Below, in pieces: positions 1 through 64,000 of a stretch of DNA of 64,000 bases. The first letter of the stretch is position 1, and every line of letters begins with the position of its first letter. The translations under genes and the position numbers were made by a program. The notes beneath the pieces were generated by a model that did not search any database, was not told the origin of the DNA, and saw only the letters and a program-made list of their open reading frames with translations. The DNA is taken from assembly GCF_037042905.1 (NCBI RefSeq), contig NC_087251.1, forward strand, positions 6,264,001 through 6,328,000, given 5' to 3'. This DNA comes from Lytechinus pictus. Taxonomy: Eukaryota.

Positions 1-926
1 AAATTTTACCCAATAATCTATGACACATTCATCAGGGACCTATATCCATACTAGGGCCTATGCAAACATCCTTTTGTTCTAAAGATGAAAAACACCAAAA
101 AATTGTTTTAAGTAGGACCTCAAAGAAATTTACATTATACATGTATTAGTGGAAAGCGTTGACACCACCAAGGTTAAAATCAAAACTTTATATCGTCAAC
201 GCACCAGGACGACCATAATTACACATCAAAGAATTAGAATGTGATACCCCCTCCCCCCCAAAAAAAAAATTATATATATATATACAAGTAACAAATAAAC
301 TTTTCCCAGATGTGTAATATAATCACAAAATAATATTAAAACTTGAAATACCTCAAACTCATCTCTACAAAATTTATATGCACTTACAGTGGCTTTACAT
401 TTTGCTCTCAATTAGAATTATGTCATCATCGTGGAATAGCCCCTTTATAAACAATTTCAAATAAAATAAAAAACTTTAACATATATTTAGCTCATAAAAT
501 AATATACATGCATTATTGAAGTCATCCTGTTCTGTTCACATGATAAAATTAAAATTGTTCACTTTTATGTTGTAATAAGCTTTCCAATATATTATAAAAT
601 GTCAATTTCTTTGAAATTCAACTTTATAAACAATCTCGCGTATAACATGCATGATATCAAACTCTTTGGATTCCTGTATGATTTTTTTTTGTTCAATTTT
701 GTTTATCTTTTATTCATATTCAAATATCTGTATTTACATCAGACATCTTACTGGTCGCTTAGAGATTCATGATTTTTTTAAAATAATTGCAAAAGTATGT
801 GCCGTGCCATTCAGTAATTTCATTTGTATCTCTAGCCTTAACAAAGTCTCTACATAGCCTACATGACATTTATGGTCTTGCTTCTTAGTACCTGATGGTT
901 TTTTCTGTGAATATTAAACATAATAT

Positions 927-1600
927 TTCCAAAGTTTCAAGAGTTTTTGTACAAAACAAGTTTTACCTTTTTAAGACAATTTAGTCTAACATTCTGTTGT
1001 ACATAAATTACATGAAGATAGTTTTATGTCAAAGCAGATAAGAACATACTGAGTAAAAAGTGGTTTATCATTCAGTCCTTTATTTTGGCATCATAACATG
1101 CAAATATTCTGATCCAATCTGTACACTGTATCGTGACTTAAATTGACATTTTTATATTTTGTCTGACATAAATTTTGCAAAGTCTTTCTTTTGTTTTAAT
1201 GTTGATAGTTTATTGTAGATGTACACATGAATATGACAGAGTGAAATGGCTTATTGCTAAAAACAACTGTTAACCATTGCAATGTATCTACCAAAGTTAC
1301 AAGAGTTTTTGTACAAAACAAGTTTTACCTTTTTAAGAAAATTTAGTCTAACATTCTGTTGTACATGTACATATATTACATGTAGATAGTTTAATGTCAA
1401 AGCATAATAACATAACATGCCATCTCATATATTCTGATCCTACATGTATCTGTACCGGTATTTTGCCTTCAATTGACATGTTTTTATTTTGTTGACATAC
1501 ATGTACTTTACAAAACTCTGTTGTACATATGTAGATGTTTATAAAAATGTAGATATGAATAAAACAGAGTAAAAATGGTTTATCGCTTCAACAGCCAATA
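927..1600. repeat. Degenerate tandem duplication, ~362-bp period
   Basis: CAAGAGTTTTTGTACAAAACAAGTTTTACCTTTTTAAG at ~938 and ~1300. Confidence 0.7.
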
Positions 1601-2519
1601 CCATGTATAGTATCTATAGCAGACATACAGGGCCATTTTTTATGCATTATGACATGCCATCTCAAATATTATGATCTTTTCATCTGTATACTGTTGTAGC
1701 ATATCTTGCCCTTTAATTAACATGATTATATTTTATACATTGTGTTTTACATTTATATTAGAAAAAGACATAATCTAACAAACACGTATCAATATTGTCA
1801 TTTATTTGAATGAAATGAAATATTTTATTCTAATCAGTGAAGATGCCCGTATAACTTTTAAAAGACAAAAGAATTCCACATACAGTGTACTTTTTAAGAT
1901 TTTTATCAATTATTTCAATGCATAACTATTTGACCCACCCAAAAAAAAGATATCTAAACCTTAAAAAAACAATTAAAAAGTCCATGGAACCCAGACAAAT
2001 CTTATCTTCTTATCACAATTAACATCTAAAACCTTCTCTCTCGCTCTTTTGTATTCTTTATAATTTCTCTATCTCTCTCTTCATCTCTCTCTGATTTTCC
2101 TCACTATCTCTCTCATTTTTCCCACTCTCTGTCTCTCTCATTCATTTTTCCCACTGTCTGTCTGTCTCTCTCTCTCTCATTCATTTTTCCTGTGTGGGTC
2201 TCTTTCATTTTCCCCTATGTCTCTCATTTTCCTCACTGTCTGTCTGATCACCTTGTCATGTTCCTTGAAATCCTCTTGTTCAATTGTGCACATCAACCTG
2301 TATTAAGAATATTCTCATTATAACAAACATCTGAGTGTTGTGCTCACTCTTTACACAGGGAAAGAAACACTATTTAAAATGAGCTCAAATATACTTGAAT
2401 GAAATGGTAGTGCTGCTCAAGCATACTAATATTTTGACATTGTATTCTTGAGGTACACATGAAAGCAGGTGAAACTTTGAGCTTCGTAAAAATGAAGAAA
2501 AGTACTTTAATTCAGTATA

Positions 2520-3233
2520 CTGTATAAGCTGTTATTTTCGCGGGGGTTTTATGTTCGCGGATTTTGCGAATTGCCGATCGGCCGCGAATGTAACAACACG
2601 GGAAAATATTGGCACACTTATTTGTCAGTGCCAAGCAGAGCTTTGCTATTAAAAACATCCTGTGTATTGAAAAATCTTGAGATATGCACCTCTATATGTG
2701 CAAAAAATAAGGTTTAGAAAGTACAGTTAGTGATTCAAAAAGTTAGCTAAAATTTTACTTTTTTTATTTCTCAAACAAAATCAGAGCCTAAACTATTTTT
2801 CTAATGTAATATTATCAATATTTATTCACTCACTGTAATATTGCAATGTATTTTCCATGAAATAATTTAATTTTATTGTATAAATCTGATTGACTCTATA
2901 CACACGTATTGGCATCTATTTGCATACTCATTAATATTCATAAGTCACATGACCAGAGCTTTTAGAGGTGTAATTTTCAGATCTAAATTTAAGCCACCTT
3001 TTTCCACATTTTATAACTGTTTTTACAGGGACATATTTATGTAAAAAAAGACAAATCAGCATTGGTACTTTGATGAACATATATTTGCACATAATTTGAA
3101 CTAGTTTGGCTTCTTTGAAATGCTGTGGAAGTGTTTTGTACATCTTCCCATCACGAATTTAACAACCCGCAAAAATGTTGGGACCCCCGCGATTCGCGAA
3201 AAATTCTGTATGCGAAAATAATAGCTTGTACAG
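2520..3233. mobile_element. TA-flanked MITE (Tc1/mariner-like)
   Basis: TIR CTGTATAAGCTGTTATTTTCGC / GCGAAAATAATAGCTTGTACAG with TA on both flanks. Confidence 0.7.
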
Positions 3234-5044
3234 TAGTCAGCTGGCAAACCTTAAAGGACAAGTCCACCGCAAGAAAAATATATGCTGAAAATTTAAGTTT
3301 TGCTTAAGTTTGCAAAAGGGCATTTTCACGGTAACTGACGTTACACAGCACAATTTTTCACACATTTCATTGTGTGTATCTCTAAAACAACAAATGATGG
3401 GAGTTTGCTCTTGATAGTTAATAAAGTGAACCTTGCTGTATCCTCTGATACTAAGTTTTTCTATGTAACCACATTTTTTACGCATCAGCAAGAAAAAATG
3501 TGTCGGTAACTGACGTTACGCTTAATTTGCCATAGAGATAACACATGGAAGTCAGATGTGTGGAATCATTGTATTGTATCTCCTATGCAGGGCTTCACAT
3601 TAACGTGAGCTTGATGTGGAAGGATACCCGAGTGTCTAGGAACATTTCAATGAAAAAACTGTTTCTTTTTCTTAGTTCCTTTTCTTTGATTTGAACATTT
3701 TTATTATTACCACAACTTGTCGGTAACTGACATTACACATATTTTACCAGTGCTATATGAGGCATAATTTTCTTGGTACTTGTAAAGGCTTTTTTCGATC
3801 ATAAAAGTTTCATAATACTTCACATTTTAAATTATCAAAAGATAAGAAATGTATGTTTTACTTACTCGGGGGGGGGGGTCATAGCAGCTTCATTCCTATA
3901 GTAATTTAATATTGCATTGACTGTACACATGGATTTTTCTGACTATACACCCATTTACATCATCAGTTTTATATTGACTTGTTAAACCTTTTCCTTCTCC
4001 AACCTCCCCCTCCCCTCAAAAAAGGCAAAATGAATAAGGGTCTCCTCCCCTAGGCTAGCCCTCCCCCGAATCTTATGCAGCCATGCGGTTTTATTGATTT
4101 CTATTCTGGTCAGTGCAAGCAATGCTTGTTCATATCTGTCAGATTTCAATTTTCTTCATAATTTGTTTAATCATTCTCTTTGCTAATTTCTTTTTATAAG
4201 CTGTCAACAAAATAAACTCCAGCATCTAAACTGAAACTGAACTATATATGTAAATATAAAAATATGCAGTTTTAGTAGATCCATGCAACATTGGTCAGAA
4301 CTGTCAAATTTCACTTTTCATCTATACTTGTAAAAACCAAAAACGAAAATTGTATCACACATCTACACTACTTACAGGTATATAAACCAGGAATTTACTT
4401 AAAGCCTGGCAATGCTCAAAAGAATCCTAGGAACTAAAAAAGGGGCCCTGGAAACCCCATTCACCGCAATGTTAAGCTTATCAAATGCTGCAGATTTAGG
4501 CGATAGGTTGAGAAAAGTATCCCCTCCCCCCCGAAAACCGGAAAAAAAATTGTCTGATACTAACAATTAGGTACTTGGTAAGTATGCAAATATGCAAAAC
4601 AATGTCATTGTATTTTTTTTTGCACGATGGGAATGCAACTCCCTCCATAATTTTAAATAGTATTCCTTGTGAACTATACCTTTTAAAAGTCAATAGCAAG
4701 CTCCTTCTGGTGTGATTTAATAAAGTGAAAATGCTTAAAAAACAAGTATTCAATATTTCTTCACCATAAAATTGACCACATTCGCATTTCACTATTGGTA
4801 ACACCCACTTTATCATGGTAACTGACATTACATCTCAGTAACTGACATTACATTTTCTGCTTGGTAACTGACGTTACACATATTTAATGGTACCCTATGA
4901 CTTGATTGTCAATTGATTAACTTTCATCTTGGTGTAGGAGGGGTGTTAGCTAAGGAGGAAATCAACCAAGTTTCATATAATATATCCTCTTTTCTGGGAA
5001 ATGAGGAAAAAAAGTTCATGTTTTTGGTAACTGATGTTACATAC

Positions 5045-6538
5045 CACTGGCGTAAATCCGTGTTGATGGGTGGGGGGGATGACTGAAATATTTTGGCATT
5101 TTTTGCAATCATGTTTTTAGATATGCAAGGAATTGTCATTGATATGTCCACAGTTGCGTACCATGGGTCACGAAATTGGGGGAGGGGGGCACCAGCAAAA
5201 TTTTTGAATCATTTTGAGTGAGTGCGCTAGTGAGCGCGCGAAGCGCGCTCAGTTGCCAGTTATACTGACCTAATAGAGACATTTTAAGGACAATGTCATT
5301 AAACGGATATGTATCTCACTAATCAAATAATGCGAGCGCGAGCTGAAATTTTGTTATATTCACACCTAAAAAGGGACATTATAATCAAATTTGTGTAATC
5401 ATGATAGGTACCTGTCTCGCTAAACAATGCGAGCGCGAAGCGCGAGCTGAAAACTTAGATAATTCAGACCTGAAGTGGGGCATTCTAAGGTTTCTTTAAA
5501 GGAATTAACTAGGACCATACGTATTTCATTAACCAAATGATGCGAGCGCGAAGCGCGAGCTGAAAATTTTTGATATTCAGATCAGAAGAAGGGACATTTT
5601 AAGGACTGATTTTAGGAATTCATGAAGAGCAGACATATCTCACCAATCCACTAATGCGAACGTAATCACGGACAGGAAATGTTTCATATATACGAAGACC
5701 TTAATATGAGGCAATCACTTTTTGAGACATGAAAAAGAAGCATATGTAACTACGTAAAACAACGATAACTCAAGTGCTAGGAAATATATTTGGTTTATAT
5801 TGACTTGAAAACGGGATGTTCTAGTACAACAGGATTATATATCTCGTTAGACAGACAATGCGAGCACCAGGAACAATGAAGACGTAGGCCCTGGGCAAAT
5901 TATGTTTCATAAAGTTATGATAAAAATGTTTCTTATGTATAATGTAACATAACATAATTATAATATAATATAACATTATAATGAATAATATTTTCTTCTT
6001 TCCCACTTCGCTTCTCTTCTTTTCTCCCTCTTTTCTCCTTTTCCCACTTTCCCCGGGTTTTTTTTGTCAGCCGATGGGGGGATGTGCCCCCCATGCCCCC
6101 CGTAGTTACGCCACTGTATGTCCATATGGCAAATACCCTCCAATATTATTATCTTTTTTACCCCTTGATGGTTAATGGTTTTATTAGAGATTACATTAAA
6201 AATGTTTTGACATTCCATATTAATCCCTTCCCAAAGACCCCAACATTGATGAATTGGAAGAAACGGGGGTATCTCTTCAATGTTATAGTAAGGACATAAG
6301 TATTTCGTTTGGAAATGGTGAACTGGCTCTTTATTTGCATTTTATGATTCAATAATATTGTTTTATTTGTTAAGCGGTATTTTAGAAAGAATTTTCACCA
6401 ATAAAACAATTATCTCTTGTGATTTTTTTTCATTTCTTTCGTAAAAACTGGGGGGGGATGTTTGTACAGGCCATCCCCCCCTCCTCGAAAAGTGGGGGGG
6501 ATATATCCCCCCCATCCCCCCCGGGATTTACGCCAGTG
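5045..6538. mobile_element. hAT-like MITE (8-bp TSD TTACATAC) containing a nested MITE
   Basis: TIR CACTGGCGTAAATCC / GGATTTACGCCAGTG; identical 8-bp flanks. Confidence 0.8.
5151..6116. mobile_element. Nested hAT-like MITE (8-bp TSD TATGTCCA) with GCGAGCGCGAAGCGCGAGC repeats
   Basis: Ends CAGTTGCGTA / TACGCCACTG; TSD at 5143-5150 and 6117-6124. Confidence 0.78.
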
Positions 6539-6749
6539 TTACATACCATATCACATACTTCATCAATATTTTTTTATTAGATAAATAAATTCCTGGTATA
6601 TCTTTCTATGGGATTTTATAATAAAGTGTTATAATAGCAAGCTAAATCACAGGGGAAAACATCATGATCAAACCTGTCAAAACAAAATATGTGTAAATAT
6701 ACCATTTTCAACACTAATTTGTATCCATACTTTTGCGGCCATTTGAAAT

Positions 6750-7722
6750 AACAAGTGGAACGCCTCTGGCAGTCTCACCTGCATTACGCGATTCAATATA
6801 GCAGCAGTGCTAACTTTGAAAACTACTATAAAATAATCATTCACAAAAACACCATTCATATAATGACATAATACCACGTTCATTGACCATAGATGACATT
6901 TGAACGGTGACTTAAGACTTGTCAACTACACCCATGTCCACATTTTATTCACTCTATCCATAAACTTTCAAAGTTATGATGGCAATTCAACAATTACCCC
7001 AACATGGCCTAAGTTTATTGACCTTAACTGACCTTGGTTTTGTGACCTGAAACTCACAGGGGATGTTCAGTGATACTTGATTACTCTTATATCCCAAGTT
7101 TTATAAAATAGATCCATAAACTTCAGAGTTAGGATGGTAATTCAACAAATACCCCCAACACGGTCATGTGACCTGAAACTCGTACAGGATGTTCAGGGAT
7201 ACTCGATTACTCTTATGTCCAAGTTTTATGAACTAGATCCATAAACCTTCAGAGTTAGGATGGTAATTCAACAAATACCCCCAACTTGGCCAAAGTTCAT
7301 TGACCCTAAATGACCTTTGACCTTGGTCATGTGACCTGAAACTCGTGCAGGATGTTCACTAATACTTGATTAACCTTATGTCCGAGTTTCATGAACTAGG
7401 TCCATATACTTTCTAAGTTATGATGTCATTTCAAAAACTTAACCTTCGGTTAAGATTTTGAAAATAATTCTCCCAACATGGTCTAAGTTCATTGACCCTA
7501 AATGACCTTTGACCATAGTCATGTTACCTGAAACTCAGGCAGGATGTTCAGTAATACTTGATTAATCTTATGTCCAAGTTTCATGAACTAGGTCCATATA
7601 CTTTTTAAGTTATGATGGCATTTCAAAAACTTAACCTTAGGTTAAGATTTGATGTTGACGCCGCCGCCGCCGTCGGAAAAGCGGCGCCTATAGTCTCGCT
7701 CTGCTATGCAGGCGAGACAAAA
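6750..7722 (-). mobile_element. Helentron-associated (HINE/DINE-1-like) non-autonomous element with internal TGACCTTTGACC-rich tandem units
   Basis: Reverse-complement copy of 46248-47261; short subterminal IR GTCTCGCCTGCA/TGCAGGCGAGAC; T-rich insertion site. Confidence 0.65.
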
Positions 7723-9189
7723 ATGGCTGCCAGAGTCGGAAAAAAATTGTCCCAGAAACTTCAGGTCTTGTTTTATTAAAAACATAAAGTATTTGACATT
7801 AATATCAATTTGATTTTTTTGCCTCTGTGTCCATCTGTGGTGAAAATGCCCAAAACAGTTATATGCCCATCTTGGTCGGTATCCAAATGAGGGGACTGAT
7901 GACATCACTCACTCACTATTTATTTTGTATTTCGTTATTCTCATTGTCATGTGAAATTAAGTTTTATTCCTCCCTGAAATGTGGAACTACCATTGTTTTA
8001 ACATTTTTTGGTTCAGTCAAGTAGGTCATTCTTATCTAATCTGTAAAAATTGAAATTGTATTGTTCAAACAATAAAAAACAAGAGAAATAGTGAGTGAGG
8101 GACATCATCAACTCTTTCATTTGCATATCACTGAGATGTTATTACCGTTTTGTGAAAAATAAGCGAAACTTTAAAATGTCATAACTTATTTTCTATCAGA
8201 TTTCGATGAAATTTTCAACATTATGCTTGTTTGAATTTTCTCTACTGATTGAAATCAACATTTTTCTGGGGTGGACTTAACCTTCAACCCTAAGAATCCC
8301 AGGGGACCATAATGGCCCCCTAGAAATTTTATATGATAAATCCATAAGCACAACGGGGCCACGCCATATTGTTCAAGACTATTTTTGGGATAATTTATGA
8401 TATTACACAAGTGCATGTCAGACCCCGAATTGCTCAATAACGTGATTTCATGTATAAAGCCAATGCAAATTTTTCGCCATCATTTGGATCTGTATCAATA
8501 TTTGTACATGATTGGAAAATTATTGCCAATAATTTCCATTAAAAAACGAAAACCAAAAACTAAGCAAAAAAATGTACATAAGAAATATTTTAAAAAAGTT
8601 AAAACAAATATTAAAAAAACATTTTGATCAGTTAATAATTAAAAAAATAAGCAGTTCAAGGGCTTTATTTATAGATTGAAACCCAAACTTGTATTTCATG
8701 CACTAAAATTGTTATAATTGATTAAAATGAAATAAAGCATATTGATTAAATGAAATTAAGCTTTGAAATCCCAGTCTATAGATTATGCCATTTTCTTACA
8801 TTGTGCAAATTCCTCTCACCCCCTAGATTGACAAGACTCAATAGTAATTTACTCAATAGTATGTATGTACATGTATGAGGAATAAACTTATAAAATGTCA
8901 ACTTATTTTTTTGCATTCAATTTCAATGATTTAGTAATTTGGGGGAAAATATGAACTTTTCTATTGGAAATTTGAGTAACAAAAATTACAGTTATCTCTT
9001 ACTTACTCCAAAAATTTAATTAAAACATCAAGAGCTTAAATTGTACTGTATTGTATAGTTCGATTGATTTACAGAAAATTTCATCAATCGGTGAAAAAAA
9101 AATGTTTTAAAACGATTTAAAACGTTTCAAAACAATAAAAAACATTTCATTTGTTTTCTTTAATAAAAAACATTTTTTACTACAACCCT

Positions 9190-9706
9190 GTGCAGAAACC
9201 AACTCGCATATCAAATGAGCTGTGACCTTTGACCTGCTGACTCCAAATTCTAACTTAGCCTGTATTTTGGTGTCATCTACCTAGTACACAACCAAAATTG
9301 TTAAAATCCGTTTTATTTCATAAGTTATCATGCGGAAACCAACTCGCATATTTAACGAGCTGTGACCTTTGACCTGCGGACTCCAAATTCGAACTTAGTC
9401 TGTATTTTGGTGTCATCTACCTACACACCCAAAATTGTTAAAATCCGTTTTATTTTTCGAGTTATTGTGCGGAAACCAACTCGCATATTTAATGAGCTGT
9501 GACCTTTGACCTCTGACCTGTGGACTCTGAATTTGGTCTTAGCTTGTATTTTGGTGTCACCTACCTACACACCAAAAAAAAAATAAAATCCATTAAATAA
9601 ATTTTGAGATATTGCACAGAAACCAAGTGGGGGGGACGGACGGAAGGACGAAACAGACAGTAGCAACGCTTAATGCCCCCTCCGGACTTCGTCTGCGGGG
9701 GCATAA
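9190..9706 (-). mobile_element. Partial HINE-like element with ~120-bp tandem units and (CGTC)n microsatellite
   Basis: Three to four units starting GGAAACCAACTCGCATAT; hairpin end GCCCCCTCCGGACTTCGTCTGCGGGGGCATAA. Confidence 0.6.
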
Positions 9707-9895
9707 AAAGTTCTTACATGTATTATTCTTATTAGCTCTAATCTTGAAAAGCTTGTATGCATGACCCCTTGTACTGGCGAGAGAATTAAGTTGCAGACAT
9801 GGGGTAACATCAGGGTCATATTTGTGAAGAATCTTAAAGGTCTCTATCATGTCACCCCTAGCTCGTCTATAAACAAGAGTAGGCAAATTAAGCTG
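9707..9895 (-). mobile_element. CR1-clade LINE ORF2 C-terminal fragment
   Basis: Translation LPTLVYRRARGDMIETFKIL...TRGHAYKL matches the CR1 C-terminal RR.RGDMI / TRGH..KL motifs. Confidence 0.8.
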
Positions 9896-10799
9896 ATACC
9901 CTAAGTGGCATAAACATTGAAATCAATTAATTTGATACCATACTGATGACTGATTTCAAAATGATGTTAAATACAACAAGTACAAATTCCATTTTTTGAA
10001 GTTATTGGAAGGCCAACATGATTACTCTCAAGGACACCTCTCTTAGCCACTTTGAATAGCCATCTTTTAGCCTAAATTAATTAATGCACATGAAAAATAT
10101 TGCTTGCCTTGACTGACTGATGCATCACTTACCATTTGTTTTACCAATTTTATCAAAACTTGAAAAAATGGAATCCATACCAGTTAATGTGTTGAAAATA
10201 TATAGATTAATTAAACCTGTATCTTCTTTTTTTATTTTTTATTAATAAAAAACAATTCAATATGTGAATCAAAGTTTTTTTAAGACAAACAAAAACAAAA
10301 CCCAGCATTACCAACATAATACATTTCCCCTAGTTATACATGTACAGGTACTCTTCATTCAAGTAAACTTGTATCTAGACTGTACGGGGGTAACTCTTAT
10401 TAAAAGTGCTGCACTGGCCGGCATGTGCAAGGATTATTTTGTATCCCTTAAATCACGCCTTTCATTGTGTTTATGGCTTAGGTCTGATCCCGGGTCTCCT
10501 CAAATTTACCCAAATTTGCAACCCTAAATGGCGTAGATCTACTCAAATTTGCAACCTAAATGGCGTAATCTTCATAACCAATTTAGCAACCCTAAATGGC
10601 GTGAAGAGCAAGAGAAAAGGCTTCCCTAAAAAGCGATTTTACTAGCGAATGGTGCTGAAAATAAAATGCAACCCTTTTTGCCAAAGACGTTGACGACGCC
10701 CGAGTGCCTGAAACAGGACCCTTTTCGACGCTTTTTCTGGATGCTGGTGCGCCCCCCCCCCCAGCCCCACGTTGTATTATTTGACGATATACCGTACAT

Positions 10800-11056
10800 G
10801 AATGGCCAATCGAGACGGGGGTAGGAGAGAACTTTTCGTTATTTGAGGTTCCAGTCTGTGCCCAGATGTCAGGAAACTGCCACTCGTTAGACCTTCATCC
10901 ATATAATCGTGGTAAGTGCATAATTTCTGTTTTCACAATTCATTTGGAGAAATATTTAGACCATAAATTACCCTAGTCCTGTGAGTATGGTAAAATACAC
11001 GGTAAGCCCCTGGCCTGGGCTCCCGCCCGCTACGCGGGCGGGAGCTCCCTGGGTTA
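10800..11056. mobile_element. Solo TIR arm of the same family as 38952-41381, in ITPK1 intron 1
   Basis: Near-collinear with 41155-41381 (GAACTTTTCGTT..TTGAGGTTCCAGTCTGTG...GGAGCTCCCTGGGTTA). Confidence 0.75.
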
Positions 11057-11604
11057 GTAACTAGGTTGCATTAACAACGGATCAAAGATGGCGATGTCAA
11101 CAAGTGTAAGTAAACTCTCTTCTACTTTTATTACTTCATGTCATTTTGTAACCATAAGTTACATAACTATCCATTTTTTGCCAAACGTTGCCAACCAATA
11201 TTTTTACCCATTTACAGAAGTTTTAACTTCAGATTCTAAACATAACTGGCAGTTTGGCGCATTTTTATAGTTGCATTTTTCTTCGGTGTGTGGGAGCCTA
11301 GGCTATATGTACAAACGCCAGGCGTTCGGGGAGTGACCATACGTAGAGTATATTACTTTCACTCCCCAGACGCCTCCAGGCTAAATCTACCCCAGTCCCG
11401 TGTCTCCCTCGTTTTGCACGGTCGACTCCTTTATCCAACTCTATGGCTCCGCCCCGCTTCGCGGGCCGCCGCTCCCTGAGCTGAGCTGGGTTAACTTGGC
11501 GCTGGCTGGCACGCCCAGCCGCCCAACCCATTTTATTTCAACCCCCTCTTCCAACCAACGGTTATCAAGCCCCTAATTCCTAAAGGCCTAAGCTCTTCAC
11601 TTAC

Positions 11605-11681
11605 CGAAAAAGAATCGCTAATTCTCCAAAATTTAATTTCTTCTTCTTCTTCTCTGGAACCCAATAACCGATTTTCTCCAT
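11605..11681 (-). CDS. ITPK1: Inositol-tetrakisphosphate 1-kinase, first coding exon (MEKIGYWVPEKKKKKLNFGELAILF-R); later exons not located in window
   Basis: Minus-strand ATG at 11681; 25 codons + CG, then a GTAAGT donor. The peptide closely resembles the ITPK1 N-terminus (human RVGYWLSEKKIKKLNFQAFAELCR). Confidence 0.85.
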
Positions 11682-11950
11682 GATAAACTTAATTTATGAC
11701 GGTCGAAATTGAAGAGAAGTGTTCGTAATGTCAAGTACGGTATGTGTTGACTAGCATGCAAATAGGCAGGCTAGGCGGCCTAATCGGTATATTCGTTCCA
11801 ATCCGATCCTCTGCATCTGCGCTGCATTACGATATGCATGCATATCGCATGCAGCTCTAGCTACCATGCTTGCTACTAGCGCGATCGCGAGCTCGCTGCG
11901 TGGTTGCATATGGGCCGCATAGGCCATCAAAAATTTATCGTGTAGCAGGA
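11682..11950 (-). promoter_or_regulatory. CpG-rich 5'UTR/promoter region of ITPK1
   Basis: Locally high CpG density (gcgcgatcgcgagctcgc, tcgcatgca) immediately upstream of the minus-strand ATG. Confidence 0.4.
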
Positions 11951-12020
11951 ATCATGATTTGGGGTGGGGGTACTAAAGGGGATATGGAATGGGGTGATCG
12001 CTTCTCTCATTGTTTGTACA

Positions 12021-12262
12021 CACTAGCGTACCTACGGGGGGGGGGGGGGCAGGGGGGCACTCTGCCCCCCCCTGACGAGTCACAACCCATGCAAAAACGT
12101 ATCTTTGACCCCCCTGACGGGCTTGAAAAACCTTTTTTGCCCCCCTGACGAGCTTTAAGACCTTCAATGCCCCCCTGACGAGCTTGAAGACCTTTTTTTG
12201 CTTGTCAAATTTTTTGGCGGACGGTTTTGCCCCCCCTGTGGAAAATCCTAGGTACGCCACTG
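12021..12262. mobile_element. hAT-like poly-G/poly-C MITE (8-bp TSD TTTGTACA); related copy at ~55666-55849
   Basis: CACTAGCGTACCTA / TAGGTACGCCACTG termini; internal CCCCCCTGACGAG repeats. Confidence 0.78.
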
Positions 12263-13077
12263 TTTGTACATATAGGCCTTTGCGAAGCAGAAATTATTGT
12301 AAGAGGGGGAAATATGGGGAAATAGACGAACGAGAGTATGAACAAGCTATAACCGCTTGGTCGATAAACTAGGTGAACAAATAAGTTTAGAAAGTGCACA
12401 GAGGCACTAAAATAAAAGACTGGAACAATCTCCCATGCACCAGGGATAAAAAACCTCAATTCTACACAGTCCTTCAAATCATATCTCGATAGGTGTCATT
12501 CACCAGAGTAAATTGCACATTGCACGGAAGCGACATCACATCTAGACGATAGTGCTTCTAAGCAATGTCTGGATTACCCCCGATAATCTGAGGCGAGCCA
12601 CAAAATGATTCCAGGTTTTTTTTTAGAAATCTGTTAAGGTGTAACGTCTCATGAAACTCAAATTGCCAATTCGTGCTCATAGGCGATGGAGAGGTGACAA
12701 TTTATCAGGGGCCGCTGAACCGGGGGGGGGCTGGGGGGGCTTCAGCCCCCCCCCCCCCCCCCACTTTTATCCAAAACCGTGTACAAAAACGTAAAATTTA
12801 CCATATGATTGTGATTTTTAGCATGGTCAACCCCCCCCCCCACTTTTGGCTCAGCCCCCCCACTTTGAAAACCGTTCCGCGGCCCCTGTTTATGTCTACA
12901 ATAGTCTAGTCAGAAATGGGGGTTCCCGCGTACCTGCACTATAATAATAATAATAATAATAATAATAACGTTATATTTTGCCAGGGTAGCCACTTCAGTT
13001 CCGAAAACTGTTCTCCCATCGGGCCCTGCTATCATACTCGGCTATAAGCTCGATCATGATATATATATTTTAACCAA

Positions 13078-13718
13078 CTTTTTGTATTGCCTGAAGTGTC
13101 TATATTAACTGATGAATCTTGATCGATGTTCCCTTTGCAAAATCGTGTCCCATAGGATTCAAAATTGGCAATTTTGGCGGCCATTTTGGATTTTTCATGA
13201 AAATCAAATATTTTCATTTTTTTTATTCCACAGACAATGGGAAAAGCTTTTCACTAGATTAAGATAGTAGAAATCGACTCTTGCAATCGTTTTCTAGACA
13301 GTCCACCGGTTAATATTTTTTGAGGAAAAAAATGAGAATTTATGCTAAAATTTCAATGTTTTGGAGCAAAGTTTTGCATGTCCTTTGATATATTTCTGTT
13401 TTATCATGAACAGCAATAAATAATGCAAAATATCAGCATTCGGCACGAAAGAGGATATATAAATGAGTATATTGAGATGCTTCATGATAGCTTTATTGAT
13501 GTCTTAATTTGCTAAGATAAAGGGACCTCTTGCAATTGATTTTTACCATCTAAACCAAAGTGAAACGAGTATTTTATTTGAGATTTCCCAATTGTCTGTG
13601 GAAAAGATATGAAAATAATCGATGTTCATGAAAAATAAGATGGCCGCCAAAATTGCCAATTTCGAACCCCATGGAACATCAAGATTCATTAACTAGACAC
13701 TTCAGGCAATACAAAAAG
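13078..13718. mobile_element. Degenerate foldback MITE
   Basis: CTTTTTGTATTGCCTGAAGTGTCTA mirrored by TAGACACTTCAGGCAATACAAAAAG; ~200-bp imperfect arms. Confidence 0.6.
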
Positions 13719-16641
13719 GACAGGAACACTAGCAGATACGAACCAACAGCGCCATCTCGAGTCCTCAACTATTCATACCTGACCAGTTTCCTGACCCATA
13801 ACTAGTGTAGTCTATTAATAAACCCACTTGAATGATAACATGCTAATTAAATTCTCAATACATTTTTACCGCAATGATTATGTTACCAAGTAGCAAAATA
13901 ATTACTTTTCCTCTCAAAACATTTTAGTTTTTCTATACAAATACAATTATAGGTCAATTTATTCTCTGTAGTATTAGTATATATCTGAAAACGTATATTT
14001 TAAGACTCTGTATAAATAACACACAGTCAATGAGAAACCACACACAGTTCACTCCACCTTTAAAATATATCATGATGGTGCATAAGAACCCCTACTCAAC
14101 TACAAATAGGCCTACTCGACTGGAAATGACACACAACACGACCTTTTCAATTTGTCGCGGAGGAGATCTAGAGGTCATGCGATGGAGTTGGATAAGACAT
14201 TTTCTCGGCTTGGTATTAGGAAGTAATTTTTCAGTAGCAGAGTTGTAAAAAAAATTGTCTTCCTGATAGCGATGTTTCAGATCCTCCTGTCAACTCCTTC
14301 GAAAACTCCTTCGTCAACTGAATAAAGTTCAGTGAAATAGGCTCGAGGATAAAAAAAGTTTCAGGGGGCAGTAACCACCACATTACATCAGTGGCTATTA
14401 ACATGTTTTAAGAAATACACAGAAAAGTACTCAGCATGCAGAGTTGTCTCAATATGAATGAGAGAACTATATAGGATAAAACTAAAATTCAGTGTTGAAC
14501 CTGGGATTGAACCCACTGAACTCTAAGTGAGTAGACTGGAATTACTCTATGAGTTGAGCCTACTCCACTCACATAGCCACGATTATAATGTGTAGACCGC
14601 AGATGGCGCTACTTCACTTCGTGGAAAAGAATTACAATGTAATTGAATTTATGTACGCATATGTTTCACTATAATGTTTCAAACTAAAGATGGCGCTATA
14701 GAACTTTTTGGTGCAGGGGTTCCGTGGAGCCCATCTATCCTCAAGTCAAATTAAATATCTTTTCACAATCGGACAGAGTAAATGTTTCTCTTTCATACTG
14801 GTCATTTGTTTTGTTCAAAATATTTTGATAAATAAGTGAATTTCAGGCCTGCAAATGAGCATCAAAACTGTAATTTTCTTCCTCTGTTTTCTTTTGCAAA
14901 TTGTGCAAAACTGTTTATTTTTAGCCTCAAAGATATCTATATCACCACAGAGCTGGATTTCTTTACCTGCTCACAATGTCACTCTAAATATGCAGCACCT
15001 TTTAATCGGGTTAAGATCACACTTTTCCCAACAAGGTACAAGACGATATTTCTTTTAAAAAATTTAGAGTTCTGATTAGCTGGATAAGGCTTCAAAACAT
15101 CAAGCGCGGGTAATTTGATGAGATTACCAAATGGGGTAATCTCATCACCTTGCCGTGAACCCAGCACTGGTCTTTTGACCAATCGGAGTGCAGTATTCTT
15201 GTTTTCAAGCTGCTTAATGTACTTGGCCAATGAAAAGTGTGATCTTGACCCGATTAAACCAGTTCTTGTTTTGAAACCTATACCATTTTAAAGCGTAGAT
15301 ATTCAGCTTTTCCATGATCTAAAAATCATTTGGGCTCGAAGAGAAATAAAGTATAAAAATAACCACTTTCGTCAGGTGAAAATAATTATTTTGTAGCATA
15401 TTTCAGATCAAAAGTTTCACCTACCGATGATTACAAAATCATTAAATAAATTCAAATACATGAACTGAAAGAATTATTCTTCTTTTTTACAATGATACCA
15501 AAATCATGATATTTGATGTATATTCAGAGCAGCAATGACCGAATTAAAAGAGGTGTTTTGGTCCGCATCAAGCTCATTAAATATGCAAAACCTCTCTAGT
15601 CATATCACTTGGATGAAAGAAGCCACTTTATTGGGACCTGCATATGCTGACTGGTCTAAGGCAGATTGCAGACATGAAAGACTGGGCTTCGAATCCAGAA
15701 ATGGTAATTAAAGCCCTTGAGCTCGGCATTCTACATCCTTTACTCTTGTCATATAATCACCGAAAATGTTATGCGCATTGTTGATACTGAAGTATATTTT
15801 TAGTCCTTACACAGCGAAAATTCTGTTCAAAATTTTATGCAACGCTGTTTACTGTTATATAAACCTTACAGTACTTGTCAGTTTAACACAATGTTAAAAA
15901 TTGATTAAAAAAAAGATTTTACACATTTTATAGTATATTGATTTTTATAGTAGTCAAAATGATTACTTGGACGTGCGTTAATGTCAGAATTCTCTCTCTC
16001 TCTCTCCCTTTGCTTTTAATTTATGATAACGTGATCATAGACTACATTCATATACATGATTGGAAAACATTTACATTTTAAAAGAAGCGGTTGGAAATTT
16101 TCTGACATGTCTGAGTGAAGAGAAACTGAAGTCGGATCTGTGATGAATTCGTAGATCTATAACTAACAGCACTTAAATTAATACTTCTACATCATTTTTT
16201 TTTTCGATTTCATTGAAATCTATTTAAAAAAAAATCGATTTGATTTAAATCTAATAAAGTTTATAAAAAAATTATGGTGCCACCTGGGGGCTCATTTATT
16301 TGTAGTAGGGGCATGCTTAGTGAAGGTAGCTTTTGAGCCCATGATTACAATTCTCATTGATCGCGAATTTCTATAAAATACCGGCTTCAAAACAAGGTGC
16401 TTATCTTCTATTTCCATTAATTAGATAACTGCATTTCTACATGCAAACTTTGAGAACGAAGTAGTGCCTAATACTTTCATGTTATCAAGAACCATTCATT
16501 ATATTATCGCTATTATTGTTATCATTATTATTATTATCATTACTATTTTAATTATTGTTATTATCATTGTTGTTGTCGTTGTTGTTGTTATTATTACTGA
16601 TAATCTTATTATTATTCTTCCATTCCTTGCCAAACTCTGAA

Positions 16642-17237
16642 AGGTCAAGTCCACCCCAGAAAAATGTTTATTTGAATAAATAGAATAAAATCAAAATAGC
16701 ATAACGCTGAAAATTTCATTAAAATCGGATGTAAAATAGGAAAGTTATGACATCTTAAAGTTTCGCTTATTTTTCACAAAACAGTGATATGCACAACTCA
16801 GTGACATGCTAACAGTCAATGATGTTCCTCACTCACATTTCTTTTGTTTTTTATTGTTTGAATTATACAATATTTCATTTTTTTACAGATTTGACAGTAT
16901 CGGACCAACTTGACTGAAAACAAAACTTGACTGAAAACAATGCTAATTCCACATGTTCACGGAGGAATTAATTGTTTTTTCACTTGACAATGAAGAGAAA
17001 ATGAGAATATTTCATATAATAAAATACAAAAGAAATAGTGAGTGGATGACGTCATCAGTTTCCTCATTTGCATACCGACCAGGATGTGGATATAACTGTT
17101 TTGCGAAATTAAGCGAAACTTTAGAATGTCACAACTGTCTTATTTTACATCCGATTTTGATGAAATTTTCAGCGTTATGCTTGTTGGATTTTTCTCTTTT
17201 TATTCAAATCAACTTTTTGTCGAGGTGGACTTGTCCT
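16642..17237. mobile_element. Same Kolobok-like MITE family as 59547-60149; partial relatives at ~7830-8285 and ~3250-3305
   Basis: AGGTCAAGTCCACCCC ... GGTGGACTTGTCCT|TTAA. Confidence 0.75.
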
Positions 17238-17429
17238 TTAACATTCCAACATAGAATGTTGGTAACTTTGCTTTGATCTTGGTGGTATTATAATTAATTG
17301 AAAAATGGGACTAAGTCACTTGGTAGTCTAAGGATCTTCCTTGAAATACATCTCTATGAGTCACACGCGAGTTACCCTCCCCCGCCCCCCCCCCTCCCCG
17401 GGATCGTCTTAGGCCAACCATTACCCATT

Positions 17430-17550
17430 ATTAATCAATCAATAATTATTGTCCAACCATCAATCCAAATCGTCCAATCAATCGATCGATCATAATCAAT
17501 TGATCAATCAATCGTCCAACCATCCAATCAATCAATCAATTAATCAATTA
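17430..17550. repeat. Imperfect (CAAT)n microsatellite
   Basis: Direct inspection. Confidence 0.7.
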
Positions 17551-17983
17551 CCATTAGGCCCACTTGTGTACAGATGGGGGCTCTTGCCCTCCCCCAATTT
17601 CACGACCAAGAAAAAAAAAGAGAAATGGGGCACGGGTGAAATATGATATCATTTCCTGAATATTATGCGAAAATCTGTCACAATTAAACTTGGATTTTTG
17701 TAATGAAATGGTCGAAATTTATGCTCGATTGCAATTTTTTTCATTTTACGCGATACGCCATATTATCGAGCCCCCTCAAAACTTTTGGCTCACTGATATG
17801 AAAAGGCCGATATTCGAACGAGATTTTATCAATTTTACTGCCGGGAATAATTTTTTGATGGCTTACGCGGTGCAAAGTACGAGCACGCTCGACACTACCC
17901 GGTACCCGATAGCTTAGTCCGTAGTCGTGCAGTTCGTCTCTAAATCTGTTTCGCCCCCTTTTCGCCGAACCTGGTGCAAGGAA

Positions 17984-18067
17984 ATGCCTTCCCAAATCAT
18001 CTCACATTGTAGATTATTGGCTCGATTTCCTGCCAGAATCATCGGTCAATCAATCTCAAACAAGATG
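17984..18067 (+). CDS. MRPL49: Mitochondrial ribosomal protein L49, exon 1 (MPSQIISHCRLLARFPARIIGQSISNKM; probable mitochondrial targeting peptide)
   Basis: ATG, 28 codons, phase-0 ATG|GTAAGT donor matching the phase-0 acceptor of exon 2. Arg/Ser-rich with no acidic residues. Removing the 24-kb insert leaves a ~1.1-kb intron. Confidence 0.75.
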
Positions 18068-18440
18068 GTAAGTGAAGTGAGTGAACGGAGTGTCGAGCAT
18101 TACCATGTCTGCGCGTGCGACTTGTTTTGAACTAATTTGCCATTGGAAGTAACACGTTTTTGTGTTATTGTCAATGGCAAATATGTACATAACAAATCGC
18201 TTGCGCGGAAATGTACATATTTGCCATTGACAAATAGTACACGTTTCTAGCCTTGAGGACTTCGTGATGATATATTTTAATATTTTGACATATACTTCTT
18301 CATCACGAGGCCTTGAACCCCCTCCCAATGACGCATAACCATGTGTTTTTGTGTTGTGATTGCGGCCTCAGCTCAGCCAAGTACGACTAGACTAGTAATA
18401 GAGTTACCAAAAGGTCGGCCGATCCACTGAGCAAAATTGC

Positions 18441-18965
18441 TGTTGTAAAAATGAGATGTTGGTTAACGATGGCACAGACACGATGCGATAAACGATGGCG
18501 AGTGGTTATTAATGACAAGTACAACACTGACAAGGATTAGGACTCACGAATACACGAGTGGGTTACCGACGGTACGAAACAGTGACAACAACTAATACTT
18601 ACCTGACTCTTGTACTGACGATGCCACACGGTAGATACAGATAACAGGTTTCTTATAAGACTTCTAATAACAGACCACGGCGCCGGGTGGGGATGCAGCT
18701 GGGTTGCGTGCGTCCACACTCGTTGGCGTCTCGGGGTCTTCTCCCTATGGTGTCTTGTCTGGATCTCTTGCACCAGCTTGTGTACGTGCTGTGCAACGCA
18801 CACACGTAGCATGCGTAGGAGCATACAAAGGCTCCTCCAATCAGGACGCTCCTCGCATGCACACAGCACACACACAGACTTAACATACATGAACATAGGT
18901 CAATACATAGACTAATACACAGACTAATACATATACATGTACAGGTACATGGCAAATTTACTACA
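18441..18965 (-). repeat. 3' LTR (525 bp)
   Basis: No difference from 25520-26044 seen by eye; imperfect terminal IR TGTTGTAAA/TTTACTACA. Confidence 0.95.
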
Positions 18966-18979
18966 TTCCTCCCGGTTCC
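18966..18979 (-). other. Polypurine tract (GGAACCGGGAGGAA on minus strand)
   Basis: Purine-rich run abutting the 3' LTR. Confidence 0.7.
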
Positions 18980-19970
18980 ATCAGATTGCGACATATATTG
19001 ACAAATCCATGAATTGGCTATATTGTGCAATCTCAATAGATATATAAACAGATATGAGGAACTCTGACAGAAGAATGTAATATATGCCTATATGATTAAA
19101 ACTGATTAAATACATAACATCAATAAAATACCTCAAATACATTGAAAATGTAATCTGAGGACATAAACTATACTAAACAACTTGTTCATTAAAAACATTG
19201 CTGGTCCAGCAAAATTAAACATATCATCACTTGAGACCAGCAAATATACACTTGGAGAAACAAGAGCAGGTTAATGGTAAGTATTAATCCGGCCATTCTG
19301 GCCCAGTCTTGTCTATGTATTGATACAAAGGTTATCTTCTCATTTAGTGCAAGTCTGAATGACTGAAAGAAGATATGTTCATCCTTCAAAGTGCACTACT
19401 TGACAAAGATTCTTAAAGTTGACTCTTGGTCAGTGCTTTATATTAAATTGTATATTGTACTATTAAAATAATGACAATGGAATAAAGCCAATTTGGCTGG
19501 AGCTCTATTACCAATTAATATAGGCCTGTACAATGTGACCTTTACAGATATGATATATAATTGGTCATATGTTTGAGCTCTTAAAAACATATAAAAATGT
19601 AAGGATAATTCAACCAGATCTGGTGCAAATAGATATAACAGCCTGGACTTGACATACATACATAGTATTTTCCCTTGAGAAAAAACTACTACTATTTCAA
19701 CATCCTGTATGACAATATTTCCAGGATTGTTTATAAAGCTTTTGCAAACAAAGTAAAAAGATCTATGGTTGAAATATCTATATCTTTATGTAGTATAAAA
19801 TATACAAATATGATAAAAAGAATTATCTATTGCATAACCAGTGTTTGCACCTATTACTTCATATGTCACCTGAAGAGGTAAAAACTATTGAAAAATAAGA
19901 GGTGTGCCTTCACCTTCAGTGACTATAAAATGAATTATAATGCCTAACAGAAATTTCAATTGCAGGACTT

Positions 19971-21515
19971 TCAGCAATCGATCAAGGAGATACTACTCCA
20001 TTCTTGGGGTGGTGGCCAGGGAGGAAGGAGCCATGGACAAGATAAATGGAATTGGCCATTACTTACACTACAGACATATTTCTGGTTCCACCAGAGGAGA
20101 GAACTGAGGAAATCAAGGATAGATAACTTAGGAGGGGTAATTCCCCAAAGTAATTGCACAAGGTAACTCTGCCCGTGCTTGGCATCCTCAGTAGAGGCTC
20201 GACTGTCCTCTGATACAGTTACAAGACTTATATTATCTACACCTATGGTATTAACTGTAACATCACTTACACATGTGGTATTGACAGTTACATCGTCTAC
20301 ACATGTGGTATTTACAGTTATATCATCTACACTTAAGATATCTACATGTTTTACTGCTAAACGTTCTGGACAGTTTCTCTTAAAGTGTCCAGACTTGTTA
20401 CATGCAAAACAAACATCACGACAAGACACCTTGGATTCAGTGTCTTCTGTCGAAGGAGAACATGTAAGCTCATTCAGGTCTTGAACAGCCGTGACCAATG
20501 CCTGGACTGTAGACTGTAAGGACTTCATCTGTGTGTCTAGAGATTGAAGGTTGTCGACCTTCTTCTCAATACTTGACAAACGGTCCTCCAGCCTGTCCAG
20601 ACGAGAGGGCAGCTGAGCATTAGAAACGCGCCCGGAAACACCCATACGGTTGATTCTGGGATCCTCCTCAACAGTATCGTACGGCATTTGTCTTGCATAC
20701 TTCTGCTTACACTGAAACAACTGAACTCTGTAAATGGCTTCCTCAAGAGTCTGCGGATGTGAATTAAGAGCATATTGTCCCGCTTCGTGGTCTAAGGAAC
20801 CCTGGCAAAATTTATAAATGATTTTCTTCCCAACAATCTCCTCAGGCTGTCCTTCAAATGCACGTGCGGCAAGAGATAAGACACAACGTGCCCAATCTAT
20901 TTCAGATTCAGTTGTAGCCTGTTTTGACGAATTGAATATCAATTCGTCTTCAGGAGTCTCCTGGGAAACATATCTTTGTTCAAACTTCTTGATCAAATTT
21001 GTATAGGAAATGTTTTGTTCACGACCAAGAACTAATGCCAGAAATTCACTTGCACTTCCCTCTAAACAGTAGCAAAACTGATTGCGCTCTTGGGCTTGAT
21101 CCCAACCATTTGTCTCAGAATACAGTTGGAATTTACATAAGAAAGACTGCCAACTCCCTCTGCCATCGAAGGTCAAGAACTTGGGCAACGAGGAAACCCC
21201 CGCACCAGAAGTACTCCCACGAGAATAAGAACTGTGGGCACCACAACCTCGATTGAAGGGGGGAGGCTTTGCACAATCATAACGGCATTTATTGGCACAT
21301 TTAAGTACAAGATCTGCTAGATGGAAATCGGATATACCATATGCCTGTGAATAATCAAACGTAGTACCAAACTCAACTACAAAATTGTCAGGATAATCTA
21401 GCTTGTATAGATTCCTTGCCAGTAAACCCTCAGTTAAGTATCTGTTTCTCGTACGAAGGTGTAAAATGTCTTCAACTAATCTTTGTTTTGCTCTAGCGAT
21501 ATCACTTTGCATCAT
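19971..21515 (-). CDS. gag: Gag-like polyprotein (~514 aa from first ATG): capsid domain, coiled coil, CCHC zinc knuckle, repetitive/hydrophobic tail
   Basis: LPKFLTFDGRGSWQSF...F...NGW...LEGSA...Q...ES capsid pattern and CFACNKSGHFKRNC knuckle. The ORF-track start at 21527 is a TTG; first ATG is at 21515. Confidence 0.88.
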   Translation of the reverse strand: MMQSDIARAKQRLVEDILHLRTRNRYLTEGLLARNLYKLDYPDNFVVEFGTTFDYSQAYGISDFHLADLVLKCANKCRYDCAKPPPFNRGCGAHSSYSRGSTSGAGVSSLPKFLTFDGRGSWQSFLCKFQLYSETNGWDQAQERNQFCYCLEGSASEFLALVLGREQNISYTNLIKKFEQRYVSQETPEDELIFNSSKQATTESEIDWARCVLSLAARAFEGQPEEIVGKKIIYKFCQGSLDHEAGQYALNSHPQTLEEAIYRVQLFQCKQKYARQMPYDTVEEDPRINRMGVSGRVSNAQLPSRLDRLEDRLSSIEKKVDNLQSLDTQMKSLQSTVQALVTAVQDLNELTCSPSTEDTESKVSCRDVCFACNKSGHFKRNCPERLAVKHVDILSVDDITVNTTCVDDVTVNTTCVSDVTVNTIGVDNISLVTVSEDSRASTEDAKHGQSYLVQLLWGITPPKLSILDFLSSLLWWNQKYVCSVSNGQFHLSCPWLLPPWPPPQEWSSISLIDC

Positions 21516-24049
21516 TATGCATTCCAAATAAATTCAGAAAAGTATTATTGATGATCACCCTGGTGATTCAAAGGCATATTCTTAAACATATTTATTAACT
21601 GTCATAAATCCAAATTCAACGATCTACAGTGTATTAAACTTAACAGAATAAAACTTGCAGATCAGTGAAAGAACTTAACTACCGGTAGGTTTGATATACT
21701 TCTTTAATCCTGTGTCACTGAATACACTTACTGCCAAGGAAAGAGTGAAGTATTGCAATACTTGTACTGCCAAGAACAAGCATCTGAATATTTGAATAAT
21801 AAATGTATGTACACACTCCTGTAGCAATGGATGTATTCAGTGAAAGTATATTTACAAATTACAGTGCAGCTTCCAGTTTCAGAAACTACACTTGTAGAAT
21901 AGAATATCAAACATCTACTACTCTGAGTAATCGCAGAAGTGTCAATAAGTTTTACTTACTCTTAGGCCCTACTTACTCTACAACTATTAAAAGAACCTAA
22001 CAAGGATTCAACTTATTGAAACCTCAACGATTACAGGAATATCATGACAATTGTCTATTCCTGATGAATACAATATATAAATGTCAAACACACATTTATC
22101 CCACATCCGATTTTTTTTTTTTTTTTTCTTTTTTTTTAGAATGGGGATAAGTCACCAATTAAAAAAATGAAGGTGAATGGTAACGAGCCTAAAAGTGACT
22201 CTGTTTTGAAATTCACTTGCGCAAAATGACAGCAGTGAATTCTGTATTTCACTGAAGGATTGAATTCTTGAGCTTTAACAGAAATTTGCAAATTTTCAGC
22301 GCAAGAATGATGCTCCAAAAATACAACAGAGCAAACCGAATGAATAAATTGATTTTTTTTTTGTATTTTTTTTTTTTTTTAAAGAATGTTGATATCAAAC
22401 ATTGATTCTGATATCAAAGATTGATAGTATCTGTACTTTCACTTAAAATCAGAGTAAAGAGTTGGTTTGATTAAAAATAAGTATCTTCAAGAGCCTTATT
22501 AAAATTTAATTCAGTACTTCTTGTACCTTCAGTGAGATCTATCTCTCCTTAAAATCTAGAAGTTAAATTTACAAGCAAGAATTATTCCAAAGAAAAATTC
22601 CTGATCTAACAATGCTTGATAGAATTAATCAACTAAGAAAACCTAAATTTCAAACAGACAGAAAGACAATCCAGGATAACCTCCAAGAAAAATTTCCTAC
22701 AAAGAACTAAGGGCCTGAAATTAAATTCCAAGTCCTCGTTCAAACAAGTTAACACCGAGTCAAAAGGCAAAGCAAAACAATTGCACTTGTTGGCTCCAGG
22801 TATACACTGTCAGGAAACTACAAACACCTGAGAGATTAAACAAGATTATCGGCTGCAAAGATCCTTAAAAATCCTAAGTAATAATGGGATTTGATATAAA
22901 ATTAAGACAATTGAATTTTTCTAACCTGGACTAAATTAAGTATTTTAGCGTTAGGGTTAGAAATTGAACTTCCAAGATTTTTAGTAATCAGGACAAGTGC
23001 TTATTTACTGATCCACTAAGTAAATTAAAGATCCAAAAAGACTAACGTTAATTTTAACCTCTATATTGTTAACGTTAAATCTGAAGGTAAGCTCATAAGA
23101 TTAATTAAATAAATTCTTTTGAGTTTCCAGTAAGACACGAACTGACTGTATCTCAAAGATACAAAACTGCAAAGTGCTACTGCACGTACCTCACAGGTAA
23201 TATAAACTCGAGGTACCGGTACGGTACACCATACAAATCTAACGTTGAGGCCCAAGCTTGGGGAGTTAAATTTAACAAACACGAAATATGGCAGTATGAA
23301 ATCAATGAATTTAGCTCAGTTCGCGTAAACATTAAGTCAAGAGACAATTGGCAGCTAAATCCAGCAAATTATCATTAAAAATTGACGAAATGAAAACTCG
23401 TTCAGAATCAGCCTCCACGAAGCTGCGACGATAGCCGGCTCGTGAACGTTATCCCTGCCTGGAGCTACGGGCCAGATAGAGAGGTGCGTTGCGCTGGGGT
23501 TGGTTTGGAAACTGCGCGACGTTAGACCTAAAATTAACTAATAAAGAATGATCAAATTACAAAAACAACTTCTACGAGTTCCTGCTTGGAACTACTCTTT
23601 AGAATAAATCAACGTTCAATCGCGATAATCGTATAAAATCAGAGTTTAGCAACTTCTAACTCTGATCGACTGTGTTTTATACGAGAGTCTCGATCAAGTG
23701 AAAAAAATATACAAGTCACGTGATTCGGCTCAGCAGTCTTTCGCCGAGCGAGCTAGGCGAAGGTAGATTGTCAATTTTTGGTCAAAACAATCTTATTACT
23801 TTTTGACTTGCAAATCAATGAAAATCAAAATAAGCACTTATATTTATAAATAGTGATGATTCAATTTACTTCGAATCAAACGACATATAAACATGTAAAC
23901 ATGAAGAACATAGAGAACAATTTATCTAGATTATCAAGAAATTAATAGCCTACCGGTTTCTCTGCAAACTACACAATTTCAAAAAATTATGGAGCCTACA
24001 CCCAACCAGCCCAAACTACCAATTATTTGATATGGAAGATAAAATTATT

Positions 24050-24240
24050 CAGACTTCTCTTTCCCAGTCCCAACGGGTCTGACACTGGTATTGACAAAAG
24101 TCTATTCACACAAATATTTCAGACTTCTCTTTTTCCAGTCCCAACGGGTCTGACACTGGAATTATTATACAGAAGACGTCTTATCACACAAATAATTCAG
24201 ACGTCTATTTTCTCCAGTCCCAACGGGTCACACTGGAATT
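24050..24240. repeat. Three copies of a ~70-80-bp unit (CAGACTTCTCTTT.CCAGTCCCAACGGGTCTGACACTGG) in the LTR element leader
   Basis: Core motif recurs near 24050, 24120 and 24198. Confidence 0.8.
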
Positions 24241-25501
24241 ATTTATAGAAGTCTATTATATTCACACACAAATCTACCGAGTGGGTGAACAATTAGCAAC
24301 AATGAGTAACAATAACTTTTAGATTGAATTTAAGACAATGACAATCACAGTTATTAAAGAGAAACAATCACAATATCAGATGTGATGAATGAAATGCTTT
24401 AAAGAAAATTCACAAGATGTGTATTGATTAAGAACAAAATTCAAGAGTATATTTTCAAGTTACAGGTAAGATCCGAAGCTCAGAAAACCCACCTATTTTC
24501 TAGTAACAGGTAAGATCTGAAATTCAGAAAAACCCACCTCTAACGTACCACCGACACAAGTGTAATTTCGAGCTGGGTAAAAATTTGAAGTAAATTCAGA
24601 CTATTACTCAACTCGGCAACCAGGAGTATTAGAACTTCTAACACTCTTTCTGCCACTCAATGTGTACAGAACTGGCTGTAAAAAACACTTGCCGAATGTC
24701 GATAGAAAATATATACTGGAAATTTTATAGAAATATATGAACAGCAACTCTACGCCCTCAAAATATTGGTGCACTGCCCGATATGCAAGAGTATGAAATT
24801 CTAGGAAACTTATACCATCTGGAATAATTACTGAGGATCGAGAGAAAATTTCAAGTTCAAATTAACTTTTCCAATCCAATAAATCCACCAAATACTCACA
24901 CCCGACTTTTTTTTTTTTTGGAAGTGGTGTGGTGTGAATGTTCCGAATTCGGAAGAAATCTTTAAAGACAATGGCGGACTAAAAATATCCAAGCCTAGAT
25001 GCAGATTTCAAAAGAATTCACAAACAAAAGCAACAAGATGGTAAGCGACGCAAAAATATGCAAGGAACGAAATTCCCCGCGACGGCGAGCCAAACAATAG
25101 AAGAGACTCGCGAAGAATGCGATAAAAAATGCAAGTGCAACTAAACAATGTAGGGCGTGTGCACAGAGAATACCACGTGCGTTGCAATAAAAATGAACGT
25201 AGTGGACATGAAATTCCCTAGATATGGCAAATATATATCAAAATCCACTTGTAACAAACAAGAAATTATATCATGTACGGAAAAATGGTAGAACTAAAAC
25301 AAGGTGTGTGCGAGATGCATGCGAATCCACGCAATCACGGCACGCAAATTTCCAATTCTCGGTAGAGCGGAAAACTTCTCACTCACTCTCCGTTCGTTGT
25401 ACTCTTCAAAATCACTCACAAATGACTTTCATGAGCAAATATGAAGTATGAACGGACATGAAATGATGAAAATAAATATGACAGGCGCACAGGACGATCC
25501 G

Positions 25502-25518
25502 AAAACTCGCAATCGCCA
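25502..25518 (-). other. Primer-binding-site-like sequence (TGGCGATTGCGAG...)
   Basis: TGG starts 1 nt after the 5' LTR, complementary to a tRNA CCA end; cognate tRNA not identified. Confidence 0.55.
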
Positions 25519-25519
25519 A

Positions 25520-26044
25520 TGTTGTAAAAATGAGATGTTGGTTAACGATGGCACAGACACGATGCGATAAACGATGGCGAGTGGTTATTAATGACAAGTA
25601 CAACACTGACAAGGATTAGGACTCACGAATACACGAGTGGGTTACCGACGGTACGAAACAGTGACAACAACTAATACTTACCTGACTCTTGTACTGACGA
25701 TGCCACACGGTAGATACAGATAACAGGTTTCTTATAAGACTTCTAATAACAGACCACGGCGCCGGGTGGGGATGCAGCTGGGTTGCGTGCGTCCACACTC
25801 GTTGGCGTCTCGGGGTCTTCTCCCTATGGTGTCTTGTCTGGATCTCTTGCACCAGCTTGTGTACGTGCTGTGCAACGCACACACGTAGCATGCGTAGGAG
25901 CATACAAAGGCTCCTCCAATCAGGACGCTCCTCGCATGCACACAGCACACACACAGACTTAACATACATGAACATAGGTCAATACATAGACTAATACACA
26001 GACTAATACATATACATGTACAGGTACATGGCAAATTTACTACA
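25520..26044 (-). repeat. 5' LTR (525 bp)
   Basis: Direct repeat of 18441-18965; the ORF track gives an identical 119-aa translation in both copies. Confidence 0.95.
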
Positions 26045-26827
26045 TTGCTATGGGCAAATGAAAAGTCAATTGCAAGTGCGTAAACAGTGTGCATTGCCAC
26101 CATCGTCTGTTCTCGACGGCAAAAATGAGCATTGAAATGCTTTTCCTCAGCAAATTAGTTCATCTTAGTGAAAAAAATTAGGCCCTGTGTTTTTTATATT
26201 TAAATTTACTTATGTGGGATGAAGTGTCTTACCTTCATGTGGTATCGAAAGTGACGTTTGGAGGTTAAATCCACGAGAAATCCACAGAGTTTCGTCGCGT
26301 GTATTCGCTATGGAGAAAAATGCGTGCGATCGCATGCGTTATTGCAAGCTCGAGACGGCGCTGTTGAACTTGGTCTGGAAATTCATAAAAAATAAACAAA
26401 AATCCTTGAGTAGGCTCACAATAAAATCATAAAAAATATGCTTTATGGCTAAAACGGTAGTTCTCTTGCCCACACATATCATACTTGTTGTTGCGTAAGA
26501 AATCCTTTTTTCATGATAAAAATATAGCAATAAATGTTTTAAAAATTATGTTTTCCATATGGAATATGTTTGAAACATCTATATTAGAAGAAAAATGTGT
26601 TTTTTTAATGAATTCAAACTAAAATGAAGTTTATACATGCCTGTACTTTTTCATACTACTCAAAAAACTAAATGGGCCGTCAATCAACGTTGGTTACCTC
26701 GGCAAGTAGGCGTGGTCTATCGTGAAGTTCGCTGGTGACGTACCTTTCTCGCTAGACTTTACTCAGCCGCCGAATTTAATTCATTCTCCGCGCACGTGCA
26801 ACTGCAACTTATTATCGTCACTGCACT

Positions 26828-27302
26828 GCTGGTGTTTGCCGCATTGAGGACAGATGAAACAATTCAGATAGAGTTGCGCGTGTACAATGAGTGAAACAGC
26901 GCGATCGTTTCATGATCGAATGTGACAGTGTGCCTGTCGAGATAAAATTCATATGTCATGTTATTTTCTATCGTGTTTTATGCAACTGCAATTGATTTGT
27001 TATATAATTTTTTCTTTGATATTTCCTGTATATGTATGTATGAATTTTATTTGAAGTGAATGAATCATGCTGGTGTCCTTGCCATTGAGGACAGATGAAG
27101 ATGAAACAACACTGATAGAGTTGTGCGTGTACAAGGAGTGAAACAGCGCGATTGTTTTATGATCGAATGAACAGTGTGCCTGTCGAGATAAAATTTATCT
27201 GTCATGTTATTTTCTATGATGTTTTATACAACTGCAATTAATTTTTTAAAATTATTTTCTGTGATATTTTCCTGTTAATGTATGAATTTTATTTGAAGTG
27301 AA
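26828..27302. repeat. Tandem duplication of a ~240-bp unit
   Basis: GCTGGTGT...CATTGAGGACAGATGAA...GAATTTTATTTGAAGTGAA occurs twice. Confidence 0.8.
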
Positions 27303-28329
27303 TTATTATAAAGATTAATCCAAAACAAACCTAAATAATTGTCGGCTTCATTGTATTCGTGATGAACAAGTTAAGGTATCAAAAAATTATGCTAATTTTT
27401 TTTATTTGAATGACTTTAAGTAAATTGGAATTGAAAAGGACGTTTAGTGTTTCCTGTTCAGTGCAATTTTTGTTTTCTTTTTTTCATTTCACATTCTCGG
27501 GATGCGAACCTCCACTATAATTATAATTAATGAATACCATTATAAACAAAAATATTTGAAAAATAAAGACTCGCAAAAATTTTAATACTAGTGCAACGGT
27601 GATTTTTTTTATTTTGTTGTTTCATTTACTGGAAGGTACGACAGACAAATACCCGGTGTAGATCAAAATTTTGCTAATGGGGGGGGGGGGACTACAATTT
27701 TTCTCCCCGATCTGCGCCGTAAAAAAAAAAAAAAAAAAAAATTCGCACCGCCAGCCAGTAGGAGGGGTTGCCGCCGCCCATAATTGGGTCCGGCACCTGG
27801 ATCTGCCTATAGAATGGATGAGGAATAAGGAAAGGGGAGACAAATAAAGGTCCCCCCTCCCGTAATATATCAAATATTTGTTAGTGGATTTTGTCGTTCA
27901 TTCTCAAGTGAGGACTTATTTTTCAACTTTTCCAAGGAATTTTGTGTATGGAATGATTTTTTCCTAGCATACTAGGTCTTGAATGCCCCCACTTTGGAAA
28001 ATCCTGGATCAGCCCCTGTCAAAGTGTATATAGATGAAACTAAACTTGAATAGGGCTCCACATGAATGATTTTCAAAATTTAGCCATTTCCTATTTTCCC
28101 CGTTTAACACTGTGAGGTGAATAATTCAAATGCTTTCACCATCGCTACCATAGAAGGATCCAGGGGGCGGTCACCCCCCCCCCCCCCTGTTGGCGGATTA
28201 AAGACCAAAAAATTGAGAAAGGAAGAAGAAACAGAAGGAAAAGAGAGTGGAAAAGGAAGAGGGGAAAAGGGAGGGAGAAAAGTGAATAAAATTAGGGAGG
28301 GGAGACTTTGATGATTTAAAAGAACATGC

Positions 28330-31300
28330 AAAATTGAAATTTTCGCTCGCGCTTCGCACTCGCATTGCTCATTTTCGATGAGTACATAATTATTGCTCAA
28401 TAGGCTGATATATATGAGCTTGACATTTAAGCTTTGCAGTCAAAATACAAAACATATACTGTACGGTCAGCTAGGACATTGAACTTTCATTATTCTTTTT
28501 TATTTATACCTCGGTCACATTTGCTCTGCGGCGGCCGTACGGAGAGTCGAAACAGCCGTTTTATTCATTTTTATTCAAACCACCTATATTTAGCTGGCAC
28601 AAAAAATGTTTAAACGACTGTTTTCTACTCGCCGTAGAAAAAGTGTGACCGAGGTATAACGAATCAATAAAAAAGTGCTTTGTAAAATATTCGTTTTATG
28701 ATCTGAGTATCAACATTTTTAGCTCACGCTGTGCCCTAGCATTATTTCATTTGTGGAGTACCTATCCTCTTCATGTAGGCCCTATTCCATAAATTTATCA
28801 AAATATAACTTTTTAAGGTCTGATTGTCAAATCTTATCAGCTAGCATTGCACGCACGTGCTTAAATTGGTGAGTTATGTATACCTAAAATATATATAAAT
28901 CAAAGTACTTAAAATCGCCTTTTCATGACAGTTTTTTGAGTTAATAATAAGTTTATTAAATTAAAAATTTGCTCGCAATTGCCGTTCGCATTAATTTCTA
29001 AAAGTACGTTACCGGTAATTTATGCATCATATTCATAATTACAAAAGTGCTTATAATGTCCAGTGTTAACACTTTAATATCAACAAATTTAGAGCTCTCA
29101 TTAGGCTTATTAGATTAGTAAATAAGATATTAATAACATTTCATTAATTCCTAATACCGTAATTAAGTTGTCACTTTTTCAAAATGGAAGATCGACATGT
29201 TTCTTTTTGCGCTTGGGAAGAGGAATCGGAAGACATTCATAATTATGATGAAAAAATGTCCTTAGAATGTCCCGGTCCTAGGCCAGAATAACTTCAGCTC
29301 ATGCTTTGCATTCGCCTCATTTTTTAAGAGCAATCCATGTCCACTTTACGATTATTTTCCTGCACAGTGCAGTGCTTAATTTGACCTTTTCACATCGGAA
29401 TATCCAATATTATCAGTTCGCGCTTCGCGCTCGCATTATTGATTTTCCGTGATAAAAAGTGTATTAAGAATGCACAAATTCTAGAACACGCATGTTTATT
29501 GAGACGGGCTGCTTATCCTTTATTGAAAACAGCATGCTTAAATTATCTCGCTTCAGATTAGAATATAAAAAAATTTCTTCTCGCTCTTGCATTATAAAAT
29601 AATGTAAGACGGTAACCAATTACCCACCCTTTTCACGATTTAGAAAACATAAATATAAAATAGTGTTCCTTTTTAGGTCTATATATCTCAATTGTTATCC
29701 GCTCACGCTTCGTGCTCCCACTGTGTTCTGTTCATACACAAAGTGCTTGGAATGTCTATTTTTATGGTCAGAATTTCAAAAATTTTAGCTCGAGCTTTGC
29801 GCTCGCATTATTTTGATTGAAATATGCATCGTCTTCTTGGCTAACTGTAAACCGCCATTAGCAAGTCCCTTTTCGATCAGGCCAGAACGTATATTTTTCT
29901 CTTTTCTTACTTACTTTTTTTTTTGCTCCTTCGCGCTCGCAGCAATTTTAGTAAAATACGCATCTTGTTCCATTTCACAAACATTGCCCAGAATGTTCAA
30001 TTTTGAGGATAAAAAACATGAAATTTCAAAAATATTTTAGCTCGCGCTTCGCACTTGCACTATAGGGGCTATGAGATTATTGTATATTGTGTTTTGTGTA
30101 TGCTGTTTAATGAGAATAAAGAAGTGACTGTTTGGACTACCCCTATTAACTTTGAGCGGCTGATTGTGGAAAATACGGGTGCAAATATTTTTCGGCCCCT
30201 TCCCCGGTTTATTTCCAATTTGTCTAATTGCCAACTCGTCTACTATCGTTTGGTCCATCAGTTCGTCAACTCACCAAATAGTCTTTTTTTTTCATTTAGT
30301 CTAATGCCATTCCGTCTAATGACCAGTGGACCCAAAAGCCATTTGGTCCATATACCATTTCATCTAATTGGACTATAAGTGTATTATTGTGCAAAATGAA
30401 TGAAAATAAAATGGGTATTAGACCAACCGGTTATGAGACTAAATGGTCATAGACGAGATGGTTATTAGACGAAGTGATGATTGGACCAAATGGTTAATGG
30501 ACCAATGGCTGTTAGACGAAATGTTGATGGACAGATTGGCATTAGACTAAATGAAAGTAGACCATGTAATGAGTGGACAAGTTGGCCGCAGACGAATTGG
30601 CACCCCCCCTATTGGCGATAGATCCGCCCATGCACTACTACTTCTTTCTTATCTCATTATGATCTCTCAGTTCCATATCCCCCCTCTCTCTCACTTTTTC
30701 TACGAGGACTCTTTTATCGTATGCATATCTTCCTTCGATTTCCTCCCCCCTCTCTCTTTCCCTCTCCTGACTGCTGTTCCTTTATAGTTAATTCCCCTCT
30801 TTTCTCTCAAACCCCCTTTCTGTCTCAACATCTTTGCCCCCCCCCCTCGGCATCTCTCCCATTCGTGAATTTCATTCAATTATTCTACCCCTTTCAATAT
30901 CTCCAACATGCTTATATACTCATCAATGTGCCATACACACCTTGAGAGAGAAAAAAAAAACCCTCAAGAGATATATGGGCAGAAATAGCATGGGTCAAAG
31001 AAAGAAGCATTAATGGTTCAAGATTATGGGATTCACAGAATTTAATGCATATGTAGAGTAAATACATGGTTATAATGTAGTAACATATTGATAATGGCAG
31101 TTAAAAGGAGGGTAATCCTTGTGACTTGGCCTTATAAAAATTTTGGCTCGCGACTTGCGCTCGCATAAACGGTTAAAAATATTACCTGATACATCATATT
31201 CATAATTACAAAAGTGCTTGAAATTTCCAGTTTTCATACCATGTTATCAGATTTCGCGCCTCATTAGGCATTTATAGATCAGATATTAATTTTAATGGCT

Positions 31301-32290
31301 AAATTGTCCTTTCTGTTTCATCTCGCTCTTAGCAAGAGGAATAGGAAGATATTCATCACTTTCATGTCCCGGTCCTTTGTCAAATATATCAGCTCTTTAT
31401 TAAGTGCGATCCAAATCCACCTCACAAAGAACTTGAGCTGAAATTGACCCCTTTTTCAGATCAGAATGTCAAATATTTTAAGGTCGCGCTTCGCGCTCGC
31501 TTTGATTTTCAATTTCATGTTAAAATATATATTCAGAATGCCTAGATTGTAGGCCTAAATCGGAAACACGCGAGCGCATGTCTATCTAGATACTCAACTT
31601 GTTAGTATTTCAACCATTATCCAGTTTCTGAAAAACAAAATTCTGCTAGCGCTTTGTGCTTGCATTTTTTATGTAGGAAGAACCCCTATTACTCATCCTT
31701 ATTATACAAAACAGGAATAGAGTGTCCCATTTTTTAGGTCTAAATGTCAATTTTTTTCCGCTCGCGCTTCGCGCTCGCATTAATTGTTTTATAACGACGA
31801 TCCTGTTCATGGTCACAATAATTGATTAAAATTGTCCATTCTTTATGTAGAAGTGTAAAAAAAAAAATCGGCTCGCGCTTGCATTATTTTATTGTTGAAA
31901 TATGTAACGTCTCCATGGCTAAGTGAAATAAGCACTCCTTAACAGGTACCTTTTTGATCAGTTCAAAACGTATACAAAAATCTTATGCTCGCGCTAATTT
32001 GCGCGAGCATTATTAAAGTAACAAAGATCGGCAATTTGACATCCTTTCCATGATGATTTAAAAGACATGACTAGACATGTCTCGTTTTTAGGTCTAAATC
32101 TTCCAATTTTGTGCTCGCGCTTCGCATCAATTGCTAATTGCAAAGTGCCTATGATTTCAATTCTGTTCGCACTTCGCGTTCTTAGTAATTATTTAGTTGC
32201 ATACACATCTTTTTCATGATAAACATTGCCCAGAAATTTCAAACTTTGGGGAAAAAACATATTTTTTAAAATAAATTAGCTCGCACTATA
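28330..32290. repeat. Degenerate tandem array of ~65-80-bp units centred on GCTCGCGCTTCGCGCTCGCATT
   Basis: Motif recurs dozens of times; also at 5220-5800 (inverted), 35500-36420 and 37190-38080. Confidence 0.75.
28504..28659. mobile_element. Small MITE
   Basis: TIR TTATACCTCGGTCACA / TGTGACCGAGGTATAA. Confidence 0.6.
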
Positions 32291-33409
32291 TAAAAAGGGT
32301 TATGATATTATATATTTATGTTGATTTATAAGACAAAAGCTAAGAAGTGACATTTCTTCAAAGAAGGCCGATTGGGGAAAAATAATGGTGAAAAAAAATT
32401 TGCCCCCCCCCCCCTTTGGCGAAAGCTGGATCCACCCCTTCATCCTATTTATTTCTCTCCTTCCGTCCATCTCTCCATTCTTCCAGGAGCCGCGGAATAG
32501 TTTTGAAAAATGTTTTTTCAAAACTTTTTTTTTTGTATTTCTACCAATAAATTAATGAAAATAATGCGGTACAAAAATCAATGTCATTCTTCTTCCTGTT
32601 TTAAACTATATACGTGTACAAAAAACGCACCACCAGCTAAAAAAAAACAAAAAAAACTTGGGGGTCACAACCCGAGCACCCCACTTCCCAGGGCCATATA
32701 CAAGGATTCTAATTTATTAATTTTAACGAAAGCATGAGACATCATTTGTTGAAAAAAAATTAAAGAGAGCTATTAATGACTGCATGTGGTCCTACCGGTA
32801 CGCTAGATCTGCGCACAAAACTGCTTTCATATGACACGCAAAAGGGATAAATCTTCGTGGAAAAGTGGGATAAAGCAAACAGGATTTAGAAACTGCCTTC
32901 GTTGGCGTTCAATAATATGGGTGGTATGATACAAATTCTGCTAGCTTATTCGTACTATTATTTTTGGCCATTGTACTTAGATCTATATTTTAATGTGGAA
33001 ACATTTTTAAATTTTTTTTATGATACAAATCGAGCGAGGCAAGTACAATGATATGGGGCAGAGTTCCAAGTCTTCATGCCCCAGACTGAATATATTTTGA
33101 CATCAACTTACTCCAAAAACAAGTGTTATGTTTTATTTTGTATTATTCATTTTTTAAGTATAAGGTAAAATTATAAGTCTCGGAGTGTCAGTTAATGCTG
33201 CAAAAGATGTATAAGGCCTACTCTTTTGCAGCACTATCCAGCTACCGCGGCGAGGACGCCCTCCGAGAAGGTAGCCATATCAAAACTAAAAACAAAAAAT
33301 TCCACTTAGATTACTGGTGGATCCAAGGGGCATAATTATCGAGAGCCAAATTTGTAATTTGTAACATAAACATGCCCTTTTTACCCAAGCATGCCCCTTG
33401 AAAGTGAGG

Positions 33410-33441
<32 letters not shown>

Positions 33442-34627
33442 TATATAGGCCCTATTTTTTTTGCTTGTCAATTTTTAGGGACGAAATGACTTTGAATTTT
33501 TGGTAAAAACATTTTGTAATGCTTATCAAATTTGCATCGGGAAAATGTGCCCTCCATAGGCCCTGTCCCCCCTAAATCTGAGGTTGGGACCATTGGCAAC
33601 GGAAAGCAAAAATTTAGGGGAGGGGGACCACCAAAATTTTGTGACAAGCCCCCCCCCCCCCAAAAAAAAAGGTTTATCAACCAAATTTTAGGGGAGACCC
33701 CATGAAATTTTTAGGGGGGTCCACTGAAATTTAGGGGGCACGCAGGAAAAAAAATTGACAAGCAAAAAAAAAAGGTTATCGACAAAAAAATTAGGAGGGG
33801 GGGGGGCGATTGTCCCCCACCTCAAATTTAGGGGAGACACGACCCCCCCCCCGCTGCCTATGGGGGGACGTTGTTACCTTTTTTGGGGGCTAAATTTTTT
33901 TTTTTCGGTCCCCCTTTGATAACCTTTTTTTGTCAAAAATTTTGGTGCCCCCCCCTAAATTTTTTTGATTGCCGCCGCTAATAGTGCCCTCCCCCCTTTG
34001 GAAAATCCTGGACCCTCCCTTGCCTAGATATAGATGTTTAAAGAATTTATTATTTTGAAAGTCAGTGCCCCCGCCCCCCATGCTTTAGTTATCATGGCAT
34101 AAAACTTATGTCATATCTAATCCTTATATCAGCAAGAGGTCAGAGCATACTATCCGTCACCAAACGACTGCATTTGAGCCATTTTTTTTTCTCTTTTCTC
34201 TTCTTTCTATTTTTTGTTGTTATTTAATCATTGTTTATTTGGATAAGCTCGGATCCGAGACTAACTGGGACGGTGAACGCACTTTCGTTCGAGTTGTGTA
34301 TTTGGGTAACAATAGGCCGAGGCGAGAAAGGACACGCCCACAATCCCTCGTTCAGTGCCGAGCTCTGTGCATACGTGTCGACGAAATTTCAAAATGAAAT
34401 TTGTACACAAATCTGTCACAATTCGGACCCACTTTAGCCTCAGATTAACAGATATTTAGATCTCTTTGGAACACTAAAAGTCATTCACTTGGGGTTTTTT
34501 AATATGCTGATTCAGGTGAGGTACTTTTCAATGCTTTTAAACATAGATTTAAAAAATTAGATTTTCGTTTTGGGATCCCTACTAGTAATACTAATTATAC
34601 TAATAGTATACTCTGTAAAGAGGACTG

Positions 34628-37600
34628 TATGAAGCCCCAAACCGGACATTTTTTACAACGAAAAAAAAAAAATTATTACGTACGTACGTGGTATTATTAC
34701 GTACGTACGTAGTATTATTACGTACGTACGTAGTAATTATTACGTACGTACGTGGTATTAATACGTACGTACGTAGTATTATTACGTACGTACGTAGTAA
34801 TTATTACGTATGTACGTGATATTATTACGTACGTACGTAGTATTATTACGTACGTACGTAGTAATTATTACGTACGTACGTAGTATTTATTACGTACGTA
34901 CGTAGTATTATTACGTACGTACGTAGTATTTATTACGTACGCACGTAATAAGCACCTCGCCAAACCTGTCGAGGAACCTGTATATAGAGTTTGGATTAAT
35001 ATATGGATGTCAAATTTTTCCATTCATTTATTTCGATTTCCCCGCCTTTTGAGGGCTTTTGTGACTCCGGGGTGTGATTACATATTCACATTACAGCACA
35101 TTGAATGATCGCTATGTGAGTTTGCTGGGCAATATGGGGAGAGCGGGGGCGGGGCCGGGTCACCTCTCCCACGTGTGATCGAGCTTCGTAGTCAGTTTAA
35201 TGGCGTGGCAATTTAAGAATCAAAATTAACTATATTGTACGGTCAAAGAAACATCGTCATAAAAATCCACTGGGGCCAGCATAGGCAGATCCAGGTGGTA
35301 AAGGAGCCGCCCCTAGCTCCCCCATTGGCGACGCGAAAAAAGGGGGAAAGAAAGAAAAAAAAGGAAAGGAGGGAAGGGAAAGGAAAGGATTTTAAAAAGA
35401 GGCAAATAAGAATAGGGAGCTAGACGAGTGAATGAAAATAAGGTGAGGGGAAAACTTTGAAAATAAAAAAATCTTGATCATGCAGCTACAGTATATAACA
35501 TTTTTGCTCTTGCTCCGCGCTCTCGTTGCCTGTTATGAGATAGGCCTACATATATCTTGCTCAACAGGCTGAAATGGAGATAAACAAAACATATCCAGCT
35601 CGGACATCGAGCTTTTATTTATTTTGTGTAATTTACTAATTGATTTTTAAGTGCTCTGTATTTTTTTTTTAATGCATGGTCTGCATCTCAAAATATCTCA
35701 GCTCGAGCTTCGCCCTCGCGCATTATTCATGTGGGAAAATAACCATCCTTTTCATGAAAATATGACTAGAGTATATAGGCCTATCCTATTTCGGGATTTA
35801 AATTTCAAACTTTGCGCTCGCATCAATCTGCCTATATCATGTTCATAATTATAAAAAAAAAGGTGCTTAGAAATGTCCAGTTTTTAGGTCCGAATATCAA
35901 TTTTTTTCATTTTTTTTCTCGGGCACTTTAATCTTTAAAAGGGCACCGACAAAAGTTTAAGATTTAGATAGCAGTATAACTAAACAATTTATTGATGCGA
36001 GCGGAAAAAGTTTGAGATCGAGATCTAAAAACTGAATATTTTATTTTTAATTATGAAAAGGATGGTTATCTTCCTTTATGAATAATGCGAGCGCGAAGGA
36101 ATACAAATAATGCAACTAAACAATAATTGATGCGGCGAGCGCAAAGCACGAGCGGAAAAAGTGTGAGATTTAAGAAAACGGGATATTCTATTTTGTTACT
36201 ATATATTTTTTTAACCTAGTTTTTAATTTAATGACAGGCCGAATGAGAACGCGAAATTTTGGAATTCATACAGAAGTATTCTCACTAACCAAAACACGAG
36301 CTCGCAGTGCTAGTTGATATTTTTTTTACAATAAGACCTGAACAAAAGACCATCTTGAGAACTTTATGGAATACACAAAGAAGGACCTAGTTCACGTTTC
36401 AAATAATGCGAGTGCATATCAGACAAAATAATGAATGCTCTATGTCCGAAATGGAATATGTTTGTGTACTGACTTAAAATTGAATATTTTAAGCTCCATA
36501 TCAACCTTTATAAATTGACATGAAAGATTACTTTTTCAAAGTCTTCGACCGCCCCCCTCATTTTATTCACTCGTGACCCGTCTTCATATTTTCTTTTTAC
36601 CCTCTCCTTTCCTTTTTTTTTTCTTTTTGAGTCCCGAAGTTTTCTTATTGCGCCGCCAATAGGGGGAAGGGGGGGGGGCGCTGTCCTTTTCTCTTGGATC
36701 CGCCTTTGCTGACCCCTGCACTTAAAAAAAAATCTTTTAGGATGTTGGTGATAATAGCAATGTTTCTATGAACGTACATTATGCTAATTTTTATGTTCTT
36801 GTTACTCCACAAACTGACTTAGCTCGATCACATAATGTATAAATATTATAATGCCAACACTATTATGGGAGGGGTGACCCCCCCTTAAGTGTCCAGCAGA
36901 TCTATAGTCACAAAAGGTGTGGAAATCGAAAGTATAGTCAAAATCTATAGTCCGACTGTCATTGATCTGTTAAGATTACAGGTTCGACGAGGTGCTTATT
37001 ACGTACGTACGTAATAAATACTACGTACGTACGTATTAATACTACGTACGTACGTGATAATATTACGTACGTACGTAATAATACTACGTACGTACGTGAT
37101 AATACTACGTACGTACGTAATAAATACTACGTACGTACGTAATAATTAAATACTGAATAAATCCCTTTTGTTCAGGTCTGATTGCAAAAATATATCAGCT
37201 AGCACTACGCGCTCGCATTTTGGTTGGTGAGAATACTTCTGTATGAATTCCAAAATTTCGCGTTCTCATTTGGCCTATTATTAAATGAAAAAAAAAATCC
37301 TTTTTATGAATTCATAATCCTTATTGTCTCTTTTTTTAGATCGGAATATCAACAATATTTTCAGCTCGCCCTTAGGTAGAGGAACTAATAATAGTTATCC
37401 TTTTCATATGATGACAAAATGTGCTTAGAATGTCCCGTTTATAGGTTAAATAAATATAGTAACAAAATAGAGTATCCCGTTTTCTTAAATCTCACACTTT
37501 TTCCGCTCGTGCTTTGCGCTCGCCGCATCAATTATTGTTTAGTTGCATATTTTGTATTCCTTCGCGCTCGCATTATTCATAAAGGAAGATAACTATCCTT

Positions 37601-38926
37601 TTCATAATTAAAAATATAATATTCAGTTTTTAGATCTCGATCTCAAACTTTTTCCGCTCGCATCAATAAATTGTTTAGTTATACTGCTATCGAATCTTAA
37701 ACTTTTGTCGGTGCCCTTTTAAAGATTAAAGTGCCCGAAAAAAAGCAAAAAATTGATATTCGGACATAAAAACTGGACATTCTCAGCACTTTTAAAAAAT
37801 AATTATGATCACGATATAGGCAGATTGATGCGTGCGCAAAGTTTGAAATTTCAATCCCAAAATAGAATAGGCTTATATTCTCTAGTCGTATTTTCATGAA
37901 AAGGATATATTTTCCCACATGAATAATGCGCGAGGGCGAAGCTCGAGCTGAGATATTTCGAGATGCAGACCATTAACAAAATACAGAGCACTTAAAAATG
38001 AATTTGTAAATTACACAAAATAAATAAATCTCGATGTCTGAGCTGAATATGTTTTGTTTATCTCCATTTCAGCCTGTTGAGGAAGATATGTAGGCCTATC
38101 TCATAACAGGCAACGAGAGCGCGGAGCAAGAGCAAAAAAATTATATACTATGTAGCTGCATGATCAAGATTTTTTTATTTTCAAAGTTTTCCCCTCACCT
38201 TATTTTCATTCACTCGTCTCCCTATTGTTATTTGCCTCTTTCCTTTCCCTTCCCTCTCCTTTTTTTTTTCTTTCCCCCTCTTTTTGCGTCGCCAATGGAG
38301 GAGGGGCGGCCCCTTTACCACGTAGTGGATCTGCCTATGCTGGCCCCTGGATTTTTATGACGATGTTTCTTTGACCGTACAATATAGTTAATTTTGATTC
38401 TTGCCACGCCACAAACTGACTACAAAGCTCGATCACACGTGGGAGAGGTGACCCCCGCCCCCCGCTCCCCATATCGTCCAGCAAACTCACATAGCGATCA
38501 TTCAATGTGCTGTAATGTGAATATGTAGTCACACCCAGGAGTCACAAAAGGCGGGGAAATCGAAATAAATGAATGGAAAAATTTGACATCCATATATTAA
38601 TCCAAACTCTATATACAGGTTCCTCGACAGGTTTGGCGAGGTGCTTATTACGTACGTACGTAATAAATACTACGTACGTACGTAATAATACTACGTACGT
38701 ACGTAATAAATACTACGTACGTACGTAATAATTACTACGTACGTACGTAATAATACTACGTACGTACGTAATAATACTACGTACGTACGTAATAATACCA
38801 CGTACGTACGTAATAATTACTACGTACGTACGTAATAATACTACGTACGTACGTAATAATACCACGTACGTACGTAATAATATTTTTTTTTTTCGTTGTC
38901 AAAAATGTCCGGTTTGGGGCTTCGTA
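34628..38926. mobile_element. IS3EU-like non-autonomous foldback DNA transposon, 4,299 bp, ~1.7-kb inverted arms, subterminal (TACG)n arrays
   Basis: Ends TATGAAGCCCCAAACCGGACATTTTT / AAAAATGTCCGGTTTGGGGCTTCGTA (TAY...RTA). 6-bp TSD GGACTG (34622-34627, 38927-38932). 34628-~36350 mirrors ~37165-38926. Confidence 0.8.
34672..34950. repeat. Minisatellite, 21-23-bp unit TATTATTACGTACGTACGTAG; related arrays at ~36996-37146 and ~38645-38880
   Basis: Directly visible tandem array with a palindromic ACGTACGTACGT core. Confidence 0.95.
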
Positions 38927-38951
38927 GGACTGTACTCAACAACAGAAGAAG

Positions 38952-41381
38952 TAACCCAGCGGGCCGGAGCCCAGGGGGCTTACCGTGTTATTCACCATAC
39001 CTACGGTAGTACTAGTACTAGTAGCGTGAAGTATGGTCTAAACAATTATTCGAATAAATAGTTAAAACAGAAATTAAGCACTTGCCACGATTATATGGAT
39101 GAAGGTCTAACGAGTGGCAGCTTCCTCACTCGTCATCCCCGACCATTTGCCATACAGCAAAAGGTAGGGGATGGGACTAGTGGTATGTGAGCCGTACTCA
39201 TAGACAAAATTTGTTCTAAAAAATGTAAAAGTAAGACTAAGAGAGTTTGACTTACCAGTCTTTCCCCCCGAACCAAACGTTGATCTTCCTTCCGTTGTTG
39301 CTGTGATTTATCTTGGACTCAACGATATATTGTAATTTCTTTTAAGACTCTTCGGGAAATTGTCGGAATGTATGATGAAATTTGTCATGATCCTCAGCAG
39401 CGCATAGACTTCTACGTAGAGGATGTAATGCGCCCTCTTGTGCTCAATTAAAGAAAGCTAACGGAATCGACCACACCACTGACCTCTACAGAGCTGTATA
39501 AAAATGCTTCTCACCACAGATACCTGTTTCCGGTGATGCTTCTATTTCGGATCTCCGAGATCCAGCGATAGTAGTCTCTTTCTCCCCTGACACACAATAT
39601 TTTTTTAAATTATTTTATACACAAGAATGATTGTTGTAGCACCATCAGCTTAGTTTATTCTATAATGAACTGTATCTTGTCGTATGGTGAAAGGAAATAT
39701 GATGCCTTTTTTTTTGGGGGGGGGAGGGTTATTGCTTCTTCTCTCGATCCCCCGATCCCTCTCTTTTTGTTGAGTGCTATCATTGTAAGGGTTAATTAAT
39801 TATTAATATTATCATTTTGGTTTTCTATTATTTTTCATATTGTTGTGGAATATTCTTTTTCATCATCATATCACTTTTGTAAGCCCACATTTTGTACCGT
39901 CCTGGAATTAAAGGGTGAAATGTGAAAAGAATGAAAGGGGCAAGGAACTCAAGACAAAGTGATAAAACAGAACATAATTACTTTCCAATTTTTTTTAATG
40001 AGTTTCTTTTATTTATCCAGGATGGGGAGCACATCAGGCTCGTGCCCACCCCCTCGAAAGCCATAAAACAGATTTATTTTGCATTCATTTTGTTTGATAA
40101 TTTGTATAAATTGTTAATTTCATTTTATTGTAATCCTTTATGTTTGGATTTAAATCAATTAAATTAACTTGAAACTTCCCCGCCCTCCCCCTTGAAAATT
40201 TTGATCTGCCCCTAAATAGGCCTTTGTGGTAAGAGATTTTTTATTTTATTTTTTTTAATGAAAATCCTTTAGGATTGGATTTTAAATCAATGAAAACAAA
40301 CTTGAAACATCATACTGTATAGCGAGGAGCTTTTATCATAATTGTGATATTATTCGTTACATAAATCTCCTTCACGGGGGGGGGGGGGGGGGGGCTTGTT
40401 AATTTTTTCTGTAAAAGAAACCACCCCTCCCCCTTTGGAAAATCCTGGATTCTCCCCTGATTAGACCCACAGTAAAGTTTGTTATTCTGAACTTCTGTTA
40501 CATTAAAAATTGCAAATTTGTCTTGATTGAGGCTATCAAGACTTCCTTACCAGAATGCATTACGAGCAATGTTTCGTCGAAACCTCAATGGTCAGTGGTC
40601 CAAACGGGTTGATGAGCCTCTATGGTTTTGTGAGATCTTTTTTTCTTTTCGATTTGTCACTGTCAAACACCATAGACGTAATGGAGGCAGTTGGATGAGG
40701 TTCACGTAGAGAAATCGGTGAGTTTTTGTTCAATTTGTTACATTATAGTGCTTTATTTGATGGCCTTCCCGTCAAAATAACAACTTTAATCATATACTTA
40801 TTAAAGAATGCATTGATTCGCGATGCTTTAGGCAAGGGATGGGGGGGGGGAAATGAGAAATGTATATTTTAACAACAGAGAGGTATACAGCCGAGAACAA
40901 GGTTATATTATTACCTCCTTCGTAGGATGAGTGGCTTCCTGACATCGAGGCACAGACTGGAACCTCAAAAAACGAAAAGTTCTGTCGCGGTAGCTCTCCT
41001 TCTTTCAGAATTCATAGCAAAATGGCCGTTCGAGACCGGTACCGAGGGTGTAGGGCGCATGCGCGAATTTGACAAAGTCTATATGCGCTAGTGCTATAGC
41101 CTCGGTCTCGATCGGCCATTTTGTTTTGAATTCTGAAAGAAGGAGAGCTACCGCAACAGAACTTTTCGTTTTTTGAGGTTCCAGTCTGTGCCTCGATGTC
41201 AGGAAGCTGCCACTCGTTAGACCTTCATCCATATAATCGTGGTAAGTGCTTAATTTCTGTTATAACTATTTATTCGAATAATTATTTAGACCATACTTCA
41301 CGCTACTACCGTGGGTATGGTGAATTACACGGTAAGCCCCTGGGCTCCAGACCGCACAGCGGGCCGGAGCTCCCTGGGTTA
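38952..41381. mobile_element. Non-autonomous DNA transposon, 2,430 bp, long TIRs, 9-bp TSD (AcademH/MULE-like); ~1.8 kb of unrelated sequence interrupts the left arm
   Basis: Ends TAACCCAG / CTGGGTTA; CAGAAGAAG on both flanks (38943-38951, 41382-41390). Left arm 38952-39126 plus 40925-41038 mirrors 41103-41381. Confidence 0.82.
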
Positions 41382-41390
41382 CAGAAGAAG

Positions 41391-42295
41391 AAGCGAGACC
41401 TATGCACCCGGATGGATTTCCCTAGGAAATCCATAGGAAATCCATAGTGATAGTTAGAAATAAAGTTAGAGGGTGAAATCTGTTCGTACGGGTGAATTTT
41501 ATTTATCTATGAACCTTCATACGCCTACTGCGTATAAAGGGATAGAAATTATTTCACTTTTAATGGCAAAAATGAGAGGTTTCTTACCAGACCGATCTCG
41601 TGTAGATCCCTCAATCTGTTTGTCAACAAAGCAAAAGCAAATACGATAGGCCTGACCCTTGAACTGCTTCGTTATGACGTACCTTCGATTTGCGATGTTA
41701 CAAAATGCTGTTTGAAGAACAATTTATAGATAAAAGATATTATTTAACAAATACTAAAATTTAATACGTGATTATAAATAATTATTATAATACTAATAAT
41801 TATTTATCACATATTAAATTTTAGTATTTGTTAAATTAAAATTTTTTATTTTTAAGATATACCTTTTTCCTCAATAATTAATATCCCTTTTTATCTTGAA
41901 TATTGTAGTAATTATTGCAGATGTTAAATTATTATTCATACATTGTAGGCGCTATGGTTTAGCCCCTCTAAATATCCATTATTATTATTATCTATAAATT
42001 GTTCATCAAAACGGTATTTTGTAACATCGCTAATCGAAGGTACGTCATAACGAAGCGGTTCAAGGGTCAAGCCTATTGTATTTGCTTTGTTGACAAACGG
42101 ATCGAGGGATCTACACGAGATCGGTCTGGTAAGAAACCTCTCATTTTTGCCATTTATAGTGAAATAATTTTTATCCCTTTATACGCATTGGGCGTATGAA
42201 GGTTCATAGATAAATAAAATTCACCCGTACAAAACGATTTCACCCTCTTACTATGGATTTCCTAGGAAATCCATCCGGGTGTGTAGGTCTCGCTT
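41391..42295. mobile_element. Foldback/MITE with ~300-340-bp inverted arms and an AT-rich inner palindrome
   Basis: AAGCGAGACCTA...GGATGGATTTCC mirrored by GGAAATCCATCCGGG...TAGGTCTCGCTT; inner IR ~41740-41835; no TSD seen. Confidence 0.75.
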
Positions 42296-43345
42296 ATGCG
42301 TCTATGGGAGGGGGTTCAAGGCTTCGTGATGAAGAAGTATATGTCAAAATATTAGAAAATATCGCGAAGTCCTCAAGGCTAACACGTTTCTGTGTCTGAT
42401 ATGGATAATGAAAAAGAGAAGAAAAAAATGAAATTAATGATAATCGTTGAAGAAAAGAAAAGGAAAGAATGATAATTGGGCGCTAATACAGTTTCGAACC
42501 AGCCGACATCTGACTTTGTCTTCGACTCTTTCGAGCTGACAATATGACATTTTTTTGTAGTGACCTATTATTACCGTGATAAAAACAAAAACAACAAATC
42601 CAAGTGTTATAGACATAGCGTAGCACTGCACTGTCCACCCTAGACCAGGCCAGCAGCTCCTCCATTTTGCCTTCCCCATTGTCCACCCTGCAAAGAAAAG
42701 GTAGGCCTACACTAAATGTCATTGGAACGCTGCTGTAGAGCTAGAATGTGAGCAGAAAATAAAATATATTTGCCTGAAAATGTTTTATTAAAACCAGCTA
42801 CAGATGTGGAAGAAAGAAGGAAGTGACTTTGTGCTTGTGAAGTGTGCAGCATGAATTCAAGAACCCGCCCAGCACAAAATAACAGCATTAACAGTATAGC
42901 CTATATTTTGCAAAATGAAACTGATATATATCAGTTGGAGATTGAGTGAAAGATTCCTCAATGGAAAAGATGTTAAGTTTTAGATATGTTTCAGGGGCGG
43001 ATCCAGGATTTTTTCAAAGGGGGGGGGCACATTTTCTGAGGAAATATTAGATAAGCAAAAAAGAAAAAGAAAAGTTTTCAAACAAAATTTAAGGACATTT
43101 CGTCCTCGAAAAAGTTTGACAAGCAAACAAAAAAAAAGGGGGACACACTTCAATTATAACAGCATATTTACATTAAGAAATTTAATTGTGCCTCTCAAAA
43201 GGGAGGGGGGCATGGGCCGACTTTGCCCCCCCCCCCCTGGGTCCGCCAGTGATATATTTGATTTGGTTTGATTTTTAGCAGCAATTGTTAATACCTGTAA
43301 GTAGGATTACATCTCTCTTTCTTGTATTGTCTAAATCAAATGCAG

Positions 43346-43574
43346 GTTCGAGAGAGTAGAACTCTGCACACTTCTATGTGTCGAGCAGATAGGAATTATT
43401 ACTACATACCTACCTATCCCAAAGATGATCCAGTGCGAGATGAACCAAGGACAGAGCTCATTGAATCAAAGGAAGATTTTAAATTTGTAGAAAGATTACT
43501 TCCTTCAATGCAGATCCCTGCTGTTCCCAATCATTCACAATATCCTACTCCTTCAGGCTGGTCACCACCATCAG
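43346..43574 (+). CDS. MRPL49: MRPL49 exon 2 (VRESRTLHTSMCR...FKFVERLLPSMQIPAVPNHSQYPTPSGWSPPS)
   Basis: TGCAG acceptor and G|GTAATC donor; FVERLLP...YPTPSGW.PP is the MRPL49 signature. Confidence 0.93.
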
Positions 43575-44357
43575 GTAATCAATTTCTTCAAGACAAACAG
43601 AAACAATATTATTGTAAAAAGACTTAAATTGTTTATCTCTCTTTACTGAAGATGGAGATACAAAACCTTAAAATCTGGTATATTGGTGATGATTCTTGTA
43701 ATGGTCTGGTATTATTAATGTACATGGTAGTTCTCTTTCAGAAGATCACATCAGTTGTACTTAACTGAACTTTTTCTGAAACACTTACAGGATACATACA
43801 ACTAATCCGTCAATGTAACCCAAATGCAAGAACAAATGTATCTATCAACCATGCTATAGAGGATGTAAATCCCTCTCCATTAAAATGCTCTGAATCTCAT
43901 TCACTACATTGACATATTCTATTCAGTAGTAATGAAAGGTCTATTAACAGTGGTATTGTAGTTTTGGACCATGCTATTCATTTATTCGAGCTCTTATGTC
44001 AGATATATTGTAGTTCACCAGAAACAGAATATTTATTGGATATATGTTGTATATTTATTTCAATGTATCTTTATGAATATTCTGAAGTAGAAATCAGTGA
44101 GGTGTACTCAGTTACTTGTATAAAATGATAGTGGATGGTGATGACAATGAATAGAAGTACATGTGCTAGTAAATGGATACATTGCACATCAACAAAAATG
44201 CTTCATTTCAAATGTTTGTGTTGTCACTTGTCAGAGGCTTTTATCTATTTATCTTATTTCAATTTTTAGTCTGTTATAGTGTTGGAAACATATCATTTTA
44301 ACATTTTACTAATCATAACATTTTACTAATCATAACATCTTTCCTCTGTTTCTTTAG

Positions 44358-44482
44358 GTCCAGCATCAGATGTACCATACAGTGTTAGCAGGACACGGTA
44401 TCATCAGATACCTGTTTTCACAGAAACTAAGAAAACTACACAACACTGGACACTGGTCAAGAACATCAAGGGAGATATTTGG
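44358..44482 (+). CDS. MRPL49: MRPL49 exon 3 (GPASDVPYSVSRTRYHQIPVFTETKKTTQHWTLVKNIKGDIW)
   Basis: Polypyrimidine-TTAG acceptor and TGG|GTAAG donor; phases consistent; PY.V.R...IPV...I.GDIW motif (Img2/L49 family). Confidence 0.93.
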
Positions 44483-44576
44483 GTAAGAGTTATCTGTGTT
44501 GTTCTGTTCCTTTCTCTCTTCACTTGGTATCTCAGTCTAGTTGTGTATTGTGTCTAGGTTGCCTAGTTGTGTCTAG

Positions 44577-44762
44577 GCGTTTATCTACATTTGCCACTCT
44601 CGACCCAGGTGTAGTAAATGGGTACCCGGTAGGAAGGATTTCTTTGAATGCTCGATGCGCCCGATCAGGGTAGCCATGCTAAATCCGGGGTAATAGTATG
44701 CAGCGCTTAGAAACATCTGTATTAAGCGCTATATAAATGTTGCATATTATTATTATTATTAT
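44577..44762 (+). mobile_element. 5'-truncated SINE with L2-type tail in MRPL49 intron 3
   Basis: CTCGACCCAGGTGTAGTAAATGGGTACC body; AAGCGCTATATAAAT...(TAT)n tail. Confidence 0.65.
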
Positions 44763-44999
44763 GATTTTTATCCAGTAACCCCCTCAGCCTCTTGATGATC
44801 CATCAGTGTAATGACTGGAGAAAAGATACACTGCCCCAACTCCCCAGATTTGTGATTCTTTATTTTGTTTGTTAATTAAAAAAATATGATAATCTCACTG
44901 ATTTTCTATTTTGCCCCCCCCCCCCCTTTTGGAGAAATCTTATTACTCTGAATTTTGTATCATATATGCCTGTACTTTTTCCCTATCCTTTTATCACAG

Positions 45000-45146
45000 T
45001 TTTTGGCTGAAGCCCTTAGAGAGCACTTAGAGAAACAACAAGGAAAAGATATACCAGTAACAGTCAATGAAGTCACCATGAAAATTCGTTACAAAGGACT
45101 CTATGAAGACCAAGTCAAGCAATGGCTTATTGAGAAAGGATTCTAA
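45000..45146 (+). CDS. MRPL49: MRPL49 exon 4, terminal (FLAEALREHLEKQQGKDIPVTVNEVTMKIRYKGLYEDQVKQWLIEKGF*); spliced CDS 585 nt, 194 aa
   Basis: TCACAG acceptor; conserved C-terminal VNEVT..I..KG...WL.EKGF then TAA. Candidate AATAAA at 45668. Confidence 0.93.
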   Translation, partial: FLAEALREHLEKQQGKDIPVTVNEVTMKIRYKGLYEDQVKQWLIEKGF

Positions 45147-46135
45147 GACTGCTCTTGAAGGGAACAGTTAAGTGGTAATAGACTCTGACACTGGGGAGAC
45201 TAGTTGATGAAGATAAAATGATGTGCTGAACGAAAGAATTTCAAGGATTCCAAATTTATTTAGATCTGAGATTCATTCATCTTTAAGACTATGACATGCT
45301 TTGTCTTAATGTGCTATTCCAGCTTTGTGGATGCAGGTTTCAATTAAGTGACAAAAACTTAGTGAGATTAATTGTGGAGGAGTGTCAAAATCTTTGTTGA
45401 AGACCTTTGTGTAGGAGTCCACTTACACAATCCAGAGTCTGACATCTTCGGAAGAAAGTCTGACGACATTATGTAATTTACCTTGCTGTTTGCCAACAAG
45501 TTACACTAAATGATAAAGGTGATTGATGATCATGCATTAGAACAAAAGACAATGATGCAATGGATTTATCTTCAAACAGTTGCTTTAGTGTAATAGCAAT
45601 TATGTGTATGATGGTTCTTTTTTTCATACCATAAAAGGAATAACTTTTTAATATGCATTCAGATTTAAATAAAATGTGTGTAACAGCCAATATTATTTAA
45701 AACAAAAAAAATGTGTACTGTCCATTTGATATATTGATGATGTCTCAATATTGATAAGATAGTGGGATTGTTTGTTAAGTTCTAGACTAATCTGACTTGA
45801 CTGCATCTGTGCAATTATGTTAATATATTGAAGTATACATTGGAACAATTACTGGTATATTATACTACATCAGATTTGCACTTACAGCTGAGTCTGCCTA
45901 AGTTGAATCTCTTAAACCATATATATCTGTTCGACTTAGGCAAAATCAGACTACATGCTTTTCATAATCTTCTTATCGCAAAGAGTTTAATGTAGCTTAA
46001 AGGCGTGCTTAAATGGCAATGTGCACTCGGTATCTAATGTGTAACCTCATTAATGACTACACAGCAGTACGCATCCTCAAGCAGGATTTGACCAATGCAT
46101 TGATGCATTTAACCTGCATGCAACTATTAATTTAA

Positions 46136-47694
46136 AGGGATGGTCCGGGCTGAACGTATTTATAGATTAATAAATAGAGTAGAATTCACTGAGCAAAATA
46201 CCGACAATTTCATCGAAATCGGATAACAAATAACAAAGTTATTGAATTTTTGTCTCGCCTGCATAGCAGAGCGAGACTATAGGTGCCCCTTTTCCGACGG
46301 CGACGCCGGCGGCGGCGTAAACATCAAATCTTAACCTAAGGTTAAGTTTTTGAAATGACATCATAACTTAGAAAGTATATGGACCTAGTTCATGAAACTT
46401 GGACATAAGGTTAATCAAGTATAACTGAACATCCTGCCTGAGTTTCAGGTCACATGACCAAGGTCAAAGGTCATTTAGGGTCAATGAACTTAGACCATGT
46501 TGGGAGAATTATTTTCAAAATCTTAATCGAAGGTTAAGTTTTTGAAATGACATCATAACTTAGAAAATATATGGACCTAGCTCATGAAACTTGGGCATAA
46601 GGTTAATCAAGTATTAGTGAACATCCTGCTCGAGTTTCAGGTCACATGACCAAGGTCAAAGGTCATTTAGGGTCAATGAACTTTGGTCAAGTTGGGGGTA
46701 TTTGTTATATTACTATCATAAGTAACTTTGAAAATTTATGGATCTAGTTCATGAAACTTAGACATAAGGTTAATCAAGTATTAGTGAACATCCTGCCTGA
46801 GTTTCAGGTCACATGACCAAGGTCAAAGGTCATTTAGGGTCAATGAATTTTGGCCAAGTTGGGGGTATTTGTTGAATTACCTTCATAACTCTGAAAGTTT
46901 ATGGATCTATTTAATAAAACTTTGGATATAAGAGTAATCAAGTATCACTGAACATCCCCTGTGAGTTTCAGGTCACAAGGTCAAAGGTCAGTTAAGGTCA
47001 ATAAACTTAGGCCATGTTGGGGTAATTGTTGAATTGCCATCATAACTTTGAAAGTTTATGGATAGAGTGAATGAAATGTGGACATGGGTGTAGTTGACAA
47101 GTCTTAAGTCACCGTTCAAATGTCATCTATGGTCAATGAACGTGGTATTATATGAATGATGTTTTTGTGAATGATTATTTTATAGTAGTTTTCAAAGTTA
47201 GCACTGCTGCTATATTAAATCGCGTAATGCAGGCGAGACTGCCAGAGGCGTTCCACTTGTTAAGTTTAGCAATATTTTGTGAAAACAGTTGTCATGAATA
47301 TTCATCAGGTGGGTTGATGATGTCACATCCCCACTTGTTCTTTGTATTTTATTATATGAAATTAGGTTTATTCAAATTTTTTCCTCCAAGAACTAGAAAA
47401 ATTGGATTGACAACTGATTTAGTGCATTAGATATTTATTGCTGCAACTTATTTCATTATAAGGGAGACATATTATTCACACAAGTATGAAATAATGAAAA
47501 AATTACGATTTTATGTAATAACATAAGAAAACGGAAAGTGGGGATGTGACATCATCAGCCCACCTAATGAATATTCATGACGACTGTTATCACCAGATAT
47601 TGCTAAACTATAAACTTCAATAACTTTATTATTTGCTCAGTGAGTTCTACTCTATGTATTAAGATAAAAATGTTTTCAGCCCCGGACCATCCCT
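46136..47694. mobile_element. TTAA-flanked MITE (Kolobok-like)
   Basis: TTAA|AGGGATGGTCCGGGCTGAA ... TTCAGCCCCGGACCATCCCT|TTAA. Confidence 0.78.
46248..47261 (+). mobile_element. HINE/DINE-1-like element nested in a TTAA MITE; partial relatives at ~51740-52010, ~61350-61840, ~62200-62270
   Basis: TTTTGTCTCGCCTGCATAGCAGAGCGAGAC start, ~175-bp internal tandem units, GCAGGCGAGACTGCCAGAGGCGTTCCACTTGTT end. Confidence 0.7.
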
Positions 47695-48202
47695 TTAAGT
47701 ACGACTCCCAAGTCATTCTACAATCTTTGTGAAACCCCCCCCCCCCTTCCCCGGTCTGAAATATTTTTTTGACATACGTGATTATTTGACTTTAATAGAG
47801 AAAGTTGCCTTGTGCAGACTTAACTGTAAATTGTTTTTAGTACTGGTAATTACAAAACAAAGCAAATGATATACAGTGTATAATTATTATCACTTTACAT
47901 TCAATATGTTTCATCACAAATTCTAATAATCTTTTGTGTTTAACATTTCTGAATTATAGAAATTGAAGAAGAAGAAAAAACACAGAGACATAAAGTCACC
48001 TGAATATAGGTCAAAGAATAAATATGATTTGTTCCTATGAATCCATTCTTGCTTCTGATGAAAGTGTCAAGTATAGCTTCATGTACAGTATATGCTGATC
48101 AATATTTTTCAAAAAGTGCAGTTCAATTGGATATGTTGAGTACTCCAGAATATTTAAACAATTAGCATTTTTGTTAAGTGTGAGTAAGTCATTCATAATT
48201 AA

Positions 48203-48701
48203 AGGGGAAGTTTACCCTGACAAAAAGTTTATTGTAAAAATAGAAAAAATGATTTAAAAAATATTGCCGAAGGTTTGAGAAATATCCATCAAATAATTAA
48301 AAACTAATGATGATTTTAATTATTTGATTTGTGATGTCATATGTGAGCAGCATTTCTACATAGCGAATGGTAAAAAAAATCAATGAAATATAATTTTCTC
48401 AGAAAATTGAAAATGGTATTCGCTGTACCTTTTTGTATATCAATAGACAAATAATTTCACACTGGATCATGAAAAGAAAACAAAAATAAGTCATCAGGAA
48501 CCATTACAGAAATGAAATTAATGCATTTTATATTACATAACATATGGGGCAGCTGCTCGTTTATGACATCACAAATCCAAAAATTAAAATTCTAATAACT
48601 TTTTTAATCTTTAACGAATTTTCCTCAAACCTTCACCAATATCTTTTATTATTTTTTCTGCAATTTTTATAACAAACTTTTCTTCAGGGTGAACTTCTGC
48701 T
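48203..48701. mobile_element. TTAA-flanked MITE (Kolobok-like)
   Basis: TTAA|AGGGGAAGTTTACCCTGA ... TCAGGGTGAACTTCTGCT|TTAA. Confidence 0.7.
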
Positions 48702-50858
48702 TTAAGTCAACTATATAATTTAAGTCCTATTCTGAATATAGAATCAATTTCATGTAATTCTTGTTATTAATTAGGAAATCATTCTATTGAACAGTAAAAT
48801 TGAACCACTTCCAGAAGCATATGAAGTAACCTGTACTTTGCCTTTAACAAATTTTAATCAATTGAGTCCCATACTTAAGGTATGTTCCAAGAAATGGTAA
48901 TATTTGTAATTGACTTCAAAATGTAAATTTGCTTAATCAGATCAGCATCATCAGGGTCTCCCTCTCATGTCCCTGATCAGATCTATCTGTAATAATTATT
49001 TTGTAAGAATCGGACCAGCAATAAATTTCTTTTTCCTTTTTTTTCTTCAAAATTGGGACCTAAAATTGACTTGTTATTGATTGAAGAGTTTCTTGCATTA
49101 CCCCTTTTATTCATACAAATCAAAAGATATACTACAAGATCACTACATAAGTAATGACTCAATTGTCTATTTCAAAACTAAACTACTTACACGATGGATG
49201 GTCGGCTTTCTTGAATATTGCAAGTTTTATGATAATTACTGTTTTCCTTCAAAAGGAAAACGGAAGGTTTTGGGGCAATATAAATATTAGTCATTTGTTG
49301 GAACTGTATCTCTTTCTTAGAATACAATATGAATTCAAAGAAACAATCATTTGACTATTGGTCCTTTATTTCATGGAAATATGTTATTTTGTTAATTATA
49401 TTCTCAAGTGAAGAAATCCACTTTGATATTGTATTCAGTTTTTGAGAATCAATGTGACCAACACATCTAAGCAAGTCACCTTTTCATATCCTCATATATT
49501 TCTTTCTATTCCTTTTTTTTTATTATAATTTTTTTTAATAAAACTTATATATTAGGTTGGATTTATGAAAACAAAATCATTTACCACAGAAAATATACAA
49601 AAAATATGACATGCTTCATAGTTGCCAATTTGAGTTTGAATTTGTCCACACTGGTCTGCTGGGGACTGTTTCATGAAGGACTTAAATTTATGGTAACTTT
49701 GCCATTAACATAACTCATAATAACAGACTCAGCAGTCATCAAAATCAAGTTTCTACAGTAGTTACCATAGAAGAAAGTCTTTATGAATTGACTCCCTTTT
49801 TTTGAGGATTTCTTGCTATAACCAACAGTTTTTCATGATGTCAAGTTTGTTTTAAAAAAAAGCATGAAATGGGAGAATATTTTAAGTGAAGAGGTTCAAA
49901 AAATCCATCAGGGTTAAAAAAAATTGGATGTTCATGCCTCCATCCACTACTATTCTGACCATCTATCCATCCTGTTTTCATTCTCTATATTACTAAATGA
50001 CCGTTTGACCACTGCTGTACAGATGGGGGGGGGGGGGGCTCTTGCCCCAAAATTTTTCATGACCAAGAAAAAAAAGAGAAAAGGAAAGGGATAAGGGTGA
50101 AATATTATGTCAAACTTTATCACAAACTTGGATTTTTGATGCCATAGAAATAAAATAATAGATTTTAAAAGGAGTGTAGCTCTAAAAAATGAAAGGTAAA
50201 GTCACAATCTTTGTCAGTGCCCAATATGTTACAAAAAAGAAAATTCAATCAAAATCTATTTTACTGTCGTGAAAAACATGATCTGCCAAAGCAGTTTACA
50301 AGTAACCACTTTTTAATCAAGAAAGTATAAGAATGAAAACAAAAAATGAAATTGTGTGTGTGTTATTTGTAACCATACAGTTCCGGGGGGGGGGGGGATA
50401 TTTAAGTCTATGGTTATCATTTGGGTAGAGGTGCAACATGCTTTCCGGGAAGTTATTTTCCAAGATCATTTTGGGTAGTGAGAAATTCCGGGAAGTTATC
50501 ATCTACAGGACTGATATTATTTTCTGAATATTATGTCAAAATCTATCTCTCAATTGGATCGCTGTAATGAAAATGTCAAAAATCTTGCCCGCTTGCCTCA
50601 CTCGCTCGCAATTCTTTTACCATATTTCGCCCCCTCAAAATTTTTGGCTCATTACGGCACTGGGCCCTATTTTGTGAATAGAAGAGAAGTATAGAAAGAC
50701 TGGAGAACATTTGCATAATTCCGAGATATTATTGCAGGAACTTTCAGAGTAAATTTTGAAAAGTGGAGTACCGGTACTGCCGCAGATAATATTTTGGTGC
50801 TGCGGCATATACTGTATATACATGTATGTGCACAGTACAGCTGCAGTGTCATATCGTA

Positions 50859-53800
50859 CGTACCGTACGCTGCCCAATTCTCGCTCACCCCGGCCTCACA
50901 AGCGCGATGCGCACGCTGCTTATTATGATTATCATTTTAAATTCGTCCCAAATTCCTTATTGTTTAGTATACTCGCATAATTAAGCACCCAAGAGGAGAC
51001 CATTACATGAAAAAACAAAGTGTGGAAAAATAAAATCAATCCCTTAATAAATCATCGTGAAATACTGCTTTAAATGTAAAGTAACCCGATAACTGTTTGA
51101 ACGGGTTTGAACTTCGATTAACTGTACCGCAACTGCACCAAATTACGTGTTTTTTTCAATCACTTTAAAAACTCCTAAAAAACAGTGAAAAATGTTATAT
51201 TCTTATATGATGAATGAAAATGTGAGAGTCGCAGGTGCGGGAGGTCCTGATATGTCGTCATGACAAATTTTTTTAGAATGAATATTTGTTGTGTGAATGA
51301 ATTAGCGAGGGCATACCTTGAGATAGCAGCCTGCCCTAACTCCGCTCACCCTGATTGTAGTATGATAATCATTGTAAGAGTATACTATATAGGGCCTAAA
51401 CGGAATTGTCATAATTTTTCAAGTAGACTTTTCTTTAGAATCTGATTTTTTGTGTCAGTTCCTCTATTTTGATGGTGCTGAACATGAATCCGCTTGTTGC
51501 CAGTTTCATAAATGCCTCCTTCCGCCGTTGCCATGGCAACTGATTAATATGTTTAAAAAAAATAACATATTGAGCCGATATATATGGCATATTACCCTGT
51601 CAATTTAATGGTCCAATCTATCATTCTTAAGCCTTCCAAATTCAATTTCTAGATATAGGCCTATCAAGTCATCAAAGTATTTGCAAAAGATCCATTGCCA
51701 TGGTAACGGCTTATCTTTCCCGCAGAAAATACAATTGTCTTGATTGCCTGCAGAGACAGGGCGCCGCTTTTTCTGACGGCGCCGCGCGGGCGGCGTCGTA
51801 AACATTGAAATAAAACAGGATAAGTTTGTGAAATGTAATCATAAGTTTGAAATAGGACTATAGGTTTCTATAGCTTTCATGAATCTTAGAAATAAGGGAG
51901 TCAGTGAAAATCCTATAGTGAGTTTCAGGTCATGCCACGGTCAAAGGTAATTTAAGGTCAATGAACTTTGGTCATGTACGCCTTTGGGGGCATTTATTGA
52001 ATTGCCATCATAAATCAACATTATGGTGGGAAAAGATGAATGGTGGAAAATGACAATGAAAATGCCAAAATCTACATAGGTTCGACCAACTCATTTGAAT
52101 TAAATTTCGAAAACAACAGAGTGTTCTGCATGGATATAAGTTCATTTGAATGCATGGTAATGGTATGTTGCCATGGTAACGCCTGATTACTCTACTAATT
52201 CAACTCGTGAATTTAATATGAGATGAAAATTAAGTGTAAACAATTCAGGAATGTCTGAATTTATTTCAGGTCATAATTCAGTATAGGCCTACCTCATAAG
52301 AAAAATCGCTTCAATAAGAATAGTGGTAATATTTGCTTGTACATAAGAGAAATCAGCTCGATTGATCAGCCCATAATATTATGCTCATTATGTTAGCTAT
52401 AGGGCAGATTATAACTGTAATACATGAACAATAAAGTAAGTCTTAAAGGAGATCGAAAAGAGATCGAGTGTCATATGAATTCATGAACAAAATTTTTTTG
52501 CTTGTCAAATTTTCTAGCCCCTTGCCCCCCTACTTTTTGGGAAAGATTTCCGCCCCTGATTCAGAAAAAACGAGACATTTTAAGCACTTTTGTAATGATG
52601 TTTTATCTTACAAACCGAGAATGACTTGAAAACAAGACATGAATAATGAAACAAACGGTCAATGCGGGCGCGAAGAGCAGGCTGAATAGTTATTTTGTTC
52701 TAAATGAAGGGTATAGGTATTTGTCGGTCCCCAACTCTCATTTTCGTCTTGTCTTCTTCCTTTTATTTTCCTTCCTCATAATCTTTTTTTTTTCATTTCG
52801 TTATTTTCCTATTCCGCGCGGCCTGGCCCAAAGTGTTTGGGAAAAAGTTTTACAAAAATTATCTTGCTCTATAACGAATCTTAAGGTCATCAATGCTAAA
52901 AAATGAGACTTCGATGCTTATCAATACCGACTAACAAACAACTATAGGGATAGTTTTTTTTTTTTGCTCTGGGGTGAAGCCCCTCCCCGGTTCCGCGGCC
53001 CCTGGCATGTCTTCTAGGCTATTATCGATCGTAATGCTGTTTTTTTATGTGGCCTATTCATATTTTGATGATTACCAATATAATTTACTCAGAGTATGAA
53101 ATTTAGGGATAATTTAATTGGAATGAAACAAGGATTTTATACACGTCACCTCAAATAGATGTGTAATTAGGCCTATGTGATAACTTATGAGCCTAATGAT
53201 ACATATATTTTATGTTAGGCCCATTATCTGCATGCCTATCTGATTCATATCTATAAATCTAAATAAAATAAAGAATTTAAATGAATAAATAAAAATATAT
53301 CCCACTAATGGGCCTATATAGGCCTGTTGAACTCGGTCAGTAGTTTCCTGATTGATTTGAATAGATGAAACTTTGTCATGTTTATGGATATTTCCTTTTT
53401 TTAATTATGTTTTGTTTGAAAACGGAACAGGATTTAAATTGACCAATTTATTTTGAACAAATAGAATTTTCTTGAGTGCCCTTTTCCCTCTCCTATTATT
53501 GACGGGAGTTCGAATGTGAACTTAAACCAGCGAGGTGATTAAATATTATTGTTGTTTTTCAAGATGAGCTTTTTTTTATGAAAGTCAATATAAGGGAATC
53601 CCCCCAAAAGTATTATCGGAGTTCAGGGTTCAAGGTCTATTCACATCAACATTTCACATTTTCAAAAAATCAACAATTCAATACAAACAATAATATTATA
53701 CAATACAAGTTTTCATAGATAAGCATAAATCGTAAAAATATGAAATGTATATTATATACATAATATAACAATAAAAAAAGTACTAGAATGTATTCTTGAA

Positions 53801-54976
53801 ATTGGTTCTAAAATAATGACAAAGAAAGAAAATGAGAGATGTGGATATGAGGGAGCTAAAAGTAAAAGCAAAGCTTGTTGGTTGAAGGCTCCAAAGAATA
53901 TGCAGTGAATAAAAATAATTATTTCTAATAGTAAAAAAAATAATAATGTAAATCAATGGTCAATGACATCAGGGGGCAATGAGCGGAAGGGACGACAAGG
54001 GGGGGGGCACTCAAGTTGGATGAGTGGCGAAAATGATTACTTTGAATGGCGAATGTGCTAAAAGAGCTTTATAGCGTTTTATTTATAAGGTGTAAATTCA
54101 TCAATATTGATATTTTAAGTTAAGTTAACTTAACTATATCAAGCATGTTATTCTATTATATACTGTATATTGTTGTTTAAAACCTTTTTGTTCATGCTGA
54201 CTCTTTTATCCGCTTCCGATTTTATGTAAGCACCCTTATAGCACTGGTTAGGGTCATGGTCTTTATTGACAACAGTAATTTATTTGACCCAGTGGGTGCT
54301 CAATCTATACTCTGTTAATGTTGTTTTACATTGTTCCAATTTCATATACTTTTCATTTCCGAAATAAATAAATAATGATACACTCATAAAATTCATGAAT
54401 GGATTAGAATCATATTCATATTATTAGACAATTGAAATCAGTTAAAAGTTTGTCGGGAAAGGTTTTTTGAAAATATGTATTTTATAAAAAAATACGGAAT
54501 AAAGTTTGGAGGATAAAAAAAATGATATAGGCGTAGATCAGTAACAAAAAATTTGAGGCCCTAAAAATAATTGCACTTGGCGAAAGGAACATTTTATACA
54601 GTGCATAGTACTATAAAACTTGTAAACAATACATTTAATCACAACAAAATTACACACTTTCTCACTCAGAAGTGCAAGAAAAGGGTAGAAAAAAGAGTTA
54701 GACAGTATCAGGCCTTATAAACTACATGTATGAATGCGCGCGCTAAGTGAGCGGAGTTAGGGCAGTGGTGAGCGGCGAATGGGACAGGCGCAAGGGGTGC
54801 CGAAAACGGCGAATTACACAGCGGTGCTTTGAAGACATATAATTATTATCCTATGAAACAATTTTCCAGTATTTTCTCTTTCAGGTGACATATAGAAGTA
54901 AGGGTATCATAGCTAATTGAATGAAACATAAAGGAAAATACGTAAACTGAGCGACGATTGGGCAGCGTACGGTACG
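50859..54976. mobile_element. ~4.1-kb non-autonomous TIR element with ~30-bp TIRs and possible 3-bp TSD (GTA), ending 82 nt upstream of the SCYL1 ATG
   Basis: CGTACCGTACGCTGCCCAATTCTCGCTCA versus TGAGCGACGATTGGGCAGCGTACGGTACG; second inverted pair CTGCCCTAACTCCGCTCAC (51331-51349) / GTGAGCGGAGTTAGGGCAG (54747-54765). Confidence 0.6.
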
Positions 54977-55058
54977 GTATATTTGTGACGTGTAATTGAC
55001 GTGTTGATCTACCGAGAACTGATTGAGCCAAAGCTAAGGAAAACAAGAAGTTTCGACG
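54977..55058 (+). promoter_or_regulatory. SCYL1 proximal promoter/5'UTR with two CRE/ATF-like TGACGTG motifs
   Basis: tgtgacgtgtaattgacgtg directly upstream of exon 1; CpG-rich context. Confidence 0.4.
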
Positions 55059-55172
55059 ATGTGGTCATTTTTGTCGAGAGATCCAACGAGGAGCTTTCCT
55101 TTTGAAATAGGAGAGAAGGTGGATGGCTTAGAAGATAAATCAATTTGGACTTTGCATCACGGAAAACGAAAG
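55059..55172 (+). CDS. SCYL1: SCY1-like pseudokinase 1 (N-terminal kinase-like protein), exon 1 (MWSFLSRDPTRSFPFEIGEKVDGLEDKSIWTLHHGKRK)
   Basis: MW.F..RDP...FPFE N-terminus typical of SCYL1; AAG|GTAAAT phase-0 donor. Confidence 0.92.
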
Positions 55173-56354
55173 GTAAATATTAAATTAATGGCTAATCGCC
55201 TACCAACACAGTCCCACACGCAGTGTTTCATGTTTCATTCCGGATATTCCTGTCTCTTATCAAAATTCAAATTCAATAATTCAGCTGTCATCCAGGTAGG
55301 TATGTTGCAAAAAAATAAATTTGAGAAATGAGGTGTTTGCTTCATAGCATCATTTAGAGTTCATCAAGACCTTTCATTAATACCTCATTCATTTCATAGC
55401 CCCAGTAACAAGCACTCTGGGGCTACACCGCTATTCCAACGTGTACGTGTGTTGGAAAAGTCGACGCCAGACGGGTACGTTTTGGCCTTGAATTTCCAGC
55501 AAATTCAAGGCGTTCTTTTTGCTATAATTTTATAATGACGCTTAAATATCGAAATCAATGTAGACGAGTCTGTGCAGGGGCATAACAGGGGTATATAAGA
55601 GGGGGCATAGCACATATGCACATGTCGCGTGTGGAAGATAATACTTACGTAATGTAAGTCACGAGCACTAGCGTACCTAGGGGGGGGGCAGTCTGCCCCC
55701 CCCCCCCCGATGAGTCACAAACCCATGCAAATTACGTATCTCTGCCCCCCCTGACGAGCTTGAAGACCTTTTTTTTTTTTTTTTTTTTGCTTGTCAAATT
55801 TTTTGGCGGCCGATTTTGCCCCCTGTGGAAAATCCTAGGTACGCCACTGCCCGTACTACATGCATGTTGGTAGCACTGGGACCTCTGGATATTAACTAAT
55901 CCAATTTAATTACAGATGGCAGATTTTTTTTATTATCTGAGTAGATCCCCCCCCCCCCCCGGATTATTTGTTCTCACATGACTTTCCTTCCATTTTACAT
56001 TTCCTTTCGTTCTTTCTTTCTTTCATTTTTTCTTTCTTTCTTTCTTCCTTCCTTTGCTCTTATCATGTTTTTTTTCAGGTGAAATCCACTCGGGGGATGG
56101 CCAGCCATGCCCCCATCTGTTTACGCCTCTGAGATGTATATGATCTTTATCTTCGATTTTCCAAAGTAGGGGGGTGCATTTTCTCAAGTAAAATTTGACA
56201 ACCCCCCAAAAAAAGGTTATCACAGAAAAATTGTCATTTTGTCTCGCGTAAGATTTGACAAGTAAAACAAAAAAGATGGTTACTAAAAATAAAAGACTGT
56301 CATTTTGTCCGTGTAATATTTGGCAAGCCTCCCCCCCCCCAAGGTTAACATATC

Positions 56355-56551
56355 GGAGGCGCGATAGCTCAGTCGGTAGAGCGGGGGTTTCGGATTCCGG
56401 TGACCCAGGTTCGATTACCAAGTGGTGCGCTAGTGCCCTTTGGTAAGGCATTTATCCTCATTACCAGGTCCCTCGGAGAGGACCTTAAGCCGTCGGTCCC
56501 CTGGTTGCTTGCTCACAGGCATTCGTGCTTGTTTAGCAGTCAGGTAAATAA
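56355..56551 (+). mobile_element. tRNA-derived SINE (head resembles tRNA-Arg, TCG loop)
   Basis: A-box TAGCTCAGTCGGTAGAGC and B-box GGTTCGATT, followed by a non-tRNA body shared with 60313-60462. Confidence 0.8.
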
Positions 56552-57014
56552 TCTCGATATAACATAACATTAAAAAAAAGTGAAGGTCATTTTGTCCTGC
56601 GTGAAATTTTAAAAGTAATAAAAAGATGGTCACTAAAATTGAAGTTCATTTTGTTTGTGAAATATTTGGCAAGCCCCCCCCCCCCCCCAAAAAAAAAAAG
56701 GTTTTAACTAAAAATGATTGAAGGCCATTTTGTTCCTCTTAAAATTTGTCAAGTATAAAAAAAAATCACTAAAAAATGAAGGTCATTTGTCCCACGTAAA
56801 ATTTGACAAGCCCCCCCCCCTAAAAAAAAAAAAAAATGAAAGGTAACTGATAATGATTGAAGATCATTTTTTTCTTGCGTAAAATTTTCAAAAAAAGTGT
56901 GTCACTATTTGGCGAGCCCCCTACCCCCCCCCCCCCAAAAAAAAGGTTTAACTAATAATGATTGAAGGTCATTTTGTCTCTCGTAAAATTTGACAAATAA
57001 AAAAAAAGTTGTCA

Positions 57015-59530
57015 CTAAAAAAAGAAGGTCATCTTGCCGCGCGTTATATTTGGCAAGCCCCCACCCCCCCCCTAAAAAAGTTTGTCATTAAATATAGAAA
57101 GTCATGTTGTTCAAAGTAAAATAAATTTGAGAAGCAAAAAAGAAAAGGACAAAAAAGAGCAAAGAATATGAACAAAATATCCCCATTACAAATATTGCTG
57201 TGATTCTCATAAGGAGGTGGGGGGGACATAAGTTTGTACGAACGACATATTTTTTTTTACATCCAAAATATTGACTATGAATCTCAAAAGGTGGAACGGG
57301 CCAGAAATGCTCAACCACCCCCCCCCCCCCCCCGATCTGCCACTGATTCCAATCGATAATGACTTTTCCCTGCAATACTGATGCTTGAAATCAAGATACT
57401 GAAGATTGATATATTGTAATATAAATTATGAACGTCTGACAAAAAGATAACCAACCGATCACCTGACCGATCAGCTGACCAGTACGTGAATCACATCGGA
57501 GTTGATCAGTCCCCACAGCGTTTGGAACGCTCACCAAGAATTCAAGAAAAAAGACTGAAAATGTAAGTTTAACCTCAATCCATTAACTTTTAACCATTGT
57601 AATAGATTATTTAAGATGTTAAGAACTAATTTATACCAAAATTTTTACCATCCAATTTGTATTAAGGCGTACATTTGCCAAAGTCCTTGTGTGCAAATAG
57701 AAACGGCAATGTCTAACCGGTTTTATCACTTATGTCGCCTATGAGGTCCATACATGTAATGTTGGACCTCATTGGTACTAGGAGTGGTAACAAGGGGCCG
57801 ATTGCGCGAAAGGGTCTTTGGCTTTGCCTTTGCAAGAACCGTCTTTCGTGTCGCCCATTTATTATGATGTGCCATGTGAAACGCATTTTAAATAAATTAT
57901 ACGTGCAAAAATATTTTATTCATCCGTTAAAGTAAACAAAATCTTTGTTTATTAAATGATGTGATATATCATGAAATTAATTGTATACAAATTGGTTTTA
58001 ATGCTACTACTAGTACTAGCTAACAAATTTTATTTGTTAATCATACATTTCAGAAATATCCCGCATACAGCGCATCATAAAAGATGGGCGACACGAAAGA
58101 CGGTCCTTGAAAAGACCCTTTCGTGCAATCGGCCCAAGGAGGTTATGGTATGAACTATGAATGATGGTGGGCCCCAAGTCTGCGCTGATCCTAACAACAT
58201 TACAATTTGAGTTGAGATTTTAACATGAATTTCTTCTCTTTTCACAAAATCTTTTAGTTAATAATGTTCCTTCTATTATTACGAGTAGGTGTACCAAATA
58301 TCTCATACAAATTTGAAAGAAATATAGAATTTTCTTGGAAAAAAACCTCGGGCAGTCATTTTCAGATTGAATAAAAAAAATGGTAACTCATGTCTGCGCA
58401 CCCATTCACTTTCCACACGATTCGGGTATTTTAATGAGAAAGGCTGCATTTTGAGGCCGTGACATGAAACGCCCAAAATTAATTATTTTTCCACCATTTT
58501 GAGTAGGACTTTTTAATGAATATCTGTCTATATGTTGCATGTGTAAAGTTTGTGTTCGTTGCGTATCTTCTTATACTAGAATTGCGCAGATATGACAAGG
58601 GGGACTGCACAGACTTGGGGGGAACTTGCCATATTGTTTTTTAAAACAAAAGTTGTGACCTTTATTGGGACCAAGGTGCACTAATAGAAAACAACAATGC
58701 GCATACATTGGCATGTGGAAGTGCCCAACAACACTCCCAAAAATTAGACATCGCCGAAACTAGCGTCAGTAGATTTCTTTCAAATTTCACTACAATGTAG
58801 TTGAAATGTTCTATCGGAATGAATACCTTTTAGAGTGGGATGATACCTGTAAATATGAATAGCAAGAGGTTGAAGCAAGGCCAAAGTTCCAGTAGCACAC
58901 AGAGTTGCAAGATCACCGAGTGAGAAAAAAGAAGGTCATTTTGTCCACCGTTATATTTGGCAAGCCCCCCCCCCCCATAAAAAGTTTGTCACTAAAAGTG
59001 ATGTATAGAAAGTCATATTGTTCCCCGTAAAATTTGTCAAACAAAAAAAAAGGCCCAAAAAGAGAAGAATATGAACAAAATATCCCCATTACAAATATTG
59101 CTGTGATTCTCAAGGGAGGGGGGCCCATAACTTTGTATGAACGACATATTTACATCCAAAATATTGACTATAAATCTCAAAAGGGGGAACGGGCCAGAAA
59201 TGCTACCCCCCCCTCCCCGGATCTGCCACTGATTCCAATCTATAATGACTTTCCTCTGCAATACTGATGCTTTGAAATCAAGATACTGACGATTGATATG
59301 CTTAATATAAATTATGAACGTCTGACAAAATTTTTTTTTTAAATAAATATTAATAACATATTCTATTGTTCCAACCTTATGAAAGTTATATCTCATCCAT
59401 CGAACTTGTATTAAGGCGTACATTTACCAAAGTCCTGGGTTGGAAATCAAAACAGCATTGTCCAACCCATAATTTGGGTAATGTCACCTATAAGGTCCAT
59501 ACATGTTAATGTTTGGACCTCATTGGTACT
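57015..59530. repeat. Dispersed direct duplication: ~57015-57780 and ~58925-59530
   Basis: Shared GAATATGAACAAAATATCCCCATTACAAATATTGCTGTGATTCTCA...GATCTGCCACTGATTCCAATC...GGACCTCATTGGTACT. Confidence 0.75.
57795..58135. mobile_element. PIF/Harbinger-like MITE (3-bp TSD AAG)
   Basis: TIR GGGCCGATTGCGCGAAAGGGTCTTT / AAAGACCCTTTCGTGCAATCGGCCC. Confidence 0.65.
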
Positions 59531-59546
59531 CGGAATGAATATTTAA

Positions 59547-60149
59547 AGGACAAGTCCACCCCAACAAAAACTTTATTTGAATAAAAAGAGAAAAATTCAA
59601 CAAGCATAACACTGAAAAAATCATCAAAATCGGATGTAAAATAAGAAAGTTATGACATTTTAAAGTTTCGCTTCATTTCACAAAACAGTTATATGCACAT
59701 CTCTGTCAGTATGCAAATGAGGGAACTGATGACATCACTCACTCACTATTTCTTTTGTATTTTATTATATGAAATATGAAATGTTTTGATTTTCTCGTCA
59801 TTGTCATGTGAAATGAAGTTTCATTCCTCCCTGAACACGTGGAATTCCATTATCTTAACAATTTGTGGTTCAGGCAAGGAGGTCCTAATCGTCAAATTCC
59901 TAAAAATTGAAATATTGTATAATTCAAACAATAAAAAACAAAAGAAATAGTGAGTGAGTGACATCATCGACTCTCTCATTTGGATGTAACTGGCTCGTTC
60001 ATATAACTATTTTGTTAAAAATAAGCGAAACTTTGAAATGTCATAACTTTCTTATTTTACATCCGATTTTGATGAAATTTTCAGCATTGTGCTTGTCTGA
60101 TTTTTCTCTATTGATTCAAAACAACATTTTTCTGAGGTGGACTTGACCT
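59547..60149. mobile_element. TTAA-flanked MITE (Kolobok-like)
   Basis: TTAA|AGGACAAGTCCACCCC ... GGTGGACTTGACCT|TTAA with long inverted arms. Confidence 0.8.
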
Positions 60150-60312
60150 TTAAACCTGTGTGGGGTTTAGTTTTGGATCTGCCTCTGCTCTAGCATAATA
60201 TACCATAATGATCACTGATATAGTAGTTACTTGGACGAATCCAGATTCTTGCATATTTGTGCAGTCATTAGGAATTATCTATTAAAGTGTGCATTGAATC
60301 TGTTACTCTAGT

Positions 60313-60462
60313 GGGAGGCGTGATAGCTCAGTCGGTAGAGCGGGGGTTTCGGATTCCGGGTTCGAGTCCCAGTCCCAGGTCCCTCGGAAAGGACCTTAAG
60401 CCGTTGGTCCCCTGGTTGCTTGCTCACAGGCATTCGTGCTTTCTTAGCAGTCGGGTAAAAAA
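60313..60462 (+). mobile_element. Second, internally deleted copy of the same tRNA-derived SINE
   Basis: Same head and body (CCAGGTCCCTCGGA.AGGACCTTAAGCCGT.GGTCCCCTGGTTGCTTGCTCACAGGCATTCGTGC). Confidence 0.78.
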
Positions 60463-60936
60463 CCTCGGTATAACATTAAATGAAATCTTTAATAATGTCA
60501 AATAATTTTTCTTTCTGCCACCATTTCTTATTAATAATAATAATATTTTTAAAAAATGTCAATTTCTATTGACTAATTACTTAAAGAGATCTGCACCACT
60601 GAGCTAGCGTTTTGAGCTAGACGGGAATAACCGTCATTTCTAGGTATTTATTTATCAATTTCTGACATTGTACTATCATTCCCATTCACCAATGGTAGTA
60701 CGTTAGTGCGAGCTCACTTGGGTACTAATGTCGCCCAATCCGGGCCTAGACTATATAGATAGAGATTTTATAGTCTAGGTAAAAACAAAAATGGTCGCCC
60801 CAAAGGCAAAAAATTTAATATGGGGCATACATATCCTTCACTGAATGGAATGAAAAAGGAAAACATGTACTTGGTCTTTAGCTAAGAAACTCATTTTTTT
60901 TTTTTTTTTTAGAAAACCCATACACAACAAAATAAT

Positions 60937-61290
60937 CATGAAGCTTGTTAAGCTTAAGCCAAGATGCAGAACAAATGTGAGAAAACAAGCTTTTAGTCAC
61001 TGAGTAGTAATTGACCGGAACTCTCTCCCAGCTGAGGTAGTCGAAGCTCCCACAGTAGACATCTTCAAAATCAGGTTAGACTGACACTGGAGAGACTTGC
61101 ATTATGATTCCCAGTACTCTTAGATATAGATAGAAAAGTCAATTATCACCTGCTTGCCCCATTGCCTCCTTAAAGTTTAATTTTGGAGCATGATAGCAGC
61201 TGATAAGAAGAAGATAGACCCGGTAGCTCGACTGCGGATACAGCATTCTTCCATTATTTGCTATAAAAGGTAAGGTAGGGTAAGGTAAAA
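60937..61290 (+). mobile_element. Degenerate CR1-clade LINE 3' end with (GGTAA)n tail
   Basis: KL.KPRCRTNVRKQAFSH*VV...NSLPAEVVEAPTVDIFKIRLD with in-frame stops; tail AGGTAAGGTAGGGTAAGGTAA. Confidence 0.72.
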
Positions 61291-62766
61291 GTAATTCTTA
61301 GATCAGTTTTATCATCATGACAATTTCATCATGATAAATTCAACATCGAAATATTAACCTAAGGTTAAGTTGTGGAAATGTCACTTTAACTTAGAAAGTA
61401 TATGGACCTAGTTCACGAAACTTGGACATGAGGGTGCTCAAGTATTATTGAACATTCTGCCTGAGTTTAGGTCACATGATCAAGGTCAAAGGTCATTTAG
61501 GGTCAATGAAATTTTGCCATGTTGGGGGTATTTGTTGAATTGCCATCATAACTTTGATAGTTTTTGGATATAGTTCATGAAACTTGGAAAGAGTTATCAA
61601 TATCACTGAACATCCCGTACAAGTTTTAGGTCACATGACCAAGATCAAAGGCCATTTAGAGTCAATGAACATATATAAGAGTAATCAAGTATGAAAGAAT
61701 ATCCTGCATGAGTTTCTGGTTGCATGACCAAGGTCTAATGTTATTTAGGGTTAGTATTCCATTCATTATTCCGTAGTCAGCACTGCTGCTATATTGAATC
61801 ATGTAATGCAGGCGAGACTGCGAGAGGTCCTCCACTTGTTAGGTATTTTTACACCATTATCGCATAAGATTTTACATAGAGTTTACTATATATCCAACTA
61901 TCCAAATCTTTTCTAATGATTTGGCACTATCAGATCCAAATTGCAATAACAAAATCCTCTTACTGAAATCCAAGAAGAAGAAAAAGAAACTTTTATATTA
62001 TGGCCCACATTGGTAAGTTAAGCTCTTTTACTTCTACCATTTGTTTAACTTGAAACTGTATAGATAGGCCTAGATAGTGACCAGCTCCATGCTTTCATTT
62101 CACCATAATGTGGACCCTTCCCACATGCGAGTGCCTCAGGTGATGGTTTGTGTACACTACACTACATGAACCATCAGGTTGAGTCAATAGAAATTGGACT
62201 GTCAATTTACAACTTGTTTACTTGCTATATTGCATTGCGTAATCCAGGCAAGACTACTAGTACCAGAGGCGTCTATTTAAATAATTGTTGAAATTAGTAT
62301 GAAAATAAGGGTCTGTCACCAGAATTTAAATTTTGGGGGTCAAAATTGAATTAAATATAGTCTGCAGGTTTCGTTAGGGTCAGTGTTATGGCAAACAAGT
62401 AATTGGTTTCTTTTGCTTAAACAAGATTTCTTCTCACTGGAACTTCATTCATTTTGCTAGAACTGTGCATTGACTTTCCCCAATGTTGCATTATCCACCC
62501 TGTGTTTTTCCACATGGTTAGAGTATTTTATGGCCAGTAATTTAATATGCCTTCTGGCAATTCCATAAAATGACAAAGTTATAGTAAGCAATGTAATTTC
62601 CTGGCAAAAGACCCTTGCCTTGGATTTTGGGCTGGCACAACTTTTTCTTGGACCTAGACCAAATATTTTGTCATTTCGTGTTGAGATTTTGACCATGGTG
62701 TAGCCCACTGATAATTTGATTTATTAATCACAAATCATTTTTCTATGGCCTATTGTTTCCCGTCAG

Positions 62767-63018
62767 GCCAATGGAGAACCAGTATCTGTCTTTATAGTGG
62801 ATCTCAAAAGCCATTCAGAATCCATAGCCCAGTTAGCTAAGAGTGCTCACAAGCGACTCAAGACACTTCGACATCCAAATGTACTCCTCTATGTAGATGG
62901 GCTAGAGACGGACAATGTCATCTATGTTGTGACTGAGGAAGTGACACCATTGGCTACTTTCTTGAAGACTAATGCACCAAAAGAATCAACAATATCTTGG
63001 GGATTATATCAAGTAGTG
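62767..63018 (+). CDS. SCYL1: SCYL1 exon 2 (ANGEPVSVFIVDLK...KRLKTLRHPNVLLYVDGLETDNVIYVVTEEVTPL...ISWGLYQVV)
   Basis: TCAG acceptor and GTG|GTAAGT donor; 252 nt in frame; KRLKTLRHPN and VVTE.VTPL motifs. Confidence 0.94.
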
Positions 63019-63032
63019 GTAAGTGTTGCTCC

Positions 63033-63166
63033 TGGAGAGGGTTTCATCAACATTTTTGCCCGACAAGTTGTCAGATCTGACAAATTTCCTTGAATTTGAT
63101 CGGCTGAGAAACACTGTTACTGTCAGATAAAACGTTAGACAAGTTGTTTTATGAAACACTCCCCTG
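63033..63166. mobile_element. Small MITE in SCYL1 intron 2
   Basis: Imperfect TIR GGAGAGGGTTTCATCAA / TTATGAAACACTCC. Confidence 0.5.
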
Positions 63167-63321
63167 TATGATGAATTCTTTAAAGTGGATATAGACTCTA
63201 TAGAGTAAGATACCTTGGTATTATGGTTGATAATAATTGGAGCAGATAAAAGTAGCTGCTGCAATTTGTGTTCATGCCAGTTTGTCTACAAACTTTTCAT
63301 TTACATCTCACAAATTTACAG

Positions 63322-63548
63322 AAAGGACTGAGTTTCTTGCACAATGACTGCAAACTTAAACACAACAATGTAAACCTAAGCTGTGTATTTGTGAATCGGG
63401 CTGGGGAATGGAAGCTTGGTGCAGTGGACTACATCACTCCATCTGAAGGGGAAGGCAGCACCATTCCAGATAAGGGACTGAAGTCTCTAGAAAAATACAA
63501 CCCACCAGAAATGACTGATATGAGAGCTAAAAAGAGGCCATGCCCTTG
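63322..63548 (+). CDS. SCYL1: SCYL1 exon 3 (KGLSFLHNDCKLKHNNVNLSCVFVNRAGEWKLGAVDY...LEKYNPPE...CPW); gene continues beyond window
   Basis: TTTACAG acceptor and TG|GTAAGT donor; HNNV / GEWKLG / Y.PPE pseudokinase motifs. Confidence 0.94.
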
Positions 63549-63613
63549 GTAAGTTTAGCATTTGCCATTTCCAAATCAATGAATTTGAAAATGTTTGTTT
63601 GCTTGAATACACT

Positions 63614-64000
63614 TTTGTTGTCTCGCCCACCAGAGGTGAAGGCGAGACTTAGGGATCCAAATGTCGTCGGTCCGTCGTCCGTCCGTCACAAACCTTATGA
63701 CACATAACTCCAAAACCGTAAGTCACTTGTCAACCAAACTTGGATGGTAGATGGACTTGGGGGACCTGCATGTTATGCTGCAGTCAGAGGTCACATGGTA
63801 AGGTCAAAGGTCATTTTCGGGTCAACGTTAAAGTTTACATGCAAGACTCTCTTATGACACCTAACTCCGCAGCCGTAAGTCACTTTTCAACCAAACTTGG
63901 ATGGTAGATGGACTTGGGGGACCTTCATGTTATGCTGCAGTCGGGGGTCACATGGTAAGGTCAAAGGTCATTTTCAAAGTCAAAGTTTATGTGCAAGACT
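63614..64000 (+). mobile_element. HINE-like element (truncated by window end) in SCYL1 intron 3
   Basis: GTCTCGCC...GGCGAGAC hairpin, (CGTC)n tract, ~155-bp tandem units with GGTCAAAGGTCA. Confidence 0.6.

What the first reader, a model, noticed from the sequence alone, without database searches (positions are those of the whole stretch)
18239..42390. A 24-kb nested transposon stack makes up ~95% of MRPL49 intron 1
Seen: ~90-bp inverted repeats 24,134 bp apart (TAG...CTA termini), flanked by an exact 9-bp direct repeat ACACGTTTC. Deleting the unit plus one TSD shrinks the intron from 25,278 to 1,135 nt. Inside are at least four nested elements, three with their own TSDs (LTR element 4 bp, IS3EU-like 6 bp, 38952-41381 9 bp), plus MITE arrays. 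Known: 9-bp TSDs typify MULE and AcademH DNA transposons. Inference: either a small element became a landing pad for serial insertions, or the whole cargo-laden unit is or was mobile. No transposase ORF is visible.
Basis: partly seen in the sequence, partly recalled or inferred. Interest (0 to 1): 0.75.

Follow-up and report, generated by a model that had tools for sequence, protein, structure and literature searches.

The report
Nested transposon pile in urchin intron
A small hairpin-shaped jumping element near the start of a sea-urchin housekeeping gene appears to have been hit by five later jumping elements, swelling from about 1.2 to 24 thousand bases; this is mostly an ordinary nest, notable only because several insertions landed within about 60 bases of each other.

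Summary
A 24,134-bp unit (18248-42381, TAG…CTA ends, exact 9-bp target duplication) fills 95.5% of MRPL49 intron 1. The 18067→43346 junction is supported by homology of exon 1 (start codon at 17984, not 18065) and indirectly by a spliced transcript contig.

The "90-bp inverted repeat" is only the outer tip of ~400-bp arms. The host is a ~1.2-kb foldback MITE (A) whose left arm is split at base 91. Five later elements account for the rest exactly:
- B' (16.2 kb, newly delimited), containing a gag-only LTR element with identical LTRs
- D (IS3EU-like)
- E (AcademH-like, 616 bp), itself split by F (7-bp duplication, new)

No transposase was found. A and E ends are deeply covered by a related species' DNA contigs. 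Insertion one after another at this site is the best reading. Whole-unit mobility is unlikely but untested, because no empty allele was seen.

One oddity: the B', D and E cuts lie within 57 bp. With the LTR cut, they would all have been 480-537 bp from the transcript start if they arrived in distal-to-proximal order. That suggests a promoter-anchored landing window (inferred). Verdict: new member of a known kind, low to moderate interest.

The parts
17984..18067 (+). MRPL49 exon 1, coding part (28 codons, phase-0 donor GTAAGT); 5' end inferred near 17920
   Evidence: tblastn of S. purpuratus MRPL49 residues 1-32 hits 17984-18076, E 3.5e-5; a transcript contig carries 147 unplaced nt before 43345
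18068..43345 (+). MRPL49 intron 1, 25,278 nt, GT-AG
   Evidence: joined CDS is 194 aa without internal stop, 159 identities to P0001
18239..18247 (+). left 9-bp TSD of host element A (ACACGTTTC)
18248..18338 (.). A left arm, outer 91 bp (TAG terminus)
   Evidence: 82 of 88 aligned bases match the right arm
18339..18399 (.). segment Z, first part (Z is 120 bp in all, absent from the right arm; target of B', D and E)
18400..34580 (.). element B' (8,573 bp without the LTR element). Bounded by direct repeat ACTAGTAATA and an imperfect 14-bp inverted repeat (11 of 14). TSD is 7-9 bp depending on where the ends are set; superfamily unassigned
   Evidence: a shared 10-mer or longer arose in 29 of 2,971 and 62 of 2,977 random window pairs
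18441..26044 (-). non-autonomous gag-only LTR retrotransposon; LTRs 18441-18965 and 25520-26044, 0 of 525 differences, TG..CA, TSD TTGC
19974..21533 (-). Gag-like open frame, 520 codons stop to stop, CCHC knuckle; no pol frame found in the element
   Evidence: Pfam zf-CCHC above cut-off; Atlas neighbours carry PNMA/Retrotrans_gag, score 0.92-0.94
34590..34627 (.). segment Z, second part, ending in D's left TSD GGACTG (34622-34627)
34628..38926 (.). element D, IS3EU-like foldback, TA..TA ends, 6-bp TSD, arms about 1.6 kb with (TACG)-type arrays
   Evidence: arms 1,150 of 1,198 identical outside the arrays
38933..38951 (.). segment Z, third part, ending in E's left TSD CAGAAGAAG (38943-38951)
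38952..41381 (.). element E, TAA..TTA ends, 9-bp TSD; a 616-bp foldback MITE once F is removed; unequal short and long ends
   Evidence: another copy of its long end at 10828-11056
39127..40933 (.). element F, 1,807 bp, CAC..GTG ends (9 of 12 match), 7-bp TSD GCTTCCT; splits E's left arm
   Evidence: much lower contig depth than E's arms in organism B
41393..41742 (.). A left arm, inner 350 bp
   Evidence: 291 of 312 aligned bases match the right arm; 41391-42296 folds as one hairpin, z -54
41980..42381 (.). A right arm, intact, about 400 bp (CTA terminus)
42382..42390 (+). right 9-bp TSD of A
43346..43574 (+). MRPL49 exon 2
   Evidence: 88% identity to S. purpuratus MRPL49; RNA reads and contig
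44358..44482 (+). MRPL49 exon 3
   Evidence: Pfam Img2, E 1.5e-11
45000..45146 (+). MRPL49 exon 4, coding part to the stop
   Evidence: Pfam Img2, E 5.4e-9

Best explanation
A non-autonomous foldback DNA transposon (A, about 1.2 kb, ~400-bp arms, 9-bp TSD, AcademH- or MuDR-type) inserted 180 bp into MRPL49 intron 1. Its left arm carries a 120-bp extra segment (Z). Three unrelated non-autonomous DNA elements (E, D, B') later inserted into Z one at a time at this site. A gag-only LTR retrotransposon then inserted 41 bp inside B', and F split E's arm, either here or before E arrived. Each was moved in trans by its own family's enzyme. The result is spliced out and tolerated. Shown: boundaries, duplications, nesting, exon structure, no transposase. 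Inferred: insertion at this site, the order A, then E/D, then B', then LTR, and neutrality.
For: Exact length accounting. The split arm rejoins at a single point with a 2-base overlap. Every inner element has its own flanking duplication. Removing the unit restores a local repeat shared with 18137-18167: alignment score 48 against 35 for the filled site. In organism B DNA contigs, A's arms lie at summed depth 9,585-33,489 and E's ends at 20,365-137,463, against 48-82 on exons 2-3, so they behave as separate dispersed families (the tool warns this is no copy number). Arm divergence: A 27/401, E 11/253, D 48/1198, LTRs 0/525; A versus D p=0.03. Precedent: maize Ds1 elements reach 24 kb through nested LTR insertions (PMC3260210 section 13).
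Against: No empty or partly filled allele was seen: none of the 24 listed contig pieces, 15 listed joints or 24 listed loose ends shows one, and 35,996, 359 and 3,419 further rows were not shown. Z has no TSD and no homologue in the window, so its origin is unexplained. B' is only moderately supported: short imperfect inverted repeat, low-complexity flanks, about 1-2% chance for the direct repeat alone. Arm divergence is a weak clock; A versus E p=0.23 and E versus D p=0.73.
Confidence: 0.75

Rival explanations
1. The host is a ~300-bp MITE (91-bp TIR + Z + 88-bp TIR). The 900-bp inner hairpin 41393-42293 is a sixth, separate insertion that landed exactly against the right TIR.
For: It explains Z as the element's normal interior and the clustering as insertion into its only non-TIR part. 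Two listed organism B contigs end at 42296-42297, the outer/inner boundary.
Against: The inner hairpin has no flanking duplication. It would need an insertion at the exact TIR boundary. Outer and inner arms are equally diverged, 6/88 and 21/312. Other listed contigs end elsewhere (42212, 42266), and contig ends arise at any variant.
Confidence: 0.12
2. The whole 24-kb (or 16.5-kb pre-LTR) unit was assembled elsewhere and moved here as one cargo-laden transposon using A's intact tips.
For: Both termini and the TSD are perfect. A rice MULE kept transposing after a 274-bp MITE entered it (PMC3903597 passages).
Against: The left tip is cut off from 350 bp of its arm. A's arms are the most diverged and the LTRs identical. 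No gene cargo or transposase. The cited precedent is a hundred times smaller.
Confidence: 0.07
3. The stack is partly an assembly artefact, with repeats mis-joined into the intron.
For: The region is almost all repeats, and no read or contig spanning a junction was seen.
Against: Six separate flanking duplications close correctly and the split arms of A and E rejoin to the base. Mis-joins would not produce this.
Confidence: 0.03

Closest known systems
Maize Ds1/Ds2 elements enlarged by nested insertions (Du et al. 2011, PMC3260210; abstract and section 13 read)
   Same: A small non-autonomous TIR element swollen to as much as 24 kb by later LTR and DNA elements, with ends and TSD intact.
   Different: Ds is hAT with 11-bp TIRs and an 8-bp TSD. 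Here the host is a foldback with ~400-bp arms and a 9-bp TSD, most inserts are DNA elements, and three cut within 57 bp.
AcademH non-autonomous elements (9-10-bp TSD, as stated in PMC10045372, passages read; the primary paper is not held)
   Same: 9-bp TSD for A and E. TA..TA ends fit my recollection of Academ termini (recalled, from no call).
   Different: No transposase or helicase is present to confirm. MuDR also makes 4-10-bp TSDs (same paper).
IS3EU/GingerRoot (PMC10045372, passages read)
   Same: D has TA..TA termini and a 6-bp TSD, as described for complete IS3EU families.
   Different: D is non-coding and almost entirely foldback.
Promoter-biased transposon insertion in Drosophila (PMC10018349, passages read including part of the abstract)
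   Same: Several transposon classes favour promoters and open chromatin de novo, and selection then depletes some of them.
   Different: That work is on single insertions, not an age-ordered stack at a fixed distance inside intron 1.
Gag-only (TR-GAG) non-autonomous LTR retrotransposons (search listing only)
   Same: LTRs, TSD and a gag frame without pol.
   Different: The listed papers concern plants; this one is in a sea urchin and has about 4 kb of non-coding leader.

Membership tests
AcademH (elements A, E) | 9-10-bp TSD | tested here: met
   exact 9-bp duplications; criterion from PMC10045372
AcademH (elements A, E) | Academ transposase and helicase in the element or in an autonomous partner with the same ends | not testable with these tools
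   no coding frame in A or E; no genome held
AcademH (elements A, E) | first 11 terminal bases match a known family (Repbase rule, PMC4455052 passages) | not testable with these tools
   no repeat library available
MuDR/MULE (element A) | long TIRs and a TSD within 4-10 bp | tested here: met
   about 400-bp arms, 9-bp TSD; does not separate MuDR from AcademH
Pack-MULE-type cargo carrier (whole unit) | captured host gene fragments between the TIRs | tested here: not met
   only the Gag knuckle among 128 frames of 55 aa or more; 0 Rfam matches in 17500-46500; shorter fragments not tested
Pack-MULE-type cargo carrier (whole unit) | copies of the whole unit at other loci | not testable with these tools
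   the read lay is limited to 20 kb and covered 38890-46250 only
IS3EU/GingerRoot (element D) | TA..TA termini, 6-bp TSD | tested here: met
   criterion
IS3EU/GingerRoot (element D) | IS3-type DDE transposase | tested here: not met
   no Pfam family above cut-off in D's frames; expected for a non-autonomous copy
Ty3/Gypsy-type LTR retrotransposon | TG..CA LTRs, 4-6-bp TSD, polypurine tract, gag | tested here: met
   primer-binding site starts TGG but was not matched to a tRNA
Ty3/Gypsy-type LTR retrotransposon | pol (protease, RT, RNase H, integrase) | tested here: not met
   none among the frames scanned; non-autonomous, so the Gypsy assignment rests on Gag likeness only
MRPL49 (mL49) host gene | Img2 domain and full-length orthology | tested here: met

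The most novel reading that the evidence does not exclude
The landing site is set by distance from the promoter, not by sequence. Open germline chromatin and selection against insertions nearer exon 1 leave a narrow permitted window about 480-540 bp downstream of the MRPL49 start. Elements of at least three unrelated kinds entered that window in turn (E +537, D +518, B' +480, LTR element +521), each pushing the older ones away. This builds an age-ordered stack with the youngest nearest the promoter. The youngest insert fits: the LTR element sits 41 bp inside B' rather than in Z (about 1% if uniform over B' ends). If general, first introns in this genome grow like a conveyor belt. Two paper searches listed nothing describing this, but they were narrow and judged from titles and abstract starts. 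The pattern was noticed after the fact, at one locus, and needs an assumed insertion order.
Probability: 0.3. Interest if true: 0.55.

Novelty: new member of a known kind. Interest (0 to 1): 0.3.

Why it matters
As described, it is a clean worked example of how a ~1-kb intron of an essential gene becomes 25 kb through nested, non-coding transposons while splicing stays intact. It also shows that large TIR-bounded units in this genome need not be cargo carriers. It would matter more if the promoter-anchored window is real: that gives a testable rule for where new insertions are both possible and tolerated, and makes first-intron stacks readable as time series of transposon activity.

Tried and rejected
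- No whole genome is held, so no genome-wide TIR survey was possible.
- A-terminus pattern: 0 matches in metagenome contigs. An inner-arm 19-mer gave 4 metagenome loci and 0 viral loci; all 4 match only the 19-mer and are chance.
- Run search: no RNA holder listed as such; 20 of 23 rows held part of 42391-46200, none half of its words.
- Read lay (4 of the 23 runs): intron depth in the raw RNA run was 0-0.4 at 43564-44301, too low to see alleles. No empty-site record was among the rows shown.
- Alternative first exons rejected. 11089-11106 ends in T and 42700 ends in AG; neither fits the contig alignment starting at 43345 with no differences, and neither is homologous. 42480-42700 behaves as a repeat.
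- Helitron or captured unique genomic DNA for the 23-kb interior rejected once B', D and E accounted for all but 120 bp.
- No tRNA gene in the window and no Rfam match. The PDB search of Gag gave only weak knuckle matches.
- Earlier-finding look-ups by sequence, nearby place and words returned nothing.
- PMC5753468 and PMC10799480 (passages) gave no terminal signatures. No supplements were read; the AcademH paper's terminal alignments, which I could not see, bear on the family assignment.

Full report
Observation. The 9-mer ACACGTTTC occurs twice in the 64-kb window, at 18239-18247 and 42382-42390, directly outside inverted termini TAG...CTA. The unit is 24,134 bp in an intron of 25,278 nt; 1,135 nt remain after removing it and one duplication, so it makes up 95.5%. 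Random 9-mer pairs match in 41 of 1,996,856 draws. Removing the unit also restores a local repeat: the joined flanks align to 18137-18167 with score 48, against 35 for the filled site.

Host gene. Exon 2 is 88% identical to S. purpuratus MRPL49; 9 of 18 candidates passed E 0.001. Exons 3 and 4 carry Pfam Img2. The N-terminus of the S. purpuratus protein matches 17984-18076 (E 3.5e-5), so exon 1 encodes 28 residues ending at the donor 18067. The four exons give 194 aa with 159 identities to that protein. A contig from organism A (run X6, record 19) aligns without differences from 43345 at its base 148 and from 44999 at its base 502, exactly the spacing for spliced exons 2-4. Its first 147 bases were not shown, so the exon 1 link from RNA is indirect: the last upstream base must be G and the one before it not A, which fits 18067. 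It would put the 5' end at 17920 (inference). The organism is a sea urchin by this homology; the species was not established.

The host element is small. The 90-bp repeat is the tip of a longer arm. 18248-18338 followed by 41393-41742 aligns along its whole length with 41980-42381 (374 of 401 aligned bases), and 41391-42296 folds as one hairpin (z -54). Element A is thus a foldback of 1,080 bp, or 1,200 bp with a 120-bp segment Z that interrupts the left arm at base 91 with a 2-base overlap and no duplication.

Nested elements. B' (18400-34580) is bounded by the direct repeat ACTAGTAATA and an imperfect inverted repeat, 11 of 14. A shared word that long arose in 29 of 2,971 and 62 of 2,977 random comparisons, so B' is probable, not certain. 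Inside it, 41 bp from its tip, lies an LTR element (18441-26044, minus strand, TSD TTGC, LTRs 0 of 525 different) with one Gag-like frame and no pol. D (34628-38926) has TA..TA ends and the 6-bp duplication GGACTG, as described for IS3EU (PMC10045372 passages). E (38952-41381) has a 9-bp duplication. It is a 616-bp foldback whose left arm is split by F (39127-40933, CAC..GTG, 7-bp duplication). The lengths add up exactly to 24,134. Of 128 stop-to-stop frames of 55 aa or more inside the unit, 1 reached a Pfam cut-off (the Gag knuckle); three weaker hits (FliD_N, TDBD, DUF7144) and a second knuckle model fell below theirs.

Outside evidence. No genome is held. I laid 4 of 23 listed runs on 38890-46250. 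In two DNA runs of a related organism B, summed contig depth was 48-82 on exons 2-3, 9,585-33,489 on A's arms, 20,365-137,463 on E's ends and 268-13,559 inside F. The tool warns this is no copy number, but it marks A, E and F as separate repeat families of different abundance. No empty allele was among the 24 pieces, 15 joints and 24 loose ends shown; 35,996, 359 and 3,419 rows were not shown. Presence or absence in other individuals remains open. Metagenome and viral scans gave nothing real.

Mechanism. Shown: borders, duplications, nesting, no transposase. Inferred: A inserted first, 328 bp from the inferred transcript start. E, D and B' then inserted into Z, and the LTR element last. Arm mismatch is A 27/401, E 11/253, D 48/1198, LTRs 0/525; only A versus D differs (p 0.03), and foldback arms are a weak clock. 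Each element would need its own family's enzyme in trans (established knowledge of non-autonomous elements). The closest precedent is maize Ds1 swollen to 24 kb by nested LTR elements (PMC3260210, abstract and section 13). Rivals are a 300-bp host with the inner hairpin as a further insertion (0.12), whole-unit transposition (0.07) and mis-assembly (0.03).

The one oddity. The B', D and E cuts span 57 bp of 1,200 (P about 0.007 if uniform, post hoc). Measured from 17920 they lie at +480, +518 and +537, and the LTR cut at +521 although it is in different sequence. If the order was E, D, B', LTR, all four hit one 57-bp window. Promoter-biased insertion followed by selection is documented in Drosophila (PMC10018349 passages). 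An age-ordered stack at a fixed distance did not appear in two searches (listings only). Against it: the order is assumed, E and D ages are indistinguishable, F would fall at +712, and a sequence preference for Z or for element tips explains the data about as well. Unchecked notes on this genome describe motif-guided stacking and other swollen elements, which suggests nests are common here; they are leads only.

Classification and verdict. A and E meet the 9-bp criterion of AcademH (PMC10045372 passage; the primary paper was not held), but MuDR overlaps and no enzyme is available to decide. The whole unit fails the cargo-carrier test as far as testable. This is a real, well-formed nest of non-autonomous transposons in intron 1 of MRPL49: a new member of a known kind, interest 0.3.

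Noticed in passing
window 18441-26044: Gag-only LTR retrotransposon with identical 525-bp LTRs, about 4 kb of non-coding leader and no pol frame; very young and antisense to the host gene.
   Followed up: partly
window 38952-39010 and 41320-41381: E has a short left end and a long right end, differing by about 19 bp just inside the terminal 7 bases; the copy at 10828-11056 has the long type.
   Followed up: partly
window 10828-11112 and 11486-11493: An E-family right end lies about 30 bp upstream of an ATG-bearing mini-exon with a GTAAGT donor (11089-11106); a second E-like terminus and a minus-strand donor-like site (about 11600) are nearby. Gene unidentified; rejected as MRPL49 exon 1.
   Followed up: partly
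window 42992-43251: hAT-like 260-bp MITE (CAG..CTG-type ends, 8-bp duplication with 1 mismatch) in the remainder of intron 1, with many loose contig ends at 42992; the 1,135-nt 'empty' intron is itself partly repeats.
   Followed up: partly
window 42480-42700: Promoter-looking segment that behaves as a dispersed repeat in organism B DNA; the 10 RNA reads at 42658 all differ from the window.
   Followed up: partly
window 18104-18233: Imperfect palindrome and local direct repeat immediately left of the TSD, including a near-copy of the target 9-mer at 18152.
   Followed up: partly
window 36533-37148: The loop of D holds an older, degenerate copy of part of D's own right arm, including a (TACG)-type array.
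   Followed up: no
window 62728-63490: Kinase-like exons, weak Pfam kinase hits below cut-off; resembles SCYL1 (name recalled, not tested).
   Followed up: no
window 6749-7675 and 46301-47262: Two copies of one 192-bp-unit repeat element in opposite orientation, 95% alike, flanking the MRPL49 locus 38.6 kb apart.
   Followed up: no
window 44575-44740: SINE-like repeat in intron 3 with very high read depth in all four runs.
   Followed up: no

Follow-up and report, generated by a model that had tools for sequence, protein, structure and literature searches.

The present study examines a 64-kb window of the Lytechinus pictus genome (the window being the whole stretch of DNA analyzed) in which an LTR element carries gag and no pol. 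The question raised is whether such an element is a deletion product confined to one site, an old repeat that only looks young, or a recent copy of a family that persists without pol, and what its Gag would then do. The element, 7604 nt long on the minus strand at 18441-26044 (Table 1), is genuine, confirming what a sequence-only reading of this DNA had observed. The LTRs, described there as identical, differ at none of their 525 positions, and the clean TTGC duplication reported there flanks both ends and occurs once in an empty form of the site. The fifth bases beside TTGC differ, and the target site duplication (TSD) is therefore 4 bp, within the 4-6 bp range of LTR retrotransposons. The PBS-like site and PPT lie in the places expected, and the approximately 1 kb between the gag stop and the PPT, said to lack a long ORF, has a longest stop-free run of 115 aa. 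The gag frame, the sole ORF of the element and the only frame longer than 144 aa in the window, is unbroken over the predicted length of about 514 aa, although not every motif within it is intact. No tRNA genes were found within the window, and no Rfam family reached the gathering score around the element.

Table 1. Positions of the features of the element within the window.
Feature	Coordinates	Strand	Remarks
TSD TTGC, left copy	18437..18440	.	single TTGC in empty form of run X9
3' LTR, 525 nt, TG...CA	18441..18965	-	identical to 5' LTR
PPT	18966..18979	-	12/14 purines; adjoins 3' LTR
AT-rich (31% GC) non-coding 3' region replacing pol	18980..19970	-	common to diverged copies; X1 and X9 contigs bridge gag stop
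gag ORF, 514 aa, unbroken	19971..21515	-	92% identical L. pictus protein with same end residue
Family-specific C-terminal tail, aa 385-514	19974..20363	-	30-bp tandem repeat 20237-20332; no frameshift heptamer
Zinc knuckle CX2CX4HX4C, aa 369-382	20370..20411	-	Pfam PF00098, 23.8 bits (cut-off 20.8)
Predicted long helix / coiled coil, aa 305-349	20469..20603	-	AlphaFold model, pLDDT 85-95
Predicted two-lobed retroelement capsid (CA) domain, aa 106-271	20703..21200	-	fold matches; major-homology motif
N-terminal helical domain, aa 1-81	21273..21515	-	probably eroded HhH-like domain; weak basis
Non-coding leader, 4 kb, 24 ATGs	21516..25505	-	common to other copies
Leader tandem repeats	24042-24268 (78-bp); 24450-24539 (44-bp)		
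PBS-like site, TGGCGATTGCGAG	25506..25518	-	read 25518-25506; TGG start; 1 nt inside 5' LTR
5' LTR, 525 nt, TG...CA	25520..26044	-	TATA-like TATAAG 25736-25731; canonical splice donor
LTR splice donor, exon end	25682 (5' LTR); 18603 (other LTR)		RNA reads break there
TSD TTGC, right copy	26045..26048	.	

Degenerate pol was sought in 18980-19970 and 21530-25500 and none was found, in agreement with the earlier statement that no pol is visible. Pfam, run on all six frames of 18441-25519 with X in place of stops, gave no match to PR, RT, RH, or IN at E<=1; the only matches, to the zinc knuckle and weakly to coiled-coil and other families, were all in the gag frame, and a motif scan detected no pol motifs in the element. 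When the autonomous relative L001 was compared with the window by tblastn, its Gag matched at 1e-45, its Pol had no match at E<=1, and its ORF3 gave nothing above shuffles. A profile built from the Pol parts of five relatives scored -7.0 bits on the element interior, inside the range of shuffles (-8.6 to 3.1), while as a positive control it found the integrase piece of locus L002 at 63 bits. Searches by tblastn with the post-knuckle parts of five relatives reached a best E of 0.06-0.3 through low-complexity, non-Pol tails, with none in a Pol domain, and P0160 revealed no pol remnant by the same method. The PR-RT-RH-IN order of Pol is present in L001 and P0160 and absent here. By eye, the -1 frame past the gag stop has some likeness to a protease start; this was unsupported by profile, tblastn, and Pfam searches. 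With no pol in the element, the assignment to Ty3/Gypsy rests on Gag homology.

The predicted capsid fold, coiled coil, and CCHC knuckle identify the ORF as a Ty3/Gypsy Gag. The AlphaFold model of CA has a pLDDT >90, and the predicted fold matches the capsids of dArc1 (Z 10.6, rmsd 4.7, 160 aligned), PNMA2 (E=5e-4), and Arc. A second L. pictus protein, P0001, is identical at 376 of 409 residues (92%) without gaps and stops at the same residue as this Gag. Differences between the two are concentrated outside CA (4/167 positions in CA vs 22/130 in the tail; Fisher p=1.3e-5), which supports selective conservation of CA between copies. Among the contig pieces listed, those inside the ORF had 0.95% substitutions and none of four was gapped, compared with 3.15% and 7 of 10 outside it; the synonymous excess among the listed variants was borderline (6/12, p=0.053).

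Other copies indicate how far this layout is shared. That they would lack pol at the same junction is borne out as far as the sequenced pieces reach, in that copies 4-8% diverged share the gag end. Protein P0002 shares the Gag tail up to 'WWNQ', and contigs from runs X1 (19650-20043; 18 of 395 letters other) and X9 (19694-20043; 15 of 350) continue beyond the gag stop into this same 3' region. Record 5 of X1 is a more diverged relative, 435 nt longer in the 5' part of gag. The contig evidence comes from the 24 of 239 loose ends and 24 of 855 contig pieces that were listed, so a pol-bearing branch could be hidden. In the viral contig set there were no family copies and the LTR-end/PBS pattern was absent; a single query found no copies in metagenome contigs. 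Longer fused forms of Gag were also not found with a single query, which is weak evidence, and a profile search gave one distant Gag-Pol. Locus L005, considered as a second pol-less element, proved to be a frameshifted fragment that lacks LTRs and tells nothing on this point. The common end of P0001, together with contigs 4-5% diverged that join the same 3' region, supports a gag-only family. Alternatively, an autonomous element could have suffered an internal deletion at this one site, with gag intact merely through youth; the clade relatives are normally autonomous (L001, P0160, P0088, P0059, P0076) and the other copies are known in part. This would not account for diverged copies that have gag end and downstream non-coding DNA in common, nor for a junction with neither frameshift heptamer nor pol residue, nor would the 30-bp repeat and the conserved new stop arise by simple deletion; we consider a one-off deletion highly improbable.

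This copy was recently inserted, as seen from the identical LTRs, the TSD, and an empty site. A contig of run X9 departs at 18441 and resumes in the right flank, where 29 of 30 letters match 26050-26079, and represents an empty site with one TTGC; run X12 also contains an empty form, in which the 4-mer differs. Because part of the flank is repetitive, the empty form could stem from a paralogous site, and the insertion is apparently polymorphic. It could also be argued that the copy is not especially young, or that the family is now immobile, with the LTR identity a product of gene conversion or of assembly collapse of two repeats. Family reads and contigs are in fact mostly 90–99% alike to this copy, with 41 of 215 RNA reads at 99% or above, and at several LTR positions every read carries a variant, which means that the LTRs of most family members differ from those of the element. 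The clean TSD, the empty form in both X9 and X12, the unbroken ORF, and the intact PPT and PBS-like site nevertheless speak against an old or immobile copy, which is quite unlikely.

It is thus fairly probable, in our view, that the element belongs, as a recent copy, to a non-autonomous Ty3/Gypsy (Metaviridae-derived) family established in Lytechinus and mobilised by a Gypsy helper. The non-autonomous, gag-only reading offered from the sequence is supported, and neither hidden degenerate pol nor near-identical pol-bearing copies came to light in the data examined. The ancestor would have been an element of a marine-invertebrate clade with HhH-Gag and a -1 frameshifted PR-RT-RH-IN-PHD Pol and, judged from one complete relative (L001), a TatD third gene; all of pol would have been lost long ago and gag kept. 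RNA from the 5' LTR promoter would be translated to Gag, whose zinc knuckle may bind the element's RNA and which may co-assemble in mixed particles with the Gag and Gag-Pol of an autonomous Gypsy helper, whose RT would use the PBS and PPT and whose integrase would make the 4-bp TSD. Possession of its own Gag may lead to preferential packaging of the element's RNA. Pol, we infer, would be borrowed in trans from the helper, and there is precedent for trans-mobilised gag-only families in the accessible portions of PMC4350172 and PMC12067270. Transcription of the family is low-level and mainly sense, with 215 RNA reads in 6% of one raw-read run. In 11 reads the LTR splice donor is joined to an exon that lies outside the window, and none of the 215 reads contains a splice to the gag start. 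With 24 ATGs, the leader is ill suited to scanning ribosomes, and this counts against the explanation that we prefer. Self-priming (Tf1-like) or a splice-built primer was rejected, as between 24 and 111 of 200 shuffled LTRs equaled the real one in pairing with the PBS-like site; the longest exact complement of that site in the element's own LTR was 6 nt, and no donor-acceptor junction had at least 7 complementary nt.

A further possibility accepts the same gag-only family but holds that its Gag has lost the ability to form a normal capsid alone, being instead a minor co-assembling subunit, a competitor that redirects or dampens helper particles, or a protein in the service of the host embryo as with zebrafish Bik Gags, the hydrophobic tail giving membrane contact. 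The earlier claim that the element keeps its own capsid holds for the fold and for the conservation of CA between copies, itself also compatible with an altered role, but is tempered by the major-homology motif, QX3EX4(aromatic)X2R, which is satisfied except at its last position. Of 118 relatives, 112 conserve that position and 102 the preceding one; both are changed in both Lytechinus copies. Even so, 34 of 40 strongly conserved columns are retained, with 12 of 118 relatives deviating at as many, the CA model is confident, and major-homology assignments in Ty3-type capsids can be structurally wrong (PMC6525542). CA sits on a long branch (1.45 vs a median end branch of 0.48), a length inflated because the sample is without autonomous Lytechinus Gags. 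The N-terminal domain probably descends, in eroded form, from the HhH-like domain of the clade, on the weak evidence of 3.2 bits (equaled by 6 of 500 shuffles) and an hhalign probability of 4.9%; Pfam matched no HHH domain in Gag, and the single-sequence fold of residues 1-87 was poor (pLDDT 47.6). At the other end the tail, which had no look-alike in Atlas, is 132 aa long vs a median of 30 aa among 111 relatives, with two hydrophobic helices weakly predicted at aa 451-480. Its top 19-residue hydropathy of 1.15 is not that of a transmembrane helix, which argues against membrane contact, and the low RNA depth likewise argues against an altered Gag. Codons 383-514 contain no slippery heptamer, while L001 and L005 carry TTTAAAC at the gag end; N422 and G425 align on the C-terminal 'N-x-x-G' junction motif of the clade, of which only the heptamer is gone. 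There is precedent in Bik-1 and Bik-2, as far as the accessible text of PMC12067270 describes them, but on balance we find this possibility somewhat doubtful. More speculative, and unlikely, is that Gag is part-way through repurposing, with CA under purifying selection, the major-homology motif altered, the HhH stripped, and a new hydrophobic tail added, so that it would modify the particles of the helper or serve the embryo as a host factor even as the element continues to jump, an invertebrate, Gypsy-derived counterpart of Bhikhari in a genetically tractable sea urchin.

The probable parent lineage, judged from Gag, is the autonomous HhH-Gag Gypsy clade of marine invertebrates (L001, P0003-P0151, P0088 from Mercenaria, P0059 from Saccostrea), with which CA, coiled coil, and CCHC knuckle are homologous. 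Gag is 34% identical to that of L001 over 316 residues, and CA identity to the nearest clade relatives is 43–45%. In contrast, the intact HHH_3, TTTAAAC frameshift site, PR-RT-RH-IN-PHD Pol, and TatD ORF3 of L001 are all absent or eroded in the sea urchin element. Domesticated Gypsy capsid genes (Arc, dArc1, PNMA2, PEG10, MOAP1) have the same two-lobed capsid fold, and relatives of this Gag match Pfam PNMA weakly. The link to Arc/PNMA-type genes drawn in the sequence-only reading is sound as to fold, but there is no sign of domestication: those are fixed host genes without LTR mobility, whereas the present element is a repeat bounded by LTRs, apparently dispersed and polymorphic, for which other runs contain an empty-site form, and a domesticated capsid gene was accordingly ruled out. 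The internal ORF of mammalian MaLR elements is gag-derived. MaLR resembles the present case in being a large group of non-autonomous LTR elements with a related autonomous partner, ERV-L, and differs in its retroviral class III origin and mere traces of homology, in the part of PMC6466679 available.

The parallel with plant TR-GAG elements that had been drawn is fair in layout, with LTRs, PBS (here PBS-like), PPT, TSD, a single Gag ORF, no pol, signs of recent activity, and a helper left unnamed in the accessible text of Chaparro et al. 2015 (PMC4350172). It fails on size and TSD, since TR-GAG elements are under 4 kb with a 5-bp TSD and the animal element is 7.6 kb, mostly because of its 4-kb leader, with a 4-bp TSD; in the same text TR-GAG is a structural class of many origins rather than a lineage. 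Closer animal precedents are Bhikhari and chicken ENS-1, the latter a nonautonomous variant in the available portion of PMC12067270. There, zebrafish BHIKHARI Bik-1 and Bik-2 are LTR families with one long Gag ORF (617 aa in Bik-1), no pol or env, and very recent mobility with polymorphic, TSD-flanked insertions, as in the sea urchin element. However, Bhikhari derives from lokiretroviruses and has an N-terminal coiled coil and glycine-rich patch, compared with the Ty3/Gypsy-type Gag and CCHC knuckle here, and, of the two, the Bik Gags are the ones with a demonstrated developmental function. Non-autonomous LTR elements are abundant in sea urchins, 62 of 70 Troyka families being of this kind in the accessible text of Kojima 2025 (PMC12440569). 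Membership in Troyka was ruled out by ends (CG...CG vs TG...CA), TSD length (3 vs 4 bp), and knuckle spacing (CX2CX8-10HX4C vs CX2CX4HX4C).

No published description of this Lytechinus family was found in the literature searched, most subscription papers being outside its scope, and Repbase or Dfam may already contain families of this kind. The gag-only LTR layout is already known from TR-GAG, Bhikhari, and ENS-1, and nothing is overturned. What is added is a Gypsy-derived example from an invertebrate, for a layout reported chiefly in plants and vertebrate ERVs, and one with a parent clade that can be named by anatomy. Why gag-only parasites retain Gag is still debated, between self-packaging and service to other elements or the host, and a young family with conserved CA and remodelled ends, in a genus used in embryology, is a handy test bed for Gag retention.

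The element at 18441-26044 belongs to a family that lacks pol and is not a local accident. P0001, a Lytechinus pictus protein of the same Gag family, is identical to the element's Gag at 376 of 409 positions, without gaps, and terminates at the same residue, and contigs from two public sequencing runs, X1 (record 2, with 18 letters different over 19650-20043) and X9 (record 15, with 15 letters different over 19694-20043), bridge the gag stop into the element's non-coding 3′ DNA. A second protein, P0002 (XP_054750202.1), has a tail in common with the element's Gag at 71%; its gene model joins the C-terminal half of the Gag family to G-patch domain protein 4, which reflects either a chimeric transcript or an error of annotation. 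Four public runs were compared with 17700-25519, giving 855 pieces (24 of them listed), 239 loose ends (24 listed), 140 indels (12 listed) and 565 substitutions (40 listed); the results concern those listed, and no piece in these runs spanned the whole element. Leader and 3′ region were covered in runs with three organism labels, bins with depth numbering 29/30 in X1, 25/30 in X9 and 27/30 in X12, a further run. The X9 label may not imply a distant species, because that run held several near-identical contigs. Record 5 of X1 is a more diverged relative in which 633 letters replace 198 in the 5′ part of gag, lengthening the linker by 435 nt (a multiple of three) at 21253-21452. Depth in X12 was zero at 20832-21353, a gap that proves no absence. 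The same run was deep over the leader and 3′ region and not over the part coding for the capsid domain, CA (20681-21354). Longer linker and CA gap together hint at sister or gag-less derivative subfamilies.

The sequence-only reading had proposed a very young element with matching LTRs, a TTGC duplication, PBS-like and PPT sites and an uninterrupted gag of about 514 aa, and these structural features were confirmed (see table). The gag ORF is the only frame of more than 144 codons in the window. The absence of LTR differences places the 95% upper bound of divergence at about 0.6%, equivalent to an insertion age of under 0.3 to 1.4 million years if substitutions accumulate at 1e-8 to 2e-9 per site and year, both rates being assumptions. 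One X9 contig departs from the window at 18441 and runs on as the right flank (29/30 letters match), i.e. an apparent empty site holding one TTGC, and an empty form with a different 4-mer is also present in X12. Both could stem from a paralogous site, because the left flank is partly high-copy repeat. Directly left of the insertion site there is a hairpin together with a short high-copy repeat (18116-18242 and 18247-18321), and the target may have been DNA that was already repetitive. Elsewhere in the window, 34600-38900 has the appearance of a foldback-like element: it holds nested long inverted repeats, their arms 252, 247, 139 and 108 nt long and 92-99% alike, bounded on either side by 21-bp TACG-rich tandem arrays. 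An inverted pair of a ~0.9-kb repeat (6749-7675 and 46301-47262, 93-99% alike by segment) has subunits of 126-192 nt and a partial copy near 61350-61770. An exon-sized frame at 44336-44554 (+) matches Img2, the Pfam family of mitochondrial ribosomal protein L49 (E 4.4e-11), and no other of the 95 frames of at least 72 aa outside the element has a Pfam match.

Features of the element and of its autonomous relative (window positions, except for L001)
Feature	Position	Strand	Details
Element	18441-26044	minus	
LTRs, direct repeats	18441-18965 and 25520-26044		525 nt each, 0 differences, TG...CA ends
TSD TTGC			flanks both element ends
PBS-like run			opens with TGG, one base inside 5′ LTR
PPT-like tract			14 nt, 12 purines; adjoins 3′ LTR
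gag ORF	21515-19971	minus	514 aa
TATA-like box			in LTR
Splice donor, canonical	25682 and 18603	minus	inside LTRs; branch-like CTAAT and YAG 76 nt downstream
L001, autonomous Gypsy element	235-9350		HhH on Gag, PHD finger at integrase end, TatD nuclease ORF3

The claim that protease, RT, RNase H and integrase are missing also held. A six-frame Pfam search with stops read as X found none of the four at E<=1. The Pol of L001, a metagenome locus, gave no tblastn match in the window at E<=1, against a match at 1e-45 for its Gag, and P0160, a Gag-Pol relative, likewise gave no Pol match. A profile of five Pol parts, which recognised the integrase piece in the control locus L002 (63 bits), scored -7.0 bits on the element interior, inside the range of -8.6 to 3.1 from the 26 of 30 shuffles that gave a score, so that the suggested search for RT or integrase remnants found none above shuffles. 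The heptamer TTTAAAC stands at the gag end of L001 and of L005, a frameshifted relative fragment; codons 383-514 of the element's gag contain none of this type.

The 514-aa product is a Gag by its modelled fold. Pfam gave the zinc knuckle as sole family above cut-off, and a full HMMER scan gave 2176 relatives at E<=0.001 over residues about 105-390. Close protein relatives are limited to two L. pictus gene models, which makes L. pictus or a close congener the probable host. In the AlphaFold model, built from 120 sequences, CA is predicted with confidence (aa about 110-275, pLDDT mostly >90); beyond it come a long helix at 305-349 and a tail that is disordered. Foldseek placed PNMA2 capsids (E 5e-4, 6e-4), dArc1, Arc and Ty3 at the top, and in VIA-align rows 1-31 were all retroelement or retroviral capsids, including dArc1 (Z 10.6, rmsd 4.7, 160 aligned), PNMA2 (Z 10.2, rmsd 9.3, 164 aligned) and rat Arc (Z 10.2, rmsd 7.0, 145 aligned). 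Among eight scanned relatives five had an HHH_3-like N-terminal domain at E<=0.01 (one above cut-off) and three continued into aspartic protease. L001 is complete: its Gag carries the HhH domain, its Pol lies in the -1 frame and comprises protease, RT, RNase H, integrase and a PHD finger, and its third ORF is TatD. Domain order assigns the clade to Ty3/Gypsy. The element's N-terminus bears a weak resemblance to the HhH-like domain, in an alignment with the second half of that domain (3.2 bits, 6/500 shuffles as good). Of 159 proteins 116 had a CCHC knuckle, and in the 111 used (non-Lytechinus, not continuing into protease, near-duplicates included) the post-knuckle tail had a median of 30 aa and reached 100 in one; the element's has 132 aa, some of them contributed by a 30-bp repeat that surrounds what is left of the junction motif. 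In a 47-row tree, whose bootstrap is not settled and whose sample is without an autonomous Lytechinus Gag, the element's CA has a long branch (1.45) that is unresolved.

Selection was gauged by proxies rather than dN/dS. Compared with P0001, CA differs at 4/167 positions and the tail at 22/130 (Fisher p=1.3e-5), with coil and knuckle at 5/109. Among the pieces listed, the four single-piece contigs of X1 and X9 (X12 and split record 5 left out) that lie wholly or mainly within the ORF had 0.95% substitutions and were ungapped; the ten wholly or mainly outside it had 3.15%, and seven of these contained gaps. Ten of the 12 indels listed (of 140) were internal, none in the ORF, and 6 of 12 ORF substitutions listed were synonymous against 25% expected (borderline, p=0.053). 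At the sequence level CA is conserved, and it retains 34/40 strongly conserved columns. PMC8278194 gives the major-homology consensus as QX3EX4(aromatic)X2R; its final residue is kept in 112/118 relatives and changed in both Lytechinus copies. Mutations in the major-homology region are described as harming assembly in orthoretroviruses (PMC6525542, PMC3383448), though by one of these accounts the Ty3 region was mis-assigned (PMC6525542); the Gag is therefore only likely to be competent to form a capsid.

In an RNA run, X21, of which 6% was read, 215 reads fell on the element family (41 at 99% or more), with the first mate on + for 76% of internal depth. Under the usual stranded protocol this denotes sense RNA. 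Three reads link the PBS end with an LTR. At the LTR splice donor 11 reads break into outside sequence or exons and four connect to an AG in U3, the latter being either a 5′-to-3′ LTR splice that excises the whole interior or a back-splice. Since reads use the donor in both ways, the family's LTRs may drive chimeric transcripts; the reads stem from the family as a whole and do not prove expression of this copy. The 4-kb leader contains 24 ATGs. Self-priming of the element was tested and is unsupported.

The element is real and the sequence-only reading correct; the Gag-only layout itself is already known. Published accounts of this layout describe TR-GAG elements of plants (PMC4350172) and zebrafish Bhikhari, polymorphic Gag-only LTR elements without pol that serve development (PMC12067270), and treat MaLR as another non-autonomous group (PMC6466679). 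Sea urchins are reported as rich in non-autonomous Troyka elements (PMC12440569), which differ in ends, TSD and knuckle as there described, and the probable parent clade, that of L001, is not placed among the many unnamed mollusc Gypsy clades on record in PMC6238403. A literature search, with Repbase and Dfam outside its scope, found no description of the element's family.

Of the explanations considered, a one-off deletion is the least credible, given the common Gag end and the contigs that run on into the same 3′ DNA. Scarcely more probable is that the youth is only apparent, with conversion or assembly behind the identical LTRs. That Gag acts as a modifier or host factor is unlikely, if clearly less so than either of these. 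We consider mobilisation in trans by a Gypsy helper, with Gag kept for self-packaging, the probable explanation, and infer a helper, a primer tRNA, particle assembly and RNA packaging. Family RNA and Gag would enter mixed particles with the helper's Gag-Pol, which would reverse-transcribe from PBS and PPT and integrate the element with a 4-bp TSD; the family would have kept its Gag for preferential packaging of its own RNA.
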